Shown: positions 1 through 64,000 of the stretch, in pieces | Numbering within the stretch: the stretch's first letter is position 1 | Layout of the letters: each line of letters begins with the position of its first letter | Source of the DNA: Raillietiella orientalis | Lineage: Eukaryota | Assembly: GCA_036172245.1 (NCBI GenBank) | Contig: JAYWIR010000084.1 | Location: forward strand, 62,001-126,000 | DNA: 64,000 nucleotides | Direction of reading: 5' to 3' | Made by a program: the position numbers and the translations under genes | The notes under the pieces: generated by a model | Told to the model about the DNA's origin: nothing | The model's database searches: none | What the model saw: the letters and a program-made list of their open reading frames with translations, nothing else

Positions 1-628
1 ATCGAAAGTGGATTTACAATCACATTTATACTTTAACTGTTATAGTATGTAGGGAAGGGGAGTGGATCTTTTTGTCCCAGCGCAGGTAGAAAAGTAGAAA
101 GGGAAGACATTTTAACTGTGAAATCACACGAAGGACAAAACCAAAAGCATGAGTCACGGCGAGCTGCAGCTGATGGAAAGCGTTAGCAGTTGATGCAATA
201 TCGTCAGCGTAAGCTAGAAGATATTGCAGTAACAGCTGACAAAGACTAGACCTGAAAACCGAAAGACCTTGCTACCTTGTCAACAGCGATCAGACTCGGT
301 GATCTCTCATGTTGTTCCAAGAAATCCCATTTTGTGTCTCGTGATTCTTTGCCAAAAGGATTCTTTGCCTGCTTTCTTGTATTCGTTACTCGTATTCTTA
401 TGACCTTTACGATTTCTCTCAGGAGATACAGATCAGATTCTTGAGTGGGTAGCAGATAGAAGTTATTGAAAGGAAGTAGAAAGGCAAGGTGAGAACAGGG
501 AAAATCATCAGTCATCACTTTCAAACATAAAGTCGAAAGAAACATCTGGCATCGATCTGATGGGAGATTGAGATTGATCCAAATCAGAGAGAGCATGAGA
601 GCGATTTGCAGTAGGAATAGGTCGAGGA

Positions 629-886
629 TCACTGACTGACGGGTTTTAAGAATTCTTTCGTGCCATGAGTCATTGTGGCTCTGGCATTGTACCTCATAAG
701 GATGCTCTCACCGCGAGCAGCCAAGTAGAGGTACGCAAGTGGATCGTCATCTCGCCGGTCGCTGGTCAGTGGACCGAGATTCAAATTTATGCCGATAATA
801 TGCTGTCGGACAGACCCACTGTTAAAGTGTGTCTGAGTTTGGGTGGGATTATCGTTGGGGTTCCGCCACTCAACCACAGGATCCAC
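629..886 (-). pseudogene. Unassigned protein-coding relic, with a homologous inverted copy at about 10600-10790
   Basis: ORF DPVVEWRNPNDNPTQTQTH...IIGINLNLGPLTSDRRDDDPLAYLYLAARGESIL aligns with my translation of 10602-10790(+): NPVDKW*NRNDNLTQIQTH...IIGITLNLGPVTNDRKDDNLFSYLHLAARGECIL. Family not recognised. Confidence 0.55.
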
Positions 887-2109
887 GATTAGTGGGGGGA
901 CTTGGCAGTGGAGGTGGAGCGATCCCTAAATGCACGTCTAATGCTTAGGCAGGATAAAGTTTTGCTCTAAGACGCCACCAAATGGTAAAAAGCCCTTTTG
1001 CCGGGGACAGATGATCCTTTGTCCCACTGCCCATTCTTTAACTTTCTCTGTGAGGCATTTCGGCTACGGTCTACTCGTTTTGATACATTAACGCAGCGCT
1101 CGTGACGCTAATATTGATCTAAGAGTTCTATTTGGATCTGCAGTTTTCGTAGTTTATTCTTCGTTGTCTTATTCCTACTTGTAGGAATAATACAACGAAG
1201 CATTTTACACGGGGGGTAAAAGATCAGCAGATGCGCAATGTCACGACGGACTATAGGGGGTAATTCCAGCTCCACTAGTGGATGTGTGCCTGATCGAAAT
1301 TCTGGAGGGTTGTTTGCTGTTTGGTTTCGGTGCTTTATAATTTGAAACAATTTCTCTCTTTCAAGTGTTCATAAGTAGGCAGCACGATTATGCCACTTAG
1401 TGCGATCCATTCAGTGGGGTTTGATACCTGGCATGGATTGGTAGTATGGAGCTCACCATGGAAGAAACGAGGTCCGTCACTGCTGAACTCTTACTGTGCT
1501 TATAACCGGGAGGTGTATTGGTGTGGACATCAGCTGACTTCAGTAATGGTGGATTGTTAGATTGTAGCAGCATGCTGTAGTATATGCTGACAGTGACATC
1601 AAGAAATCTGTGAAACAGTGCTCTGCTCCACAGATTTGTTACATCCTGAAGTAGTGTTGGTAAGAGAAGCGTTTGAAAGATGGTTTGAATGTTTGAGACA
1701 GAATACAGCTTGGTATGATTAGCATTTTGATGTTTTGATGAAAATTGAGTATGTGGCATTAATTCATGGATCACTGATGATTGGACAGTGTCTGTTACAG
1801 ATTATTGGGGCATTTACTATGACATTATTGTAAATGATGAAAAGATTTAATTAGGGGAGTGCTAATTGACTGTTATGCATGTAAATCCTGAAGGTCATTT
1901 GAACTGTAATTGATTGTTCCGCCTTCTTGTGCATCTTAAATTATCTATTGACGTATAAAGGGTTGGGATTATGGAAAGGGGGTACACAGTCCAACAAAAG
2001 ATGAATCTGTGTACATTTTGGAAATATCTTCTGCATTTTTGGTACTGAAGGGCACAGAGCAGCCAAACTTTGTGGGTATGTTAGATATCTACGGAGTTTA
2101 ATAACTTGC

Positions 2110-3460
2110 AGAGATTGTTTCAGGAAAGTTTGGTAGAGAGTAAGCACCAAAAACTGGCTCGTAGTATACACAGTGCTCTGTCAAATGAAGAATTACGAAC
2201 CTTATGCCAGTGTCAGCTGCAGCAAGTAATCAGTTGCCCGCCAACTACTCCACTTGCCAGAGAGGAGCATTCGGAAATACAGATTTTATTTGAGCTCTAA
2301 CCAAAAAGTGAGTGAATGCCATTAACATGTTATGTCTAATATTTTCTAGGCGTTGGCAAAATTGCTTTCTTTTGTGCCATGGCAGTAGCCTGGAGAATCT
2401 CCCCAGGCTCAAGAACTTGGAAAGATGGGCAGCACTATCTCCGGAAAATACCTTGGAGTCTCTAGGACCTCGCTTTTCCCAAGCTTGTATTAAGACAGTA
2501 TGCCATGCAATGCCTTGCAGAAGCACCTGATGCTGTGAGTTACCACTGTTGAATTAGCTTACTACTAATGTTCTAGGATCTCATCCTTTATTTGCTGCAG
2601 CTGGTGCAAGCATTATACTTTCAGTCAAGTACAGAAGATAATTCTCAAAATGAATTGGCAAGCCTTATTCAAAGGACTTGTGCCAATTTAGAACTGGCCA
2701 ACTCCTTACATTGGTATCTGTTAGTAGTGAGTGAGGCTCCTGGTTGTGAAGTGCACAGAAAAGTTGTGTGCCAACTGAATCAAGCATTATGTAATTGGCA
2801 GTAAGGGTTGAGATTCAGGACCAATTGTGGCATCAACAAGAGTTTATAGGAAACTTGGTTAATGCTTCGGAGCAGGTGACAGAGGAATGAGGTACCTGCT
2901 TATTATGTAAGGTGAGTAGCAGTTGAATTTACATAAGGCATTTTGTGGTGTGACAGGTAGAAAGGCTGCAGAAGGAGTGAATGGAGATCATCCAGTATTT
3001 TACACATTTGCCATCGCCTCTGAACCCATGTGTTCACATAACAAGACTCTTACCTGAGGCATCCACATTGTTCAAATGCTCCCTCATGACTGCTCGCTTG
3101 ACATTTTGCACAGCTGAAGGATCTTTATAAGTTGAGGATATTAAAGTGTACGATACTGAGGATGCTACAATTCAGGCATATCTCAAACGTCATGCCTGTG
3201 GTCTCCTATCAGCTGCATTACAGTGCTATACACGCTCATGTGCTGGCTACAGAGTAGTTGCATACTTATTTGATGTTGGTGATCACCACATGACATCTAC
3301 TGCTCACTCCTGATGGCTGGTTGTTCCATATTGATTTTGGATATATCTCAGGGAGAGATCCCAAACCTATGCCACCATCAGTAAAAACTGAGTATGGAAA
3401 TGTTGGATGCCTTAAGTGGACCTGATTCCAGAGTTGCATGCATTATTTTGAGAAGTCTGC
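2110..3460 (+). pseudogene. PIK3C3: Class III PI3-kinase (Vps34) pseudogene with introns, frameshifts and an internal deletion
   Basis: Vps34 blocks occur in order: [121 protein letters not shown] introns at 2308-2349, 2535-2576 and 2912-2956. Multiple stops and frameshifts. Confidence 0.93.
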
Positions 3461-4044
3461 CATTTTAAGCCTCCACTGTCATACTAATCTGTTTCCTTGA
3501 CTTATTTGCCCTAATGAGATGTTCAGCCATCCCAGATGTTGTGCTTGAGCCCAATCAAGCAGTGAATAAATAATTGGACAAATTGCACCCTGGCCTGAGT
3601 GATGAGGGATGTTCCGCTTACGAGCTGTATTGGGTGAAAGTGGATTAGCCGTAGTTCCTGCCATGATGCAACAGTTCCATAATATTGCTCAATACAAGAT
3701 GAAAGATTAAAGAAATTTTTCATGTTTAATTTTGCATGTGAGAGACCCTTGGCATGTTGCAATCCCTGTGTTTTTATAAGACTAATACCCTGCAGTGCAG
3801 TTTTATGTGCGAATTCGTTTTATCAACAAATACCAATAAAGTTGATCGCGGTGCGTTATCCGGTCCCAGTTACCAAAACCGTTTTCTAATGTGGGATTTT
3901 CCACAAAACGCCCAAAATACAAGCAGTAGCACTCTTTTTGCAATTACCATGGATTATTGGACCCTTCATGGCAGAGTAAATGTAGAATTTGCAGTCTTAA
4001 ACGAGCCTGTGCACTTTAGTTTCAGCGGTTGCTTTCTTTCAGAA

Positions 4045-4660
4045 TCGGCGTTGGATGCCGGAGATCTTTCACACGCCTTCTGAAAGATCAGGCCGCCTGG
4101 CAGCCTTCGTCATACTGACGTTGGCGACTGCGGTGGCCTCTCCAAGAATCGCCCTCGTCTCCAGCTGGAGGTGAGCTGTGAAAATGGCGCGGATACAACA
4201 GGTCATCGCGATGACCGCATGTAACGAAAGTCTGCTTCGCACGTAGAAGCGGCACATCAAGTTCCTTGCGTTGTTTCTTTGGTGCAGGAGCGCAGCCTCC
4301 GTAGCAGTCCCCGGAGGGCCCTGCAGTCGAAGAGCGTTTCCGCTGCGCTGCACCTTCTACAGTTTGGGTAGGCAACCCTCCCGGAGACAATGTTCGTGCG
4401 CTGGTTGCAATGGAAGCCCCAAGGCATCAGCAAAAGCAAGTCCCGTTTCCATGAAGTCAGTTGCCCGCGCACGAGGGGGAAACCACCGGGTCGTTTTGCG
4501 GTCACACTCAGGAGTTACCTCCACCGAAGAATTCCCTGCGAAATATTGCGAGGCACGTGACGGCGTCTGTCAGCTCAAGCCGGCCATGTGGCAGGTTGCT
4601 CCTGCGATCGTACAGGCGACCTCCCACCCCGCCGGTAGGCAACTGCCGTCTCTTGTCCTT
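4045..4660 (-). mobile_element. L1/Tx1-like ORF2 3' fragment (C-terminal zinc-finger region)
   Basis: WGFHCNQRTNIVSGRVAYPNCRRC..ETL.FDCRALRGL is homologous to the ORF2 C-termini at 15.5-16.1 kb and 42.9-43.1 kb. Confidence 0.85.
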
Positions 4661-4751
4661 AGTAGTAGTAGGTAGTTATCCGATTTTATCACCAAAACAT
4701 TCTTACCAAAAAGTGCTTCAGAGAGTGAGCCAGCCACTTGAGCAAGCAAAT

Positions 4752-4943
4752 ATGTATAATCGAGTGTCAGAACCTCTGAAACTAACTAGCAGGCTATATG
4801 GAGCTTCTCATTCGTCATCACCTGCAGAAAATTATTTTGCATTTGAAGATGAAGCACACTTGCTAAGAGAAGATGGAGATATACAGGATAAAGGAGCAGA
4901 ACAACTATTTGGAGAGGATATGGAACGTGAATATCGTTCCATA
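4752..4943 (+). pseudogene. MCM2: MCM2 N-terminal (histone-binding domain) gene fragment
   Basis: SSSPAENYFAFEDEAHLLREDGDIQDKGAEQLFGEDMEREYRSI matches the MCM2 pattern SSP..FEDE..GEEL(I/F)G..MERDYR.I. No other MCM2 exons are visible. Confidence 0.75.
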
Positions 4944-5014
4944 TCCTCTTCAAATAGTTCAGGCAATATGTAGGCACTGTAATCACTTCATGCACAAGAG
5001 AAGCTTGGAATGCT

Positions 5015-5440
5015 TCAAGAAAGCTTGGAATTTGTCAGCGATGAAAAGCGATTAGTAGTTGGCAAAGGTCGTGGGGCATTGGCGTCCAATTTGCGACTCT
5101 TGGCACGATATAGCACTTGCTCGTGCCATTGAAGGTGGTTTCCGAGGCCTCTAATCTTCGGAAAGGAGATGGGGCAATTTTCGTATGTGCATTTGAACGC
5201 AGTGGGGATCTGTAAGGGAGGCAACGGGTTTTCTACTGAGGTGTTGTGGAAGCACGGATGGTGCTCGGTCAGAAGGGGGACAACTTGCGAGCATACACGG
5301 CAAACGAGTTTATGCGAGTTAAATGGAAGCTTATTATTGATCGCAAGATGTCTTTTGAAGGAGGCAAGGGTTCTCCTCGGCTGCCCATTGACACATGGAA
5401 AGCACACAACGAAGAACTTCACAAACGCGAAAACGTACAA
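5015..5440 (-). mobile_element. N-terminal zinc-finger fragment of a NeSL/Utopia/R2-like non-LTR element
   Basis: LASFKRHL...VCRVCSQ..HHPCF and FKCTYENCPISFPKIRGLGNHLQWH (C2H2 finger), next to NeSL-like RT pieces. Confidence 0.65.
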
Positions 5441-6639
5441 ACAAGATATTGTTTGACGTCGGGGCATATATGTCTTCGAGATGAATGGGGTGAATAGGAA
5501 GATTTGTAAAATAATGAGTCGTTGCATTTGGGAAGTCCAGCAAAATTGCGCAGAAAGATTAAATGAAAACTTCTTGCTCTGGAAACGTGCCGGAACTGAA
5601 TTTCTGGTAATTTACCTCGGGTCACAAAGGAACGGCTTCTCTACGGGGGAGGAGAGCTTGCTGGTAGAGGTGGGGTAAGGAAAACCTCAGGGGGATTCAA
5701 GGGAGATTCTTTCGACGACGCATCCGGCTCAAGAGTAGTCATGCAAAAGAGAAATGAAACTGGTTATCGTCGTCGAATGGTCCATAATGACAACCATAAT
5801 GATCATCATAATGACAAACACTTGTGTTGGTAATGGAAGAAAAGTGAGATAGAGATGTTCTCTTTTTGTGGTTGTACTTCCGAACCCTTTCAGAAATAGG
5901 TTTTCTAGCTCAAGTCTATTAAAATCTGTTGAAGCAATAAGTTAATTGAGTGGCTGGTCGTCACGGGTTTCAGAGATGAAATTCTGAACCATAAAATTGC
6001 AGTATCATAGTGTTGCAAATACAATGGGGAAAGATTCGACAAGTTGGGATCTGCAATTCTGCTTCCCTGATGGCATCAATAGACTCGATACCTCTACCGA
6101 AGCACCCCGTTCCGCAACGCCTACCAAGGAAGCAACAAAATGAGCCTGCAGAGTCTATGTGCAGTCCCAATCCCTGGAATACCAGAGGCAATGTAGGAAG
6201 GCAGTCAGGAGTAGCCAAGTGTCATCAGAGGACATGCTCGGCAGCGTGCACTGCAGTCAGAGCTTTCATCGCAGGTTCAGCAACACGCACCCGTTCTCCT
6301 TTCCCGGGAGTGAGGAGAGACAAGACATAGATCCGCGTCCCGAATCTGTAGCAGGAAACATAGGGAACATCCGACTGCTCCAAGGTGCGTCAGGGATTAG
6401 GGACACCAAGCAGTGAACCATAACGCAGGCGAAACCACCCTACTGTCCAGTGAAATTCAACGGGCTTCAAATGATGCCCCTAAGACACGGTCTGCCTTCA
6501 GGACCACACAGGTCACTTTGCATCGTCATCTTCCACACCAACCTTCCAATGACTCGTAGAGGGAGGCAAAGAAATGCTTCTTCCCCATTTATAAAATTAT
6601 ACACTTAGCGCTGAAACTACGTGCATTCCAGCAACGTCC

Positions 6640-7530
6640 AGAAAGCGTCCAAGTCTCAGCTCTCTCAATCCTCGTTCACTTCAGCATCTATATCTCTGGG
6701 GTGGGCGGAAGGCAATCCGTGCAATTCTTCATGAATCGCAAACACAATGTAAAGGGGGTCTATCAGTGATTCAACAACACTTTTCCAGTCTTTTTGAAGG
6801 TGATGAGGCTTCCCATGATGTTGCCAAACCTAGCTCGAGCGAGAAACACAGTGAGATGAACCTGTTCTCATCACTGCCGCAAAAAGTGCTCATTTGCCTT
6901 AGATCCGGCAAGCACACAGCACCGGAGGCAGATGGTATTGCCTACTCCTCATTCCGAGAAATTGATCCGGATGCGCACCATCTTCAACACCCGCCTTGCA
7001 CACAGAAGGATGTTCGGTACCTGGAAACAGTTAAGTACAGTGCTGATCCTCAAGGCGAATATTAGTGACATCCAAGACCTATTTCAATTTCTGCAGAAAG
7101 TAACCAGCCCCACACCAGGAAAGTTGTTCACTAAATGCCTGGTAAGAAGATTAAGGAGATTAATTCAGAATGGAAGAACCTATCCCATGAAAGAAGCCCT
7201 ACGAACTTGAAACCTCTGTGTTCGCCTCCTTTGCGCACTCGCAAAGAATTGCCCTCAATTGGGGATCTCTGTCGAAAGGGCCTTCAAGGATGAAATGCCA
7301 CCCTTCAACCAAGGTTCATTCACCGAATACCTTTATGGCTCGGTATCCAGGGGCTTCTTAGGTATCGTACTGCTGAGTAAGGAAGCCGGTATTATGGAGT
7401 TTGACTCTGCCTTTAGGCTTCTCACATGTCCGGATCTCTCCATGAGATCATTGGCAAACCACTCTCGTGACTGCAGTGCGTGCAACGTCTCACTCGGAGG
7501 CCGTTCGACGACGTTCATTTCTATCGAGAG
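6640..7530 (+). mobile_element. Degraded NeSL/Utopia-like reverse transcriptase fragments
   Basis: LQHLY..RKAIRAIL, TAPEADGIAYSSFREIDPDA, IFNTRL..WKQLSTVLILK, KLFTKCLVRRL and LYGS..GFLGIVLL..EFDSAFRLLTCPD are blocks typical of this clade. The RT core is deleted. Confidence 0.8.
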
Positions 7531-8479
7531 CCCACATCCGTGTCTGTCAATAAGTAATCATGTATTGGATTTCACTCCTGGCAGTTAATATATTTATAAG
7601 AGCTCTGATGAGGAACACCTATTAAAGTCTTCAAATTGATTGAAAGCACGTATCAGTTCATGTGAAACCCTAAATGCTTGGCTTTCTCCTTTAAGCTAAA
7701 GGCCAGAATTGCCGGGATCAAAATAGATCCTATTTCCCTCTATCGCGCCGCAGGATCACAACATTACACAAATCAATTCGATCATAGTTGTATGTTGCCT
7801 GCTGAGATGAAACACATCGAAAAGAATAGTACTCGTCCGGTGCTAAGAGGCTGAGCTGGTTTGGAAAGCTTGAAAGCTCTCCAAACAAACCAGTAAGTCC
7901 AGTGGCCGCAATCTGGATGGACACGGGGAGTTTTGCCCAATACTTTTGGGAACATCCTTCCGTACTGTATTTTAAAACACCACGGCTACGTCTAGTACGC
8001 AGGTGGAAATCGGCTTCAGCGGTGATCAACTGTGCCGAGTTCCCACGTATCTTAATTCGCCGATAGAATTAGCTGTTCCATGCGCGAGTCCAGAGGGTTG
8101 GTTAGATGATTGCACTGATTGCGCTCGAACTGCAACGGCGAACACCAGATGGTGGGTCAGATGTCTTCTGGGTTTAGCAATACCGCTTCATCATTGTACA
8201 CCGCACTGGGAAGCGGATTGTGCTCCACGAAATACCTTCGTACTTCAACAGGTGTAGTAGCATCAGAAACAAATGCCACAGTTGCCTGAAGATCACTAAA
8301 AGTAATCATGTAAGGATCAGGTCCTTTGGCCTCGACAGTTGTAGTTGTCATAGATTGCTTAGGCGAGCTATCGATGTGGAGGGCTGAAACATCGTAACGT
8401 ACACACGAGGTGGGTACGAATGGCGTGAAGCTACGACCCATGTGACTAAAGTTTCCACACCATGCCGATCGGTTTTAAG

Positions 8480-8515
8480 ATATGTCTGACCCCTGATTTC
8501 AGGGGTCAGACATAT
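8480..8515. repeat. Perfect 17-bp inverted repeat with a 2-nt loop
   Basis: ATATGTCTGACCCCTGA tt TCAGGGGTCAGACATAT. It extends 4 more bp (TAAG/CTTA) after a 1-nt bulge. Confidence 0.95.
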
Positions 8516-10799
8516 TCTTAGCTGGAGAAGCGAACTCGTTGATTCTCAACAACAACAGATGTCTTGGGCGGATGTCTTGGTAAGAACTTTTACATTCGCT
8601 TGATTATTAGGTTGGCCCCTGGAATGTAGATGAATTTCATAGATGGATAATACAGCATCTAATTATAATCCAAAGAAAGATTTAAATTGGGGGATATTGA
8701 GAAATCTTGCTAATGCCAGCAGTTGCGGTTCAAAGTGAAAGCATATTGGCATCTCGTTGATTTGATGTAGATTTTCGGTTCCACAGGTAGGTATTAAGTT
8801 ATAACTTATTGTTTGTAAAATAAAATTAGGTACTCTAGCATAAATGATGGGTACCAGGAGATGAAGGAGACCACTGCTATGACGTGGAGGTAGTTTGCTT
8901 GACAGATGGCAATCTGCGATGAACTTTATTGCGAGTATGTCCTCGATTTGTTTATTTAGAAGCAATTAATATTCTCAATGAAAGTTGATTAAAAGTTCTA
9001 ATGACTATGAACCATAAAGCTTAATAGGGGTGCGTGACATAGTTGCTGTAACGAAAAATGTATGTTGGGAAGGAGATAGGATTTGTTCAGGCAAAGATTC
9101 CATCAATATTCGTAATATATTGTTTCTTTTTTGTTAAGTTTTCTTTAATGGCTTTCTTAGTGAAAAATTGATTGAGTTGTGACAGAGAAAAGTACTGGAA
9201 AAAGGTAGTAAATAGGTTTATTAATCAGAGTGGAAGTATCTGCATCAGAGTGGAATTGAATAAAAATTAATATCTATTATTCGGATATTAATTCGAATTG
9301 ATGCTGCGTGTAGCAAAGTGTAATTGAGCATTATTTGGGAGTGGCCTGCTGACAAATTTGCATTTCTAATTATTAATATTTAGAAAAGAAGCTTTAGCTT
9401 ATTTGTGTTAATAAATGTAGAGTGTTGGGATGCTGCTTGAGCTTATAGGTGGCTATTACGGGTTTTAATACTAACTTGAGCTCGATGCTTATGCTATTAC
9501 GTGAATGGAATCTAATTAGCAATGATTTGAGAGCAATAATGTTTTAATGAGTGAGGTTGGGAAAAAAGAAAGTTGCGATGTATTAATATGATTAAGAATT
9601 TGGGAAACTTTGCTTAAAATGTCTCTTGAATTCATTTTGTTGTGGGTGATATAAAATAGAGTCTACCCGGTGCATAATCAACAGAACGGAGGGATTTTGA
9701 CTGTGCCAAGTAGCATACTATATAGCTACTTAATTGGTTGTGTGGATGGAAGGTTTCTGTTGGGAAAAGCTGTCTTGTTTGTAATTTTTACTTTAATATT
9801 ACAGAGAGAAATCTATAGTCAGCTCAGGGGACGAGAAGACCCTTCAGATCAAGTGTCTTGAGAGAGCTGAGAGAGTGGAAGTAAGGTAATTTTCATCCGG
9901 AGTATCTTCAGATGTCCTAGCGCTTCTCCCCAAATCGTGGCTCTTCTATGATTAGTGTGGAAAATAGGAGGATTTTACTTTGGCCGCCCTCAGCCGCCAA
10001 CTATAAGAAAGCTGTTGGTTATCCATTGTGAGGCTTTTGCCCTATCCTCCAAAAGAATGACCTGACCTGATCCATTGGGTTCCCACCTTCTCCACTAACA
10101 TGCTGTGCTGTTAATCGTGGTTGCCATGTGGAGAAACCACAATGTTTGCAACTGAAAGACGGCAATTAATTGCATGACCTACATTGCGAAGTATTAAACA
10201 GAGTAACGATTAAGATTTTGTGCTTGTGATCCCCAACTATTAATTGCAAATCGGTGGTGGAAAACTGGAAACTTTGTTGGTAAAGTGACTTTGTCCAAGA
10301 TGGCGGCGCCATCATGCGTCGTGCCAACACCGCATTTTTACTCAGAGGTGCCTTCGCGCCTACGTCGCGGCCCTCGCGATCGTGCGATAGATATGTATTG
10401 ATACGAGCTATCATGTGTGATTGTTTCACTATGCTTTCACTAAATAATTTCAACTGCATAAGCGTTGTGAACGCTACATTTAGTAGTCAAGACGAGTAGA
10501 CTACATATCTCTCGTCTGCTTGGTCCGAGTTTTTCTCCGCCTGCCAGTCGTACACAACAGAGTGCCAGATGTGGTTTGAACCTCCCAACCCTCAAATAAT
10601 CATGAATCCTGTTGACAAGTGGTAAAATCGCAATGACAACCTTACTCAAATACAGACCCACTTAATTAGTAGGTCTGCTCTACAAAATATTATAGGCATA
10701 ACTCTCAACCTAGGTCCTGTCACTAATGATCGTAAGGATGATAATCTGTTTAGTTATTTACATCTTGCTGCTCGAGGTGAATGTATCCTTACAAGAAAT

Positions 10800-11864
10800 C
10801 GCCGCAGAGCTGTCTGCCCTCTGGGCAAGGAACGACAGTTGTCTACTGGCTGAATGGGAGTTCTCCTGCACAATTGCAGGAGAGTCTAAGCTCTCCTGCG
10901 ATTGTGTAGGAGGACAAAGCTCCTTGGCGGCTGGGAGACAAAGGAGCTGGTGCAAGCCGCCACCACGGAATCTGGCTAAGGGCCTGCTTCGGTGGAGCGA
11001 ACAATTAAGTGTGCCTTCCGAAAAGATAGTGATTCCACCCGTTTCTTTAGACAGCTCCGTGTTCCCCTTAAAGTGGAAACAAGATGTGCTGCTCTTTTTA
11101 CACTAGGAATTCCACTGTAATCGGCAACGAAGCATCGTTTCCGGGGGAGCTGCTTCGCCAAACTGTTTGAGGTGCGGAGAGATCGAGTCTTTTCCGTACC
11201 TGTTGCTGGACTGCGTTGACCTTTGTGAACTGTGGCGAAGCTGATTTCAGACATCATGCCGCAGGTAGGCACTGCCATTGATGTGCTGCGACGCTTCTTT
11301 AGAGCAAAAGGACTTTCGGTAGGCGTGATTGTCGCAACCATGTGTTGCATTCGCGCCATCGTCAAGGCGCGCTACGCCCTGCAATTATGAGCGCAGCGAA
11401 AGGAGGCTCACCTACTTGCAGCTAAATCCTTGGAAAAGGCTGCAAGTTGGCCTTACTTTCGTGACGAGGTGAAGGAGGACATCGCCAGCGTGCATCGTCG
11501 GTTTACAGACGTTTGAGAACGGCGTAATCCGGTGTCCCCTGAGACCTCTCGTCCACCCATATCCCTTCTCCGTTCGTTCTATCAAATTCCCGGTACTATT
11601 ACTTTCATTCCGGTGCCTTCCAGAGCGATCCCAAAGACCCTCGTTTCGGCACCCTCCATTCATAACTGTTATTTTGTTTTTGTTTGTTTGTTTCCATCAA
11701 CCTCACACACCGTTCCAAAGTTGTTATCACGGCCTGCGTGCCAGGTAAATTGTCTTCATCCTTGTCGAATCGTCGGTTGGGAGCCTGGTTCCCAAGTGGT
11801 TTATTTTATATAATTGTTCTTTGTTCATATTATATGAAATGAACGACCTGGCTTGAGAGGATGA
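10800..11864 (+). mobile_element. L1/Tx1-like element, 3' part of ORF2 plus 3' UTR
   Basis: GLLRWSEQLSVP...FPLKWKQDVLLFLH, CxxC zinc finger, T-rich UTR and a degenerate terminal motif AATGAA-CGACCTGG..AGGATGA. Confidence 0.85.
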
Positions 11865-13000
11865 GAAATCTCCCGCGAATGTTATGCGGAGATCTGATGG
11901 ATCTCCTGCAGCAGCACGAGGTCAAAGGCTTGCAAGGTGGCAGCTATGTTTCTTCTCCTGCCGTCATCGCAAAGCTTGTTGACGTTCCAAATGGTGATGC
12001 GTATTTGACGGCAGGTGGCGAGTCCCGGCATTACTGCTGGCCTTTGAGGGTGGTTGCGGAACGGCGGCGATCTCGGCGGCGGCTTTCGCAAAGTCCTCGT
12101 CATTGCGGCTTTCCTTCTCGCCGCAGCCCTCGGACGCTGTTTGCACAGCGACGGGGCTGTCGGCGTTGTTGCACGCGGCAACGGCCTGTTCGCACGGCAC
12201 TTCGGCGTCTGTAAGACGCTCCAGTGCGATTGTGCATTTTTTCAATCCCTGCTTTTTCGCGAATTTCGCGGATTTTGCAGGGACTTTACTGGTCTTTTTC
12301 TCTTTCTCCTTCTTGTGGCTGACCTTTAACCAGTCAGGCTGTTCTCCTATCTCGGTTGCCTGCGTTTCTGTAGACGGGGTGGTCGGCGTGGCCTTCTTGG
12401 CTGGCTCCGGGTCAAGCGTTTTATCGGACTTCGACCTGGGCTCACCAGGCTTCTTGTTGCTCGCATTCGTGCCGCTCGCTGCAGCAGCCGGCGCGCACGA
12501 GATTTTTGGGGGCACACTTCCTCCGTGTGCCACGTTGCCTCGCACTTGAAGCAGGTGATGTTGGGGCAGCGTTTCTTCACGTGCCCCGTACCATCACAAA
12601 ACGCACAGTATTTGGGTTTCCCCAGATACCAGATGTCGACAGAATCTCCGCCGACTACTAGATTATGGGGAACCCCAATGTCCTTATTCACTGTTATACG
12701 TGCCGCGGCAAGTCCGCTCAGAAGTCCCTCATAAGTACAGAATCTGTTGGGTTTGGCCCAAAGCGCGTGCAGGGTGACAATTGTGCTAAGCTCAGCCCTG
12801 ACGACGCCCGGAGGCATTCGCAGGGTGATTACTCTAAGGTGGACAGCTATCGAGTTGTTCATCGGCACGGGGAAGAGCTGGAGGCCCTCGATCCTAACGG
12901 GGGTTTGCAGCAGTCTTTGCGCCAACCCTGCTTCTTTACAAGTCAGCTCGACATGCTGCCCCCCGCTGCAAATGGAGAGTCCTAACAGATCCTCCTTGTT
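11865..13000 (-). mobile_element. L1/Tx1-like element, ORF1 (two CCHC knuckles) and start of the APE endonuclease
   Basis: CAFCDGTGHVKKRC and CFKCEATWHTEEVC, then IWNVNKL...FDLVLLQEIH. Confidence 0.9.
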
Positions 13001-13004
13001 TCCT

Positions 13005-13836
13005 CCACCCTCCAGATCGCAGGCAGGTAGGAGTTGATGAGCAACTGGACTACAGGAGAACTGGCGGACACCACGACCCCGACCGACCAGCCGAGAGGAC
13101 TGATGAGATAGGACGAGCTGCTCGCCATCCCGATAGATGAGCTGAAGTCGCCCCCAGTATTGAAGGAATCCAGGATCCTGCCCCTTAAGTGGCAAGAATC
13201 GGCCTTGCTTCTAGGGTTTACCCTGCAACGCACGCCGATTCCACTGAACAAGGAAGCAGGGAATCCTGAGTGAGCCAGATGTGGGGAGCGAAAATCGCTC
13301 CCCCACCTCATCTTTGATAGTGCTGCCCTCCGACCCCTTTGGGAACGGTTTGAGACGACCCTCGGGCTCCTGATGGGCAGAGCGTCCAGAGACGTTTTCC
13401 GGCTCCTCTTCGTGCGCGACGCCCTGCAGCCAACCGCAGCCCTCGCAACACTGCTGCGTCCGAGGCATCGTGGCGGCCTGGAGGGATACCGACAACGAAG
13501 AAGTGGATGCACAAGACATGGACATCATCCAACGTACGGTTTGCTTCATGCGGAGAGCTGCTGGATGGCTTCAACTGGGACCAATGCGGATGGACCTCGA
13601 GGGCTTTCTCGACGGATGGGCCCTCCTCCCAGTGAACTGTGATACCTTCCCTTCCCTCCAAAGTCTTTTTGTTTCTTTATTTTTTATTTTTGTTTTCTCC
13701 CCCATCCCCCTCCACTGCTAAGGGGAGATCACCGGCAGGTCCGGTGTTGTGTGGCCGTTAGTGTGGCCTTGTACCACGTTGTCTGTTGAACTTCGATTGA
13801 AGAGCTTTTAATAAACGTCGCGGCGTTACCGGGTGG
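13005..13836 (+). mobile_element. L1/Tx1-like element, 3' fragment with terminal motif
   Basis: ILPLKWQESALL region; AATAAA at 13810-13815 followed by CGCGG..CCGGGTG. Confidence 0.85.
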
Positions 13837-13849
13837 CATATCCAAATCT

Positions 13850-15200
13850 TGAAGACAGTAGACGAGTTATTCCTGCGCTTTCGAGGGAGTCGTGAGGAAG
13901 GGCTTTTATTAGTGTTTGTGTGGATTTGTTACATCGTTGATGTCCGATGGCATCGTTGCCAGAGGATACCACGGTGGAGATAGGTGTGGAGGAGGCTTGG
14001 GTCCTCCCACAAACTGCAGAGTTGGGGGCATCCGCCCCAGGATCGTCCTTGTCGCTGGCGAGGACATGCAGCGCCATGGTGGCGGTACCTAGTGCAGAAG
14101 CCTTGGCGGAGCAAGCGGCATACAGAGCCTCAGGTTACAAACCATCATTGGTTTATAAGGTAGGTTCCTGGTTTGATGGGTGCACGGCACCCGCCTTCTC
14201 GAAGGCGATGCAGAACTCTGATATTAAAGAGCAACAACTTGACGGCCTCTCGGTTCTCAGCGGGGGTCAGCGCGTCGAGGTAGTGTGCAAAGACATCACC
14301 TTGGCTCAGCGCCTGATCACTACCCCCTGAACGTTGATGGCCGCAAGATCTTCCCGGTGACAATGGACCGCTCCGTGGTGGTCGATCTCACTGGTATCAC
14401 TAACCTCATGACCCGGTCTGCGGTTAGTACAGAACTGAAAAAATTCGGTAATGTGCACGCGTTGTAGCACAAACCAAAGATATTTAATGGCTATTATAGC
14501 CTTTTCGGGGAACAGGCCGCTGCGCGTGTCACGGTGAAACAGGATTGTAAGCTCCCCCACAAACTAGAAATCTGTAATGAAGAAGTAGACCTCTGATATG
14601 TGGGGAAACCACGATTTTGTGGCTACTGTAAGTAGCCACAAAAGAGGGTCACATTCGTAAGAGGTGCTTCAACATTGTGTGCCACTTATGCGGTAAAAAG
14701 GGCCACGTGCGCCGCGTATGCCCTAAACGCCCAACTCTGGTTCCCCCTGCCGCAATGGAAGCGCAGGGAAAACGGGGCAGAATGGTCGAAAGACCGAAAC
14801 GGGATACTGGCCGGCAGCAGCCTCCAGCCCCCCTTCCTCCCACACAAGCGTCGGAGAAAAAAACTCACAATGACGCGGGAGTAGAGGAGGGTTGGCAGCT
14901 GGTTAAGGCAATGAAAGAGAAAAAGAAGTCAACTAAAGCACCTGGTGTTCCTCCTCCTAGCGTCCCGCCCCAATAGGCGGTGGACGCTGCTACGCCACTT
15001 TTAAAGGAATAACACCTGAGCTTGCCTGTCGCCGTCGGATCCGCGTGGCCTGTTAGAATATAAACGGGCTGCGTGACGACGGAAACCGACGAGATACAGC
15101 CGACATCCTGTATGAGTTCAACCTGGTCCTGCTGCAGGAGATCCACGTGATCACCGCGGCAGACGTCCAGGAGATCGAGACGATAGCAGGGGGTCGGTTG
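13850..15200 (+). mobile_element. L1/Tx1-like element, 5' UTR, disrupted ORF1 and start of endonuclease
   Basis: GYKPSLVYKVG, SGGQRVEVVCK, CHLCGKKGHVRRVC, then ..NINGLRDDG..LVLLQEIH. Interrupted at about 15200. Confidence 0.9.
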
Positions 15201-17110
15201 TTTGTCACCCAGGTGCTCCGGAGCGTTTATTAATAAACTATCCAGGAACAAAGTTTCCGGATAAAGGAGAAAGAAAAAAACGAAAGGGGAGGAGAAACGA
15301 AGGGGAGGAGCCCGACACGCAGGTCGGTATACCGAAAGTCCGGAACAAGAGAAAGGTGACCACAAATACACATATAGAAAATAAAAAGAAAAATATGGGG
15401 TGGGTAAGGGACAGGGGTCTCTTTGGTGCGGCCGTTCCAGTCTTTCAGAACCGGCGATGGATGCCGGCGATCTCTCTCCTCACTATCTCTGGAAGATGGG
15501 CCCACTCGGCAGCCGACGGCATGTTTGCGCTGGCTAATCCGGTAGACTAACGAAGGATGGCCAGCTTCTCCAACTCTCGGTGGGCCTTATCGATGGCGTT
15601 GGTGCAACACACGGCTGCAACGACAGCACCTAAAGACAGGCAGCCTGGCGTGAAGAAGCGGCGCATCAAGTCTCTCGTGGTCTTCTCCTGGTACAGGAGA
15701 GCTGAGGCCAGCCTTCGCCACAGTCCTAGGAGGGCACCGCAGTCCAAGAGCAGGTGCAAGAGCGTTTCCACTTCCCCGCACCGATTACAATTTGGGTAGA
15801 CAACTCCCCCGGAAACACGGTTCGTCCGCTGGTTGGAGTGAAAACCCCAATGCACCAGCATGATGACGTCCTGTTTCCAAGAAAGGGGGAACACAGAAGT
15901 GTTCAAACAGGAGGGAGGGACCTTAAGTTCTTCGAGGGGCACACTCAAGTGTTTACTCCCCCGAAAGAGTCCCTTCGGGATGTAGCGAACCGTGGCGGCG
16001 TCTGCCAGCTTGCAAAGTCCTGCAGCCGCCTATGGGTCGTGTTGATCCTGTGATGGTGTAGGCGACCTCTCACGTCGCCGGTTGGCAGCTGTCATCTCTT
16101 GCTCTGAGGGCTGACAGCGCGTCGGCGAGGGGCGTGACGGCCAGGCGAGTCCACTTCTCCTGGCTGTTACAGACCTCATCCACCGTGCAGTACGGGGAGA
16201 GGTGAGCGCAACGGAGTTCCAGAAGGGATACATACTCCAGCTTTGCCCAGGCATGAAACGGCTCCTGCCGCCAGCATTCAAAGTTCGTTAAGAGGCTGGA
16301 GATCCATTCCTGGGCTGCCAGGAGACGGTAGAGAGGTTTCAAGGGGAAATCAAAGCTTCTCTTGGCGTGCTCCGTATGCGGCCGGAGCGACAGAAGTCCA
16401 CTGCTGCCGGTACAACTCCCAAGAGCAGGAGCGCGGGAGCACACCGCGGAGTGTACCAAAGTTGGCGCACAGGGCCAACATCCGGAGTTGCACCTGCCGC
16501 TGGATTCTCTTCAGCGTCAGGATGTCTAAGCTGGCATTCCGACGCGGAGCCGCCAAGTCTTTGAGGCGGATCCTGGATCTCGCAGGCCACACAGAGCGCT
16601 GCTCAACAGGCTGTGCGCCTGGAGCTTGGCCGAGTAGGGGGGAGGAAAAACAAAAAGCAGGGGCGCAAGAGGGGGCAATGAAGGCGTTTGATATCGCAAC
16701 CCGCTCATACAGGAGGAACCTGCCATGGTGGAACGGGTTCAGAGAACAAGTAGCCTCACGAAGGCAGTCCAACCACACTTCCACTGGGCTAATGTTCCCT
16801 AGCAAAACGCCCAGATATTAGATGGACAAAGCGGCCGGGTTTCACAGGCGGATCCAGTCGGACTGCCCCTACCACGCTTCAAAAATAGGAACGGCCATGC
16901 TCTTGTTCCGGTTTACGCTCATGCCCGCTCCAAGGCGAATGAGCTCGAAGAAATCCTCGAGATTGTACGCCGGGGTGGTCATGGGTAAAAGAAGAAGCAG
17001 ATCTTCAGCATAGGCCGCTACGGATGGCGTTCCTGTACAAGAGCTTGGCAGGCTGGCCAGTGTCAACCTGTACGCCTTCAGCACCAACTCAAAGATTCTG
17101 AAGAGAAACA
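15201..17110 (-). mobile_element. L1/Tx1-like element, RT C-terminal half to 3' end
   Basis: AAYAEDLLL (YADD variant), CNRCGEVETLLHLLLDC, terminal motif at 15202-15231. Confidence 0.9.
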
Positions 17111-17112
17111 GA

Positions 17113-18290
17113 CGACGGTCGGGTAGGCCAGCAGATTCTCAGGTGGTCCGACTCGATCAATCTGATCGTGGAAAACGTGCACGGCCCCAGCGGAAAACAG
17201 GGTAAAGGCGACCGTACCAGGTAGCTATAAACCCTGAAGTGCGACTGGCTGACGGAAACGAATGTGCTAAAGGCTCATCTGATAGCGGGAGATTTCAATC
17301 TCGGCCTGCTAACAGGTGAGCATGAAACACAAAAGAACGCAATGAACGAGTTGTGCGCCACCATGCGTGCGCGCAACTTCTTCGCGGGTGAGAGGGGAAT
17401 GGTCCGCAGCATCGACCACGTGTTTCTCCACGCCGAGCTGTGTTCGCGTGTCGGTGAACGGGGAAAGCTTGCGTCGACACTGTCGGACCATTCCCGGTTA
17501 ATCTTCGAGATGCGAGCGCGACAAGGGACCGCCATCCAGGACGTGGCGTCTCCCTGGGGACTGGACGCGACTCTCAGGTGCAAAGGTACACCTTCGCGAA
17601 TACCTGAGAGGCGTCACGCTCCGGAATCTCCAGGACTGGGACCTTTTTAAGGAATCGGTCCGCGAGTTCTGCGAGCAGTTCCCCCTGGATCGCCTGTCCC
17701 TTGGATTTGGCGAGGGTCCTCGCAACCATCGAGCCTATTTACAGGCCCGTCGTTACGAGAGAACCCCTAATGTCCGTCGCTTGGCCGAGTACCGCGCTGG
17801 GGCCGAACGCCAAGCCTGGCAATCCGGGTCGGCCAGCTTGCTGGACGACCAGGGCCGGGAATGTTCGTCCCCGGCGTCGGTATGGCATCTCGTGCGGAGA
17901 TTTTATTCATCCCTCTACGCCAGGACGCCTCCGGACCAAGATGCCTCTCGGCGCTTGCTCCCGGATGGTGCCCCGGCAATAGGGGAAGAGGGATCGGTAA
18001 GCCTCGACGAGCCTTTCACTACTGGCGGAATTTTCGCCGGTATCAAAAGGCTCAAGAGGCGTAAGGCGTCAGGGGAGGACGGCTTGCCAGCGGAGTTCTT
18101 TCAGTGCTTCGCGGAAGAGCTTGCCCCCCTGCTGCTCGTGTTGACAAGGCTGATCCGAGACGAAGGCGATGTTCTAGCCACGTTTCGGTCAGCCAGAGTG
18201 AGGCTCCTCCCGAAAGGGGGAGACCTCAGGAAATTGCACAACTGGCGTCCGATCACGATCGTGAACACGGACGCCGAGTTGCTAGCAGGG
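17113..18290 (+). mobile_element. L1/Tx1-like ORF2 fragment (endonuclease end and RT N-terminus)
   Basis: IAGDFN, IDHVF, LSDH, KASGEDGLPAEFFQ, LLPKGGDLRKLHNWRPITIVNTD. Confidence 0.9.
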
Positions 18291-18299
18291 CTGTGGCAT

Positions 18300-19380
18300 C
18301 TCCGGAGAAGGATCTCCCACGCGCGGACGCCGGCTCACAGGCGACGCCTATGGTGGAAGGTGAGCAGGGTGACGAAGCCAGCCCTGCATGCGCCGAACCC
18401 GAGAAGCCCGCCCCTATGGAGGAGGACGATCAGGTAGGCGCGACCACACCCACGGACGACCCGCCTGAAGCAACGACACCAATAAAGGAGGTGGATCAGG
18501 TGCTCGACGCACCGACACGTGCGCCTCCTAGCGTCCCGCCCCACCAGGTGGCGGACGCCGCACTGCTACTTCCAAAGGATTAACACCTGGGCTCGCCTGT
18601 CGCCGTAGGATACGCGTGGCCTGTTGGAATGTCAACGGGCTGCGCGCCGACGGCAACAGACGAGATACGGACGACATCCTGCGTGAGTTCGACCTGGCGA
18701 TGCTGCAGGAGATCCAGGTGATCACAACAGGGAACGCCCAGGAGATCGAGACGATAGCAGGGGGTACGTTGTACTGGCCCTGCGGCGCCCGCAACACCCG
18801 TGGGGTCGCGTTTTTCGTGAAGGCAGCCATCGACGCTGCCCTGATGGACGTGCGGTTTGATGACGAAGGTCGGGTCGGCCAGCTGACTCTAAGGTGGTCC
18901 GACTCGATCGACTTAATCGTCACAAACGTGTATGCCCCCAGCAACCAACAGGGTTACCGCGACCGTACCAGGCTGCTGGAGACCCTGAAGCGAGACTGGC
19001 TGGCGGAAGCGAATGTGCTAAAGGCTCATCTGATAGCGGGAGATTTCAATCTCGGCCTGCTAACAGGTGAGCATGAAACACAAAAGAACGCAATGAACGA
19101 GTTGTGCGCCACCATGCGTGCGCGCAACTTCTTCGCGGGTGAGAGGGGAATGGTCCGCAGCATCGACCACGTGTTTCTCCACGCCGAGCTGTGTTCGCGT
19201 GTCGGTGAACGGGGAAAGCTTGCGTCGACACTGTCGGACCATTCCCGGCTAATCTTCGAGATGCGGCCTCGCGACAAGGGACCGCCATCCTGGGAGTGGC
19301 ATCTGCCGGGGGACTGGAGGCGACTCTCAGGTGCGAAGGAACACCTTCGCGAATTCCTAAGAGGCGTCACGCCCCAGAGC
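18300..19380 (+). mobile_element. L1/Tx1-like fragment: ORF1 end plus complete APE endonuclease domain
   Basis: ORF 18616-19443 contains WNVNG, LQE, GVAF, NVYAP, GDFN, IDH and SDH. Confidence 0.92.
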
Positions 19381-19386
19381 TTGAAT

Positions 19387-20800
19387 TCAAACCCGGTTCG
19401 CCGGGACGTTTATTTTTTCAAAAAAAAATTATACAAGCTTTGACTGGACTAGTAGTCCAGCCACGCCCTGGAAACAATGAGCCTGCCAAGATACCGGTGC
19501 GCAGACCGTCGCGGTCGACATCGGCAGCAGAGGGGAGGGGGAATCAAAGAAAAAGAAAACAAAAAATAAACAGAAACCGGGTCGGAAGCGAGAAGGGATC
19601 ACTGTCTGCTGGGAGGGTCCGTCATCCTCTGGAGGATGCCGGCAAGCTGTTGCTGGATGGTGGATTTCAGATAAGGCCATCGCGTCGCCATCCTCAGGAA
19701 ACGGGCGGCGTACACGGTGGCATCCCTGTCGCTGGACCCTCCCGTCGCTTTGTTCCAGGCAACGACGATCCCGCGTAGGCAGCACAGGGCTGCAAGCGAG
19801 GCCGCCGGAGGCAGGGCGTCACAAACGAAGAGGGGGCGCAAAACGTCTCTGGAATTGCCTCTGGGAATCCCCAGGGCCGCGGCAAAGCGTTCCCACAAGG
19901 GACGGAGGGCAACACAATCCACTAACAGGTGGGGGAGGTATTCCCTCTCCCCACACCTGACACAATTGAAGTTGACACCCCCCCGCGTCCAGTGGTGTCG
20001 GCGGACGTTGCAGGGAAGACGTCAATGCAACACCAGCTGTGCCGACTGTTGCCACTTGATGGGGAGGGTGCGCGAGTCCATGAGACCGGGGGCCACTCGA
20101 GATGTTCCTCCGATACATCCAGTAGCTCTCTTCATCGCAACAGTTCGTGTGGGTTGGTCCTCGGGGTCGCAGCGTTGGTCAGCTGACCCGTTCTCCAATC
20201 TCCGATCTTCTTTTCCCTGCAAGCGATGTTGAAGGTAACCTCCCATTGTGCCGCGACGTCGCTGCCCACATGTTCCCTTAGGGTAGGCATTACCGCAGCA
20301 AGTGAGGTTCTTTGTGCCCACGCTCTCCTTCGGGGATCCTTGACGATTTCTCGGAGCGTGCGGTGGGCGCGCGACACGACCAGAGCTATTCGCTCGAGTT
20401 GCGGAATCTGCTCCTGAGTCATCGCTTACGTTCAAACGGTTTCCTGCAGCCAGGCAGGACCGTTCGCGGGGCGTACGAAGATGTATCCTGCGTTGTTTTT
20501 CACGAGTTTGTCCGCCCTCCAAGGCTGAATTCCGCAGTGGCAGATCGGCTTCGGAGTACAAAGTAGGACGAGAGTTCCGCATGGCCGGTGACCTGCTCGA
20601 CGAGGAGTCGTGCTGGGAAGCACCAGGGGGTGCACCAGTTCTTTGCCATGAAGGCAACACTCCGGGACTGGAGCTGAAGCTCCAGGCGCTCCAGCGTCAG
20701 GAGGCCCAGACCACCATCCCGACATGGAGCGCACAAGTCCGCGAGATTGACTCTGGGATAACGGCACCCTTCCCCTGCAGTGGCAGGAGACGGCGTTGCT
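19387..20800 (-). mobile_element. L1/Tx1-like element, 3' part of ORF2 and terminal motif
   Basis: DLCAPCRDGGLGLLTLERLE, LPIKWQQSAQLVLH, zinc finger; motif at 19391-19414. Confidence 0.88.
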
Positions 20801-20819
20801 TCTGCTCCATTGGGGACTG

Positions 20820-21522
20820 TTAAGCAGAGCGCGCTTGTCTCACTGGACACCGGGGAATGTGGATGCTAATTGCACAGACTGTGGGGAAAGAGAAACCTTT
20901 CCTCACTTAATCATTGAGTGCGTTGCCCTTCGCGATATGTGAAACCGACTCTCGTCCATATTGAACATTCCGCGGGGCGACCCGAAGAACATTTTTCGAC
21001 TCCTGTTGCGGGACGCCTTGCCAGCTTCCAAATGTGTAGCAGTGCTCTGTTGCATACGCAAAATACTGGACAAGTGGACCGCGTCAAAGAGAGGACATGC
21101 CAGTCGGAATGCCATCTACTGGGCAACCATCTCATCGGAGAAGGCCTGCCGTTGGCGCCGACTCGGAAAACATTTACAGGCACTCGTCCGCATCGTGACC
21201 GGATGCAGGGGCCTCCTCAAGGCGTACCGTGATTCCTTCCCTTCCCTCCCCCTCACGAAGAACATTACCCCCCAGGCGTTTTCTTTTTTTTTGGTTTATT
21301 TCTGTTTTTCCCCGCCCCTTTGCCAGTGTTGAGGACCTTATCCGCCTTCAGGTCGGTAAGGACAAGTGCCTCAAGACATTCGGGCCATATGTCCTGACTG
21401 AAAAACAAGGACAACAACAACAACAAAAAAAACAAAAACAAATCATGACTTTATTATGAATTTTTTTTTGTGTATTTTGAAAAATTTTAATGATAAAAGT
21501 TCCGGGTTACCCGGGTGAAAAA
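20820..21522 (+). mobile_element. L1/Tx1-like element, zinc finger, 3' UTR and terminal motif
   Basis: CTDCGERETFPHLIIEC; GATAAA-GTTCCGGGTTACCCGGGTGAAAAA at 21492-21522. Confidence 0.85.
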
Positions 21523-21659
21523 CCATGTGGAATCGTGGAACAGGTTCGCCTCCATCTTCATTCTCCCGGGAACAGCATATGTCTGTTCCGGGCTGATGAA
21601 GATGTTGGCAACCCGTCCCAGCCGCTCTGCCCACAGCTTGGCTAGCAACTTGGCGAAAC

Positions 21660-23108
21660 GGACGTGTTTTTTCCGCGCTCCTCTGCGGCTGTTGTAAAGA
21701 CTTTCGTTGAGTTAGTGTTTGTGTGTGGTGCATCTGCGGTGTCCAATGGCAGAAATGCCTGAGGACACCGCGATGGAAGTTGGCGGGGGAGAGGATTGTT
21801 CCTCTCCCCAACCCATTGAGGTGAGAGCAACTGCCCCCACGGAGAAGAGGGCAACCGCCCCCTAGAAAAAGGAAGCAACCGCCCTCGTACAAAAGGCCGC
21901 CACCGCCTCCATGAAAAAGGGGACAACCGCCGCCTTGAAAAAGGAGGCAACCGCGTTCTTGGATTCTTCCTCGGCAACGACGAAGACCTGGAGCGCTGTG
22001 GCTGCAGCACCATCCCCTGAAGCCATTGCCGAACAGTGTGCCTACCGAGATCAAGGGTATAAACCCTCCTTGATTTATATGGTAAACAACCTTTTTGTTG
22101 GAAACACCTTGATTTCCTACCTGCGCTTTTGCTGGCGGAACGCGATGATTACCATCTCTTTCAGTGGACAAAAGGTGTATGGCGTACCGGTGCGGCGGGG
22201 CATCAGGCAGGGCGATAGTCTCAGTCCCCTGCTCTTTGGCACCTACTTCGAGTTGGTCCTGAGAGCGTATAGGGTGACTTTGGCCCCGTTGCCGAGCTCG
22301 TGCCCCGGCACGCCCGCCGTTGCAGCATACGCCGACGATCACCTGCTGATGTTGCCCATGTCCGCCACGGTAGCCGCAGTCGAGGATTTCTTCGACCTGC
22401 TAAGCCGTGGGACTGGATTGCAGGTAAAGAGGGCGAAGTCGTCGGTGGTGTTAATAGGTGCGGCGTGGGCAGAACAGCAGCACTTGGTCCGTTTGGGAAT
22501 CCCCACGGCAAGGTGCTTGATGTACCTTTTCGTGCAATGTGGGGAGAGGGAAACCCTCCCGCACCTTTTAATTGACTGTGCTGCCCTCCGGTCCCTGTGA
22601 AAACGTTTCGGTTCCACCTTAGGGATCCTGGAAGGTAGTCTTTCCTGAGACGTTTTTCGGCTCCTCTTCGTGCGACACGCCCTGCAGCTAGCCGCTGTAA
22701 TAGCAGCTCTCTGCTACGTACACGGTATTCTAGCAGTTTGGAATGGATCCGACGAAGCAGAAGATGTCAACGGAAGGGTGCCATGGAGTATGCAGCTCGC
22801 TTACTGCGAATAGCATCCCGATGGCCCCACCTGGAAAATCTGTACCAGGACCTCGCAGGCATCCTGCAAAGGATGGAAGCTCCACCAAACGGACAGTGAT
22901 CCCTTCCCGGCCCTCCCAATGACCAGTGCTTCTACTTTTCATTTTTTTATTTCTGTTTTTCCCCTAACCCCATCCGTTGACGTAAAGTGTTATGTCGGTC
23001 TGTGCATTGAACACCAGACAGCTCCATAGAACTATTGGCTGCAGCGGGGCCTTGTACCGCAATTACTGTTAGTTTTTAAATAAATGCCCTGGCTTGACCG
23101 GGTGAAAA
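21660..23108 (+). mobile_element. Internally deleted L1/Tx1-like element retaining both ends
   Basis: GGACGTGTTTT start, ORF1 N-terminus fused to RT (GIRQGDSLSPLLF, AAYADDH), fused to the zinc finger; terminal motif at 23079-23108. Confidence 0.85.
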
Positions 23109-23850
23109 CGTCGAACGCACGCTGCGCAGTGTGTTGTCGACGGCTGGCCTCAGCAAAAAAGCCACTCCGCAGGAGCGCTCGTTTCTGTTACTCCGCAGTA
23201 GCCGCCATATTGCTATTCTTTCGATTTCTTGGACGTCTCCTGTTCTGAGAACGTGCGTCTCTTGCAGGAGCACCAGGTCGAAGTCTCGCAGTATGGCGGC
23301 TACGTCTCACCTCCTTCCTTGGTCGCGAAACCCGTTAACTTTCAAACAGGAAACGCGCAGGCGTGGGAAAGAGGCAAGCCCACGCATCTGTGTAGTTATG
23401 GTGGCGTGGAGGTGGCCTCCTCCCTTGCGGGAGGCGGCTCGTTGGCGGCCGTGACGACGGTCGGCTGCTCACACGGGAGCTTGTCGTCGACAGCGATTTC
23501 CATTGGGCTGGCTTCCGAGACGCGGACGGGAGAAGGGTCGCGTGGCGCGAAGCACATTGCCTCCTCCTCCGTGCCCGAGGACATGGCCTCCTCCACCTGC
23601 GGATGGGCGACAAGTCTCGGGCAACCGGTCTTCTTGCCAGCCTTCCTCTTCGTCACGGCTGCGGAAGTAGAACAACCGGCTTCGGTTTCGTAATCGGAAT
23701 TTTCCGGGCCCTTCACCGTTGGCCGTCGTCTCAAGGCCTTCTTTTCGGCCTTGGCAGGCTGCCGTAACATGGCTGCCAGCTCTTCCGCGGCCTGCTCGAA
23801 GGTCGCGTCTTCGATTCGCGCCGCCTCCTCGCTTTCCGCACCGACGAACG
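23109..23850 (-). mobile_element. L1/Tx1-like fragment: ORF1 C-terminus and endonuclease start
   Basis: FEQAAEELAAMLRQPAKAEKKA, then FDLVLLQETHV..GVAFLLRP. Confidence 0.85.
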
Positions 23851-25620
23851 TTTTCACCCGGATAAGCCTAGGCATTTATTTCGGAAAAATGAAAATACAA
23901 TTATTTTTTCGAGTGAAGAACCCGAAGGTGCACCACGCGAAAACAGCTTGCTGGTTCCCGGCGCTGTGCCGGAGAGGTCCTTCCGATGCGCGGGGGTTGG
24001 GACAGAAAAAACAAAAAAAAAAAAGTTTAAACACGGGAGGGGATAAATGTTTTAGGGATAGGAGGGCAGGGAAGGGATCACTATGCGTCCGGATAGGTCC
24101 TCTAGATCCTATTCAGGATCGGGACAAGCTGAGTTCTCTGTGCGCCCAAGTGGCGCCACTTGCATACAGCTCGCACGAATAGGCGAGTCCATCGTAAGGC
24201 GTTGCCAGTTCGCTGACGTCTTCTGCTGGTGGCGTTCCAAGCCGCCACGATCCCTCGAATGCAGCAGAGGATTGCTACAGAAGCGGGTGGGGACAAGGCG
24301 TCACTACAGAAGAGGCGCCTGAAAACGTCCTTGGGACCGCATCCGTGCAAGTACGGGATCGCCGTAAGGCGATATCATAAAATGCGGATGGCACTGCACT
24401 TAATGAGAAAGTGAAGGAAGGTCTCCTTCTCCCCGCACCGGTCACAATTGGAATCCACAGCCCCCCGGGTGGTGTGGTGCAGGCGTGCTTTACAGGGTAA
24501 ACCCCAGTGCATTACAAGCAACGCCACCTCCTGCCATTTAAGGCGGAGGGATCCACTGTTCCAGGACGCTGGGGGCCACTACATCTCCTCCGGAGATAGT
24601 CCGAGTAGCTCTTCCCAGCGTCGAATTCCGTTGGGCAGGACACTCGGCGTCGCAGCATCCGCTAGCTGCCGAGATGTCCACGCCTTTATCGGTTGTGTCC
24701 TTCCGTTTACGGTGCAGGACACGGTCCATTTCCCTAGCTCCCTACTGTCACTTATACTGATGAGAAAGGGCAGCACTGGGGCAAGGAGGGTTATCAAAGC
24801 CCACATAAGCTTGTCGTGGGACTGCAGGATCTCCTGCAGCGCCCAGCGGGCATGCCTTTTCAAGGAAGTGTTCTTTGTGCCCGCCGGTACGTAGATCTTT
24901 TCTCAGGTGAAGACTGACTCGTGCAACCATGCCGAGTAGTTCCCTGGGAGGCAGAAGATATAGGCGTTCTCCCGTACCACAACGTCTATGCGACGCAGGA
25001 GAAAGTTGCCGTGTGCTTCTCTGCGGTCGCGCGCCAGCAGAAACGACTAAAGTCCGCCGAATCCGCAGGCTCGTTAAGCCATGAAGCGTGCTGGAACACA
25101 CCAAGGCGTGTCCCACAATTCGGCCGCTAGGGCGAGAGTCCTCAATCGGAGTTGGAGTTCCATGCGCTCCAGCGTAAGTACGCCAAGTCCTCCGTCCTTA
25201 CGTAGAGCGCACAAGTCTTCGAGCCTCACACGGGACCTCCTTTCGCCCCAAAGGACTGTCCTCAGGAAACCCGCTGCTCTTTTTCGAACAAAATAAGGGG
25301 CGGGGCAAACAAAAAGAAGGGGGCGAAGGAGGAAGGCCGCACACGCGTTCTACACCGCGGCCCGTTCCTCAAGTACAACTTGCTTTCTTGGAACGGACCG
25401 ATCGCCAACGCTACCTTTTGAAGACGGTCGGACCAGGCTTCTGCTGCGCAGAAGTCCTCCAACGGAACGCCAACGTACTTGAAGCACCTGCCCGTGAAGA
25501 TCCCCAAACGGATCCAGTCCGACCGTTCAGCCCACGCTGAGCCAACACAAGCCATCGACGACTTCGCTCTGTTCACCTCCAGGCCCGTCCCGCAACGCAG
25601 CAACTCGAAAAGTCGGCATT
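23851..25620 (-). mobile_element. L1/Tx1-like element, 3' half of ORF2 (same family as 50016-53185)
   Basis: GLEVNRAKSS, FKYVGVP, zinc finger; terminal motif at 23851-23880. Confidence 0.88.
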
Positions 25621-25671
25621 CCTGTTGCAGCACTGCAAACTCCTCTGCAACGCCTGCCGACATCACTAAAC

Positions 25672-26277
25672 CTGGGGAGCGGTGGACCCCAATTGCGTCC
25701 GGTGTAAGGAACGGGAGTCCCTCCCCAACCTGCTAGTGGATTGTGTTGCCATTTGTCCCCTTTGGTTTCGCTTTGCCGCGGCCATCGGAATCCCCTGCGG
25801 CAACCCCAGGGAAGCACTGATAGCCCACTTCGTTGCCGACGCCCTTCGGCCAGCGGCCTCGTTAGTAGCTTTGTGCTGCCTACGCGGGATCGCAACCGCT
25901 TGGAGCAAGGCTACGGGAGGACAACGCGACCAGAGTGCCATCCAGCCAGCCTCCCAGTTCCTAAGGAGAGCGTCGCGATGGCCCCACCTGGATCGAAGCA
26001 TGCAGCAAGAGCTTGCCGGCATCCTGCGAAGAATTCAACGGCCCCACCAGCAACTGTGATCCCTTCCCGTACCCTCCCAGTTTTTTTCTTTTCTTTTTGT
26101 TTTGTTTTTTTGTTTTTCCCTTCCCTCTGCTGCCGTGGTGGACCGTGCCGGTCTGAGAACCGGTGACCCGGAAGGCTCTGTGTTTCTTCGTGCGCAGCTG
26201 GAGCAATGGTCCAGTCACTGCACGTCTTTGTAAATGTTTATTTTACATTAAACGCCCCGGTGGAATACGGGTGAAAA
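25672..26277 (+). mobile_element. 5'-truncated copy of the family found at 26289-37273
   Basis: DPNCVRCKERESLPNLLVDC and a 3' UTR collinear with 36680-37273. Confidence 0.88.
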
Positions 26278-27461
26278 TCAAACGCCTTGCGTCCTCCAAG
26301 GTGGACGTGTTTTCTCGATGCTACTCGTGCCAGGAAGTCTCCCCCAGTGCAAACGTCGTGTGGTTCGGTGGTAGATCAGGCAGCGATGCCTGACGCGACC
26401 ACCAGGGATGGCCAGGGGGCAGCGGCAACGCCGCGCCCAGAGACGACGAAGAGCCAGGGGGCGGCGGCAACGTCGCACCCAGAAGCGATGGAGGTGGGGG
26501 CATCCGCCACTACAGAATCGGTTTCCGCTGCAGCGCGGGCGTAGAGCGCCGTTGTGTCGGCGCCATCGCCTGCAGCCGCGGCAGAATTGTCGGCCTATGT
26601 AGAGGAGGGGTACAACACCTCATTGTTCTACAAGGTAGGCAATCTATATTCTTTAGAGAGCGCGCGCGCCTTCTCGAAGGGCATGGGCGCTCTCGATGTG
26701 AAAGAGGAGGAGCTCAGCGCTATGACCTTCCGCAGCGGGGGTCAGTACGTGGAGGTGATCTGCAAACAAGCAGAGCTGGCCCAACGACTGCTTAAAACCC
26801 CCGTGGTGATGGGGACGCGCAGGCTCCTCGCTATTACGGTGGACCGCAGCATGGTGGTCCACCTGTTAGGTGTTACCGCGCGGATGCGCAAGGAACAGGT
26901 TCGCGCCGCGTTGGAAGAATACGGAACGGTGCACGCGCAGTGGACGAAAGTTAGTCCTTTCGAGGACTAAACGGGCTGCAACACGGCCTCACGGCTGTAC
27001 TCTTCCCCACAAACTGGTGGTCGAAGGCGAAACCGTCGACCTCTGGTATGTGGGGAAGCCGAAATACTGTGGCTTCTGCTATACGTGGGGCCACCTCAAA
27101 AAGAAGTGTTTCAATGTGCAGTGCTCAGTATGCGGAACCATGGGACACACGAGGGAGGTGTGCTTTAAACCAGCAGTGCAAGTAATTTCCAGGAGAAACC
27201 TTAAAAAACGTTCCCGGCTTCTGCAGAAAAGGCTGGCGGCGAAAATGCTGCGAAGGCTGTGCCACCCGAGCCCAAGGCCCAGGCCGCACACGAGACCCCG
27301 GCGAACAACGCCGAACAAGTCGAGGGAACTAACCAGGAGCCTGAGTGGCAGGTGAAAACGGCCAACGAATCAATAAAGGAGAGGAGGATGGAGAAAAAGC
27401 TCGCGTACCGCCAGAAAAAAGAGCAGGCAAGCGAGCAAATTAAAGAATGCAGCGTTGTAGT

Positions 27462-30400
27462 TTATTACCCGGTTGCGCCGGAACGTTTATTATAATATCA
27501 ACTGAGAACTGTGTTCCCAGGCAGGAGGAACAGAAAATGGGGAGTAGATTTCCCGGAACGCAATCCGGGCACACTCAGAGTTCGGAACGGGAGGGGGTGG
27601 GACAATAAATAAATAAACTGGGTGGGAGGGCGGGGACGGGGGTATACAGTCTAACCGTTCCTATTCTCAGAACCGGCGGTGAATGCCACCGATCTCCGTC
27701 CTCACTTCTGCTCCAAGATGTGGCCACCCGGCAGCCATTTGCAAATTGCAGACCGCGGTGTCGGGGATGGATGTTGGGACTGCTCGCATCTATAATACGT
27801 GGCGGGCCCTTACAATGGCGCGGACGCAGCAGATGATTGCGACGACCGCTCCAAGAGATAGACCGCCACGCGTGTAGAAGCGGCGCATCCAATGCAGTGC
27901 GGTGTGTCCAGGGTGCAGGAGCGCTGAAGACAGCCGCCGCCACAGCTCCTGGAGGGCACCGCACTCAAAGAGCAGATGCGGAAGCGATTCCACCGCTCCG
28001 CATGTTGCACAGTTCGGGGACGCAACTACCCTGGAAACAAGGTGCGCGCGCTGGTTGTAGTACAAAGCCCAATGCACCAGCAGAAAAGCATGCTGTTTCC
28101 AACGGAGGGAGAAGACACTCTCGTCCAAGCACGCAGAAGGGACCACAAGTTCTTCGGCGGGCACCCCGAGGAGCACGCTCCACTGGAGAAGTCCCGTGGC
28201 ACGGAGGCGAGGTGTGGTGGCGTCTGCCACTTCGCAAGTCCTCCAGCCGCCCAGCTGTTGAGTATCGCTTGCTATTTCGCAAGCGACCTCCCACCTCGCC
28301 GGTAGGTCATTGTCGTCTCGAACCATCAGATAAGACAGTGCTTCGGCGAGGGGCGTAGCGGCTAGGCGTGTCCACTGGACCTGGTCTTCCGGCACCTCAC
28401 CCACTGTACAGTATGGGGAAAGTTTCACGCAGCGGAGTTCCAAACGGGACACATCCTGTTGCGCTGCCCAGGACGATAAAGCTTCCTGCCTCCAGGCGTT
28501 GAAGTTCGTCGGCCGTCAGGAGATCCACTCATGCTTTCCAGAAGCGTGGCGAGCTGCTTCAAAGGGAAGCCGAATCCTCTCTGGGCGCGCTCCGTGCGCA
28601 GATGCAACGAACGTAGTCCGTCGCCACCCGTGCTGCGCCGCAGCAGCAGCCGCGCTGGAGCACACCAGGGAGTAGTCCAGAGCTGCGCACAAAGTGCCAG
28701 CATGCGGAACTGCACTAGCAGTCCGATCCGCTCCAGCGTCAGGATGTCCAATCCTGCATCCCGCCGAGGAGGTTTAATTCCTTCAGGAGTATCCTGGACC
28801 TCGCCGGTCCCCACAGGGCGTTACGCAACAGGCGTTGCGCCCAGCGCTTAGCCGAGTAGGGAGGGGGACAAACAAAAAAGAGGGGACGGAGGAGGGGTGG
28901 ACATGGTCAGGAGCAGGAGAATGTCGTCAGCATAGGCGGCCACGGCCGGTGTTCCCGGGCAGGAGCTCGGCAGGTTGGCCAGAGTCAGCCTGTACGCCCT
29001 TAGCACCAACTCAAAGAATATGCTGAAGAGCAGGGGGCTTAAGCTGTCTCCCTGTATGATGCCACGCCGTATGGAAATGCCGTACACGTGGCGGCCGCTG
29101 AAAGAGATACAGGATAACGCGTGGCGCCAGCAGAAGCGCAAGTAGGCGATAAGGTGCGTCGGGAGGCCTAGGCGTCCCAGAAGCTCCAGAAGGAGGTTTT
29201 GGTTTACGCTGTGGAACTCTTTTCAGAGATCAACGGCGACCGCTAAGGCCCCCGGCGTTCCATCGTGCCTTGAACACCGCCGCTTACCTTTGGAAGCGGC
29301 GATTTAGGCTGCCTGGCTCTGCTGCTCCACGCGCTGCTTGAACTCGAACAATGTTCGCGCGAAGAAGAGATTCGCGTGCATGGACCGCCCCGGAACAGCA
29401 TACGTGTGTTCCGGACTTACCAAGGACTCCGCGATTCTCCTCAGCCGCGAGACCCACAGCTTCGAGAACAACTTGACGTCCGAATTCACCAAGGTGAACG
29501 GACGCCGGCTGCTGAGGTGGCGCAAATCACCGCCTTTCGGCAGGAGCCGCACCTTTGCTGAGCGGAAAGAAGCGGGAACACCTCCCGTCTCACGCATCAG
29601 CGAGGAAAGGCTTAGCACCAGGGGGACGAGCTCCGCCGCGAAGCACTGAAAGAACTCCGCGGGCAGGCCATCCTCCCCAGGCGCCTTACGCTTCTTCAGG
29701 CCCGCTATGGCAAAAGATACTTCTTCCGCCGTGAAGGGCCAATTCAATCTGGCGCGTTCCTCCTCTTTGATAGCAGAGTTGCCCGTCGGAAGAAGCAGCT
29801 CGGAGAGACTGCGTTCCGTGGGCTCCTCCGCGTAAAACGAGGAGTAGTAGCGCTTGACTACGCGGTGTACTTTGGCTGCAGCCGAGCATTCCTGGCCAGC
29901 GTCATCGAGCAGACAAGCCGCTCCAGACTGCCAAACCTGGCGCTCGGCCCTGGCCTTATACTCCTCCAGACGCCGGACGTCCGGGCATCGTGAAAAGGTA
30001 CGCGCCTGCAGATAGGATCTGCTGTTCGCGACACCCTCCCCGAAGCCGCGGGGAAGCAGGTGCAAGAAGAACCGGCAGCAGAACTCGCGGACCGATCTTT
30101 TCAGATCGTCCCAGTCCTCGAGTTCACAGATGGCGAAGCCCCGGAGGTGTTGGCGGAGATGCTCCGCCGCCTCCGAATTGCTAAGCCAGTCGGCCGGCAA
30201 CCTCCAGACATTCATTAAAGGCCCTTTGCCTGGCAAGTAGAGCTCGAACTCCAGTCTAGGATGATCCGAAATCGCGGACAGCAGGCGCCCTCTCCGACCT
30301 ACTCGTGAGAGCAGGTGTTCATCGAGAAACGCATGGTCCGGCGATCTCTCCATCCCGGGCTCACCAGCAAGCAAGTTTTGCACGCGCACGGACGCGCATA

Positions 30401-32915
30401 CCTCGCTCACCAGTTGCTCCTCCCTCAAGCAGCATCTCTCCTCTGTTAGCAGGTGGACGTTGAAGTCTCCTGCAAGGAGGTGCGCCACGTAAGGGCCGGA
30501 GTCAGCGAGCCAGCGGCTGCGCAGGCCACCCAGGAATGCAAGTCGCTGGGCGTAATGCCGGCCGCCGCTCGGCGCGTAGATGTTCGTAACGACCAGGTCG
30601 ATCGATTCGGACCACTTGAGGACAAGTTGGCCCACACGACCTTCCTCGTCGAAACAAACGTTGCGGTCCGCCTCCGCCACCCTGCCTCGGACGAGGAACG
30701 CGACTCCGCACGTGTGCGCGGAGCCTTGCCGCCAGTGAAGCGTCCCGCCCGCGCGCTCTTTCAGATCCGATGCCTGCCGTACGGAGATGCTATGTATCTC
30801 CTGCAGCAGCACCAGATCGAACGCGCGCAAAGCGTTGGCTACCGTCAGCATTTTGTCAGCATCACGTAGCCCGTTGACATTCCAACAGGCCACGCTGACG
30901 CGACGAGCGGACGCGAGTCCACGCATCACTGCTGCGGACATGACGGCGTGCTCCTCGCTCTTCCGGCGAGAAGTCAGCTGGTAGGAGAGCGGATTGGGAA
31001 GCGGAATCGCTCCCGTTCGCCGCCACATCGCGCCCAGCTGAGTCCTGGGAGCCGAGGATCATCGCCTCGGTCTCCGTGCAGGAGCCGGAACCTACTCCGG
31101 CAACAGGCTCGTGCTTTCGCACTTTAGCCCGGCGCGCTACCGGCTTACCCCGGGATGCGCGCTCCATTTGTTTGCACTCGGACTCCACCTCGGAGTCCGA
31201 GTGCCTGGCGCGAGACTGGCGTTTTGCCAGTCTCTTTTTGTTTCGGCAGCTGGAGGCTTGCCCTGCCCGCGCGGGTGTCGTCGCAGTCGCCAACGCAGCT
31301 TCCGGAGCTTTGGCTTTCGCAGCCGCCCTCTCGCGCGAAACGACGGAGGCAGAGCACGCAGCCGTAGTGCGTACCTGGGTACGCACCTTCTTCGGCGTGC
31401 TTCTCTTTTGCCTCCCACCTAGCTTAAGGATGGGGAATATTGAAGGGTCAACCTTCTTCTTCCCCTTTGTGGGTGTCCTAGAGACTCGAGTCATCCCGCG
31501 TCGGGGACGCCCTCCTGGGAGGCCGACGCCTCCCTCAATTGTTTGGCCGGAGATGCCGGCTCACGTTTCGCGCTCGCGGCGGGAGACGGCTCCGTCCCCG
31601 TTACGCACTGCACCTGCTCCTTAGCGGATGCGGGCGAAACGGCGGTCATTGCCGTCGTCCCGCGAGGCGCTATTGCAGTCTTCGCTGCTCGTGCCTTCGG
31701 CGTGGAAGACGTGATCTCCACCGCCGTAGGAGGAGACTGCCGTTCAGAGGCAGCTCCGAGGGTACTCGCGCACGGTTTCCCGTGTGCTCCGCTGGACGCG
31801 CAAGCGGACGCGGACAGTTCAGCAGCCTTGATTGAGTGCGTTCTCGCACTCTTAGGCTGCTTCGAAGGGGGCGATTTGCCCCCAGGGCGACGTGGCATCT
31901 TTCCCGTCTGCGCGGTTGTCTGGGATGGTGGCTTTCCTGAAGCAACCGCGCCCTTTTTCGCGGGACCGCCACTTGAAGATGCCCCGCCCTTCGCGCCTGA
32001 TTTCTCCCGTGGCACAACGAAGGATCTTTTCGGCGCGGACGGGGTTGATTGTTGGCGGCTTTTCGCCTGCCTCTTTCTCTTCAGCTCGGCGCATTCTTTG
32101 ATGGAGTGGCCGAGCTGTTTACAATAGCGGCAGTTGCGTGAAGGGCACGTCCACGGACAGTGGCCCTCGGCACCGAAAATGCCGCAAGCCGGTCGCTGAC
32201 CGGCAAATTTAAGGTGGACGATCGCATCGCCCACCTGCAAGTGCGGAGGCATTTGCCTCCTATCCGCCATGGTGACACGCGCCATGGCAAGTCCGCTGTG
32301 GAGAGATGCAATCCTTTTGATCGGATTTTCTGCTCACCACAGCGCGTGCACCGTGGCGAATGCACTTAGTGCAGCGACGAGCACGCGATCCGGCGTGTCC
32401 ACCTGGACGGCGGATAAATGGACCACGAACGACTGGTCCAGGGCCGACGGGCCGACCTCCTTCCCGCGGATATTTAGCGGGGTGCGGAGAAGGCGCTAGA
32501 CTAGGGATGCCTCTTTGCTGTGCACCTCCCAGTGTCCGAGCGCGTTAACCGGCATGACGGCCAGGAGGTCGTCCTGTCGGACCCCGACGCGCAAAAGCTC
32601 GTCCCACAAATTTTCTCCGACCCCCTCGGAGATAGGAGCACTCACCGGATAGCAAAGCGCAGGCTTGTAGCCATGGGCTGCATATGCCTGCAGCTCTGCT
32701 TCGTCGGGCGGTGCTCCGTTGGCTGCCGCGGCCTTGAAGAATCAGAGGCGGACCGGACATCTGGAGTAGAGTCCCCGCTGCCAGTAGCAGCCTCCACATC
32801 CATCTTTTGCTGCAGGGGCACCGTGGACATCCCAGTGGACGCACTCGGGCACACCACACACAAGAAGATGGAAAGGAATCACGCTCGAGGAGAGACACAG
32901 AACACGTCAGTGCAC
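27462..32915 (-). mobile_element. Near full-length L1/Tx1-like element 'Q' nested antisense in ORF1 of 'P'
   Basis: 5' TGACGTGTTC, ORF1 with knuckle CRYCKQLGHSIKEC, ORF2 EN-RT-ZF and terminal motif at 27462-27491. TSD CGTTGTAGT (27453-27461) / CGTTGTCGT (32916-32924). The host reading CSVVV-ER is restored when Q is removed. Confidence 0.92.
29304..30926 (-). pseudogene. ORF2 of element Q: APE endonuclease plus RT N-terminus, premature stop
   Basis: Open frame with WNVNG, LQE, NIYAP, GDFN, SDH, KAPGEDGLPAEFF and RPFTLVNSDVKLFSK. Confidence 0.9.
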
Positions 32916-34674
32916 CGTTGTCGTCGAGCGTATTCCCGACCGTTGCGAAAAAGAACTCGCCGCTACCGACGACAACCCCTCTGTTGACTCTGTCAACAGC
33001 GAGGGGAGCGAGCCGGCGGCGGCGTCCGTCATCGACACCACCATCGATGACGTAGCCTTCGCGCGAGCCGCGGAGGAGCTGGCAGCCTCGTTGCAGCCAG
33101 AACCCTTCAAGGCTGGCAAGATTGCCGTAAGGCGAGGGGCCTCCCCTCAGGAGGCCCCCACTTCCGACCCCGAGGTGGAGGCTGGAAACGCAGCCTCCGT
33201 TTTCACGACACCGCGCAAGAAGGCTGGACGTAAGTCCACAAAGCCGAGGATGCTCGTCTCCCCCGTCGAGAGGGAAGAGATGGCTTCCGCAAGCGAGGGT
33301 GCCATGAGCGTGGGAAGCTCGCGGGACCCGTCGCACGACAGACTCCCACGCGCGGACACGGAGGGGATGGAGGGGGTTGAGACCAAACAGGTGCCTCACT
33401 TGCCTGAGAAGGCCGAAACCCCCATGGGCATCCCGCCCGCCTCGCAAGAGGCGATCTCCCCCACATTTTAATCTTCCCAGCAGTAATGCCGGGAATCTCC
33501 TCCCGCCGACGTCTGCGCATCGCCGTTTGGAACGTGAACGGCATGACAGACGCCGGCAGGAGACGAGACATGTCCGCCCTTCTGGAGTCCTTGCGCTCCT
33601 GCACGAGATCCACGTGATCTCTGCAGAAGAAGCGCAAGAGATCGAACGGATCTCCGGAGTGCGGCTATGGTACAGATGTGGGAGAGCTAAAACTTGCGCT
33701 GTCGCCTACCTGCTTCGGCCAGTCGTCGAGGCCGCGGCTCGAGGCGTGCGGTTCAACGATCACGGTCGTGTCGGCCAGCTGACTCTCAGTTGTTCCGACT
33801 CGATCGTTCTGATCGTCAAGAACGTGTACGCACCGAGCGGCGCGGACCTGATGACCAGGAGGGCGAGGAAAGAGTTTTTCCTTGCCCTCCGCCGAGACTG
33901 GCTGACCAAAGCAGGCATGCGGAATGCCCATCTGGTTGCAGGCGATTTCAACGTTCGCCTGAAACCAGATGGGCAGAATCCCGAGCGTGACCTGGTGAAC
34001 GAGGTGTGCATGCCGGTGCACACCCGTAATTTGTTGGCCAGTGCACCGGGGATGGAAGACAGCATTGACCTCGTGTTTCTTGACGAGCACCTGTGCCCTC
34101 GCTTGGGCTGGCGCGGCAAGTAACTGTGCGAGCTGTCCGACCATCGGCCGCTAGTCCTCGAGATCCATCCGCGCGACAGGGGCCCCCCCTCGTCAGCGTG
34201 GCGTCTCCCAGGGGACTGGCTGAAGCTCCCAGACGCGGAGGAACATCTCCGCACGTTCATACGAAGCTCCAGGCTGTGGACACTCCAGGATTGGGACCGC
34301 TTCAAGCGGTCGGTCCAGTAGTTCTGCGACCAGTTCCCTCTGCACCGCCTACCTACGAGTTTTGGGACCGAAATCCGTAACGAACGAGCCTACCTGCAGG
34401 CCCGACGTTACGCCAGGACCCTTGAATCCCGCAAGCTGGCGGAATACAGAGCGGGATCCGAGAGCCAAGCCTGGCAGTCCGGATCGGCCTGCTTGTTAAA
34501 CGATCAGGGCCAGGAGCACTCGGCATCCGCCCAAGTCCGCGGACTGCTGCGGAGTTACTACTCCTCCCGGTATGTTAGGGCAACTCCGGAGAGAAACGTC
34601 ACACGACTCCTGCTTCCGGAAGGCGCCCCAGCGATCGGGGAGAAGCAGAGATAGACCCTCGACGATTTCTCACG

Positions 34675-36903
34675 ATGGACGAGATGCTCTCGGCCATCGG
34701 AAAGCTCAAGAGGCGAAAGGCTCCAAGGGAGGACGGCCTGCCCGTGGAGTTTTACCAAACTTTCGCGGCTGAGCTTACCCCCCTGGTACAGCAACTCAAC
34801 TTGCTGATACGCAAGACAGGTGACGTTCCCGCCTCGTTTTGTTCGGCAAAGGTGCAACTCCTCCCTAAGAGAGGAGATCTGAGAAGCATGAACTACTGGC
34901 GTCCCATCACATTAGTAAATGCGGACGCCAAGTTGCTGGCTAAGGTTTGGGCAGAGCGTCTGGGACGGGTTGCCAACATCTTCATCAGCCCGGAACAGAC
35001 ATATGCTGTTCCCGGGCGAAGCATGGAGGCGAAACTGTTCCACGCTTCAACCTGGCTAGAGCTCCAAGAGAGGAGCTTGGTGCGCAGCCGGAATTCCGGT
35101 GCGTGTGCCGGCAAGGGGTTCGATGGTCGGGTGGGGGAGGGAGCCCTTGCGGTCGCAATCGACTTGCGGAAAGCATTCGATTGCGTCGACCAGAATCTCC
35201 TCCTGGATCTTCTGGAACGCTTCGGCTTCCCGGCCTCATTAGTAGCCTATCTGCTCTCCTGCTGGCGCGACGCGCTTATCAACGTTACTTTCAGCGGGCA
35301 GACCGTGCACGGGGTGCCGGTGCGGCGTGGGATCCGGCAGGGAGACAGCCAGGGCCCCTTGCTCTTCAGTACCTACTTTGACATGGTACTGAGAGCGTAC
35401 AGGGGAACTCTGGCGTACCTGCCGCACGACTGTGCCGGTACGCCGGTCGTTTCAGCGTACTTTGACGACCTTCTTCTGCTGCTTCCTATGTCCACTTCGG
35501 CTTCGGCGGTCGAGGAGTTCATCGACCTGTTGCATCGGGGAACCGGACTTAAGGTGAACAGGGCGAAGTCGTTCGTGATGCCAGTTGGTGCGGCGTGGGC
35601 AGAACAGCAGGACTGGGTCCGTTTGGGGATATCCACGGTGAGGTACTTCAAGTACCTTGGTGTGCCGTCGGGGGACGTCTCCCCTGCGGAAGCGTGGTCC
35701 TGCTGCCTCCAAAAAGTAAAGACGGCGATCGGCCCATTCCGAGGCGGCAGGTTTTTCCTGCCTGAACGGTTTGCGGTTTGGAACACGTTTGCGGCTCCTC
35801 TTCTCCGCCCTCTGCTTTTTGTATGCCCTCTCACAGAGAGGATAAAAAAGCCGACGAAGAAACTCGTCCGTATCGCCCTTTGGAGCAACGGGAGGGCCCG
35901 CGTCCGCTTAAAGGACTTGTTTGCTTCTCGTCGGGACCGTGGTCTCGGCCTACTGACGTTGGAGCGGCTGGAGCTTCAGCTCCAGTCTCGGATGTTGGCC
36001 ATTGTGCCGGAGTTGTGGTGCACATGCTGGTGCGTCCCTGCACGTCTCCTCGTCAAGGAAGTCACCGGGGAAATAGGACTCACGTCCTTTCTTACACTCC
36101 ATCGCTCATGCATCAACCGATGTGGGCTACAGCTGCGGAGGTTGGCTGCCTTGGTTTGCAAAAATCAAGGATGGATCACCTGTCGCCCCGCAAACGTCAG
36201 TGCCTGGTTGCAGGGTACCGTTCGAACGTGGGGAGAGTTCGGCATGCAACGTTCGCAACTGGAAGGAAGGTTCCTGTTTGGGGGTTACAGAAGTTGCACG
36301 CTTCGTGAGATCCTGAAGGATCCGAAGAAGCGAGCGTGGTCAGGAAGAACCCCCCTCGCTGCTGCGCTGGACTCCTTAGTGGAACATCAGGACAGCGATG
36401 TTGCGGCGAAGTGGGAGGTTACAATAAAAATCTACTGGAAGGAGATGAAGCAGAGAGAGTGGAAGACGGGCCAGTTAACTGATGCTGCGACCCCGAGTTC
36501 GCCTCCCAATGGAATTCTGCGCTGGGGTGCGCTGCTCGATGTTCCGATTGAACATCTGAAGTGGCTCGCGGTTCTTATGAACACTTCGATCCTCCCCTTA
36601 AAATGGCAAGAGTCGGCTCTCCTGTTGCAGCACTGGGGACTCCCCTGCAACGTTCGTCGACACCACTGGACTTGTGGATCGGTGGACCCCAATTGTGTAA
36701 GGTGCGGGGAACGGGAGTCCCTCCCCCAACTTCTAGTGGATTGTGTTTCCCTTCGGCCCCTTTGGTTCCGCTTTGTCGCGGATATCGGTATACCTTGCGG
36801 CAACCTCAGGGAAGCTCTAAAAGCCTTCTTCGTTTCCAACGCCCTTCGGCCAGCGTCTTCGATAGCAGCCTTGTGCTGCCTTCGTGGGATCGTCGCCGCA
36901 TGA
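34675..36903 (+). pseudogene. ORF2 of element P: RT and zinc finger (742 aa open stretch)
   Basis: KAPREDG, WRPITLVNADAK, DLRKAFD, GIRQGD, YFDD, KYLGV, CVRCGERESLPQLLVDC. The upstream endonuclease part is frameshifted. Confidence 0.92.
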
Positions 36904-37273
36904 AGCACGGCGACGGGAGGACCCAGCGATCAGGACGCCATCCAGTGCGCCTCCCAATTCCTGAGGAGGGCGTCGCGATGGCTTCACCTGGATGTTCTCA
37001 ACAAACAAGAGCTTTCCTGCATCCTGAGAGAGATGATGCGGCCTCAGCAGCATCAGTGATCCCTTCATGTTCCCTTCCATCCTTTGTTTCTTTTTGTTTA
37101 GTTTTTCGTTTTCCTCTTTCCCCCTGCTGCCGTGATGGACCGTACCGGTCTGCAAACTGGTGACCCGGCAGGCTCTGTGTTTATTCGTGCGTGCATGCAG
37201 CAATGGTCCAGCCACTGCACGTCTTTGAAATGTTTATTTTGTAATAAACGTCCCGGCGAAATCCGGGTGAAAA

Positions 37274-40200
37274 TCGAATGCTTTATGGAAATCCAATGCT
37301 ACTGATAAGGCTCCCGTCCTTGCTTCCGTCCGTCCGCACTGGCGCTCGCAGTCGGCAGAAGGTCTTGCCGCTGTTCGGCTATCCGCCGCAACGCGCTTTT
37401 GCAGATGCCACCAGGTGCGCGCGAAAAGAAGGTTCGCATTCATGGATCTTCCCGATAAAGGGTAAGACTGCTCCGGGCTTACCACGGAATCCGCGACTTT
37501 CACTAGGTGCTTGACCCACAGCTTCGAAAACAACTTGACGTCCGTATTCACTAACGTGATCGGACGCCAGTTGTTGAGATGGCGCAGATCTCCTCCTTCC
37601 AGAAGGAGTCGCACCCTCGCTGAACGTAAGGTAGAAGGGACATCGCCGGTCACCCTCATCAGCGTAGAAAGTCTAATCACCAGTGGGGCGAGTTCCGCTG
37701 CGAAGCTCTGATAGTGCTTAGCGGGAAGCCCGTCCTCACCTGGAGTCTTCCGTTTCTTTAGTCCTGCGATGGCGGAAGAAACTTCCTCCAACGAGAAGGA
37801 CTCGTCGAGACGTGCGCGTTCCTGCTTGCCGATGCCGAGTGCACCCTGCGGCAAAAGCAGTTCCGAGAAAATTCTCTCCTTGGGGGATTTAGCGTAGAGC
37901 AAGGAGAAGCGACGCCTTAGTGTTCGCCGTACTTCGGCAGGAGCCGTGCCTTGATTGTCGAGCAGAATAGCCGCTACAGACTGCCAGACCTGGCGCTTGG
38001 CCCTCGCCTTGTACTCTGTTGAGTGACGGATTTGCGCATGTCTAGAGAAAGTGAGCGCCTGCAGAAATTCTCTGCTATTGGCAACTCCTTGTGCAAAGCC
38101 GCGCGGCAGGAGGTGCAGGGGGAATCGGTCGCAAAACTCGCGAACCTATCTTTTAAGATGGACCCAGTCTACAAGCTGCCGGATGGCAAAGCCGCGAAGG
38201 AACTGGCTAAGATGCACCGCCGCTTCCGGATGACTGAGCCAATCCGCCGGCATCCTCCAAACTTTGTTCGGATGTCCTTCGCCCGGCGGGAGTAGCTCGA
38301 ACTCCAGCCTATCATGGCCCGATAACGTGGACGGCACCCTGCCGAATAAGAATAAGAATAAGTGTTCATTGAGGTAGACGTGATTCACGCACCTTTCCAT
38401 TCCAGGCTAGCCGGCTTCCAAGTTACGCGCGTTCACCGACGCGCATGCATCTTCCACCCGCAACCGTTCCGCCAGGGACCTCGTCACGTTGGAAAGCAGG
38501 GGGACCTTGAAGTCCCCTGCGACGAGATGTTACTCTGGCTCCGGGGTTCCTGAACCATTGGCTCTCCAGCACTTCGAAGAATTTGATTCTTTTGGCGCGC
38601 CGATAAAAGCCGCTCGGCGCGTAGACGTTCGTCAGGACGAGGTCGATTGAATCTGACCAGTTGACTACAAGTTGGCCTATTCTAACTTCCTGGTCGAATC
38701 GAAAGCTGCGCTCCGCTCTCGCCATCCTACTATTAACGAGAAACCCGACTCCGCACGATTGTGCAGAACCTTCTCGCCAGTACAGGGTGCCACCCGCGCG
38801 CTGTTCAATTTCGGTAACCTTCACGTCCGAGATGTAATACATCTCTTGAAGCATCGCCAGCTCGAAGTGTCGCAGGGTGTCTGACACGCCGCGTCTCTTT
38901 CCGTCCCTGCGCAGACCGTTGACGTTCCAACAGGCTACGCTGAACCGACGAAGAGAGGCGACTTCCTGCATTAAGGCTGGGAAGTTGAGCACAGGTTTCT
39001 CGCCTTGTCCGGCGAGTAGTCACGAGACAGAGCGGTCGATCTCGGAGACTGGACATCTCCATTCGAAGCCGCCCTGCTTGTTGCCGCTAGCTCAGAGGTG
39101 AGGCCCATTTCCTCCTCTTTTCTCTCCGGCAACTGTTCCTCTTTGAAAACCACGCGCTTGCAGGTCTTTGGGAGGCGATCGCGCGCTTTCAAGCGGGTTT
39201 CGCGCTGTGTGCTCATTCTGTCGGACTCTGGATCGGAATCCGACAGTCGGGCTCTTGCAAGGCGCTGCTTTTGTTCCTTGGAATTGGGGAAATCATTTTC
39301 TGCCTGTTTCTTAGAGCTTTCTGCTGCTGCGGCTGGGACTTTCGTCCTTTTAGCCGCAGCAGCAGCTTCTCGCTCCATTTGCGAGAGGACGACTGCACAG
39401 GAGGAAAGGATCGCAATCTTTTTTTTGGGATGGTTTCGCGGGTTACTTTCGCCCACTCACTTTCACACAGAGCTGCGAGGACCCTGACGGTTTCTTTTTA
39501 ATAACCTTTCTCACCTGCATCCAGCCGTCTTCTTTCGCGTCGTAGTTTTGTTTGTCCTCCTGAGATGGAGCTGCGTCCGCGGATGTAAGAACCGCTGCCT
39601 TGGCTGCCTCTTGAAGTGCAGCCTCCGCGCAGGCGTAAGCGGCTCCCTTAGCGATCTTGAAAGGCGCTGCCTCTTGCAGATCTGAGGATTCGCGCGTTGC
39701 CCTTGCGACCGCTGGGGGCGCTGCTGTAGCGGTTGTGCTCGCCTTAGGAGTTCTTCTTTGGCCGCAGCAGGCGCTGCGTCGGCGCGTGAGGGTTCTCAGT
39801 TTTCCGTCTGTTTCTTCGCGGCACTCGGCGCCTGGCACACCTTAGCCGCGGTAGGTTTAGCCGGCACGGAGTTGTTTGCCCGCGGGTGCGATTTTCCCGT
39901 ATCGGGCGAGCGGCCGCATTCCTCGCTACTTGCCGAGGCCTCGATAAGAGGTTTCGCGGTCGTAATGCCGACAATAGGAGGCTTCTTGCCCTTCGGCGCA
40001 CTCTCTCCTGCATTGAAAAATTCGCTGCGAGATCTCGGTGAGATCTCGCATTGCTAGCGAGCTTCCATCGGCTCGGTAGCCTGAGGCTTCTCCGCGATGC
40101 GTTTTTTCATGTTTTTCTCCCCTTTTTTGTGGAGGGGAGAAAGAGTTTTCTGCGCATGCGCGTTCACGGTTTTCGCAACGCTCTTCGGAGAGGTGAGGTT

Positions 40201-41145
40201 GTTTTCTTTCTTATTCATTCGCGGCTTTTATTTCGCGACGCGATACGCGCTTCGATCTTGCGCTTTTCGTTTTTCAAAACGAGCTCCGGTCACGTCTCTT
40301 TTGTGTGCCCGGGCTCGTGGCAGTAACGGCAAGCGGCCAAGGGACACTTCGTAAGGCGGTGTCTCTCCTGCCCACATTCCGCGCTCGCAAGCGTTTGCCC
40401 CGCAAACCACAGGCGGACGGTCATTCCATCCACCTGCAGTCGCGCAGGCATTGCCCAGCGATCCGCCATCGTCACTCGCACCTGCACAAGCCCCCCGTGG
40501 TGGTCTTCGAAACCCTCAGCAGGGTTTGGCAACCTCCAAAGCGCGTGAACGGAGGCGAATTTTCCAAGGGCCTCCACGACCTAGCGGTCTGAAAGGCCCT
40601 TGCTCACTCCACTTAGCCGGACAACGAACGACTGATCCGTAGTGGTGGGGAGTATTTCCTGCCCACCAATGAGCAGCGGCATGTGCAGCAAACGCTGCGT
40701 AAGGAGAGCGTCCTTAATGGACACCTCTCAGTAGCCGCACCCACTCATGGGCATGAGGGACTCCAGCTGATCTCTCTGAACTCCAATCCGTTGGAGTTCC
40801 TGGAGAAACTCGCGCCCAACTCGCTCAGGCATAAGGACACTTACTTTATACCTGAGTGCAGGCGTGTAGCCATTTGCTACATACGGCTGCAGCTCAGGGC
40901 TGTCAAGCGAAGGTCCCATTGTAGCCGCGAGCGCAGCGACCTAAACGAACGTCCTCGCCGTCGGCGAGGACAGTGGCTCTATGCTAGCAGCCGAAAACGC
41001 CATCTCAGGAGCAGGTACCGTTCCCGTCTTGCGGCTAAAGTTCTAACTTGCTCCCATTGCAGCACAAAAGCACAGAATGACAAAAACGCACAAGAGTGAG
41101 CCTACCGCGGAGCGACGCAAAAGCACGTCCGTACGCGACCGGCGC
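37274..41145 (-). mobile_element. L1/Tx1-like element 'R', 5' end to RT, cut exactly at the KAFD motif
   Basis: GGACGTGCTTTT at 41119-41130, ORF1 with knuckles, TAATG at 38969-38973, endonuclease, and RT ending ALDFHKAFD at 37274. Confidence 0.9.
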
Positions 41146-43585
41146 TGATGCGTGAGACGGGAGATGTTCCCGCTTCTTTCCGCTCAGCAAAGGTGCGGCT
41201 CCTTTTGAAAGGCGGGGATTTGCGCCACCTCAGCAAATGGCGTCCGCTCACCTTGGTGAATTCGGACGTCAAGTTGTTCTCGAAGCTGTGGGTCTCGCGG
41301 CTGGGGAGAATCGCGGAGTCCTTGGTAAGTCCGGAGCAGACGTATGCTCTTCCGGGGCGGTGCATGCACGCGAATCTCTTCTTCGCGCGAACATGGTTCG
41401 AGTTCAAGCAGCGCGTGGCGCAGCAGAGCCAGGCAGACTAAATTGCCGCTTCCAAAGGTAAGCGGCGGTGTTCAAGGCACGATGGAACGCCGGGGGCCTT
41501 AGCGGTCGCCGTTGATCTCTGAAAAGAGTTCGACAGCGTAAACCAAAACCTCCTTCTGGAGCTTCTGGGACGCCTAGGCCTCCCGACGCACCTTATCGCC
41601 TACTTGCGCTTCTGCTGGCGCCACGCGTTATCCTGTATCTCTTTCAGCGGCCGCCACGTGTACGGCATTTCCATACGGCGTGGTATCATACAGGGAGACA
41701 GCTTAAGCCCCCTGCTCTTCAGCATATTCTTTGAGTTGGTGCTAAGGGCGTACAGGCTGACTCTGGCCAACCTGCCGAGCTCCTGCCAGGAAACACCGGC
41801 CATGGCCGCCTATGCTGACGACCTTCTCCTGCTGCTCCACATGTCCACCAGGACGTCCAAGCTCGAGGACTTCTTCGAGCTCATTCGTAGGGGAGCGGGC
41901 CTGAGCGGCAACAGGACGAAATCAACCGTTGTACCGGTTGGTTCTACGTGGGAGGGGCAGTACGACTGGATCCGCCTGAAGATCCCCACGCGCAGGAGCT
42001 TTAAGTACCTTAGTGTTCCCTTGGACGCCTTCTGTCTATTAGAAGCGTGATCGAACTGCCTTCACAAGGCCGAGACTGCTCTGGGTCCGTTCCAAGGCGG
42101 CAGGTTTCTCCTGTCGGAACGGGCCTTTGTGTGGAACATTTTCGTTGCCCCCTCCTCCGTTTCCTTTTTTTTGTTTTCCCCCTCCCTACTCGGCTAAGCG
42201 CCGGGCGCAGCGCCTGTTGCGAAACGCCTTGTGGGGACCGGCGAGGTCCAGGATACTCCTGAAGGAATTAAACCTCCTCGGCGGGATGCAGGATTGGACA
42301 TCCTGACGCTGGAGCGGATCGGACTGCTAGTGCAGTTCCGCATGCTGGCACTTTGTGCGCAGCTCTGGACTACTCCCTGGTGTGCTCCAGCGCGGCTGCT
42401 GCTGCGGCGCAGCACGGGTGGCGACGGACTACGTTCGTTGCATCTGCGCACGGACTGCGCCCAGAGAGGATTCGGCATCTCTTTGAAGCAGCTTGCCACG
42501 CTTCTGTGTAAGCATGAGTGGATCTCCTGCCGACCGACGAACTTCAACGCCTGGAGGCAGGAAGTCTTATCGTCCTGGACAGCGCAACAAGATGTGTCCC
42601 GTTTGGAACTCCGTTGCGTGAACCTTTCCCCATTCTGTCCAGTGGGGGAGGTTCTGGAAGACCAGGACCAGTGGACACGCCTAGCCGCTACGCCCCTCGC
42701 CGAAGCACTGTCTTCACTGATGGTTCGAGACGACAATGACCTACCGGCGAGGTGGGAGGTCGCTTGCGAAATAGCAAGCCATACCCAACTGCTGGGCGGC
42801 TGGAGGACTTGCGAAGTGGCAGACGCTACCACACCTCGCCTCCGTGCCAAGGGACTTCTCCGGTGGAGCGTGCTCCTCGGGGTGCCCGCCGAAGAACTTG
42901 TGGTCCCTTCTGCGTGCTTGGACGAGAGTGTCTTCCCCCTCCGTTGGAAACAGCATGCTTTTCTGCTGGTGCATTGGGGTTTGTACTGCAACCAGCGCGC
43001 GCACCTTGTTTCCAGGGGAGTTGCGTCCCCGAACTGTGCAACATGCGGAGCGGTGGAATCGCTTCCGCATCTGCTGTTTGAGTGCGGTGCCCTCCAGGAG
43101 CTGTGGCGGCGGCTGTCTTCAGCGCTCCTGCACCCTGGACACACCGCACTGGATTAGATGCGTTGCTTCTACACGCGTGGCGGTCTTTCTCTTGGAGCGG
43201 TCGTCGCAATCATCTGCTGCGTCCGCGCCATTGTAAGGGCCCGCCACGTATTGTAGATGCGAGCAGTCCCAACATCTATCCCCGACACCGCGGTCTGCAA
43301 TTTGCAAATGGCTGCCGGGTGGCCACACCTGGGAGCAGAAGTGAGGACGGAGATCGGTGGCATTCACCGCCGGTTCTGAGAATACGAATGGTTATACTGC
43401 ATACCCCTGTCCCCGCCCTCTCACCCAATCTATTTATTTATTGTCCCACCCCCTCCCGTTCCGAACTCTCAGTGTGCCTGTCCTGCGTTCCGGGAAATCT
43501 ACTCCCCATTTTCTGTTCCCTTCGCCTGGGAACACAGTTCCCAGTTGACATTATAAATAAACGTCCCGGCGCAACCGGGTAATAA
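41146..43585 (+). mobile_element. L1/Tx1-like element, RT to 3' end; inverted near-identical copy of 27462-29597
   Basis: Collinear with the reverse complement of element Q, including a shared premature stop and shared deletions. Terminal motif at 43556-43585. Confidence 0.9.
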
Positions 43586-43829
43586 TCGAACGCGCTACAG
43601 CGGTGACCGATTCTGTGGGGGCGTATGCCAACATCTGCATCGCAACTGATGGCAGCGTTGCCACCGCCCCTGGCATTAAATCTTCTTACGAGGCTACGTT
43701 GCCGCTGCCGTGGCTCTCATTGGTGTCCGTGTCTGGCACCGCTGCCTGATCGACCAACGAAGCACACAAAGCCTACAGCTAAGGACGGTTCTTGGCACGA
43801 CGAGCAGCGAGGATACACGTCCGTCCTAA

Positions 43830-45352
43830 CGGGCTTAAGGATATCCACTGTTTCGACCAGGAGCTCCTAGTGGAGCTCCAGGAACGCTTTGGATTTCTGG
43901 CCGTCTTACTGGCTTACCTGCGTTTTTGCTTGCGCTTCGCATATATTAATATAAATTTCAGTGGCCGGCACGTGCACAGCGTGCCGGATCATCGCGGAAT
44001 CAGGCAGGGTGACGGCCTCAGCACCCTGCTTTTCAGCATCTAGGTTGCGTTGGTGCTGAGAGCATAGAGGGAGACTTTGGCAACCCTTCCCAGCTCGTGT
44101 CTTTGCTCGCCTGCCTTGTCTCACGGTTTAGCGTTCGGACTGGATCCGTTTAGGGATCCCCACGGGTGGAGACCTTTGCGGCAATCGGAGGCCCCGCGTC
44201 CGCCTTTAAGACTTCTGTCCAACACGTAGAGACGGTGGACTTGGTCTCCTGACGTTGGAGCGCTTGGAGTGCCAGCTTCAATTTCGAAAACTTGACCTTG
44301 TGCCAAAGTATTGGACAGCACAGTGGTGTGCGCCGACAAATCTCCTCGCTCTCAGGGCAACCGGATGCTTCGAATTGACCTGTATCCTAGTAGGCAACGA
44401 CCGAAGCCTGAACCATTGTAAGTTTCAGCTGCAAGACTTGGTTGCCCTGTTGAGAGACAATCCGTGGATATCCTGTATCCTAGCGTGCTGGACTACCTGG
44501 CTCCAGAAGTCCGTTTCCGCATGGGCGAAAATCAACGGCTTTGGAGATGAGGACTTCTGCCTCCATAGAGGCAAGTACGCTGGTCAGTCACTGCAGCAGA
44601 TTGTTTGGAACCCAAGGAAACTTCTGTGGGCATCCTTCACTTCCCTTTCTCCAGTGCTGCCCTCTATCAGGGAAGTTTAAGACAGCCATTTGGAGGCATC
44701 GTGGGAAGTGTCCTGCATCATCGGAGGCAGGAGAAAACTGTTGAAGGCGTGGACGTCCGGGTAACTAGCCAGCGCTAGTACACCCTCGGTCCCGCCGAAT
44801 GGACTTGCACGCTGGGGCGCGCTACTCGACGTACCTCCGGAGGTGAATTGGCCTCTAGCGTCTTGATATAACGGCACCCTTCCCCTGCAGTGGCAGAAGA
44901 CGGAGTTGCTTCTACTCCATTGAGGCAGAGCGTGCCTGTCTCATTGGATATCTAGGAATGAAGATGCCAACTGCGCAGAGTGCTAAGAAAGGGAAACGTT
45001 CTTCCACTTAATTCTAGAGTGTTGCCCTCAGTCATATGTGAGATCGGCTCTCGTCGATTCTGAACATTCCAGGGTACCTCATTTAGAGCACTTTTAGACG
45101 CCTCCTGTTGAGGAACGCCATGCCAGCCTACGGGTATGTAGCAGTGCTCTAATGTATACGCGGCATCCTCGACAAGTGTACGGGGTCCACTTGTCCAGGA
45201 GAGACCGTCAAGGAGAGGCCGTACCAGTCTGAATGGCATTCACTGGGGAGTGATCTTGGAGAAGCTCTGCCGTTGACGCCGACTCAAGAAACGTTTGCCA
45301 GCACTTGTTCACATCCGGATTCGGATGCAAAGCCCTCTTGCAGCGTATCACG
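43830..45352 (+). mobile_element. Older degraded L1/Tx1-like ORF2 (RT to zinc finger)
   Basis: GIRQGDGLSTLLFS, GGLGLLTLERLECQL, LPLQWQKTELLLLH. The end is homologous to 20820-21230. Confidence 0.8.
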
Positions 45353-45973
45353 AATATACGCTTTCGAATAAAATCTAATACCACGCACACCGAAATAACG
45401 ATCAAAACAACCAGACGTTTCCCGGTGGCCAGCTATCACGTCCTCAACTCGACTATAAGGCATTCCAGTTAATGCTTCAAAAGTCGCTCCCTGCTTTGCA
45501 CTTTGATACAACAACATATTTCTACACGACACTTTTATGCCGAATTCTTCACCCATATTTCCTATCGTTAAACCAACGACATGGGCTCCACCTTCACAGA
45601 GACTCCTTTGACACGCATATATCTATAATATCTGCCAAACTGCTCCAAATTACAAAGTCTCAACAGATCCTTAACTAATTGAGCGTATTCTACAAAACAA
45701 AAAATCCATGAACAATTCACAGCATCTCCATCAGCAGTACGCAATGACGAACGCACCTTGCAAAGCATTCCTTACCACGACACGCCTAGTCCTCAACAAA
45801 CGCAAACGAGACACACAAAAACGACGAAACCGATGAAGACGCAAGTTCCAGCGACGACGACGCTTAAATGTGCTATATCCAGCACCACGACGACTTACAC
45901 GTCGACGCTTTCCATAAGCAGAAGATCCTACACGCTTTCGTTTTCTAGAACGAACAGCGCGAGATGACGCCAT
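45353..45973 (-). pseudogene. cap: CRESS virus capsid protein, frameshifted
   Basis: Arg-rich N-terminus MASSRAVRSRKRKR...KRRRRW, then in another frame YYRYMRVKGVSVKVEP, which resembles the conserved strand of circovirus-like capsids. Confidence 0.8.
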
Positions 45974-46217
45974 TCTGCTGATTGACAGCGTATTGACGAC
46001 CTAACCTAACCCCCCATCTTTTTGAGTCTGGCTGGTGGGCACGCCTATTCGACTTTATTAGCCTTCCTCGAGCTCGGATCACTCCCATGCGCTGCCCACG
46101 TGGACAAGCACACCTTGTTCCGCATTCCTTAGCCTCCCACGATTGCGGACAAAGACCAGCGACCAGAATATCTATTTCTACATATGAAACTTCCCAAGGT
46201 TTTGCCGTGTCAGCGAC

Positions 46218-46252
46218 ATGCAATCTGGGTAATACTGTTGACCAGATTGCAT
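46218..46252 (-). other. Rolling-circle origin stem-loop
   Basis: Perfect 11-bp stem ATGCAATCTGG/CCAGATTGCAT with a 13-nt loop. Positions 46229-46237 read CAGTATTAC on the minus strand. Confidence 0.95.
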
Positions 46253-46270
46253 TTCTGCGCAGTTACGCAG

Positions 46271-46278
46271 TATAAATA
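46271..46278 (+). promoter_or_regulatory. Putative TATA box for rep
   Basis: TATAAATA between the origin and the rep ATG at 46328. Confidence 0.5.
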
Positions 46279-46327
46279 CTACCACACGGACAACCAAAAC
46301 CTAGTCTCACTTACCGAGAATTTCAAA

Positions 46328-46630
46328 ATGCCATACGCGTTATTCTTCAACTGGTGTTTCACCCTCTGTAATTTTACTGAGAAAGACCTCAAAAACATCA
46401 AGGCATGGTGTAGATCTAACTGCCTGTTCGCATGCATTGGCAAGGAAACAGCCAAGACAGGCACACCTCACCTACAAGGTTACTTCCAATTGAAAGAACC
46501 ACGCACAATGCCAAGCGTGAAAGGAAAAGCCTTTCGGAAGTGCCACCTCGAAAAAGCTCTAGGATCCCCACGCAGCAACTTACGGTACTGAACGAAAGAG
46601 GACAAACAAGCATGGACCTTTGGAAAAATT
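46328..46630 (+). pseudogene. rep: CRESS virus Rep, HUH endonuclease domain only
   Basis: Motif I WCFTLCN, motif II TPHLQG, motif III Y*TKE (YCxK with a TGA stop), then AWTFG. The SF3 helicase domain is absent. Confidence 0.93.
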
Positions 46631-46654
46631 GAAAAACCTAACGAGCCACAGGAT

Positions 46655-47643
46655 TACCAAGATCGGCAAACGCGACTCCCGCAACCGTCGCGAACGCCGC
46701 GGAACCGCAGCAGGAAACCTGCGACAAAGACGCAAGCAGGAGCGACGACAAAAGTTTCGAGAAGACGGCGGAGGAACTAGCGGCCACCTTAATGCAGCAG
46801 CCTAAGGCTGCAAAGAAGGCTGTGAGACGCCCGGCGGAAGCCAAAGGACCGGAAACAACCGAGTCCGAGGCGGAAGCCGAAAACCCTCCTACCGTCGCCC
46901 TCCCGAAGAGGAAGGCGGGTCAGAAGTCCCGCAACCCTTTGCGCGTCGCTTCCCCTCAGGCTGAGGAGGAAATGCGCTCGGGTAGCGAGGAGGAGATGTC
47001 CACGAGGTTGCAAGATCCCTCCGTGGAAACCGCCCGGTCCGATCTTCCGATCGACTTAAGTCCGGCTGCCGACGTTCCGGTCGTTGCGGAAACCCCGTCC
47101 ATGCAGGTGGACATCGACCAGCCGTCTCCCGAACAGGAGGCGGCTACACAATCGCCACCACCATCATTAGCATGATGCGTGGAATCGCCTCTTGCCGGCA
47201 GCTGCGTATAGCCTGTTGGAATGTCAACGAGCTGCATAGCGAAAACAAAAGGCGTTGCATGGCCGACACCCCACGACCTTTCGACCTGGCACTTCTCCAA
47301 GAGGTTTACGCCCTCAGGAGAGAGGACGTCCAGGAGATCGAGAGGCTCACATAGGGAAGGCTACATTGGCGATGCGGTGGAGACCACTTCGGCGCAGTGG
47401 CCTTCCTGCTGAAGCCAGCCTTCGCAAAGGCAGTGCGCAGTGTACAGTTCTACGAGGAAGGTCGAGTTGGGCAACTTCTTCTCAAGTGGTCCGAATCGAT
47501 CGACCTCGTGGTCACGAACGTATACCCGCCCTGCAGCAGCCACAGGCGCGGAGAACGCACTGCGTTCTTCGCAGCCCAGCGGCGAGACTGGTTGGCCGAA
47601 GCAGGCGTGTGACGGGAGCACCTGATAGCGGGAGACTTCAAAC
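46655..47643 (+). mobile_element. L1/Tx1-like fragment: ORF1 end and endonuclease up to GDF
   Basis: FEKTAEELAATL..KAAKKAVRR, TGATG at 47173-47177, IACWNVN, NVYPP, AGDF. Confidence 0.88.
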
Positions 47644-47644
47644 G

Positions 47645-48900
47645 AGTGCGGACGTGTTTTTCATCGCTCTCGTCTCCGTGCTTTCATCCGCTTCATCCTG
47701 GTGTCGTACATTTTGACGACGATGTCGAGCCAGCTGGAAGCCACTGAAGTTCAAGGCATAGCGTCCGACTTGCCACGGCGCGCGCGAGAGGGTGGACGTG
47801 CTTTTGTGGTGATCCGCGTTTTTTCCGCGAGTGTTCTCGGTGATTAAGGTTTGAGCGGTGTTTCCTGGGCAGAAATGCCCGAGGACACCGCCAACAAGGC
47901 GGAGGGGGACGAGCGAGCCTCGTCCCCCCAACCCATGGATGTTGGGGCCATCTCCCCAGCGGATTCGTCCTCCGCCTCGGCGAGGGTTTGGAGCGCGGTG
48001 GTGGCGGCGCCTGCGCCGCCCCCCGCTGAAGAACACCGTGCGTACATGGCCGACGGGAACAACCCGGCCTTATTATACAAGGTAGGCGGCCTGTACTCCC
48101 CCGCGGTTTTGCGGACGTTCGCGGCAGAGTTCCGCAAATTGAAAGTCCCGGAGGAAGAAGTCCTCGGGCTATCGGTCCGAAGTGGCAAGCAGCTAGTTGA
48201 GCTCAACTGGAACTCCATCGTTGTCCATCTGACCGGGATCACCATGCGAATGGCGAAGAGCGCCGTTCGAGAAGAATTGGAAAAGTATGGCACCGTCCAC
48301 GCGTTGTGGGCCAAACACAATGTCCTGGGTTATACCAGGGCATTCAGTGGTTACACCGCTGCGCGCGTGACGGTTCGTGCCGAGGGTGGGCTACCCCACA
48401 GACTGCAGGTCGGGGAGGAGGAGATCGACCTGTGGTATGTGATGAAACCCGTTTACTGCGGCTTTTGCCAGGTGTCGGGGCATTTAAAGAAGAAATGCCC
48501 GAACATCGTGTGCTTGGGTTGTGGGGAAAAGGGGCACATCAGGCGGATGTGCCCCAACAAAAGAGGTTTGGTCCCGTAGGCGCAAGGAAAGAAGAGACGC
48601 CGAGGGAAGCAGACAAGGGCCAGGAAATGGCCGAATCCCGCCCGGCCAACCAACCCGATGCTCAGCCATCCTCCAGCGCAGATCCTGCTGGAGAGAACGC
48701 CGAGAACGAAGAAGGTTGGCAAAAGGTAGGGAAGAAACAGCCCTAGAAGAAGGAGGCAAAAAAGATAAAAAGGGCGGCGCCGAAAAAGCAAAAACCGGTC
48801 GTCCGCGCTTGTACGGTTAAAATAGAACGCATCTCGATCGCCAGAGCCGTGAAGAAAGTAACGGTAAAGGCGATCGATACCGTCGATCCCGATCCGGTCG
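47645..48900 (+). mobile_element. L1/Tx1-like 5' end(s) and ORF1
   Basis: GGACGTG motifs at 47650 and 47794; ORF1 with CGFCQVSGHLKKKC and CLGCGEKGHIRRMC. Confidence 0.88.
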
Positions 48901-48997
48901 TGCCCGCAGTGACGGCAGACGTGTTTTTTGGCTGCTCCTGCGTTTTAGCGCGAGTTTGTAGGTTCTGTGGTGTTTGGGCGGTGTTTTGAAGGCAGAA

Positions 48998-50015
48998 ATG
49001 CCTGAGGACACCGCCAACAATGCGGAGGGGGGCGAGCGAGCCTCGTCCCCCCAACCCATGGATGTTGGGGCCATCTCCCCAGCGGATTCGTCTCCCGCCC
49101 CGGCGAGGGCTTGGAGCGCGGTGGCGGCGGCTCCTGCGCCACCCCTCGCAGAGGAACAGCGGGCGTACATGGCCGACGGATACAACCCGGCCCTCCTGTA
49201 CAAGGTAGGTGGCCTGTACTCCCCCGCAGTTTTACGGTCGTTCGCGGCCGAATTCAAGAAATTGAAAGTCCCGGAGGACGAATTCATCGGGCTTTCCGTA
49301 CGAAGTGGCGGGCAGCTTGTTGAGCTGAACTGCAAGTCTGCAGGGATGGCTCAGCAGCTGCTCCGCCTGCCGGTGACCGTGAACGGTCGAAGAATCTTCC
49401 CGTTCACGGCGGACAACTCCATCGTTGTCCGCCTCACCGGCATCACCACGCGAATGGCAAAGACCGCCGTTCGCGAATCTCTAGAGCGATTCGGAACCGT
49501 CAACGCGTTGTGGGCGAAACCCAATGTCCTGGGTTACACCAGGGCTTTTAGTGGGTACGCCGCCGCGAGCGTGACGGTCCGTGCCGAGGGTGGGCTACCC
49601 CACAGACTGCAGGTCGGGGAGGAGGAGATCGACCTGTGGTATTTGGTGAAACCCGTTTACTGCGGCTTTTGCCAGGTGTCGGGGCATTTAAAAAAGAAAT
49701 GCCCCAACATCGTGTGCTTAGGCTGTCGGAAGAAGGGGCACATCAGGCGGATGTGCCCCAACCGAAAAAGGTCCGTTCCGTCAGGCGCGAGAAAGGAAGA
49801 GACGCCGAAGGAAAAGGACCGAAGCCAACAACAGGCAGCATCCCGCCCTGCCGACCAACCCGCTGCTCAGCCATCCTCCAGCGAACAACCAGCTGGAGAA
49901 AACGCCGAGAACGAGGAAGGTTGGCAGAAGGTGGTCAAGAAGAAAAAGGCCCCCGTCAAGGAGGTAAAACGCATAAACAAGGAGGCTCCGAAGAAGCAGA
50001 AGCCGGCAGTCCGCG
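48998..50015 (+). CDS. ORF1 (gag-like nucleic-acid-binding protein), open until interrupted by an insertion
   Basis: Uninterrupted frame: MPEDT..., RRM-like region, two CX2CX4HX4C knuckles and a basic tail. 5' motif AGACGTGTTTT at 48917. Confidence 0.85.
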
Positions 50016-53000
50016 TTTTCACCCGGATATGCGGGGGCATTTATTCAAAAGAATAAAATTACAATTAATTTTCGCGTGTTCAATTCAAAGGTCCACCACT
50101 ACAAAACAGCTTGGTATTTACCGGCGCTATGCCGGAGAGGTCCATCCGATGCGCGGGGGTTGGGAAAGAAAAAAAAAAAAAACAAACAAATAGTGGAAGT
50201 ATAGGAGGGAACAAATGTTTCGGGAATGGGAGGGCAGGGAGGGGATGACCGTGCGCGCGGATAAATCCTCTAGATCCTATTCAGGATCCGTACAAGCTGA
50301 GTCCACCCTGCGCCCAAGTGGCGCCACTTGCAGACGTCTAGGACGAATAGGCGAGTGAACCGTAAGGCGTTGCCGGTTGGCTGACGTCTTCTTCTGGTGG
50401 CGTTCCAAGCCGTCACGATCCCTCGAATGCAGCAGAGGACTGCTACAGAAGAGGGGGTGGACAAGGCGTCACTACGGAAGAGGAGCCTGGAAACGTCCTT
50501 AGTGCCGCATCCGCGCAAGTCCAGGATCGCCGTAAGGCGATCCCATAAAGGGCGGATGGCACTGCACTCGATGAGAAGGTGGGGGAAGGTCTCTTTTTCC
50601 CCGCACCGGTCACAATAAGGATCCACAGCCCCCCGGGTTGTGTGATGAAGGCGTGCTTTGAATGGAAGTCCCCAGAGGACCACAAGGAACGCCACATCTT
50701 GCCATTTCAGGTGGAGGCATCCACTGTTCCAGGACGCCGGGGGCCACTTTATCTCCTCTGGAGATAGTCCGAGTAGCTCGCCCCAGCGTCGAATTCCGTT
50801 GGGCGGGACTCTCGGCGTTGCAGCGTCCGCTAGCTGCCGAGATGTCCACGCCATAATCGTTTGTGTCCTGCCTCCAATGGTGCAGGACACGTTCCATTTC
50901 CCAAGCTCCCTACTGTCCCTGGCGTCGATTAAGAAGGGCAGCACTGGGGCAAGGGGGTTATCAAAGCCCACATGCGCTTTTCGTGGGACTGCACGATCTC
51001 CTGCAGTTTCCAGCGAACGTGCCTTTGCAGGCAAGTGTTTCTTGTGCCCGCCGAAACGTGGATCTTTACCCAGGTGGACACTGACTCGTGCAGTCATGCA
51101 GAGTAGTTCCCTGAGCGGCAGGAGATCCAGGCGTTCTCCCGTACCGCAACTTCCATGCGACTCAGGATTAAGCAGCCGTGTGCTTCTCTGCGGTCGCGTA
51201 TCAGCAGAAACGACAAAAGTCCGTCGAATCCGCAGGCTCGTTGGGCCAGGAGGCGTGCTGGAACGCACCAAGGTTTGTCCCACAATCCGGCCACGAGGGC
51301 GAGGGTCCTAAATGTCAATTGAACTTCCATGCGCTCCAGCGTAAGAACGCCAAGTCCTCCGTCCTTACGTGGAGCGCACAAGTCTTTGAGCCTCACACGG
51401 GACCTCCCTTTGCCCAAAAGGACTGTCCTCAGGAGGCCCGCTGCTCGTTTACGGATGAAGTAAGGGGCGGGGCACACAAAAAGTAGGGGGCGAAGAAGGG
51501 GGGCCGCAAACGCGTTCCACACCGCGGCCCGTTCCTGCAAGTAGAGCTTTCTTTCTTGGAACGGACCGGTCGCCAGCTCTGCCTTTTGGAGACGGTCGTA
51601 CCAGGCTTCTGCTGCGTAGAAGTCCTCCAACGGAACGTCAAGGTACTTGAAGCACCTGCCCGTGGGGATCCCCAAGCGGATCCAGTCCGACCGTCCAGCC
51701 CACGCCGAGCCGACGTGCATCATAGACGACTTCACTCTGTTCACCTCCAGGCCCGTCCCGCGGCGCAGCAACTCGAAGAAATCCTCGAGCGCACTCGCCG
51801 GGGTGGACCCGGGAAGCAGCAGCAGATCGTCTGCATAGGCCGACACGGCAGGCGTGCCGGCACACGAGCTCGGCAGGGTTGCCAGAGTTACCCTGTATGC
51901 CCTCAGCACCAACTCGAAGTAGATGCTGAAGAGCAAGGGGCTCAGGCTGTCACCCTGCCGGATGCCGCGGCGTACGGGCACGCCGTACACGTGCCGGCCG
52001 CTGAAACCAATATTGATTGACGCGTTGCGCCAGCAGGAGCGCAGGTAAGATTGAAGCACGGCAGGGAAACCAATGCGTTCCAGGAGCTCCAGAAGGAGAT
52101 CCTGGTCGACGCAGTCGAATGCTTTGTGCAAATCGACCGCGACGGCAAAGGCTCCCGCCGAGTCCATCCCACCCCCTGCCCGATCTTATTGGTCAGAGGG
52201 GCGCGCGAGGCTCCCTTGACCGTCCTGAGCAACGCGTTGTCGCAACTGCCACCATGAGCTGGCGAGGAGCAGGTTTGCCTCCATGGTTCGTCCGGGAACA
52301 GCGTAGGTCTGCTCGGGACTCACCACGGAAGCGGCCACCCGCCCCAAACGCTCAGCCCACAACTTAGCATACAACTTTGCGTCCGCATTCACTACTGTGA
52401 TGGGACGCCAGTTGCCAATGTTGCGTAAGTCTCCTGACTTCGGCAGGAGACGTACTGTTGCTGACCGGAACGAGGCGGAAACTTCGCCGTGTTCGCGGAT
52501 CAGCGCACTTAACCTGAGCACCACGGGGGCCAGCTCTGGCGCGAAGCGATGGTAAAACTCCGCGGGCAGGCCGTCCTCCCCTGGTGCCTTCCTTTTCTTG
52601 AGCCTGTTGATGGCGGAGATGATCTCCGCCATCGTGAACGGTTCCGCCAATCTGGAACGGTCCTCCTCCTTGAGCGCGGGAGCACCATCCGGCAGCAGGC
52701 GCTGCGCGAAATGGCGCTCAGGTGTTAGTGGCGCGTACAAGGAGGAATAAAACTCCCGCACGATGCGGCTAACCTGGGCTGGGCTGGAGCGTTCTTGGCC
52801 CTGATGATCCAGCAGGCAGGCCGAGCCTGACTGCCAGGCCTGCCTCTCCGCCTCAGCCTTGAATTCAGCCAGGCGACGGACGTCGGGACGCCGGGAATAA
52901 AGGCTCGCCTGGAGGTACGCCCGCTCGTTCCTGACACCCTCACTGAAGCCCGGCGGAAGACGTTCCAGGGGAAACTGGTCGCAAAACTCACGGACTGAGC

Positions 53001-53185
53001 ACTTCATTTCGTCCCAGTCCGCGAGCGTCTGAAGCTGGAATCCTCGCAGGAAGAAGCGTAGATGTTCCGCCGCTCCTGCGAGGCGCAAACAATCTCCTGG
53101 CAGGCGCCACGTTTTCAGGGGAGGGCCTTTATTGCGCGGATGTAACTCTAGCACGAGCCGTGGATGGTCGGACAGCTCTGCCGGC
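50016..53185 (-). mobile_element. L1/Tx1-like element, endonuclease end through RT to 3' end
   Basis: LSDH, KAPGEDG, DLHKAFD, GIRQGDSLSP, AYADDL, CDRCGEKETFPHLLIEC; terminal motif at 50016-50045. Confidence 0.92.
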
Positions 53186-53719
53186 AACGCTAGAGTGCTT
53201 GCGTGCAAAAGCAACGCCGACTCTTGCCACTTGAGGGGCAGGATCCTGGATTCTTTAATCACCGGGAGCCACTTCAGCTCATCCCTGGGGATGGCGAGCA
53301 GCTCGCCCCCTTTTTAATAATGCTCGCGGCTGGACGCTCGGGCTCGTGGCGTCAGCCAGTTCTCCTGTTGTCCAGCCGCTGATCAACTTCTCGCGTCCAT
53401 CGTTGCAGCAAGAGACCTGCCACCTTGGCGTCCGGCTGCTGTGAAGTGCCCTCTTCAGGAAGGGCAGCGCCGTAGCTAGACAGGTCGTCTCTGCCCACGT
53501 GCATCTTGCTGGACTCTCCAGGAGATTCCGCAGCGTGCAGCGGGCGTAGGGGCTGCGTCGGAGACGATTCCACGTCTAGGGGCTTCTCTGGTTAACAACT
53601 GCCCACGTTGCAATATTCTCCTTCAGCGAGGCGGGGGAGTTGGCGGGGCAGCAAACCATCCAGCTGTTCTCCTTGGCCAATGTTGCCATACGCCCGAGCA
53701 TTAGGCCGCATCTTCGCCG

Positions 53720-54970
53720 TCCGTCGCTGAACTCGATCGCGACGGAAACGGCAAAGGGAGGCTCGTCGCCCCGGGGGCAGTCTCGGGAACGGCTATGCGG
53801 TCCAGTGCCACTGTACATTCCCGCATTGTCTTGGAACGCGGCCCAGGTTTCTTCGCCTTGCCGGCAGTCTTTTTGACCGCTTCCGCGGTTTCAGCGGGGG
53901 GCACCTTTTTTTTTTTCCTGGCCTTAACCAGCTGCCAGCCGTCCTATTCTCCCGCGTTTTAGGAAGGTTTTTCTTCCGACGCCTGTGTGGGAGGAAAGGG
54001 GGCTTGCGGCTACTGCCGGCAAGTATCTCTTTTTGGTCTTTCGAACAATTTTCCTCGTTTTTCCTGCGCTTTCTTTGCGGCAGGCGGCACCGGAGTGGGA
54101 TGTTCAGGGCACACACGGCGCACGTGGCCCTTCTCCCCGCATATGTGGCACACAATGTTCGGGCACCGCTTTCGCAAGTGTCCTACTGCATTGCAGGAGC
54201 CACAAAAGCGGGGTTTCCCCACGTACCAGAGGTCTACGATTTCGTCATTGACCTTTAGTTTGTGGGGAAGCCCAATCTCCTTCACCGTCACGCGCGCGGC
54301 GGCATGCCCTCCGAAAAGGCTATCGTAGCCATCGAAGATTGTAACCTTTGGCCATAGCGCGTGAACATCGCCATATTTTCTTAACTGATCACCAACCGCA
54401 GACCGCGTCATGCGGCTAGTGATCCGTGTCAGATGGACCACTACAAAGCGGTCCATCGTGACGGGTGGGATCTTGCGTCCGTCCACATTCAGCGAAGTAG
54501 TAATCAAGCTTAGTTCCAAGGTGATGTCCTTGCAGACAACCTCGACGCGCTGACCCCCGCTGAGCACAGATAGACCGTCAAGATCCTTCTCTAACACGTT
54601 GTCGTTCTGCAGCGCCTTCCAAGAAGCGCGTCCAGTTCGCCCGTCAATGAGATTGCCTACCTAGTACATGAGGTTGGGCTTGTATCCACCTGCCCGGTAG
54701 GCCGCCATCTCGGCCATGGTTTCCGCGCTCGGCGCGGCCATCATGGCGCCCCAGCTCCTCGCTTTGGGCGGCGAGGGTGATTCCGGGGCCGACGCTCCTG
54801 ATTCTGTAGGCTGTGGGGGTGGGCGAACCTCGTCTACACCTACCTCCATCGTGGTGTCCTCAGGCATCGCTGACATCGGACACCAACGATGTTGCACACA
54901 AAAACACACAGAGAAAAAACCACTTCGTGTCGACTCGCTCTGGAGCTCAGGAAAACACGTCCACTCGATA
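53720..54970 (-). mobile_element. L1/Tx1-like 5' UTR and ORF1 (family of 13850-15200)
   Basis: GGACGTGTTTT at 54952-54962; CGSCNAVGHLRKRC and CHICGEKGHVRRVC. Confidence 0.9.
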
Positions 54971-54982
54971 AGGAATTCGGCG

Positions 54983-57900
54983 TTGTCACCCGGGTACGCC
55001 CGGGACGTTTATTTGTAAACTCTACATGCGTGGTACGAGGCCCCACAACGGCCATAAACACGCAACCTGTCGGGATACCGGGACGCAGCCCGCCGTGGTA
55101 CTCCCCGACAGCGAAGAAGGATGGGGATAAGACAAAAAGAAAAAGAAAAAGAAACAAACAAAAAGAAGTTGAAGGGCGAAGAAGGGATCACTGGTTACTG
55201 TGGAGAGGGCCCATCCGTAGAACGAAGCCCTCGAGGTCAGTCTGTATATTTCTTAGTAGGGGCCATCCAACAGCTCTTCGCAAGAAGCGTTGGGCATACG
55301 GGATCACATCCCTCGCCTGTGGACCCACTCCTTCGTTGTTGGCGTCGCTCCATGTCGCCACGATGCCACGCACGCACCACAAGGCTGCAATGGCTGCGGC
55401 TGGCTGCAGTGCGTCCTTCACGAAGAGGGGCCGAAAAATGTCTCTGAAGGTGCTGCCGGTAGGGAGCCCGAGGGTCGTCCAGAACCGTTTCCAAAGGGGT
55501 CGGAGGGCAGCACAATCCACAATAAGTTGGGAAAGCGACTTCCGCTCCCCGTACCTGGCACACGCAGGATCCACAGCTCCGCTCGTCCAGTGGAAGCGGC
55601 GCGCGTTGCAGTGTAGACCCCAGTGCAACAAAAGCAACGCCGACTCTTGCCACTTGAGGGGCAGGATCCTGGATTCTTTCATCACCGGGGGCCACTTCAG
55701 CTCATCCCTGGGGATGGCGAGCAGCTCGCCCCCTTTTTAATAATGCTCGCGGCTGGACGCTCGGGCTCGTGGCGTCAGCCAGTTCGACTGTTGTCCAGCC
55801 GCTGATCAACTTCTCGCGTCCATCGTTGCAGCAAGAGACTTGCCACCTTGGCGTCCGGCTGCTGTGAAGTGCCCTCTTCAGGAAGGGCAGCGCCGTAGCT
55901 AGACAGGTCGTCTCTGCCCACGTGCATCTTGCTGGACTCTCCAGGAGATTCCGCAGCGTGCAGCGGGCGAAAGGGCTGCATCGGAGACGATTCCACGTCT
56001 CGTGGCTTGTCTGGTTAACCACTGCCCACGTTCCAATATTTTCCTCCAGCCAGGCGGGGGAGTTGGCGGGGCAGCAAACCATCCAGCTGTTCTCCTTGGC
56101 CAATGTTGCCATGCGCCCGAGCAGTAGGCCGCATCTTCGCATCTTCCGGCCACGGCTGAGAAGAAAAGACGCGAGTCCATCGCACCGGGACACACGGCTG
56201 ACCAGGAGGCGGGCCGGAGTGCACCAAGGGGTGCACCACATCTTCGCTGCGATGGCAAGGGTTCGCCACCGCAGCTGCTTCTCCAGTCGCTCCAGAGTCA
56301 GGAGGCCAAGACCTGCGTCCTGACGCGGAGCGCACAAGTCCTTCAGTGAGACTCGGGGCCTCCCATTTCCCCAAAGGGCGATACGGAGGAGGGCCTTCGT
56401 CCTTTTCTTGGATTCCACGGTGGGAGGGCAAACAAAAAGCAAATGGTGGAGGATAGTGCCGCGAAGGCGTTCTAAACCGCGGCCCGTTCTGGCAAGTTAA
56501 ACTTGCCTTCCAGGAACGGGCCGATCGCCGTCTCGACTTTTTGGAGGCAGCTGGACCACGCTTCCGCAGGGGAGTAGTCCCCCAACGGCACACCAAGGCA
56601 CTTGAAGCACCTCGCCGTGGGGATCCCCAGACGGACCCAGTCCTGCTGCCCTGCCCACGCCGCACCTATTGGCACAACCGACGACTTCGCCCTGTTAACC
56701 TGCAGGCCGGTCCCGCGGCTGAGCAGATCGAAGAAGTCTCCGACCGCCTTTGCCGGGGTGGACATTGGCAACAAAAGCAGAAGATCGTCGGCGTACGCTG
56801 CTACGGCGAGAGTGCCGGGGCACGAGCTCGGCAATGGGACCAAAGTCACCCTGTACGCTCTCAGCACCAACTCAAAGTAGGTGCTGAAGAGCAGGGGGCT
56901 GAGGCTATCTCCATGCCTTATGCCCAGCCGCACCGGCACGCCATAAACCTTATGACCACTGAAAGAGACGGTAATCATCGCATTCCGCCAGCAAGAGCGC
57001 AGGTAGGAAATCAGGGAGGGTGGGAAGCCCATGTGACCCAGGAGCTCCAAGAGAAGATCCTGGTCTACACAGTAGAACGCCTAGTGCTCTCCAGGGTGGA
57101 CGTATTTTCTCGGTGCTCCTCGTGCCAGGAAGTCTTCCCCAGTGCAAGCGTCGTGTGGTTCGGTGGACGATCAGGCAGCGATGCATGACGCGACCACCAG
57201 GAATGGCCAGGGGGCAGCGTCAACGCCGCCCCCAAAGGCGATGGAGAGCCAGGGGGCGGCGGCAACGTCGCCCCCAGAGGCGATGGAGGTGGGGGCATCC
57301 GCCCCCACAGAATCGGTCCCCGCTGCAGCGCGGGCGTGGAGCGCCGTTGTGTCGGCGGCATCGCCTGCAGCCGCGGCGGAATTGTCGGCCTATGTAGAGG
57401 AGGGGTACAACCCCTCATTGTTCTACAAGGTAGGCAATTTGTATTCTTTGGAGAGCGCGCGCGCCTTCTTGAAGGGCATACGCGCTCTCGATGTGAAAGA
57501 GGAGCTCAGCGCTATGACCATCCGCAGCGGGGTTTAGTACGTTGAGGTCCTCTGCAAACATGCAGAGCTGGCCCAACGACTGCTTAGAACCCCCGTTGTG
57601 ATGGAGACACGCAGGCTCCTCCCCACTACGGCGGATCGCATCATGGTGGTCCACCTGTTAGGTGTCACCGCGCGAATGCGCAAAGAACAGGGTCGCGCCG
57701 CTTTGGAACAGGTCGGAACGGTCCACGCGCAGTGGACGGAAGTAAGTCCTTCCGAGGACTACACGGGGCTGCAGCACGGCCTCACTGCTGCGCGCGTGAC
57801 CGTTCGGGAAGGCTGCACTTTTCCCCACAAACTGGTGGTCGAAGGCGAAACCGTCGACCTCTGGTATGTGGGGAAGCCGAAATACTGTGGCTTCTGCAAT

Positions 57901-60900
57901 ACGTCGGACCACCGCAAAAAGAGGTGTCCCAATGTGCAGTGCCAAGTATGCGGCACAATGGGCCACACGAGGGAGGTGTGCCCCAAAGCAGCAGCGCGGG
58001 TGGTTTCCAAGAGAAAACCTTAAAAACGCGCCCGGCTTCTGCAGAAAAGGCTGGCGGCGAAAGCTCTCGCGAAGGCTGTGCCACCCGCGCCCAAGACCCA
58101 GGCCGCACCCGATACCCCGGCGACCAACGCCGAAAAAGTTGAGGGAGCCGGCCAGGAGACTGGGTGGCAAGTGGCAACGGCCAAAAAATCAAAGAAGGAG
58201 AGGAGGATGGAAAAGAAAATCGCCTACCAACAGAAGAAGAAAGAGCAGGGTAGCGCGATAATTAAAGACTGCAGCGTCGTTGTCGAACGCGTAATCGATG
58301 TTGCCGAACGCTGCCGGAAAGAACTAGCCGCTACCGACGACCTCTTCTCTGTTGACACAGTCAACAGCGAGGGGAGAGAGCCGGCGGCGGCGTCCGTCAT
58401 CGACACCACCATCGATGAAGTAGCCTTCGCGCGAGCCGCAGAGAAGCTGGCAGCTTCGTTGCAGCCAGAACCCTCCAAGGCTGGCAAGAAGGCCGTAAGG
58501 CGTCCGGCCTCCCCTCAGGAGTCCCCCACTTCCGACCCCAAGGTAGAGGCCGGAAGCGCAGCCTCCGTTTGCACGGCACCGCGCAAGAAGGCTGGACGTA
58601 AGTCCACAAAGCCAAGGAAGCTCGTCTCCCCCGTCGTTATCACCCGGGTACGCCCGGGGTGTTTATTAATGAACTTTACATGCGTGGTACAAGGTCCCAC
58701 CACGGCCGTAAACACAGGACCTGTCGGGACACCGGGACGCAGCCCTGCATGGCACTCCCCGACAGCGAAGAAGGATGGGGATAAGACAAAAAGAAAAAGA
58801 AAAAGAAACAAACAAAAAGAAGTTGGAGGGCAGGGAAGGGATCACTGTTCGCTGTGGAGAGGGACCATCCGTCGAACGAAGCCCTCGAGGTCAGTCTGCA
58901 TATTCCCCAGTTGGGGCCATCCGGCAGCTCTTCGCAAGAAGCGTTGGGCATACGGGATGACATCCCTCGCCTGTGGACCCACTCCTTCGTTGTTGGCGTC
59001 GCTTCATGCCGTCACGATGCCACGGACGCAGCACAAGGCTGCGATGGCTGCGGCTGGCTGCAGTGCGTCCTTCACGAAGAGGGCCCGAAAGACGTCTCTG
59101 GGGGTGCTGCCTGTAGGGAGCCCGAGGGAAGTCCCGAACCGTTCCCAAAGGGATCGGAGGGCAGCACAATCCACAATAAGGTGGGGGAGTGACTCCCGCT
59201 CCCCACACCAGGCACACGCAGGAACCACAGCTCCCCTCGTCCAGTGGAAGCGGCGCGCGTTGCAGAGTAGACCCCAGTGCAACAAAAGCAACGCCGACTC
59301 TTGCCACTTAAGGGGCAGGATCCTGGATTCCTTCATCACAGACGGCCACTTCAGCTCATCCCTGGGGATGGCGAGCAGCTCGCCCCATCTTAATAATCCT
59401 CGCGGCTCGACGCTCGGGGTCGTGGCATCAGCCAGTTCTCCTGTTGTCCAGCCGCTGATCAACTTCTCGCGTCCCTCGATGCAGCAGGAGACTTGCCACC
59501 TTGGCGTCCGGCTGCTGTGAAGTGCCCTCCTCAGGAAGGGCAGCGCCGTAGCTAGGCAGGTCGTCTCTGCCCACGTGCATCTTGCTGGACTCTCCAGGAG
59601 ATTCCGCAGCGTGCAGCGGGCGTAGGGGCTGCATCGGAGACGATTCCACGTCTCGTGGCTTGTCTGGTTAACCACTTCTCACGTTCCAATATTGTCCTCC
59701 AGCCAGGCGGGGGAGTTGGCGGGGCAGCAAACCATCCAGCTGTTCTCCTTGGCCAATGTTGCCATGCGCCCGAGCAGTAGGCCGCATCTTCGCATCTTCC
59801 GGCCACGGCTGAGAAGAAAAGACGCGAGTCCATCGCACCAGGACACACGGCTGGCCAGGAGGCGGGCTGGAGTGCACCAAGGGGTGCACCACATCTTCGC
59901 TGCGATGGCGAGGGTTCGCCACCGCAGCTGCTTCTCACGCGCTCCAGCGTCAGGAGGCCAAGACCGCCGTCCCGCGCGGAGCGCACAAGTCCTTCAGAGG
60001 GACTCGGGGCCTCCCCTTGCCCCAAAGGGCGATACGGAGGAGGTCCTTTGTCCTCTTCTTTGTTTCCACGGTGGGGGGGCAAACAAAAAGCAAGGGGCAG
60101 AGGATGGGGGCCGCGAAAGCGTTCCAAACCGCGGCCCGTTCCTGCAAGTGGAACTTGCCTTCCAGGAACGGGCCGATCGCCGTCTCGACTTTTTGAAGGC
60201 AGCTGGACCACGCTTCCGCAGAGGAGTGTTCCCCCAACGGCACACCAAGGTACTTGAAGCACCTCGCCGTGGGGATCCCCAGACGGAACCAGTCCTGCTG
60301 CCCTGCCCACGCGGCACCTATTGGCACAACCGACGACTTCGCCCTGTTAACCTGCAGTCCGGTCCTGCGGCTGAGCAGATCGAAGAAGTCTCCAACCGCG
60401 TTTGCCGGGGTGGACATTGGCAACAAGAGCAGAAGATCGTCGGCGTACGCTGCTACGGCGGGCGTGCCGGGGCACAGGCTCGGCAATGGGGCCAAAGTCA
60501 CCCTTCACGCTCTCAGCACCAACTCAAAGTAGGTGCTGAAGAGCAGGGGGCTGAGGCTATCTCCATGCCTTATGCCCAGCCGCACCGGCACGCCATACAC
60601 CTTGTGACCACTGAAAGAGACGGTAATCATCGCATTCCGCCAGCAAGAGCGCAGGTAGGAAATCAGGGAGGGTGGGAAGCCCATGTGACCCAGGAGCTCC
60701 AAGAGAAGATCCTGGTCTACACAGTCGAACGCCTAGTGCGCTCCAGGGTGGACGTATTTTCTCGGTGCTCCTCGTGCCATGAAGTCTTCCCCAGTGCAAG
60801 CGTCGTGTGGTTCGGTGGTCGATCAGGCAGCGATGCCTGACGCGACCACCAGGAATGGCCAGGGGGCAGCGTCAACGCCGCCCCCAAAGGCGATGGAGAG

Positions 60901-63900
60901 CCAGGGGGCGGCGGCAACGTCGCCCCCAGAGGCGATGGAGGTGGGGGCATCCGCCCCCACAGAATCGGTCCCCGCTGCAGCGCGGGCGTGGAGCGCCGTT
61001 GTGTCGGCGCCATCGCCTGCAGCCGCGGCGGAATTGTCGGCCTATGTAGAGGAGGGGTACAACCCCTCATTGTTCTACAAGGTAGGCAATTTATATTCTT
61101 TAGAGAGCGCGCGCGCCTTCTCGAAGGGCATGCGCGCTCTCGATGTGAAAGAGGAGGAGCTCAGCGCTATGACCATCCGCAGCGGGGGTCAGTACGTTGA
61201 GGTCATCTGCAAACATGCAGAGCTGGCCCAACGACTGCTTAAAACCCCCGTTGTGATGGCGACACGCAGGCTCCTCCCCACTACGGCGGATCGCAGCATG
61301 GTGGTCCACCTGTTAGGCGTCACCGCGCGAATGCGCAAAGAACAGGTTCGCGCCGCTTTGGAACAGTTCGGAACGGTCCACGCGCAGTGGACGAAAGTAA
61401 GTCCTTTCGAGGACTACACGGGGCTGCAACACGGCCTCACTGCTGCGCGCGTGACCGTTCGGGAGGGCTGCACTCTTCCCCACAAACTGGTGGTCGAAGG
61501 CGAAACCGTCGACCTCTGGTATGTGGGGAAGCCGAAATACTGTGGCTTCTGCAATACGTCGGACCACCGCAAAAAGAGGTGTCCCAATGTGCAGTGCCAA
61601 GTATGCGGCACAATGGGCCACACGAGGGAGGTGTGCCCAAAAGCAGCAGCGCGGGTGGTTTCCAAGAGAAAACCTTAAAAACGCGCCCGGCTTCTGCAGA
61701 AAAGGCTGGCGGCGAAAGCTCTCGCGAAGGCTGTGCCACCCGCGCCCAAGACCCAGGCCGCACCCGAGACCCCGGCGACCAACGCCGAAAAAGTTGAGGG
61801 AGCCGGCCAGGAGACTGGGTGGCAAGTGGCAACGGCCAAAAAATCAAAGAAAGAGAGGAGGATGGAAAGGAAAATCGCCTACCAACAGAAGAAGAAAGAG
61901 CAGGGTAGCGCGATAATTAAAGACTGCAGCGTCGTTGTCAAACGCGTAATCGATGTTGCCGAACGCTGCCGGAAAGAACTAGCCGCTACCGACGACCTCT
62001 TCTCTGTTGACACAGTCAACAGCGAGGGGAGCGAGCCGGCGGCGGCGTCCGTCATCGACACCACCATCGATGAAGTAGCCTTCGCGCGAGCCGCAGAGAA
62101 GCTGGCAGCTTCGTTGCAGCCAGAACCCTCCAAGGCTGGCAAGAAGGCCGTAAGGCGTCCGGCCTCCCCTCAGGAGTCCCCCACTTCCGACCCCAAGGTG
62201 GAGGCCGGAAGCGCAGCCTCCGTTTGCACGGCACCGCGCAAGAAGGCTGGACGTAAGTCCACAAAGCCAAGGAAGCTCGTCTCCCCCGTCGTTATCACCC
62301 GGGTACGCCCGGGGTGTTTATTAATGAACTTTACATGCGTGGTACAAGGTCCCACCACGGCCGTAAACACAGGACCTGTCGGGACACCGGGACGCAGCCC
62401 TGCATGGCACTCCCCGACAGCGAAGAAGGATGGGGATAAGACAAAAAGAAAAAGAAAAAGAAACAAACAAAAAGAAGTTGGAGGGCAGGGAAGGGATCAC
62501 TGTTCGCTGTGGAGAGGGACCATCCGTCGAACGAAGCCCTCGAGGTCAGTCTGCATATTCCCCAGTTGGGGCCATCCGGCAGCTCTTCGCAAGAAGCGTT
62601 GGGCATACGGGATGACATCCCTCGCCTGTGGACCCACTCCTTCGTTGTTGGCGTCGCTCCATGCCGCCACGATGCCACGGACGCAGCACAAGGCTGCGAT
62701 GGCTGCGGCTGGCTGCAGTGCGTCCTTCACGAAGAGGGGCCGAAGAACGTCTCTGGGGGTGCTGCCCGTAGGGAGCCCGAGGGTCGTCCCGAACCGTTCC
62801 CAAAGGGGTCGGAGGGCAACACAATCCACAATAAGGTGGGGAAGCGACTCCCGCTCCCCGCACCTGGCACACGCAGGATCCACAGCTCCCCTCGTCCAGT
62901 GGAAGCGGCGCGCGTTGCAGGGTAGACCCCAGTGCAACAAAAGCAACGCCGACTCTTGCCACTTGAGGGGCAGGATCCTGGATTCTTTCATCACCGGGGG
63001 CCACTTCAGCTCATCCCTGGGGATGGCGAGCAGCTCGCCCCCTTTTTAATAATGCTCGCGGCTGGACGCTCGGGCTCGTGGCGTCAGCCAGTTCTCCTGT
63101 TGTCCAGCCGCTGATCAACTTCTCGCGTCCATCGTTGCAGCAAGAGACTTGCCACCTTGGCGTCCGGCTGCTGTGATGTGCCCTCTTCAGGAAGGGCAGC
63201 GCCGTAGCTAGACAGGTCGTCTCTGCCCACGTGCATCTTGCTGGACTCTCCAGGAGATTCCGCAGCGTGCAGCGGGCGTAGGGGCTGTATCGGAGACGAT
63301 TCCACGTCTCGTGGCTTGTCTGGTTAACCACTTCTCACGTTCCAATATTTTCCTCCAGCCAGGCGGGGGAGTTGGCGGGGCAGCAAACCATCCAGCTGTT
63401 CTCCTTGGCCAATGTTGCCATGCGCCCGAGCAGTAGGCCGCATCTTCGCATCTTCCGGCCACGGCTGAGAAGAAAAGACGCGAGTCCATCGCACCAGGAC
63501 ACACGGCTGGCCAGGAGGCGGGCTGGAGTGCACCAAGGGGTGCACCACATCTTCGCTGCGATGGCGAGGGTTCGCCACCGCAGCTGCTTCTCACGCGCTC
63601 CAGCGTCAGGAGGCCAAGACCGCCGTCCCGACGCGGAGCGCACAAGTCCTTCAGAGGCACTCGGGGCCTACCCTTGCCCCAAAGGGCGATACGGAGGAGG
63701 TCCTCTGTCCTCTTCTTTGTTTCCACGGTGGGGAGGCAAACAAAAAGCAAGGGGCAGAGGATGGGGGCCGCGAAAACGTTCCAAACCGCGGCCCATTCCT
63801 GCAAGTGGAACTTGCCTTCCAGGAACGGGCCCATCGCCGTCTCGTCTTTTTGAAGGCAGCTGGACCACGCTTCCGCAGGGGAGTATTCCCCCAACGGCAC

Positions 63901-64000
63901 ACCAAGGTACTTGAAGCACCTCGCCGTGGAAATCCCCAGACGGAACCAGTCCTGCTGCCCTGCCCACGCGGCACCTATTGGCACAACCGACGACTTCGCC
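54983..64000. repeat. Tandem array, about 2.5 units of 3654-3655 bp (minus-strand RT/3' half plus plus-strand 5'/ORF1 half)
   Basis: Units start at 54983, 58637 and 62292. The same chimeric junctions recur at 57082/60734 and 58636/62291. Confidence 0.93.
60833..61678 (+). CDS. ORF1 N-terminal part of a P-family element (RRM-like region plus two knuckles)
   Basis: MPDATTRNGQG..., GYNPSLFYKVG, CGFCNTSDHRKKRC, CQVCGTMGHTREVC. Continues in the -1 frame. Confidence 0.8.
   Translation: MPDATTRNGQGAASTPPPKAMESQGAAATSPPEAMEVGASAPTESVPAAARAWSAVVSAPSPAAAAELSAYVEEGYNPSLFYKVGNLYSLESARAFSKGMRALDVKEEELSAMTIRSGGQYVEVICKHAELAQRLLKTPVVMATRRLLPTTADRSMVVHLLGVTARMRKEQVRAALEQFGTVHAQWTKVSPFEDYTGLQHGLTAARVTVREGCTLPHKLVVEGETVDLWYVGKPKYCGFCNTSDHRKKRCPNVQCQVCGTMGHTREVCPKAAARVVSKRKP

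Follow-up and report, generated by a model that had tools for sequence, protein, structure and literature searches.

LINEs of the Tx1 group (L1 clade) and of the R1, TRAS and SART groups carry an AP-type endonuclease that recognizes a defined sequence in a repeated target, and their insertions are precise and in a single orientation. Known targets of such sequence-specific elements are rRNA, snRNA and tRNA genes, microsatellites, telomeric repeats and a DNA transposon. Homing endonuclease genes and introns target conserved catalytic-site codons; a target that cannot change without loss of function stays available. The R1 endonuclease is described as sequence-specific (PMC1919474).

Clusters that grow by insertion into existing copies are described for Zepp and ZeppL, L1-clade LINEs of green algae; such clusters form GC-rich peaks (61% versus 53% for the genome in Coccomyxa) and are thought to be centromere markers (PMC3446292, PMC8226300), and ZeppL in Chlamydomonas is reported to bind CENH3 (10.1101/2025.03.28.645958). 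Grem-LINE1 of Mucoromycotina, an element of ~5.9 kb with a zinc-knuckle ORF1, AP endonuclease, RVT and zf-RVT domains and a 3' poly(A) signal, is described as occurring only in pericentric clusters of 15–75 kb, which in Mucor undergo Dicer-dependent silencing through small RNAs of either sense (10.1101/706580, PMC7377519). Tandem dimers of transposons have been attributed to double insertion at one preferred or duplicated site, giving head-to-tail copies (PMC5932611).

The array described here resembles the published accounts of Zepp and ZeppL in being GC-rich and built by insertion into its own copies. It is probably a cluster of related L1-like LINE families that serve as one another's landing sites, with an AP-type endonuclease that prefers a short word.

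Composition of the array

The analysis covered one window, a 64-kb stretch of DNA. From ~10,800 to 64,000 it is occupied by a GC-rich array (GC 0.54–0.63 versus 0.39–0.48 in the left flank), nearly all of which consists of several diverged L1-like LINE families. The open reading frames matched Pfam Exo_endo_phos, RVT_1 and zf-RVT, and the family proteins comprise an AP endonuclease, a reverse transcriptase and an ORF1 with CCHC knuckles. Ka/Ks among family pairs was 0.10–0.39. The nearest ESM Atlas clusters include the 'Transposon TX1 149 kDa protein family', a lead only, and a metagenome scan for relatives of the 3' module returned none. Outside the array, an old LINE fragment lacking a 3' end lies at 4017–4652, and a PI3K-like exon, possibly pseudogene-derived, is found no more than 8 kb from the array edge. 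The pieces are listed below, with target-site duplication abbreviated to TSD.

10798–64000: nested L1-like LINE array, continuing past the right window end
10798–11863, +: A, 5'-truncated copy with degenerate 3' end, antisense to B; its 5' side adjoins non-LINE DNA
11864–13006, −: B, ORF1 to endonuclease N-terminus (WP ~416–1899)
13007–13835, +: C, X-like 3' part, head-to-tail with D across a 13–16-nt spacer
13836–18338, +: D (13836–15200) and D' (17111–18338), one element with complete 5' end, split by E
15201–17110, −: E, 5'-truncated newcomer nested antisense in D
18531–19386, +: F, endonuclease part, interrupted by G at its 3' end
19387–20754, −: G, 3' part whose 3' end (19387) lies antisense to F
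20755–21521, +: H, 3' part whose 3' end (21521) lies antisense to I
21522–21655, −: I, 134-bp reverse-transcriptase fragment (WP 3183–3312, 88.7% identical to WP) flanked by H (3' end) and Y (5' end)
21656–23107, +: Y-J-K, complete 5' end, two internal deletions; 3' end (23107) antisense to L
23108–23850, −: L, ORF1 tail to endonuclease N-terminus (WP ~1260–2015)
23851–25607, −: M, V-family 3' part, 3' end at 23851 adjoining L on the same strand
25608–26276, +: N, P-family 3' part (79.7% identical to the WP 3' part), inserted at the left TSD of WP
26277–26288, +: left TSD of WP, ATCAAACGCCTT, reverse complement of the K-A-F-D codons
26289–27461, +: W, 5' part of WP (5' UTR and ORF1)
27449–27461, +: left TSD of O, GCAGCGTTGTAGT
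27462–32911, −: O, full-length, ~5.45 kb, nested antisense in WP, lacking 300 bp internally compared with R
32912–32924, +: right TSD of O, GCACCGTTGTCGT, 11/13 identical to the left copy
32925–37272, +: P, rest of WP: ORF1 tail, ORF2 (742-aa open frame) and 3' UTR
37273–37284, +: right TSD of WP, ATCGAATGCTTT, the last four codons of Q (K-A-F-D) reversed
37273–41142, −: Q, host, complete 5' end to reverse-transcriptase motif A
41143–43585, +: R, 5'-truncated O-family copy, 95–96% identical to O; 3' end antisense to S22
43586–43838, −: S22, W-like element 5' end, joined to T exactly at the K-A-F-D block
43839–45348, +: T, host copy from motif A onward; degenerate K-A-F-D 12-mer at 43839–43850
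45349–46742: non-LINE insert, circovirus-like (CRESS-DNA) fragment with Rep N-terminus (Pfam Viral_Rep PF02407, E = 4.8e-12)
46743–47644, +: Z, from ORF1 tail into endonuclease, interrupted within the GDFN motif
47645–50015, +: three stacked same-strand 5' pieces (47645–47790; U1, 47795–48905; U2, 48910–50015)
50016–53187, −: V, 5'-truncated, 3' end at 50016 antisense to U2
53204–53712, −: S31, reverse-transcriptase C-terminal fragment
53905–54982, −: S32, complete 5' end and ORF1; 13-nt spacer CGCCGAATTCCTT at 54970–54982
54983–64000: periodic block with a 3,654-bp unit, composed of X (−), from 3' end to K-A-F-D block, then W1 (+), from complete 5' end as far as WP coordinate 1525
Pieces of the block: X1 54983–57071, W1a 57084–58636, X2 58637–60723, W1b 60736–62291, X3 62292–64000; K-A-F-D 12-mers at 57072–57083 and 60724–60735

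Many pieces retain complete 5' ends, and A tails are 2–4 bases long. Insertion of E was accompanied by the loss of 89 bp of its host D, as aligned to the uninterrupted relative F. Since many hosts lack their other half, rearrangement beyond simple nesting has taken place. The 3.65-kb "tandem repeat" may be a product of reciprocal nesting. A reading of 32912–33300 and its homologues as an opposite-strand 5' UTR was rejected on the TSD of O and the alignment.

Orientation of nested insertions

The 3' ends were re-derived from their terminal module, which consists of AATAAA, a 5–6 bp G+C hairpin (CCCGG..CCGGG) and TGAAA(A). The orientation of each neighbour was set by tblastn searches using two ORF2 pieces and by blastn against the full-length elements O and WP, all of them taken from the window. 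All 15 recognisable 3' ends adjoined element DNA, or a 12–13-nt spacer followed by an element 5' end; the claim of an earlier note that no intact 3' end lies in non-element DNA thus held. The newcomer was antisense to its host at ten 3' junctions (11864, 15201, 19387, 21522, 23108, 27462, 37273, 43585, 50016 and 58637), sense at 23851 alone and head-to-tail at 13836, 26277 and 54983, exactly as that note had listed them. The two sense 5' junctions it had suspected, at 47645 and ~48910, were confirmed, and a third was added at 47795; three same-strand 5' pieces stacked there give these junctions. The orientations at 58637 (antisense) and 23851 (sense) were fixed by the TSD of O and by alignment. 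The junction at 62291 is a third copy of the one at 58637, lying in the 3,654-bp repeat (95.8% identity), and was counted once.

Ten of the 11 independent 3' ends inside another element were antisense (two-sided binomial test, p = 0.0117). Four more antisense events were seen by their 5' junction only (Q|R 41142, S22|T 43838, W1a|X1 57084 and W1b|X2 60736), giving 14 antisense and 4 sense events together (p ~0.03, hand-computed). The bias is strong, not absolute. At all antisense junctions, the strand whose 3'-OH primes the newcomer was the sense (non-template) strand of the host.

Target word and duplications

At least four insertions lie at the 12 bp that encode Lys-Ala-Phe-Asp (K-A-F-D) of reverse-transcriptase motif A, where the newcomer reads the reverse complement, ATCGAAYGCCTT. 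Within an element of 5.5 kb, four junctions fall on these same 12 bp: P/Q, at P's 3' end (37273), W1a/X1, W1b/X2 and S22/T. The last three are newcomers' 5' ends with a common layout of 12-mer, 14 nt and GGACGTG. A fifth copy of the 12-mer (26277) adjoins the 3' end of N. Ka/Ks was 0.48 for T versus X1 (1.1–1.4 in wrong frames) and 0.49 for C versus X1. The K-A-F-D hosts belong to different families, whose divergence took place under selection, and their junctions are therefore not copies of one old junction. The same or a similar word is also used at non-homologous places, namely in the 5' region at the end of R (GCGTTCGAT) and in the endonuclease at the end of K (GCGTTCGAcgt); D' restarts after E directly past the equivalent endonuclease word (..TTTGAT).

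Both full-length insertions are flanked by 12–13 bp duplications. The WP pair (ATCAAACGCCTT and ATCGAATGCTTT) is identical at 9 of 12 positions, all three differences being transitions. The O pair (GCAGCGTTGTAGT and GCACCGTTGTCGT) agrees at 11 of 13, and in the uninterrupted relatives W1a and W1b this sequence is present once. Two further head-to-tail spacers are similar to the 12-mer, that of X1|S32 (GCCGAATTCCTT) at 9/12.

The array holds 13 copies of GCRTTYGA; judged from the element map, 9–10 are on the host sense strand, 4–5 of them occupied, and 3 on the antisense strand, none occupied. In seven annotated elements, sense versus antisense counts were 32 versus 14 for TTCGA and 5 versus 0 for GCRTTYGA. 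Sense-strand base composition is nearly symmetric overall, so the bias is not accounted for by a general skew between strands. One exception fits sequence-word targeting: at the sense 5' junction at 47645, which is in the GDFN motif of the endonuclease, the host sense strand carries the target-like word CTTCAAACG.

The word does not account for every junction. Only some half of the 14 distinct 3' flanks are similar to it; the exceptions are those of A, E, G, H, M, V and X2, six of these seven being antisense (6–7 antisense junctions without the word in all). Flank scoring was circular, the 12-mer consensus being drawn from the junctions scored, and it gave 6/12 for N and 5/12 for R, both entered one base off; by hand reading at the corrected register they match at 11/12 and 10/12. 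In a fixed-register test over the 14 flanks, information content did not reach significance: the observed value was attained by 487 of 5,000 random sets. The word alone is not sufficient, since the 8-mer stands free of insertions at four places in the non-array flank, and two perfect K-A-F-D blocks, those of P and V, also carry it without an insertion.

Taking the observed junction positions, duplications, orientations and strand distribution of the word together, the antisense bias is best explained by target-sequence specificity, the likeliest reading. The endonuclease would read a word best defined as AAG GCR TTY GAY and nick the host sense strand just past the Asp codon, and the 3'-OH would prime reverse transcription of the newcomer's RNA. 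A second cut, presumably the later one, would fall on the opposite strand 12 bp away. Full-length insertion would then leave a 12–13 bp flanking duplication reading ATCGAAYGCCTT on the newcomer's sense strand. Being part of the coding sequence, the word stands almost only on the elements' sense strand, and newcomers would therefore lie antisense to their hosts. Because every insertion would duplicate the word, a later copy could land in the duplicate and form a head-to-tail stack with a 12-nt spacer. Insertions that are 5'-truncated would make no duplication, ~0.1–1.2 kb of host being lost at the joint. The other antisense junctions may reflect a less strict form of this preference.

Alternative explanations and relation to known systems

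The earlier note had proposed, as one option, that the host's non-template strand is nicked, for example while displaced by transcription. The nick agrees with the geometry, the priming strand being the host sense strand at 10 of 10 antisense 3' junctions. An endonuclease of little sequence preference that nicks the displaced sense strand of transcribed hosts (R-loops) would place newcomers antisense anywhere, as the six antisense junctions without a clear word (A, E, G, H, V and X2) allow. However, displacement predicts neither four or five matches on one 12-bp block, nor fixed 12–13 bp duplications, nor a sense insertion at a sense-strand word, and many hosts are 5'-truncated pieces that lack their own promoter. 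Clustering on one word at fixed codons, the fixed duplication and the exception at 47645 argue for sequence recognition by the endonuclease, and we regard displacement as unlikely overall, though it may apply at the 6–7 junctions without the word.

Elements might also insert in both orientations, with sense direct repeats later collapsing by recombination and antisense copies staying visible. Losses of ~0.1–1.2 kb are common at junctions, and same-strand joints without a 3' end (Y|J|K with its internal deletions, D'|F and S32|S31|V) could be remains of such events. This is nonetheless improbable: most nestings are between families 57–70% identical, too diverged for efficient homologous recombination, and the site hot spot would be left unexplained.

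Retention of antisense copies in a piRNA/siRNA source locus, also raised earlier, is very improbable. Read-through of antisense nesting could yield antisense RNA or dsRNA against the elements, and the described silencing of Mucor Grem-LINE1 (10.1101/706580, PMC7377519) offers the one analogy; the orientation, however, holds relative to the host element and not to the locus, where element sense amounts to 24,091 bp on the plus and 27,273 bp on the minus strand. A one-strand cluster would show a single orientation throughout, and in a dual-strand cluster host-relative orientation would bring no advantage. It is likewise highly improbable that there is no real bias and that small numbers (n = 11) and a few ancestral junctions copied by segmental duplication mimic one, as a junction present three times in the 3.65-kb repeat and two composite junctions recurring at ~70% identity might suggest, since p is still 0.012 with duplicates counted once and the composites, with Ka/Ks ~0.5 in the true frame against 0.9–1.6 in wrong frames, are separate insertions of evolving families.

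With target-sequence specificity as the preferred explanation, the array differs from Tx1/R1-type LINEs in that the target would be the elements' own reverse-transcriptase catalytic-motif coding sequence, and specificity looks relaxed. The logic of a target conserved by function is that of homing endonucleases; here, however, target-primed reverse transcription would replace DNA homing, and the 'host gene' is another mobile element. Unlike in the tandem dimers described, the re-used site would be the 12-bp duplication itself, and the partners may differ in family. Compared by description, the elements share with Grem-LINE1 the domain order, a 3' poly(A) signal and the approximate length; Mucor copies are described as pointing away from the centromere core, whereas the array here is nested antisense. 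The clusters of Zepp, ZeppL and Grem-LINE1 provide an analogy that makes a centromeric or subtelomeric array, as the earlier note considered, plausible.

Zepp was compared through descriptions later than the original account (Higashiyama 1997). Zepp arrays are described as mostly 3' ends (PMC8226300), whereas many complete 5' ends are present here, and the A tail here is only 2–4 bases. The 12-bp coding target, the 12–13 bp duplications and the antisense rule are not among the Zepp features in the available portions of PMC3446292, PMC8226300 and 10.1101/2025.03.28.645958. Self-targeting LINE clusters are already known from the accounts of Zepp (PMC3446292, PMC8226300); the coding-motif target and the orientation rule appear to be new.

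Composition of the array and its surroundings

GC content is 0.39–0.48 in the left flank and climbs to 0.54–0.63 in the array, which begins at about 10,800 and continues to the window's right end. Pfam searches with the ORFs of this array detected the AP endonuclease domain PF03372 (Exo_endo_phos; E = 2e-12 and 4.4e-11) and the reverse transcriptase domain PF00078 (E = 8.9e-21 and 2.8e-15), and the element maps place the endonuclease before the reverse transcriptase in ORF2 of one element. Scores for zf-RVT (25.4 bits, cut-off 27.5) and zf-CCHC (18.3 bits, cut-off 20.8) fell short of the Pfam thresholds; the translated ORF1 shows two CCHC motifs. The copies show the hallmarks of non-LTR elements, with no LTRs, frequent 5′ truncation, target-site duplications and a 3′ poly(A) signal. 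Judged from their sequence, the array elements are L1-like (AP-endonuclease) non-LTR retrotransposons.

Self-comparison of the window revealed several families, 57–75% identical to each other, with within-family pairs at 80–96%. All copies share a 3′ module of AATAAA, a short G+C hairpin and TGAAA(A), and a 5′ motif, GGACGTGTTTT, is common to the copies. AATAAA lies about 25 nt upstream of the end in 11 of 14 copies (copies A, H and N carry variants), followed by 2–4 A. The hairpin stem is nearly invariant and its covariation uninformative; an Rfam search of the window returned no family match. Mapping used two ORF2 protein pieces from the window as probes and then two full-length window copies as coordinate references, with which about 35 array pieces, designated by letters, were placed:

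27462–32911, minus strand: O, full-length coordinate reference, antisense inside WP
26289–27461 and 32925–37272, plus strand: WP, full-length coordinate reference of 5.5 kb, split by O into halves W and P

Two earlier interpretations were abandoned. The segment 32912–33300 and its homologues had been read as a 5′ UTR on the opposite strand; the alignment and the target-site duplication around O rule this out and identify the ORF1 tail of WP-type elements. A "microhomology deletion" reading of the W1/O-like joint was dropped on the same evidence.

One possible parse of the array is a recursive nest, in which F..T would contain G-I-L-S22, which in turn would contain H, Y-J-K, M..Q and R; further inward, the M..Q/R level would hold WP and N, and these O. 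The geometry is consistent with this parse, but several deletions of about 1 kb are required, and the identities of M to V (85%) and of Q to V (69%) weigh against M and Q being parts of one element.

One segment inside the array is of non-LINE origin:

45349–46742: circovirus-like fragment

It carries an ORF at 46133–46591 (+) that matches Pfam Viral_Rep (PF02407, E = 4.8e-12) and contains CFTLCNFT and TPHLQGY motifs, and an arginine-rich ORF at 45731–46000 on the strand opposite to the Rep ORF. A perfect 9-bp stem at about 46222–46252 (GCAATCTGG..CCAGATTGC) was placed between the two ORFs; its loop holds a circovirus-type nonamer (xAGTATTAC) in reverse complement. By its sequence, the fragment looks like an endogenous circovirus-like remnant with its right side cut off by element Z. 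Positions 46001–46014 read CCTAACCTAACCCC, two TTAGG-type telomere-like units that probably arose by chance.

In the left flank, an exon for a PI3K accessory domain at 2085–2801 (+; PF00613, E = 1e-7) is preceded by two more open stretches. The gaps are only 15–50 bp, and the exon may therefore belong to a processed pseudogene; a search with it (75 aa) against longer proteins gave no match. Together with a weak Alg9-like match at 29–271 (−; E = 0.0019), it points to genic or pseudogenic DNA within 8 kb of the array. The flank also contains other transposon remains. An inverted pair at 677–908 and 10582–10811 (~225 bp, ~70% identical), one arm of which runs precisely up to the array's left edge, probably represents a further repeat family. 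By eye, open stretches at 6595–7588 (+), within the AT-richer flank, resemble the N-terminal region of a decayed reverse transcriptase of another kind (no Pfam match).

Target word and orientation of insertions

Next to the 3′ end of WP lies ATCGAATGCTTT, the opposite strand of which encodes ...L-D-F-H-K-A-F-D, and the host element Q ends at this junction, exactly at motif A of its reverse transcriptase. The sequence ATCAAACGCCTT precedes the 5′ end of WP and constitutes, with its counterpart, a 12-bp target-site duplication whose copies differ by three transitions. O is flanked by a 13-bp duplication (GCAGCGTTGTAGT and GCACCGTTGTCGT) that is present as a single copy in uninterrupted relatives; duplications of 12–13 bp are thus found around both full-length copies. 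W-type 5′ ends occur at the same 12 bp coding for Lys-Ala-Phe-Asp (the K-A-F-D block) in three other hosts, namely W1a in X1, W1b in X2 and S22 in T, with a common layout of 12-mer, 14 nt and GGACGTG.

Four independent junctions accordingly fall on one 12-bp block, all antisense to the host, and a fifth copy of the block was re-used, also in antisense. By hand calculation, three further insertions hitting that 12-bp stretch in an element of 5.5 kb would have a probability of the order of 1e-8. The Ka/Ks ratio of T and X1 is 0.48 in the true frame versus 1.1–1.4 in wrong frames, and values between families are generally 0.10–0.39, which marks these as separate insertions into different, evolving families rather than decayed copies of one junction. 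The 3′ end of N, a truncated relative of WP, adjoins the left copy of the WP duplication, which accounts for the head-to-tail stack at 26277. Spacers of other stacks match the 12-mer at 9 of 12 positions (X1/S32) and about 8 of 12 (C/D, by hand).

Related words were found at sites non-homologous to the K-A-F-D block: R, a member of the O family, adjoins GCGTTCGAT with its 3′ end in the 5′ region of its host, and the 3′ end of K lies at GCGTTCGAcgt in the endonuclease. Where E entered D, with the loss of 89 bp of host, D resumes directly past ..TTTGAT, the corresponding word of the endonuclease. That the 5′ junction of a truncated insertion marks the original nick is clear for this case and only suggestive for others.

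All 15 recognisable 3′ ends adjoin element DNA. With 62291 and 58637 counted once as copies of one junction, we arrived independently at the tally of the earlier note, 10 antisense and one sense (23851) among 11 distinct 3′ ends inside elements; its three head-to-tail stacks were confirmed, and the duplication around O and the alignment upheld its orientations for 58637 (antisense) and 23851 (sense). The binomial test it had called for, applied here to the junctions of the window, was significant (10 of 11 antisense, two-sided p = 0.0117). Events visible solely at 5′ junctions added four antisense and three sense cases, giving 14 antisense versus 4 sense overall.

This bias is paralleled by the distribution of the 8-mer core of the target word, GCRTTYGA, which occurs 13 times in the array. 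Read against the element map, 9–10 occurrences lie on the host sense strand, 4–5 of them occupied, and three lie on the antisense strand, none of them occupied. Seven annotated elements contain the 8-mer five times in sense and never in antisense, and the shorter TTCGA 32 and 14 times, respectively, with a sense-strand base composition that is nearly symmetric overall. The sense 5′ junction at 47645, in the endonuclease GDFN motif, has a target-like word (CTTCAAACG) on the host sense strand, indicating that orientation follows the word.

The word does not explain every junction. The 3′ flanks of A, E, G, H, M, V and X2, seven of the 14 distinct ones, are unlike it, and six of these seven junctions are antisense; all or nearly all copies of a sequence-specific LINE would sit at the target. 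Target choice is a preference, or reflects families differing in preference, rather than strict specificity. CG follows each of the X, V and M copies, their flanks otherwise sharing little. A fixed-register information test on all 14 flanks, with N and R set one base off, gave no significant result (the observed value was reached by 487 of 5,000 random sets), and scoring against the 12-mer consensus is circular, as consensus and scores come from the same junctions. Perfect K-A-F-D blocks in P and V carry no insertion, and four 8-mers in the non-array flank are all empty. Outside the array, at 4017–4652 (−), there is a lone decayed fragment of the O-like family, 62% identical over the ORF2 C-terminus and lacking a recognisable 3′ end. 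The families are therefore not found exclusively within other elements. Many hosts are found without their other half; deletions or other rearrangements have therefore occurred.

For the junctions without the word, nicking coupled to transcription may be a contributor, as may recombinational loss of sense insertions. Selection of antisense insertions at a piRNA/siRNA cluster, suggested in the earlier note, agrees poorly with the near-equal occupancy of the strands: fragments at a one-strand piRNA cluster would lie mostly in one orientation, and element sense across the whole array covers 24,091 bp on the plus versus 27,273 bp on the minus strand. The rule of orientation thus holds with respect to the host element and not the locus as a whole.

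The 3,654-bp repeat and the O/R source copy

Self-comparison revealed a periodic block at 54978–64000 with a period of 3,654 bp and 95.8% identity. The repeat unit joins X, running from its 3′ end to the K-A-F-D block, to W1, which has its complete 5′ end and reaches WP coordinate 1525; in each unit the complete 5′ end of W1 is at the 12-mer. We tentatively consider, without favouring it, that this repeat (54983–64000) was built by reciprocal nesting of two mutually parasitic LINE families, W-type elements entering the K-A-F-D codons of X-type elements and X-type elements entering a fixed spot in the W-type ORF1 tail, and not by unequal crossing-over. Successive rounds would then be nested as in a set of Russian dolls, the innermost copy being the youngest.

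Unique substitutions decrease from the outer to the inner unit (94, 31 and 14 over 1,715 shared columns, which are small counts), and units 2 and 3 differ in branch length (p = 0.016). Ka/Ks in the true frame is 0.48 for X1 versus X2 and 0.53 for X2 versus X3, with 1.1–1.2 in wrong frames; the recent pair O and R gives 0.7–0.9 in every frame. Taken together, these values hint that the units arose as W and X inserted into each other in turn, and not as copies made by crossing-over. Against reciprocal nesting, the two X flank types, CGACGGGGGAG and CGCCGAATTCC, have little in common, and the mirror half of the nest would fall outside the window. If correct, it would be a new way in which transposons give rise to higher-order repeat arrays such as those at centromeres and, more broadly, would mean that endonucleases evolved to home into the one sequence that a rival reverse transcriptase cannot change.

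O and R are separate insertions that are 95% identical. In both, an in-frame TGA immediately precedes motif A (..VDL*KEF..; O 29180–29260, minus strand; R 41480–41560, plus strand), and the source copy therefore already had the stop. The sequence implies mobilisation of this source in trans or read-through of its stop. Motif A is K-E-F-D/H in place of K-A-F-D in both copies, and that of the source also departs from the 12-bp target word.

Short tandem repeats of 24 and 42 bp were observed just past the ORF1 start in W-type and Y-type 5′ regions (21823–21954, 57206–57288 and 60858–60940); these repeats are related in sequence (GGCAACGCCGCCCCC..).

Relatives and known systems

A metagenome scan for the 3′ module returned 34 loci, none of which matched the proteins of the elements (0/34); all were chance matches. 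Among sequencing runs, one DNA run and no RNA run was listed as containing sampled words of the window. The DNA run contained 7% of these words, and 597 of its records fitted positions 10801–30800 at 80% likeness, 422 of them less than 90% alike, from which it follows that a related organism has the same families. The contigs of that run are short, and their "opposite strand" joints link only equivalent element coordinates and carry no junction information. An exhaustive search yielded 24,536 relatives, only one of them close (68%, a metagenome contig); the best named relatives of the reverse transcriptase were a chimeric turtle gene model (32–37%) and Closterium (28%). The ESM Atlas returned L1/Tx1-like clusters commonest in Mucoromycota or Chordata, the top cluster being commonest in Mucoromycota, which we regard as a lead only.

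If the endonuclease does read the codons of motif A, the cluster would be self-perpetuating, since every active copy must have the target; each insertion would kill a competitor, and its orientation would be fixed. The inverted repeats produced by antisense nesting could feed RNA silencing. Re-use of duplicated targets, possibly with reciprocal nesting, would lead straight from transposition to regularly repeated arrays.

Site-specific LINEs with an AP endonuclease are well known. A word search of open-access text found no report of a LINE targeting reverse-transcriptase codons or of an antisense nesting rule, and the accessible parts of the literature examined offered no sequence-level explanation of how such LINEs find each other. 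LINE clusters that insert into their own kind are described at algal and fungal centromeres (PMC3446292, PMC8226300, 10.1101/706580). Self-targeting LINE clusters are thus a known kind; a target within reverse-transcriptase coding sequence and the antisense rule appear new.

Zepp of Coccomyxa forms GC-rich clusters of nested copies, one per chromosome (PMC3446292), and is summarised by Craig et al. as targeting existing copies (PMC8226300), while Grem-LINE1 is confined to pericentric clusters silenced by RNAi (10.1101/706580, PMC7377519). The array elements have the domain order of Grem-LINE1 (10.1101/706580, PMC7377519), and the array resembles Zepp/ZeppL in clustering by nested insertion into its own copies and in being GC-richer, here relative to the left flank and in Zepp relative to the genome (PMC3446292).

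Follow-up and report, generated by a model that had tools for sequence, protein, structure and literature searches.

A conserved tail-less 3' end and family-specific insertion targets in L1/Tx1-type LINEs of Raillietiella orientalis

Ends and elements in the window

The window is a 64,000-nucleotide stretch of the Raillietiella orientalis genome (contig JAYWIR010000084.1, positions 62,001 to 126,000), much of it a nest of LINEs inserted into one another. An earlier note on its sequence listed 15 sites at which otherwise divergent elements end in a common motif, and all 15 are present. The ends and the better preserved elements are listed here; the family letters (A, B, C1, C2, C3, D, E, F, G) are labels coined in this analysis.

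11838..11867, plus strand: degenerate 3' end of family C1; the DNA beyond it codes for endonuclease, antisense, near residue 88 of the host element's ORF2
13810..13839, plus strand: 3' end of an older F-related family (ends TGGCAT)
15202..15231, minus strand: 3' end of family A at the family hot spot, antisense, host endonuclease residue ~87
19386..19414, minus strand: 3' end of family G (ends TTTGAA), antisense at the LRGVT..L linker site, host ORF2 residue ~293
21492..21521, plus strand: 3' end of an unassigned family, antisense, host ORF2 residue ~550
23079..23108, plus strand: 3' end of family C2, antisense at the host endonuclease VRFD site (residue ~116)
23851..23880, minus strand: 3' end of a D-related family, within host ORF1 linker DNA
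26247..26277, plus strand: 3' end of family B, head-to-tail before the 5' end of another B copy, with the KAFD target regenerated
27462..32910, minus strand: near full-length but broken family E element (5,449 bp; 3' end 27462-27491), antisense in the ORF1 CSVVV codons of a B host, with a 14-bp TSD (2 mismatches; partner 32911-32924)
33417..37273, plus strand: older B copy with a frameshifted ORF2 (APE endonuclease, RT, zinc knuckle); its 3' end (37243-37273) lies antisense in the KAF/D codons of a host RT
43556..43585, plus strand: 3' end of family E, away from the usual E site, antisense within the ORF1 of a B-type host
47623..47659, plus strand: 5' junction between a C3 element and the G/DFN codon of a host endonuclease, RGACGTG box present
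50016..50045, minus strand: 3' end of family D at the family hot spot, antisense in ORF1 of a D-type host
54983..55013, minus strand: 3' end of family F, head-to-tail before the 5' end of another element
58637..58667, minus strand: 3' end of family F, lying antisense within the ORF1 of a B host; the end at 62292 is this insertion again
62292..62322, minus strand: duplicate of the 58637 end

Allowing up to 4 substitutions, the motif occurs 14 times in the window compared with 0 in each of 20 composition-keeping shuffles. The site at 11838 is the 15th; it matches the 3' UTR of another copy at 78% and, judged by this likeness, represents a decayed but genuine element end. Because the ends at 58637 and 62292 are a single insertion copied within a 3.65-kb duplication, the window holds 14 independent ends. 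The tandem duplication spans 53206-63999 with a unit of ~3.65 kb, 94–96% identity, and contains a B copy and the F end; a third copy of the duplicated F junction lies just beyond the window (L071, L167). Position 18772 was rejected as the TSD partner of the end at 15202, being an empty site in another host copy.

Positions 1-11000 form a flank of lower GC content (39–48%) with an old copy of the group at 4035-4655 and decayed ORFs at 5015-7588 that resemble another retroelement (C2H2-like finger, weak Pfam hits). Inside the nest, in a stretch of lower GC content, lies a plus-strand fragment (46133-46591) encoding part of a Rep protein of the type found in circular single-stranded DNA viruses (Pfam Viral_Rep, E 5e-12).

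The 3' end and the elements that carry it

Over 294 distinct ends the motif has the form AATAAA-YGY-CCCGG-loop of 4–6 nt-CCGGG-TNNNAA. The consensus of the earlier note captured a real motif, although as written it is matched exactly at only 3 sites; its terminal hexamer TRANAA was too narrow and is corrected here to TNNNAA, as TTTCAA, TGGCAA and TGTGAA also occur, besides TGGCAT at 13810 and TTTGAA at 19391. In the genome as a whole (210 Mb) the strict pattern has 1,108 exact matches compared with 0 for the reversed control. We also collected 210 loci, the 30 best hits for each of 7 families, chosen by the 3'-UTR sequence upstream of the motif, with each query's own locus included (189 distinct junctions). 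The motif is terminal in 210 of these 210 loci and is followed by four A's in none, and three or more extra A's follow only 4 of the 1,108 exact ends, in agreement with the earlier claim of invariant ends without poly(A). The last 30 nt are 81% alike across the 7 families compared with 60% for the preceding 150 nt. The motif was found in 0 of 20 distant metagenome loci (20–36% identity).

An exact TSD of 10–17 bp begins at the base right after the motif in 34 of the 210 loci, in a search that covered ~1.8 kb per locus, and 28 of these 34 share 0 bases to the left of the junction. In the remaining loci the 5' end probably lies mostly beyond ~1.8 kb, as verified for some. Full-length copies measure 5.4–5.9 kb and have TSDs of 9–18 bp, and the shortest truncated copy has 78 bp. 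The marks of TPRT are all present (TSD, variable 5' truncation, fixed 3' end), and the TSDs and 5' truncations together with the exact 3' junction therefore indicate TPRT with a fixed, tail-less junction. The terminal NAA cannot derive from the target, as the TSDs begin after it, and neither a T-tract nor NAA was found before the 5' TSD. The traits of canonical relaxed L1, a poly(A) tail and a TTTT/AA target, are absent.

ORF2 encodes an APE endonuclease, an RT and a C-terminal zinc knuckle (zf-RVT) with no RNase H by Pfam, while the Pfam matches of ORF1 to CCHC zinc knuckles are weak (E 0.002–0.009). Pfam, PDB and fold searches all find the ORF content of the L1/Tx1 group, with human L1 ORF2p (8uw3, E 3e-45) as the best solved relative; given the ORF content and TSDs, the end is neither that of a Helitron nor that of an LTR element. 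As had been proposed, the motif marks a defined 3' terminus of L1/Tx1-type LINEs, and the group consists of divergent two-ORF LINEs of this type that insert by TPRT. Open ORF2 copies of about 1,200 aa exist, and L062 and L263 have open frames. ORF2 C-terminal sequence lies upstream of the motif in 24 of the first 30 exact matches, and the other 6 are short truncated copies with TSDs. No partner SINE was found among these 30, and no tRNA gene in 20 of them.

Among 1.84 billion representative proteins, close relatives are P0001 (71% identity) and the short P0157 (65%), both metagenomic; other relatives reach at most 36%. In a quick RT tree, built with a reference set lacking curated Tx1 elements, the group forms one clade (99) on a branch of 1.26 that the tree does not place firmly. 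A turtle match (P0064) has motifs resembling those of the group, and we take it to be Tx1-like. Adjoining the nest at L066 (1-2348) is a LINE unrelated to the group, whose RT is more typically Tx1-like (DMEKAFD, PVQTCAIPGR).

The earlier note described a variable loop on a largely kept stem, and this description holds: the CCCGG/CCGGG stem is near-invariant and the loops are family-specific. The central pair probability is at least 0.88 for 6 of the 9 commonest loops and 0.33–0.38 for the other 3. The covariation test suggested in the same note gave no support, with 0 two-sided changes in the 5-bp stem among 48 cluster representatives, a covariation score of 0.108 compared with 0.112 for shuffled data, and no pairs predicted by RNAalifold. 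Because the stem hardly varies, this absence of covariation is weak evidence either way. Transitions that keep a wobble pair outnumber those that break the pair 31 to 18 (p = 0.085), and Rfam at the gathering threshold gave 0 matches in the window. An RNA hairpin is plausible from the sequence, and the constant stem with family-specific loops fits the stem/loop recognition scheme described for L2-type elements (PMC4176376). Of the features of stringent LINEs, the conserved 3' sequence able to form a stem-loop is present, and there is no 3' repeat beyond it. The group would work like a stringent LINE yet lacks the covariation and the 3' repeat that serve as criteria for one.

In each of the 294 ends, AATAAA stands 23–25 nt before the terminus, a spacing that the search pattern partly dictated. 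A GTTT/ATTT arm further upstream can pair with AATAAAY: clusters of the AAAC type have GTTT only in 18 cases and ATTT only in 5, compared with 1 and 6 in the AAAT type, and the tracking of Y by the arm is probably one evolutionary change. UGUA plays a role alongside poly(A) signals. TGTA occurs upstream of AATAAA in 19 of the 48 cluster representatives compared with 9.4 in shuffled sequences (0 of 200 shuffles as high); the clusters are not independent, and TGTA is missing in 4 of 11 multi-copy families. The enrichment agrees with a functional poly(A) signal.

Insertion sites inside sister elements

One feature escaped the earlier note: beyond the end lies target DNA that is specific to the family and belongs to sister elements. 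Target logos differ from family to family. Family B inserts at TCGAA, antisense in the KAF/D codons of RT, in 15 of its 30 loci (hosts F, E, D and C3); another 3 form tandems at the 5' junction of a B copy, 2 lie elsewhere in elements and 10 have no element match. Among 50 exact B ends listed genome-wide, with a pattern that left out ends with T at flank position 13, 39 start with TCGA and ~33 are KAFD-derived by eye. A selection of 20 B ends picked as likely or doubtful contained 15 KAFD sites (hosts also A and B), 4 tandems and 1 that is neither. For C3 the flank starts with ATTYCAAY in 30 of 30 loci, 21 of them sense in the catalytic G/DFN codon of a host endonuclease and 9 before the 5' end of another C3. 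Family E hits the ORF1 CSVVV codons in 17 of 30 loci, F hits ORF2 residue 319 in 13 of 30, C2 hits VRFD in 14 of 30 (three of which are one triplicate), and D hits its own ORF1 in 8 of 30. By Kojima's rule, under which over 20% of flanks in one repeat indicate a target preference, these six families have one and family A, with 4 of 30 at endonuclease residue 86 and the rest dispersed, does not. The target of each family is often one conserved codon of a sister family, such as KAFD of RT or GDFN of the endonuclease, hit independently.

The independence of these hits depends on whether the shared ends and landing sites could instead come from the duplication of a few composite units. Such duplications do occur (58637/62292, L039/L042, L247-249, L287/L288), and distances among elements correlate positively, if weakly, with those among their flanks (rho 0.04–0.37, p 0.027–0.42). 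However, in each of the 5 families compared, the divergence of the host flanks is 2–6 times that of the inserts, and truncation points differ among copies at the same site, so most shared sites are independent insertions. B insertions are moreover found in hosts of at least six families, and dispersed copies have unique TSDs. Duplication as the general explanation is largely refuted and strikes us as very improbable.

TCGAR occurs 17–32 times per full-length element and is all that the dispersed B sites share, and one site takes most of the in-element B hits; the bias to KAFD must therefore involve more than five bases. Seven of 9 short B copies are dispersed, at sites sharing only about 5 bases, and poorer survival of long dispersed copies may make the in-element share look larger than it is. 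Intact KAFD sites assigned to B end in GAT in 7 of 7 cases (L062, L067 and others) and none is occupied, while nearly all occupied KAFD sites with a visible 5' junction have GAC. It is possible that this synonymous difference gives family B a partial self-immunity. Strict self-avoidance is ruled out by the B-in-B insertions L294 and L158, and self-avoidance is at most partial because of them.

Choice of start point and target

In truncated copies of family A the sequence upstream of the nick is biased, with C at -4 in 16 of 23 (p 3e-5), C at -2 in 14 of 23 and G or T at -6 in 20 of 23. Pairing between RNA and primer cannot give this bias because the positions lie outside the primer strand. The surface loops of the endonuclease differ between families. 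The spacing between the two catalytic aspartates is 41–43 in 13 of 13 of the group's own copies compared with 59–71 in 53 relatives and 60 in human L1, making the endonuclease 17–19 residues shorter than human L1 in this interval. A structural model (pLDDT 90.8; best fold match 1vyb, E 6e-17) has no strands at the position of the betaB6-betaB5 hairpin, and the endonuclease lacks the DNA-probing hairpin loop of the L1/Tx1 type. Repanas et al. (PMC1950540) tie this loop to target selection in human L1; an 11-residue hairpin loop is reported there for the Tx1L endonuclease and is absent here. Targeting by protein alone is awkward for an endonuclease without this hairpin. Bias on both sides of the nick nevertheless favours protein-based targeting, with help from the RNA as a live rival.

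A conserved RGACGTGYYTT box lies 15–25 nt inside 5' junctions (in the window at 26303, 41121, 47650, 47794, 48917 and 54953, and at many other loci). In families B and G the target word CAGTC lies exactly 27 nt upstream of the box; a DPE is located at +28 to +32 (PMC4748587). A split promoter as a general rule fits B and G but fails for C3 and was rejected. Five full-length B 5' junctions in different contexts (L133, L144, L146, L154, L161) have the same variant at TSD position 5, and in the 3 that have a close intact relative in register the relative has the usual base. From these comparisons the shared variant looks as if it were inherited from donor RNA.

These results lead us to propose the following scheme, which taken as a whole we regard as reasonably likely. 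AATAAA would act as a polymerase II 3'-end signal, setting the end of the RNA ~24 nt downstream. The ORF2 protein would bind the CCCGG/CCGGG hairpin, whose stem is shared and whose loop is family-specific, and cDNA synthesis would start six bases past the stem, leaving any poly(A) uncopied and involving no A:T pairing with the target. R2 is known to prime without complementarity (PMC3649969). The site would be chosen mainly by a family-specific endonuclease reading a degenerate ~10-bp sequence that spans the nick, and its best match would often be one conserved codon stretch in sister families, giving rise to nests and head-to-tail tandems.

The RNA may instead carry a memory of the target: transcripts would overrun the hairpin by a few to many bases into the donor's target, the flank would take over from poly(A) in pairing with the nicked strand, and on the 5' side transcripts may start within the target. 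Junctions would then be exact and each family would return to the same codons, and the junctions indeed have no extra bases. Cleavage directed by AATAAA could fall within the flank. The five B 5' junctions with a common variant base, the missing endonuclease hairpin and the CAGTC word 27 nt upstream of the RGACGTG box in B and G, comparable to a DPE (PMC4748587), point the same way. On the other hand, among positions +1 to +4 of family A the last base of the primer, +1, shows the lowest conservation (0.5 bit), +2 varies in C2, the bias upstream of the nick needs a protein, the +28 spacing does not hold for C3 and gives a mixed picture in other families, and the 7 dispersed short B copies landed at sites with so few common bases. 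We consider a target memory of this kind unlikely. In a wider and slightly more doubtful version, the group would be a guild of LINEs that lost both tail and endonuclease hairpin and carry their target in RNA, with a leader that starts in target DNA providing the initiator and a short 3' read-through that pairs with the primer. Each family would then home to a catalytic or conserved codon of rival families and so knock these out, with B partly sparing itself by a synonymous codon. Quite improbable, in our judgement, is that the main role of the 30 nt lies in RNA 3' processing or termination, or in providing a sequence-specific protein site, with the RT starting at a processed, non-adenylated end and the hairpin unneeded. 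In its favour, the sequence is invariant rather than covarying, AATAAA keeps a distance of 23–25 nt from the end, partly set by the pattern, and the pairing of AATAAAY with the upstream arm (18:5 versus 1:6) could regulate processing. Against it, family-specific loops on a common stem match the scheme measured for L2 (PMC4176376), and a plain relaxed RT should copy the tails of host mRNA, which the rarity of extra A's (4 of 1,108 ends) contradicts.

With hairpin-anchored priming and endonuclease-led targeting as the preferred reading, the group offers a naturally occurring L1-type case where neither poly(A):T pairing nor a 3' repeat can underlie priming. Its at least 11 multi-copy families, with one common end but differing loops and targets, form a panel for studying where an APE-type LINE starts copying and where it inserts, and what makes it specific when the endonuclease hairpin is missing; these questions are testable because open ORF2 copies exist. 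The mutual targeting of coding motifs in sister elements is also relevant to the choice between safe-harbour and conflict models in transposon ecology.

The tail-less end together with family-specific targets is a new combination of known LINE strategies. Our search, whose scope lay outside subscription journals and Repbase, found no published account of the tail-less end or of mutual targeting. Stem-loop recognition is established for L2-clade stringent LINEs (PMC4176376); ZfL2-1, ZfL2-2 and UnaL2 likewise have a 3' stem-loop with a common stem and an element-specific loop, but a 3' repeat follows their stem-loop, whereas here there is a single 6-nt overhang and an RT of the L1/Tx1 type. It has also been proposed for some plant and algal L1s, where 9 of 233 and 5 of 15 families, respectively, have no 3' repeat (PMC3472496, PMC3747384). 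In the maize LINE1-1_ZM ('monocot 1a') and Chlamydomonas L1-1_CR the last ~45 nt are likewise far more conserved and hairpin-capable; in stringent L1s of plants and algae, as these sources describe them, the stem covaries, the loop is conserved and there are SINE partners, whereas here the stem is invariant and the loop varies. Human LINE-1 (8uw3, 1vyb) likewise has TSDs of about 14 bp and 5' truncation, and differs in its poly(A), its T-tract target and its longer endonuclease.

The Tx1 clade (Tx1L in Tx1D, Tx1-Mar in Mariner-N4, Tx1-8_Crp in LTR elements, and Keno, Kibi and Koshi) also consists of APE-type L1 relatives with family-specific targets. The targets reported in PMC4494074 are other TE classes, RNA genes and microsatellites rather than coding motifs of sister LINEs, and the clade has SINEU partners with poly(A). 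Homing of retroelements into specific sites of related retroelements is described for the group II twintrons of Methanosarcina (PMC4424553), but these are self-splicing archaeal introns with RNA-guided homing and offer an analogy only. The Zepp and ZeppL L1s of green algae similarly insert into their own copies and form dense clusters (PMC8226300). Zepp ends in poly(A) (PMC3472496), and the present group differs from both in comprising several families, each with its own fixed codon, that insert mostly into other families and mostly antisense. Many copies of the group lie near contig ends or on small contigs (for example C3:2016, C196:85 and C369:60), as expected if nests break the assembly.

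Follow-up and report, generated by a model that had tools for sequence, protein, structure and literature searches.

The P lineage is a genuine LINE with site specificity, and its target is of a new type: 11 bp, TCGAACGCCTT in element sense and AAG GCG TTC GA in host sense, that encode K-A-F-D of RT motif A in LINEs. In the window, i.e. the whole 64,000-nucleotide stretch of DNA analysed, three RTs of three lineages are cut at the identical nucleotide, and the inserts always lie antisense to the host RT. The first-pass annotation had described P ends abutting the same 10-11 bp at 26278, 37274 and 57073/60725, and all four junctions are present as described. The reading frames at the hosts H1 and H2 bear out that the reverse complement of the site encodes K-A-F-D of the RT, and insertion proved to be site-specific, in antisense orientation, and to duplicate 11 bp at the codons for K-A-F-D.

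The locus of the P1 copy comprises the following features:

25608-26277, plus strand: P2, a 5'-truncated 3' fragment of a P-lineage LINE with 3' stem and tail, ending ..CGGGTGAAAA; 80.3% identity to 36608-37275.
26278-26288: site copy TCAAACGCCTT, which separates the 3' end of P2 from the 5' end of P1 and is the left duplication of P1; 10/11 to the site consensus.
26289-27460, plus strand: 5' part of P1, with the 5' end motif GGTGGACGTGTTTTC at 26300 and the ORF1 region; 87.8% identity to 60725-61932.
27461-32916, minus strand: Q, a full-length LINE of another lineage nested in P1; PF03372 (APE) E=2e-12, RVT_1 E=1.2e-8.
32917-37273, plus strand: 3' part of P1, with the APE region (33308-34120), the 3' stem and the GAAAA end.
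34579-36900, plus strand: RT ORF of P1, 774 aa, its own KAFD intact at 35170-35180.
37274-37284: site copy TCGAATGCTTT, the right duplication of P1; its reverse complement, AAA GCA TTC GA, continues the H1 RT frame.

P1 is full length, about 5.5 kb without the nested Q, which has a 7-bp duplication of its own (27454-27460 / 32917-32923, GTTGTAG/GTTGTCG). The interval 26289-37273, earlier taken as one P copy, does hold P1 but also includes this minus-strand element. The 11-bp target-site duplication flanks P1 on both sides with 8 of the 11 positions still identical, the left and right copies differing by transitions only, two of the three at CpG. The stacking of two P copies at one site was upheld: P2 ends at 26277, TCAAACGCCTT follows and P1 starts at 26289, forming a head-to-tail P-on-P stack at one site copy; the homology of P2 begins at 25608 and not at 25672 as first given. 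What flanks the P2/P1 stack on its left is not the half that H1 lacks, and the locus has therefore been rearranged. The window element R2 (23854-25609) was rejected as this missing half of H1, since R2 and H1 fall in different clades. A reading of the P 5' end as antisense RT sequence was rejected as well, the tblastn extension to residue 175 being spurious (7/21 identities by manual comparison).

The cut host RTs, the elements inserted into them and their neighbours are:

37285-41142, minus strand: H1, the 5' half of a Q-clade LINE, with its 5' end near 41131, ORF1 (40224-40928), APE (38359-39007) and the RT N-terminus; cut right after K-A-F-D(GA).
41143-43590, plus strand: Qlike, a 5'-truncated Q-lineage copy, 3' end at 43585; 95-96% identity to Q.
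43591-43836, minus strand: P(J4), the first 246 nt of a diverged P-lineage element.
43837-45022, plus strand: H3, an R-clade LINE RT that starts at the decayed site AAGGATATCCA (43837-43847, 'KDIH') and continues CFDQELLVEL..
53718-54965, minus strand: Ra, its 5' end adjoining a decayed site copy at the 3' end of H2 copy 1.
54983-57083, minus strand: H2 copy 1, RT from KAFD to the 3' end; site at 57073-57083, TAGAACGCCTA.
57084-58636, plus strand: P(J3a), the 5' 1.5 kb of a P-lineage element; 85-86% identity to P1.
58637-60735, minus strand: H2 copy 2, a tandem duplicate, with a site copy at 60725-60735, TCGAACGCCTA; 3' end joined to P at ..CCCCCGTCG^.
60736-62291, plus strand: P(J3b), the tandem duplicate of P(J3a).
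62292-64000, minus strand: H2 copy 3, partial, extending past the window edge.

The minus-strand RT of H1 matches P residues 31-201 in tblastn (50.9%, E=4.7e-46), reads ..GALSVALDFHKAFD (..DFHKAFD) and halts once GA of the Asp codon has been reached. The minus-strand RT at 57073-57083 and 60725-60735 begins (K>stop)AF(D/Y)CVDQDLLLE and abuts the P 5' end. These two junctions represent one event, because they were copied by a tandem repeat with a period of 3654 bp (54978-60343 vs 58632-64000, 95.8% over 5372 nt). The 3' end of H2 copy 1 adjoins a decayed site copy at 54970-54979 (host-sense AAGGAATTCG) together with the 5' end of Ra. One junction beyond the four annotated earlier was detected at 43837-43847, where the plus-strand RT of H3 (KDIHCFDQ..) meets the 5' end of a P-like element that lies on the minus strand.

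Three of the seven distinct RT copies in the window that reach the KAFD position are cut there. The motif is uncut in four RT copies (AAAGCATTCGA twice, AAAGAGTTCGA and AAAGAGTTCCA), and one further element, Y, has its 3' end at a site-like core outside the RT:

21657-23108, plus strand: Y, an internally deleted element of the H2/P clade, 3' end at the site-like core GCGTTCGA (23111-23118), 8/11.
29212-29222, minus strand: intact KAFD site of Q, uncut.
41523-41533, plus strand: intact KAFD site of Qlike, uncut.
52115-52125, minus strand: intact, unoccupied KAFD site of R, AAAGCATTCGA, uncut.

The target of Y is a minus-strand APE domain reading R-A-F-D (CGT GCG TTC GAC G). Because of this match in an APE-domain 'RAFD', the target is the nucleotide motif and not 'KAFD' as such. 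The earlier claim that the family targets the KAFD motif of its relatives stands in so far as three RT lineages are cut there, but the specificity is for a nucleotide motif with the core GCGTTCGA and is not absolute. Other near-matches are uncut, e.g. those at 16681 and 56464, as is an exact GCGTTCGA at 30817.

The site preference, which rests on about six distinct site copies in one window, was seen at both ends of the elements. Of the 13 independent LINE 3' termini in the window, 5 match the site at 8/11 or more no further than 4 nt from the end, against 0.9% of random positions (binomial p=7e-8); among the 5' termini 3/10 match at 8/11 or more (p=0.003). The site is present at each of the three independent 5' ends of the P lineage (10/11, 9/11 and 7/11) and always stops exactly 11 nt upstream of the GGTGGACG motif, and the 17-mer GGGTGAAAATCRAAYGC occurs three times in the window, vs 0.05 expected. 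Among the five matching 3' ends, the one at Qlike fits a carried tail better than a target, and the one at H2 copy 1 / Ra has decayed, with an old duplicate of it at 13032-14925 (73.7%, one HSP). The 3' ends of R, R2, Q, X21517 and E15207 are off-site, at unrelated flanks with 3-7/11 matches, and so is that of H2 copy 2, at CCCCCGTCG^; the P relatives among these (Q, R, R2 and H2 copy 2) lie at sites mostly ending in CG. Off-site termini of the P lineage itself amount to one in six. The element E19391, sister of P1, lies at the unrelated site TCCGGA^ATC and has 12 extra nt, TTGAATTCAAGC; an uninterrupted paralogue of its site is present at 17560-17700. As an oligonucleotide the site is carried by AAGGCGTTCGAC, and AAAGCATTTGAT is an example of a synonymous KAFD variant.

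The window is best explained as the edge of a LINE cluster of at least 52 kb in which L1-like copies are nested in each other; nesting and stacks spread over at least 52 kb of the single 64-kb window. Stacks are present at 26278 and 54970-54988, and a stack at 13835 resembles an old duplicate of that at 54988. 'R' (50019-54965) was rejected as one element, being a mosaic. The cluster LINEs have in common the 5' end GGTGGACGTGTTTTC and a 3' end of the form AATAAAC-stem(CCCGG/CCGGG)-T-GAAAA, with AATAAA 27 nt upstream of the element end. All 13 LINE 3' ends stop within 4-5 nt (GAAAA, AATAA, GATAA or GACAA) after the conserved stem, and a poly(A) or A-rich tail is absent. The stem pairs are invariant among the 3' ends of the window, where covariation was found for none of the five. 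Rfam and tRNA scans of the window found nothing, and the site is therefore not part of a known RNA gene.

By Pfam the cluster LINEs encode APE and RT domains, with sub-cut-off matches for a C-terminal zinc-binding region. RVT_1 was detected in the RT ORF of P1 (E=1e-20) and PF03372 (APE) at 18532-19440 (E=5.9e-11), the latter being weak and below the cut-off in P1 (E=0.0074). The zf-RVT profile PF13966 scored 18.8-25.8 bits, with a cut-off of 27.5, at 27793-28515 (Q), 42198-43154 (Qlike), 50273-51307 (R) and 59007-59678 (H2), and gave no match on the P1 ORF. The best PDB matches of the P1 RT were human L1 ORF2p chains (E=2e-28 to 1e-27), with R2 behind at 1e-11 to 1e-12; KAFD aligns with ..DFAKAFDTV.. 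of chain 8gh6_A, and L1 endonuclease structures match the APE part (E about 5e-6). Judged by these sequence features (APE, RT, no poly(A), a conserved 3' stem), the elements are L1-like. The protein search returned one close homologue, P0001 (66%, KAFD intact), the rest being at most 29% identical; the named matches were plant and fungal L1-like proteins with 23-29% identity. A metagenome scan with the RT alignment gave 118 pattern matches and no relatives. A second one with the 19-mer of 3' end and site gave 30 loci; as none of them resembled P, Q or R in blastn or tblastn, they are chance matches.

The P lineage, with its relatives Y and H2, quite probably integrates by target-primed reverse transcription at this specific target of about 11 bp. 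Written in host sense, the integration site would be 5'-AAGGCGTTCGA^C-3', the usual K-A-F-D coding sequence of co-resident LINEs, a stretch that directly follows the catalytic Asp in RT motif A. The first nick is expected after TTCGA on the host sense strand and the second 11 nt upstream on the other strand. The site would be recognised by the element's own endonuclease, possibly helped by pairing of a short site-derived RNA 3' tail (..GAAAA-UCGAA) with the nicked TTCGA. Reuse of the duplicated site has produced head-to-tail stacks. Such integration would give the element a multicopy, mutation-resistant landing site, disrupt the RT of the host element and let LINE-only clusters grow. The 'safe haven' and the 'inactivation of competitors' proposed by the first-pass annotation would likewise be consequences of this kind.

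The hosts had been annotated as different families, and the trees agree. The C-terminal RT tree placed H3, on a long branch (0.42), with R/R2 (93/96) and H2 with Y, P1 and E19391 (99/98), and the N-terminal RT tree placed H1 with Q/Qlike (100/100); H1 and H2/H3 are represented by non-overlapping RT halves, and the division into lineages assumes that the elements are non-recombinant. The AU test rejected an H2+H3 clade (p=1.6e-4). KAFD is intact in the relatives R, P1, Q and Qlike, and a single ancestral cut therefore does not explain the three hosts; with host RTs in three lineages, the same codons were hit independently at least three times. The inserted elements differ too, P(J3) being 86-88% and P(J4) 72% identical to P1. 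These results bear on the alternative that one insertion into one RT gene was spread as a composite, either through duplication (segmental or tandem) or because the composite RNA was retrotransposed, and then diverged. Copying of this kind accounts for the junctions at 57073 and 60725, J3 can be aligned with J4 through the junction as a single HSP (71.5% over 499 nt), and the resemblance of the stacks at 13835 and 54988 would also fit. However, H2 and H3 are not sisters, each being nearer to KAFD-intact RTs (R, P1) than to the other, H1 represents a third clade, P1 is flanked by the duplicated site at either end and forms a stack with a second P, and a site-like match is present also in the APE domain. 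A single origin is accordingly very improbable. Descent of all KAFD junctions from one copied insertion, which the annotation had set as its own counter-case, is disfavoured in the window and holds for 57073/60725 only. Even less credible is the absence of any specificity, by which the elements would land at random and survive only inside the cluster, the 11-mer being a coincidence or microhomology at 5' joining. The cluster is indeed a graveyard with many elements at other sites, but retention bias accounts for nesting and not for the same nucleotide in three lineages, for the enrichment at 3' ends (p=7e-8), for the 17-mer or for the site duplicated at both ends of P1.

A further alternative would place the memory of the target in the RNA alone: a loose nick (..CG^ or TCG^A) combined with a read-through 3' tail, transcribed from the site that the source copy occupies, which pairs with the same sequence elsewhere. 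The specificity would then be passed on through location, without being written into the protein. Nine of the 13 LINE 3' flanks start with CG or TCG, and AATAAA at 27 nt before the end leads one to expect RNA 3' ends at or just past the boundary. Qlike ends with five extra nucleotides, TCGAA (43586-43590), which are not native to its P-like host, reading GCGCGGGCG (GCGCG|GGCG); they are probably a site-derived 3' tail taken into a non-site locus. Since both ectopic copies, Qlike and E19391 with its 12 extra nt, seem to carry site-derived 3' tails, the sequences suggest that RNA-target pairing may take part in P-type integration. Similarity between the 3' UTR and the target may stabilise the intermediate in other target-specific non-LTR elements, as proposed for the 3' RNA of R2/R1 in the part of PMC5035012 that deals with it. 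A five-nucleotide tail, however, provides little pairing energy, and the junction of Q, 95% identical to Qlike, has no tail. The constant 11-bp stagger and the precise 5' junctions also point to protein-determined nicks on both strands, and loose nicking predicts far more off-site P copies than the one in six termini observed. Memory by RNA alone is thus unlikely, and site-specific integration with protein-determined nicks is the preferred reading.

A wider interpretation may be put forward tentatively, as a serious possibility: that of a hyperparasitic LINE lineage homing to the codons by the catalytic Asp in the RT of any co-resident LINE, kin included, with a self-renewing target, hits that disable competitors and the building of LINE-only, centromere-like clusters. 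If this were true, the KAFD codons could not drift without killing the host element, and each new LINE copy or duplicated site would be a landing pad. It would be a clear case of a selfish element parasitising and disabling its rivals, and would give a testable nucleotide-level rule for the growth of LINE-only clusters, centromere-associated ones included. An 11-bp specificity in an L1-type protein, perhaps aided by an RNA tail, would also be relevant to directed retrotransposon-based insertion.

The known targets of site-specific LINEs are rRNA, tRNA and snRNA genes, microsatellites, telomeres and a few transposons; Tx1L, for example, sits inside the DNA transposon Tx1D. A LINE landing on the RT active-site codons of other LINEs would add a new class to these targets, and no description of an RT-motif target for a LINE was found in the literature searched. 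P resembles the sequence-specific APE LINEs of the R1 and Tx1 clades in its precise ends and target-site duplication. It differs from them in its target, which consists of LINE RT motif A codons in antisense and not of an RNA gene, microsatellite or DNA transposon. The relevant sections of PMC4640811 and PMC5035012 describe APE-type non-LTR elements of these clades as using one defined sequence in a multicopy target, with transposons among the target classes.

Zepp and ZeppL of green algae are, according to the portions of the sources concerned with them (PMC8226300, 10.1101/2022.06.16.496473, 10.1101/2025.03.28.645958, 10.1101/2024.02.27.582245), L1-type LINEs almost confined to clusters. The LINEs of the window are similarly nested and form head-to-tail arrays, a likeness by description. 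The same portions name no target nucleotide sequence for Zepp/ZeppL, in contrast to the 11-bp site of P. The hyperparasitic interpretation, if true, would supply a sequence-level mechanism for the 'targets existing copies' behaviour of Zepp-type clusters.

Like R2 and R1 in 28S rDNA, P exploits an invariant stretch of an essential multicopy sequence. R2 has a restriction-like endonuclease and a host-gene target, whereas other selfish elements make up the 'gene family' exploited by P. Among solved structures, human LINE-1 ORF2p is the best relative for both the APE and the RT part; L1 is loose in its targeting and carries a poly(A) tail, unlike the elements of the window, in which a conserved stem is followed by a terminal GAAAA and the target is a specific site of 11 bp. 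Homing endonuclease genes and inteins sit in conserved active-site motifs, where the target is unable to mutate without loss of function. What they have in common with P is this logic only, as an analogy, the mechanism and the type of element being wholly different.

A nest of decayed LINEs with a GC content of 55–63% fills the window from about 11.8 kb rightwards to its end, the left flank having 39–48%. Pfam matches in the window to an endonuclease (PF03372), a reverse transcriptase (RT; PF00078), CCHC knuckles and, weakly, zf-RVT were found on both strands, and human LINE-1 ORF2p was the best solved relative for the APE and RT parts (E about 1e-28). Among 5.8 billion proteins searched, the sole close homologue, P0001, showed 66% identity and had an intact KAFD (..DLRKAFDCVDQ..), the remaining homologues reaching at most 29%. 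Rfam and tRNA scans of the window gave zero matches. All LINEs of the cluster have the 5' end GGTGGACGTGTTTTC in common, and their 3' end consists of AATAAAC, a 5-bp stem (CCCGG/CCGGG), T and 4–5 nt (GAAAA, AATAA, GATAA or GACAA). The stem was conserved, with covariation at 0 of 5 pairs, and a poly(A) tail was absent from the LINE 3' termini of the window. Save for this absence, assignment of the elements to the L1 superfamily is supported.

Within the cluster, a lower-GC island includes an ORF (46133–46588, plus strand) encoding a replication protein domain of circovirus type (PF02407 Viral_Rep, E=4.8e-12), probably a Rep fragment from an endogenous CRESS-DNA virus. Also the seemingly full-length R (50019–54965, minus strand) proved to be a mosaic of the following parts:

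53718–54965, minus strand: 5' UTR and ORF1
53206–53717, minus strand: 512-bp segment matching part of H2 at 96% identity
50019–53187, minus strand: ORF2 without most of the APE domain

The first-pass annotation had placed junctions of the P lineage of L1-like LINEs at 26278, 37274, 57073 and 60725, at a site encoding K-A-F-D of the RT. Inspection of the sequence bore out all four places as described, but 57073 and 60725 represent one event, both lying in a tandem array whose repeat unit is 3654 bp long and whose third unit is partial (54978–60343 against 58632–64000, 95.8% match). The elements concerned are:

26289–27460 and 32917–37273: P1, full-length, about 5.5 kb, split by Q
27461–32916, minus strand: Q, full-length LINE of another lineage inside P1, with its own 7-bp duplication
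25608–26277, left of P1: P2, 3' end of another P copy
right of P1, minus strand: H1, cut host, 5' half of an element that has a 5' end, ORF1 and APE of its own
from 43837–43847, plus strand: H3, cut host, RT opening with the decayed site AAGGATATCCA ('KDIH', then CFDQELLVEL)

P1 is bounded by TCAAACGCCTT (left) and TCGAATGCTTT (right), an 11-bp target-site duplication; the copies are still identical at 8 of 11 positions, and all three mismatches are transitions, two of them at CpG. To the right of P1 the minus strand, belonging to H1, reads ..GALSVALDFHKAFD, ending past the GA of the Asp codon. P2 and P1 are stacked head-to-tail with the 11-mer alone between them, as had been claimed for two P copies at one site. 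On its left P2 borders an R-clade fragment instead of the missing half of H1, so the locus has been rearranged. Head-to-head joints without spacer were observed at 25608/25609, between a 5'-truncated minus-strand R2 and the 5'-truncated plus-strand P2, and at 41142/41143, between the complete minus-strand 5' end of H1 and a 5'-truncated plus-strand Qlike; simple nesting cannot account for these, and a deletion or other joining process is therefore likely.

At both 57073 and 60725 the minus-strand RT of the host H2 starts with (K>stop)AFDCVDQDLL, adjoining the P 5' end. The array around them (54978–64000, period 3654 bp, at least 2.5 units, 93–96% identity) has units formed by H2 from KAFD to its 3' end on the minus strand and the first 1.5 kb of P. 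In units 2 and 3, P is joined to the H2 3' end at ..CCCCCGTCG^, while in unit 1 the H2 3' end meets a decayed copy of the site together with the Ra 5' end; because the joints differ, the array mixes retrotransposition junctions with unequal crossing-over. H3 adjoins P(J4), a diverged minus-strand P-like element represented by its first 246 nt; this junction comes in addition to the earlier four.

Descent of all KAFD junctions from one copied insertion is disfavoured. In the ML tree of the RT region after KAFD (11 copies, 1721 columns), H3, on a long branch (0.42), grouped with R/R2 (93/96), H2 joined Y and then P1/E19391 (99/98), and Q, Qlike and E16464 formed a third clade. The AU test rejected a single clade of H2 and H3 (p=1.6e-4). 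In the tree of the RT region before KAFD, H1 grouped with Q/Qlike (100/100), H1 and H2/H3 spanning non-overlapping RT halves, which limits the comparison of lineages. KAFD is intact in R, P1, Q and Qlike; a single ancestral cut therefore cannot account for the three cut hosts in three clades. Also the inserted elements differ, identity to P1 being 86–88% for P(J3), at 57073/60725, and 72% for P(J4). At least three independent events in the window thus support site-specific insertion into KAFD codons across different LINE lineages.

Whole stacks occur in duplicate as well: 13032–14925 and 55811–53905 are inverted and 73.7% identical, each comprising the 3' part of an H2-like element, a decayed site and the 5' part of an R-type one. 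Copying inside the cluster has therefore involved composites besides single elements. Stack 13835/13857 probably goes back to an old duplication of stack 54988/54965 (one HSP, 73.7% over 1950 nt), and the two were counted as one site.

For enrichment at the site, 14 true 3' termini were chosen by eye from regex matches (AATAAA and stem, end of ORF2 homology), and H2 copy 3 was left out as a duplicate of copy 2. Five of the 13 termini matched TCGAACGCCTT at 8/11 positions or better no more than 4 nt from the end (P2 10, P1 9, Qlike 9, Y 8, H2 copy 1 8), a level reached by only 0.9% of 200,000 random positions (binomial p=7e-8). Among the 5' termini 3 of 10 reached 8/11 (P1 10, P(J3a) 9, Ra 8; p=0.003), and P(J4) scored 7/11. 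The site ends exactly 11 nt ahead of GGTGGACG in all three independent P copies, and the 17-mer GGGTGAAAATCRAAYGC occurs three times with 0.05 expected. Of 31 window positions with at most two mismatches from AAGGCGTTCGA, five are at element termini and three are intact RT sites. Three of the seven distinct RT copies extending that far are cut at the KAFD position.

Although KAFD had been proposed as the target and three RTs are cut there, the target is a nucleotide motif rather than a peptide: the 3' end of Y lies at GCGTTCGA(CG), within a minus-strand APE domain reading R-A-F-D by chance. The core GCGTTCGA has five exact occurrences in the window (2.6 expected), three at termini (23111, 43586, 60725), one unoccupied in the APE of Q (30817) and one in P(J3a) (58283) that is the counterpart of the Q entry point in P1. 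A 135-bp minus-strand RT fragment (21520–21655, 88.7% identical to P1) lies between two plus-strand elements, bordered by the 3' end of the first and the 5' end of the second, Y; taken with an APE fragment (23118–23408), it suggests that about 1.2 kb of the P-lineage host was lost when Y inserted.

The preference is leaky, not absolute, and is common to relatives of P. E19391, sister to P1 in the tree, was inserted at TCCGGA^ATC, as the uninterrupted paralogue 17560–17700 shows, and the flanks of H2 copy 2, R, R2, Q, X21517 and E15207 are unrelated to the site (3–7/11 matches). Many nicked strands finish in CG or TCG. Second near-matches to the site (AAGGCGTTTGA, AAGGCGTTCTA and similar; plus strand, antisense to the RT C-terminal region) were unoccupied in all four cases, at homologous positions in R (51509) and H2 (56464, 60116) and at 16681. 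Two 5' ends of one ORF1-bearing family (47791 and 48914, plus strand) are 1.1 kb apart in the same orientation with 83–85% identity, the 48914 copy being inserted near the ORF1 end of the other, and the R 3' end enters the 48914 copy at the homologous region (..GTCCGCG^). Q likewise entered P1 at the ORF1 end, which may be a second insertion hot spot.

In full-length copies the 5' join is precise and the 11-mer is duplicated, and re-use of the duplicated site gives the stacks. The host sense strand would be nicked after AAGGCGTTCGA, P RNA being reverse-transcribed from the 3' OH there, and the other strand would be nicked 11 nt upstream. Every functional LINE of this kind would carry the site, since it is the GC-rich K-A-F-D codon set beside the catalytic Asp; the target would be multicopy and constrained, and each insertion would destroy an RT gene. 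KAFD is kept even in the solved RT chain 8gh6_A (aligned as ..DFAKAFDTV..), which we take to be silkworm R2.

The site might be recognized in different ways. The 11-mer may be read by the endonuclease alone, or a 3' tail of the RNA may do most of the work of site choice. The Qlike 3' end is followed by TCGAA (43586–43590) and then host, where the other P copies (3/3) read GCGCG|GGCG; these 5 nt, the first five of the site, therefore look RNA-carried. E19391 has 12 extra nt, TTGAATTCAAGC (19379–19390), between stem and native host sequence. At these two ectopic insertions the extra nucleotides resemble 3' tails derived from the site and brought along by the RNA, as would fit transcripts that extend a few bases past the source copy into the site following it. 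At the true site such a tail would base-pair with the nicked TTCGA, and at an ectopic nick it would be copied into the insert. RNA–target pairing is mentioned for other target-specific non-LTR elements in the available part of PMC5035012.

In the full-text literature searched, a limited collection, no description of a LINE aimed at RT-motif codons was found, and the available parts of the Chlamydomonas / Chlorella literature on Zepp/ZeppL clusters state no target sequence. Tx1L inside Tx1D is an example of a LINE with a transposon target. Target-specific non-LTR elements as such are well known, and transposons are among the target classes listed in the parts available of two sources (PMC4640811, PMC5035012).
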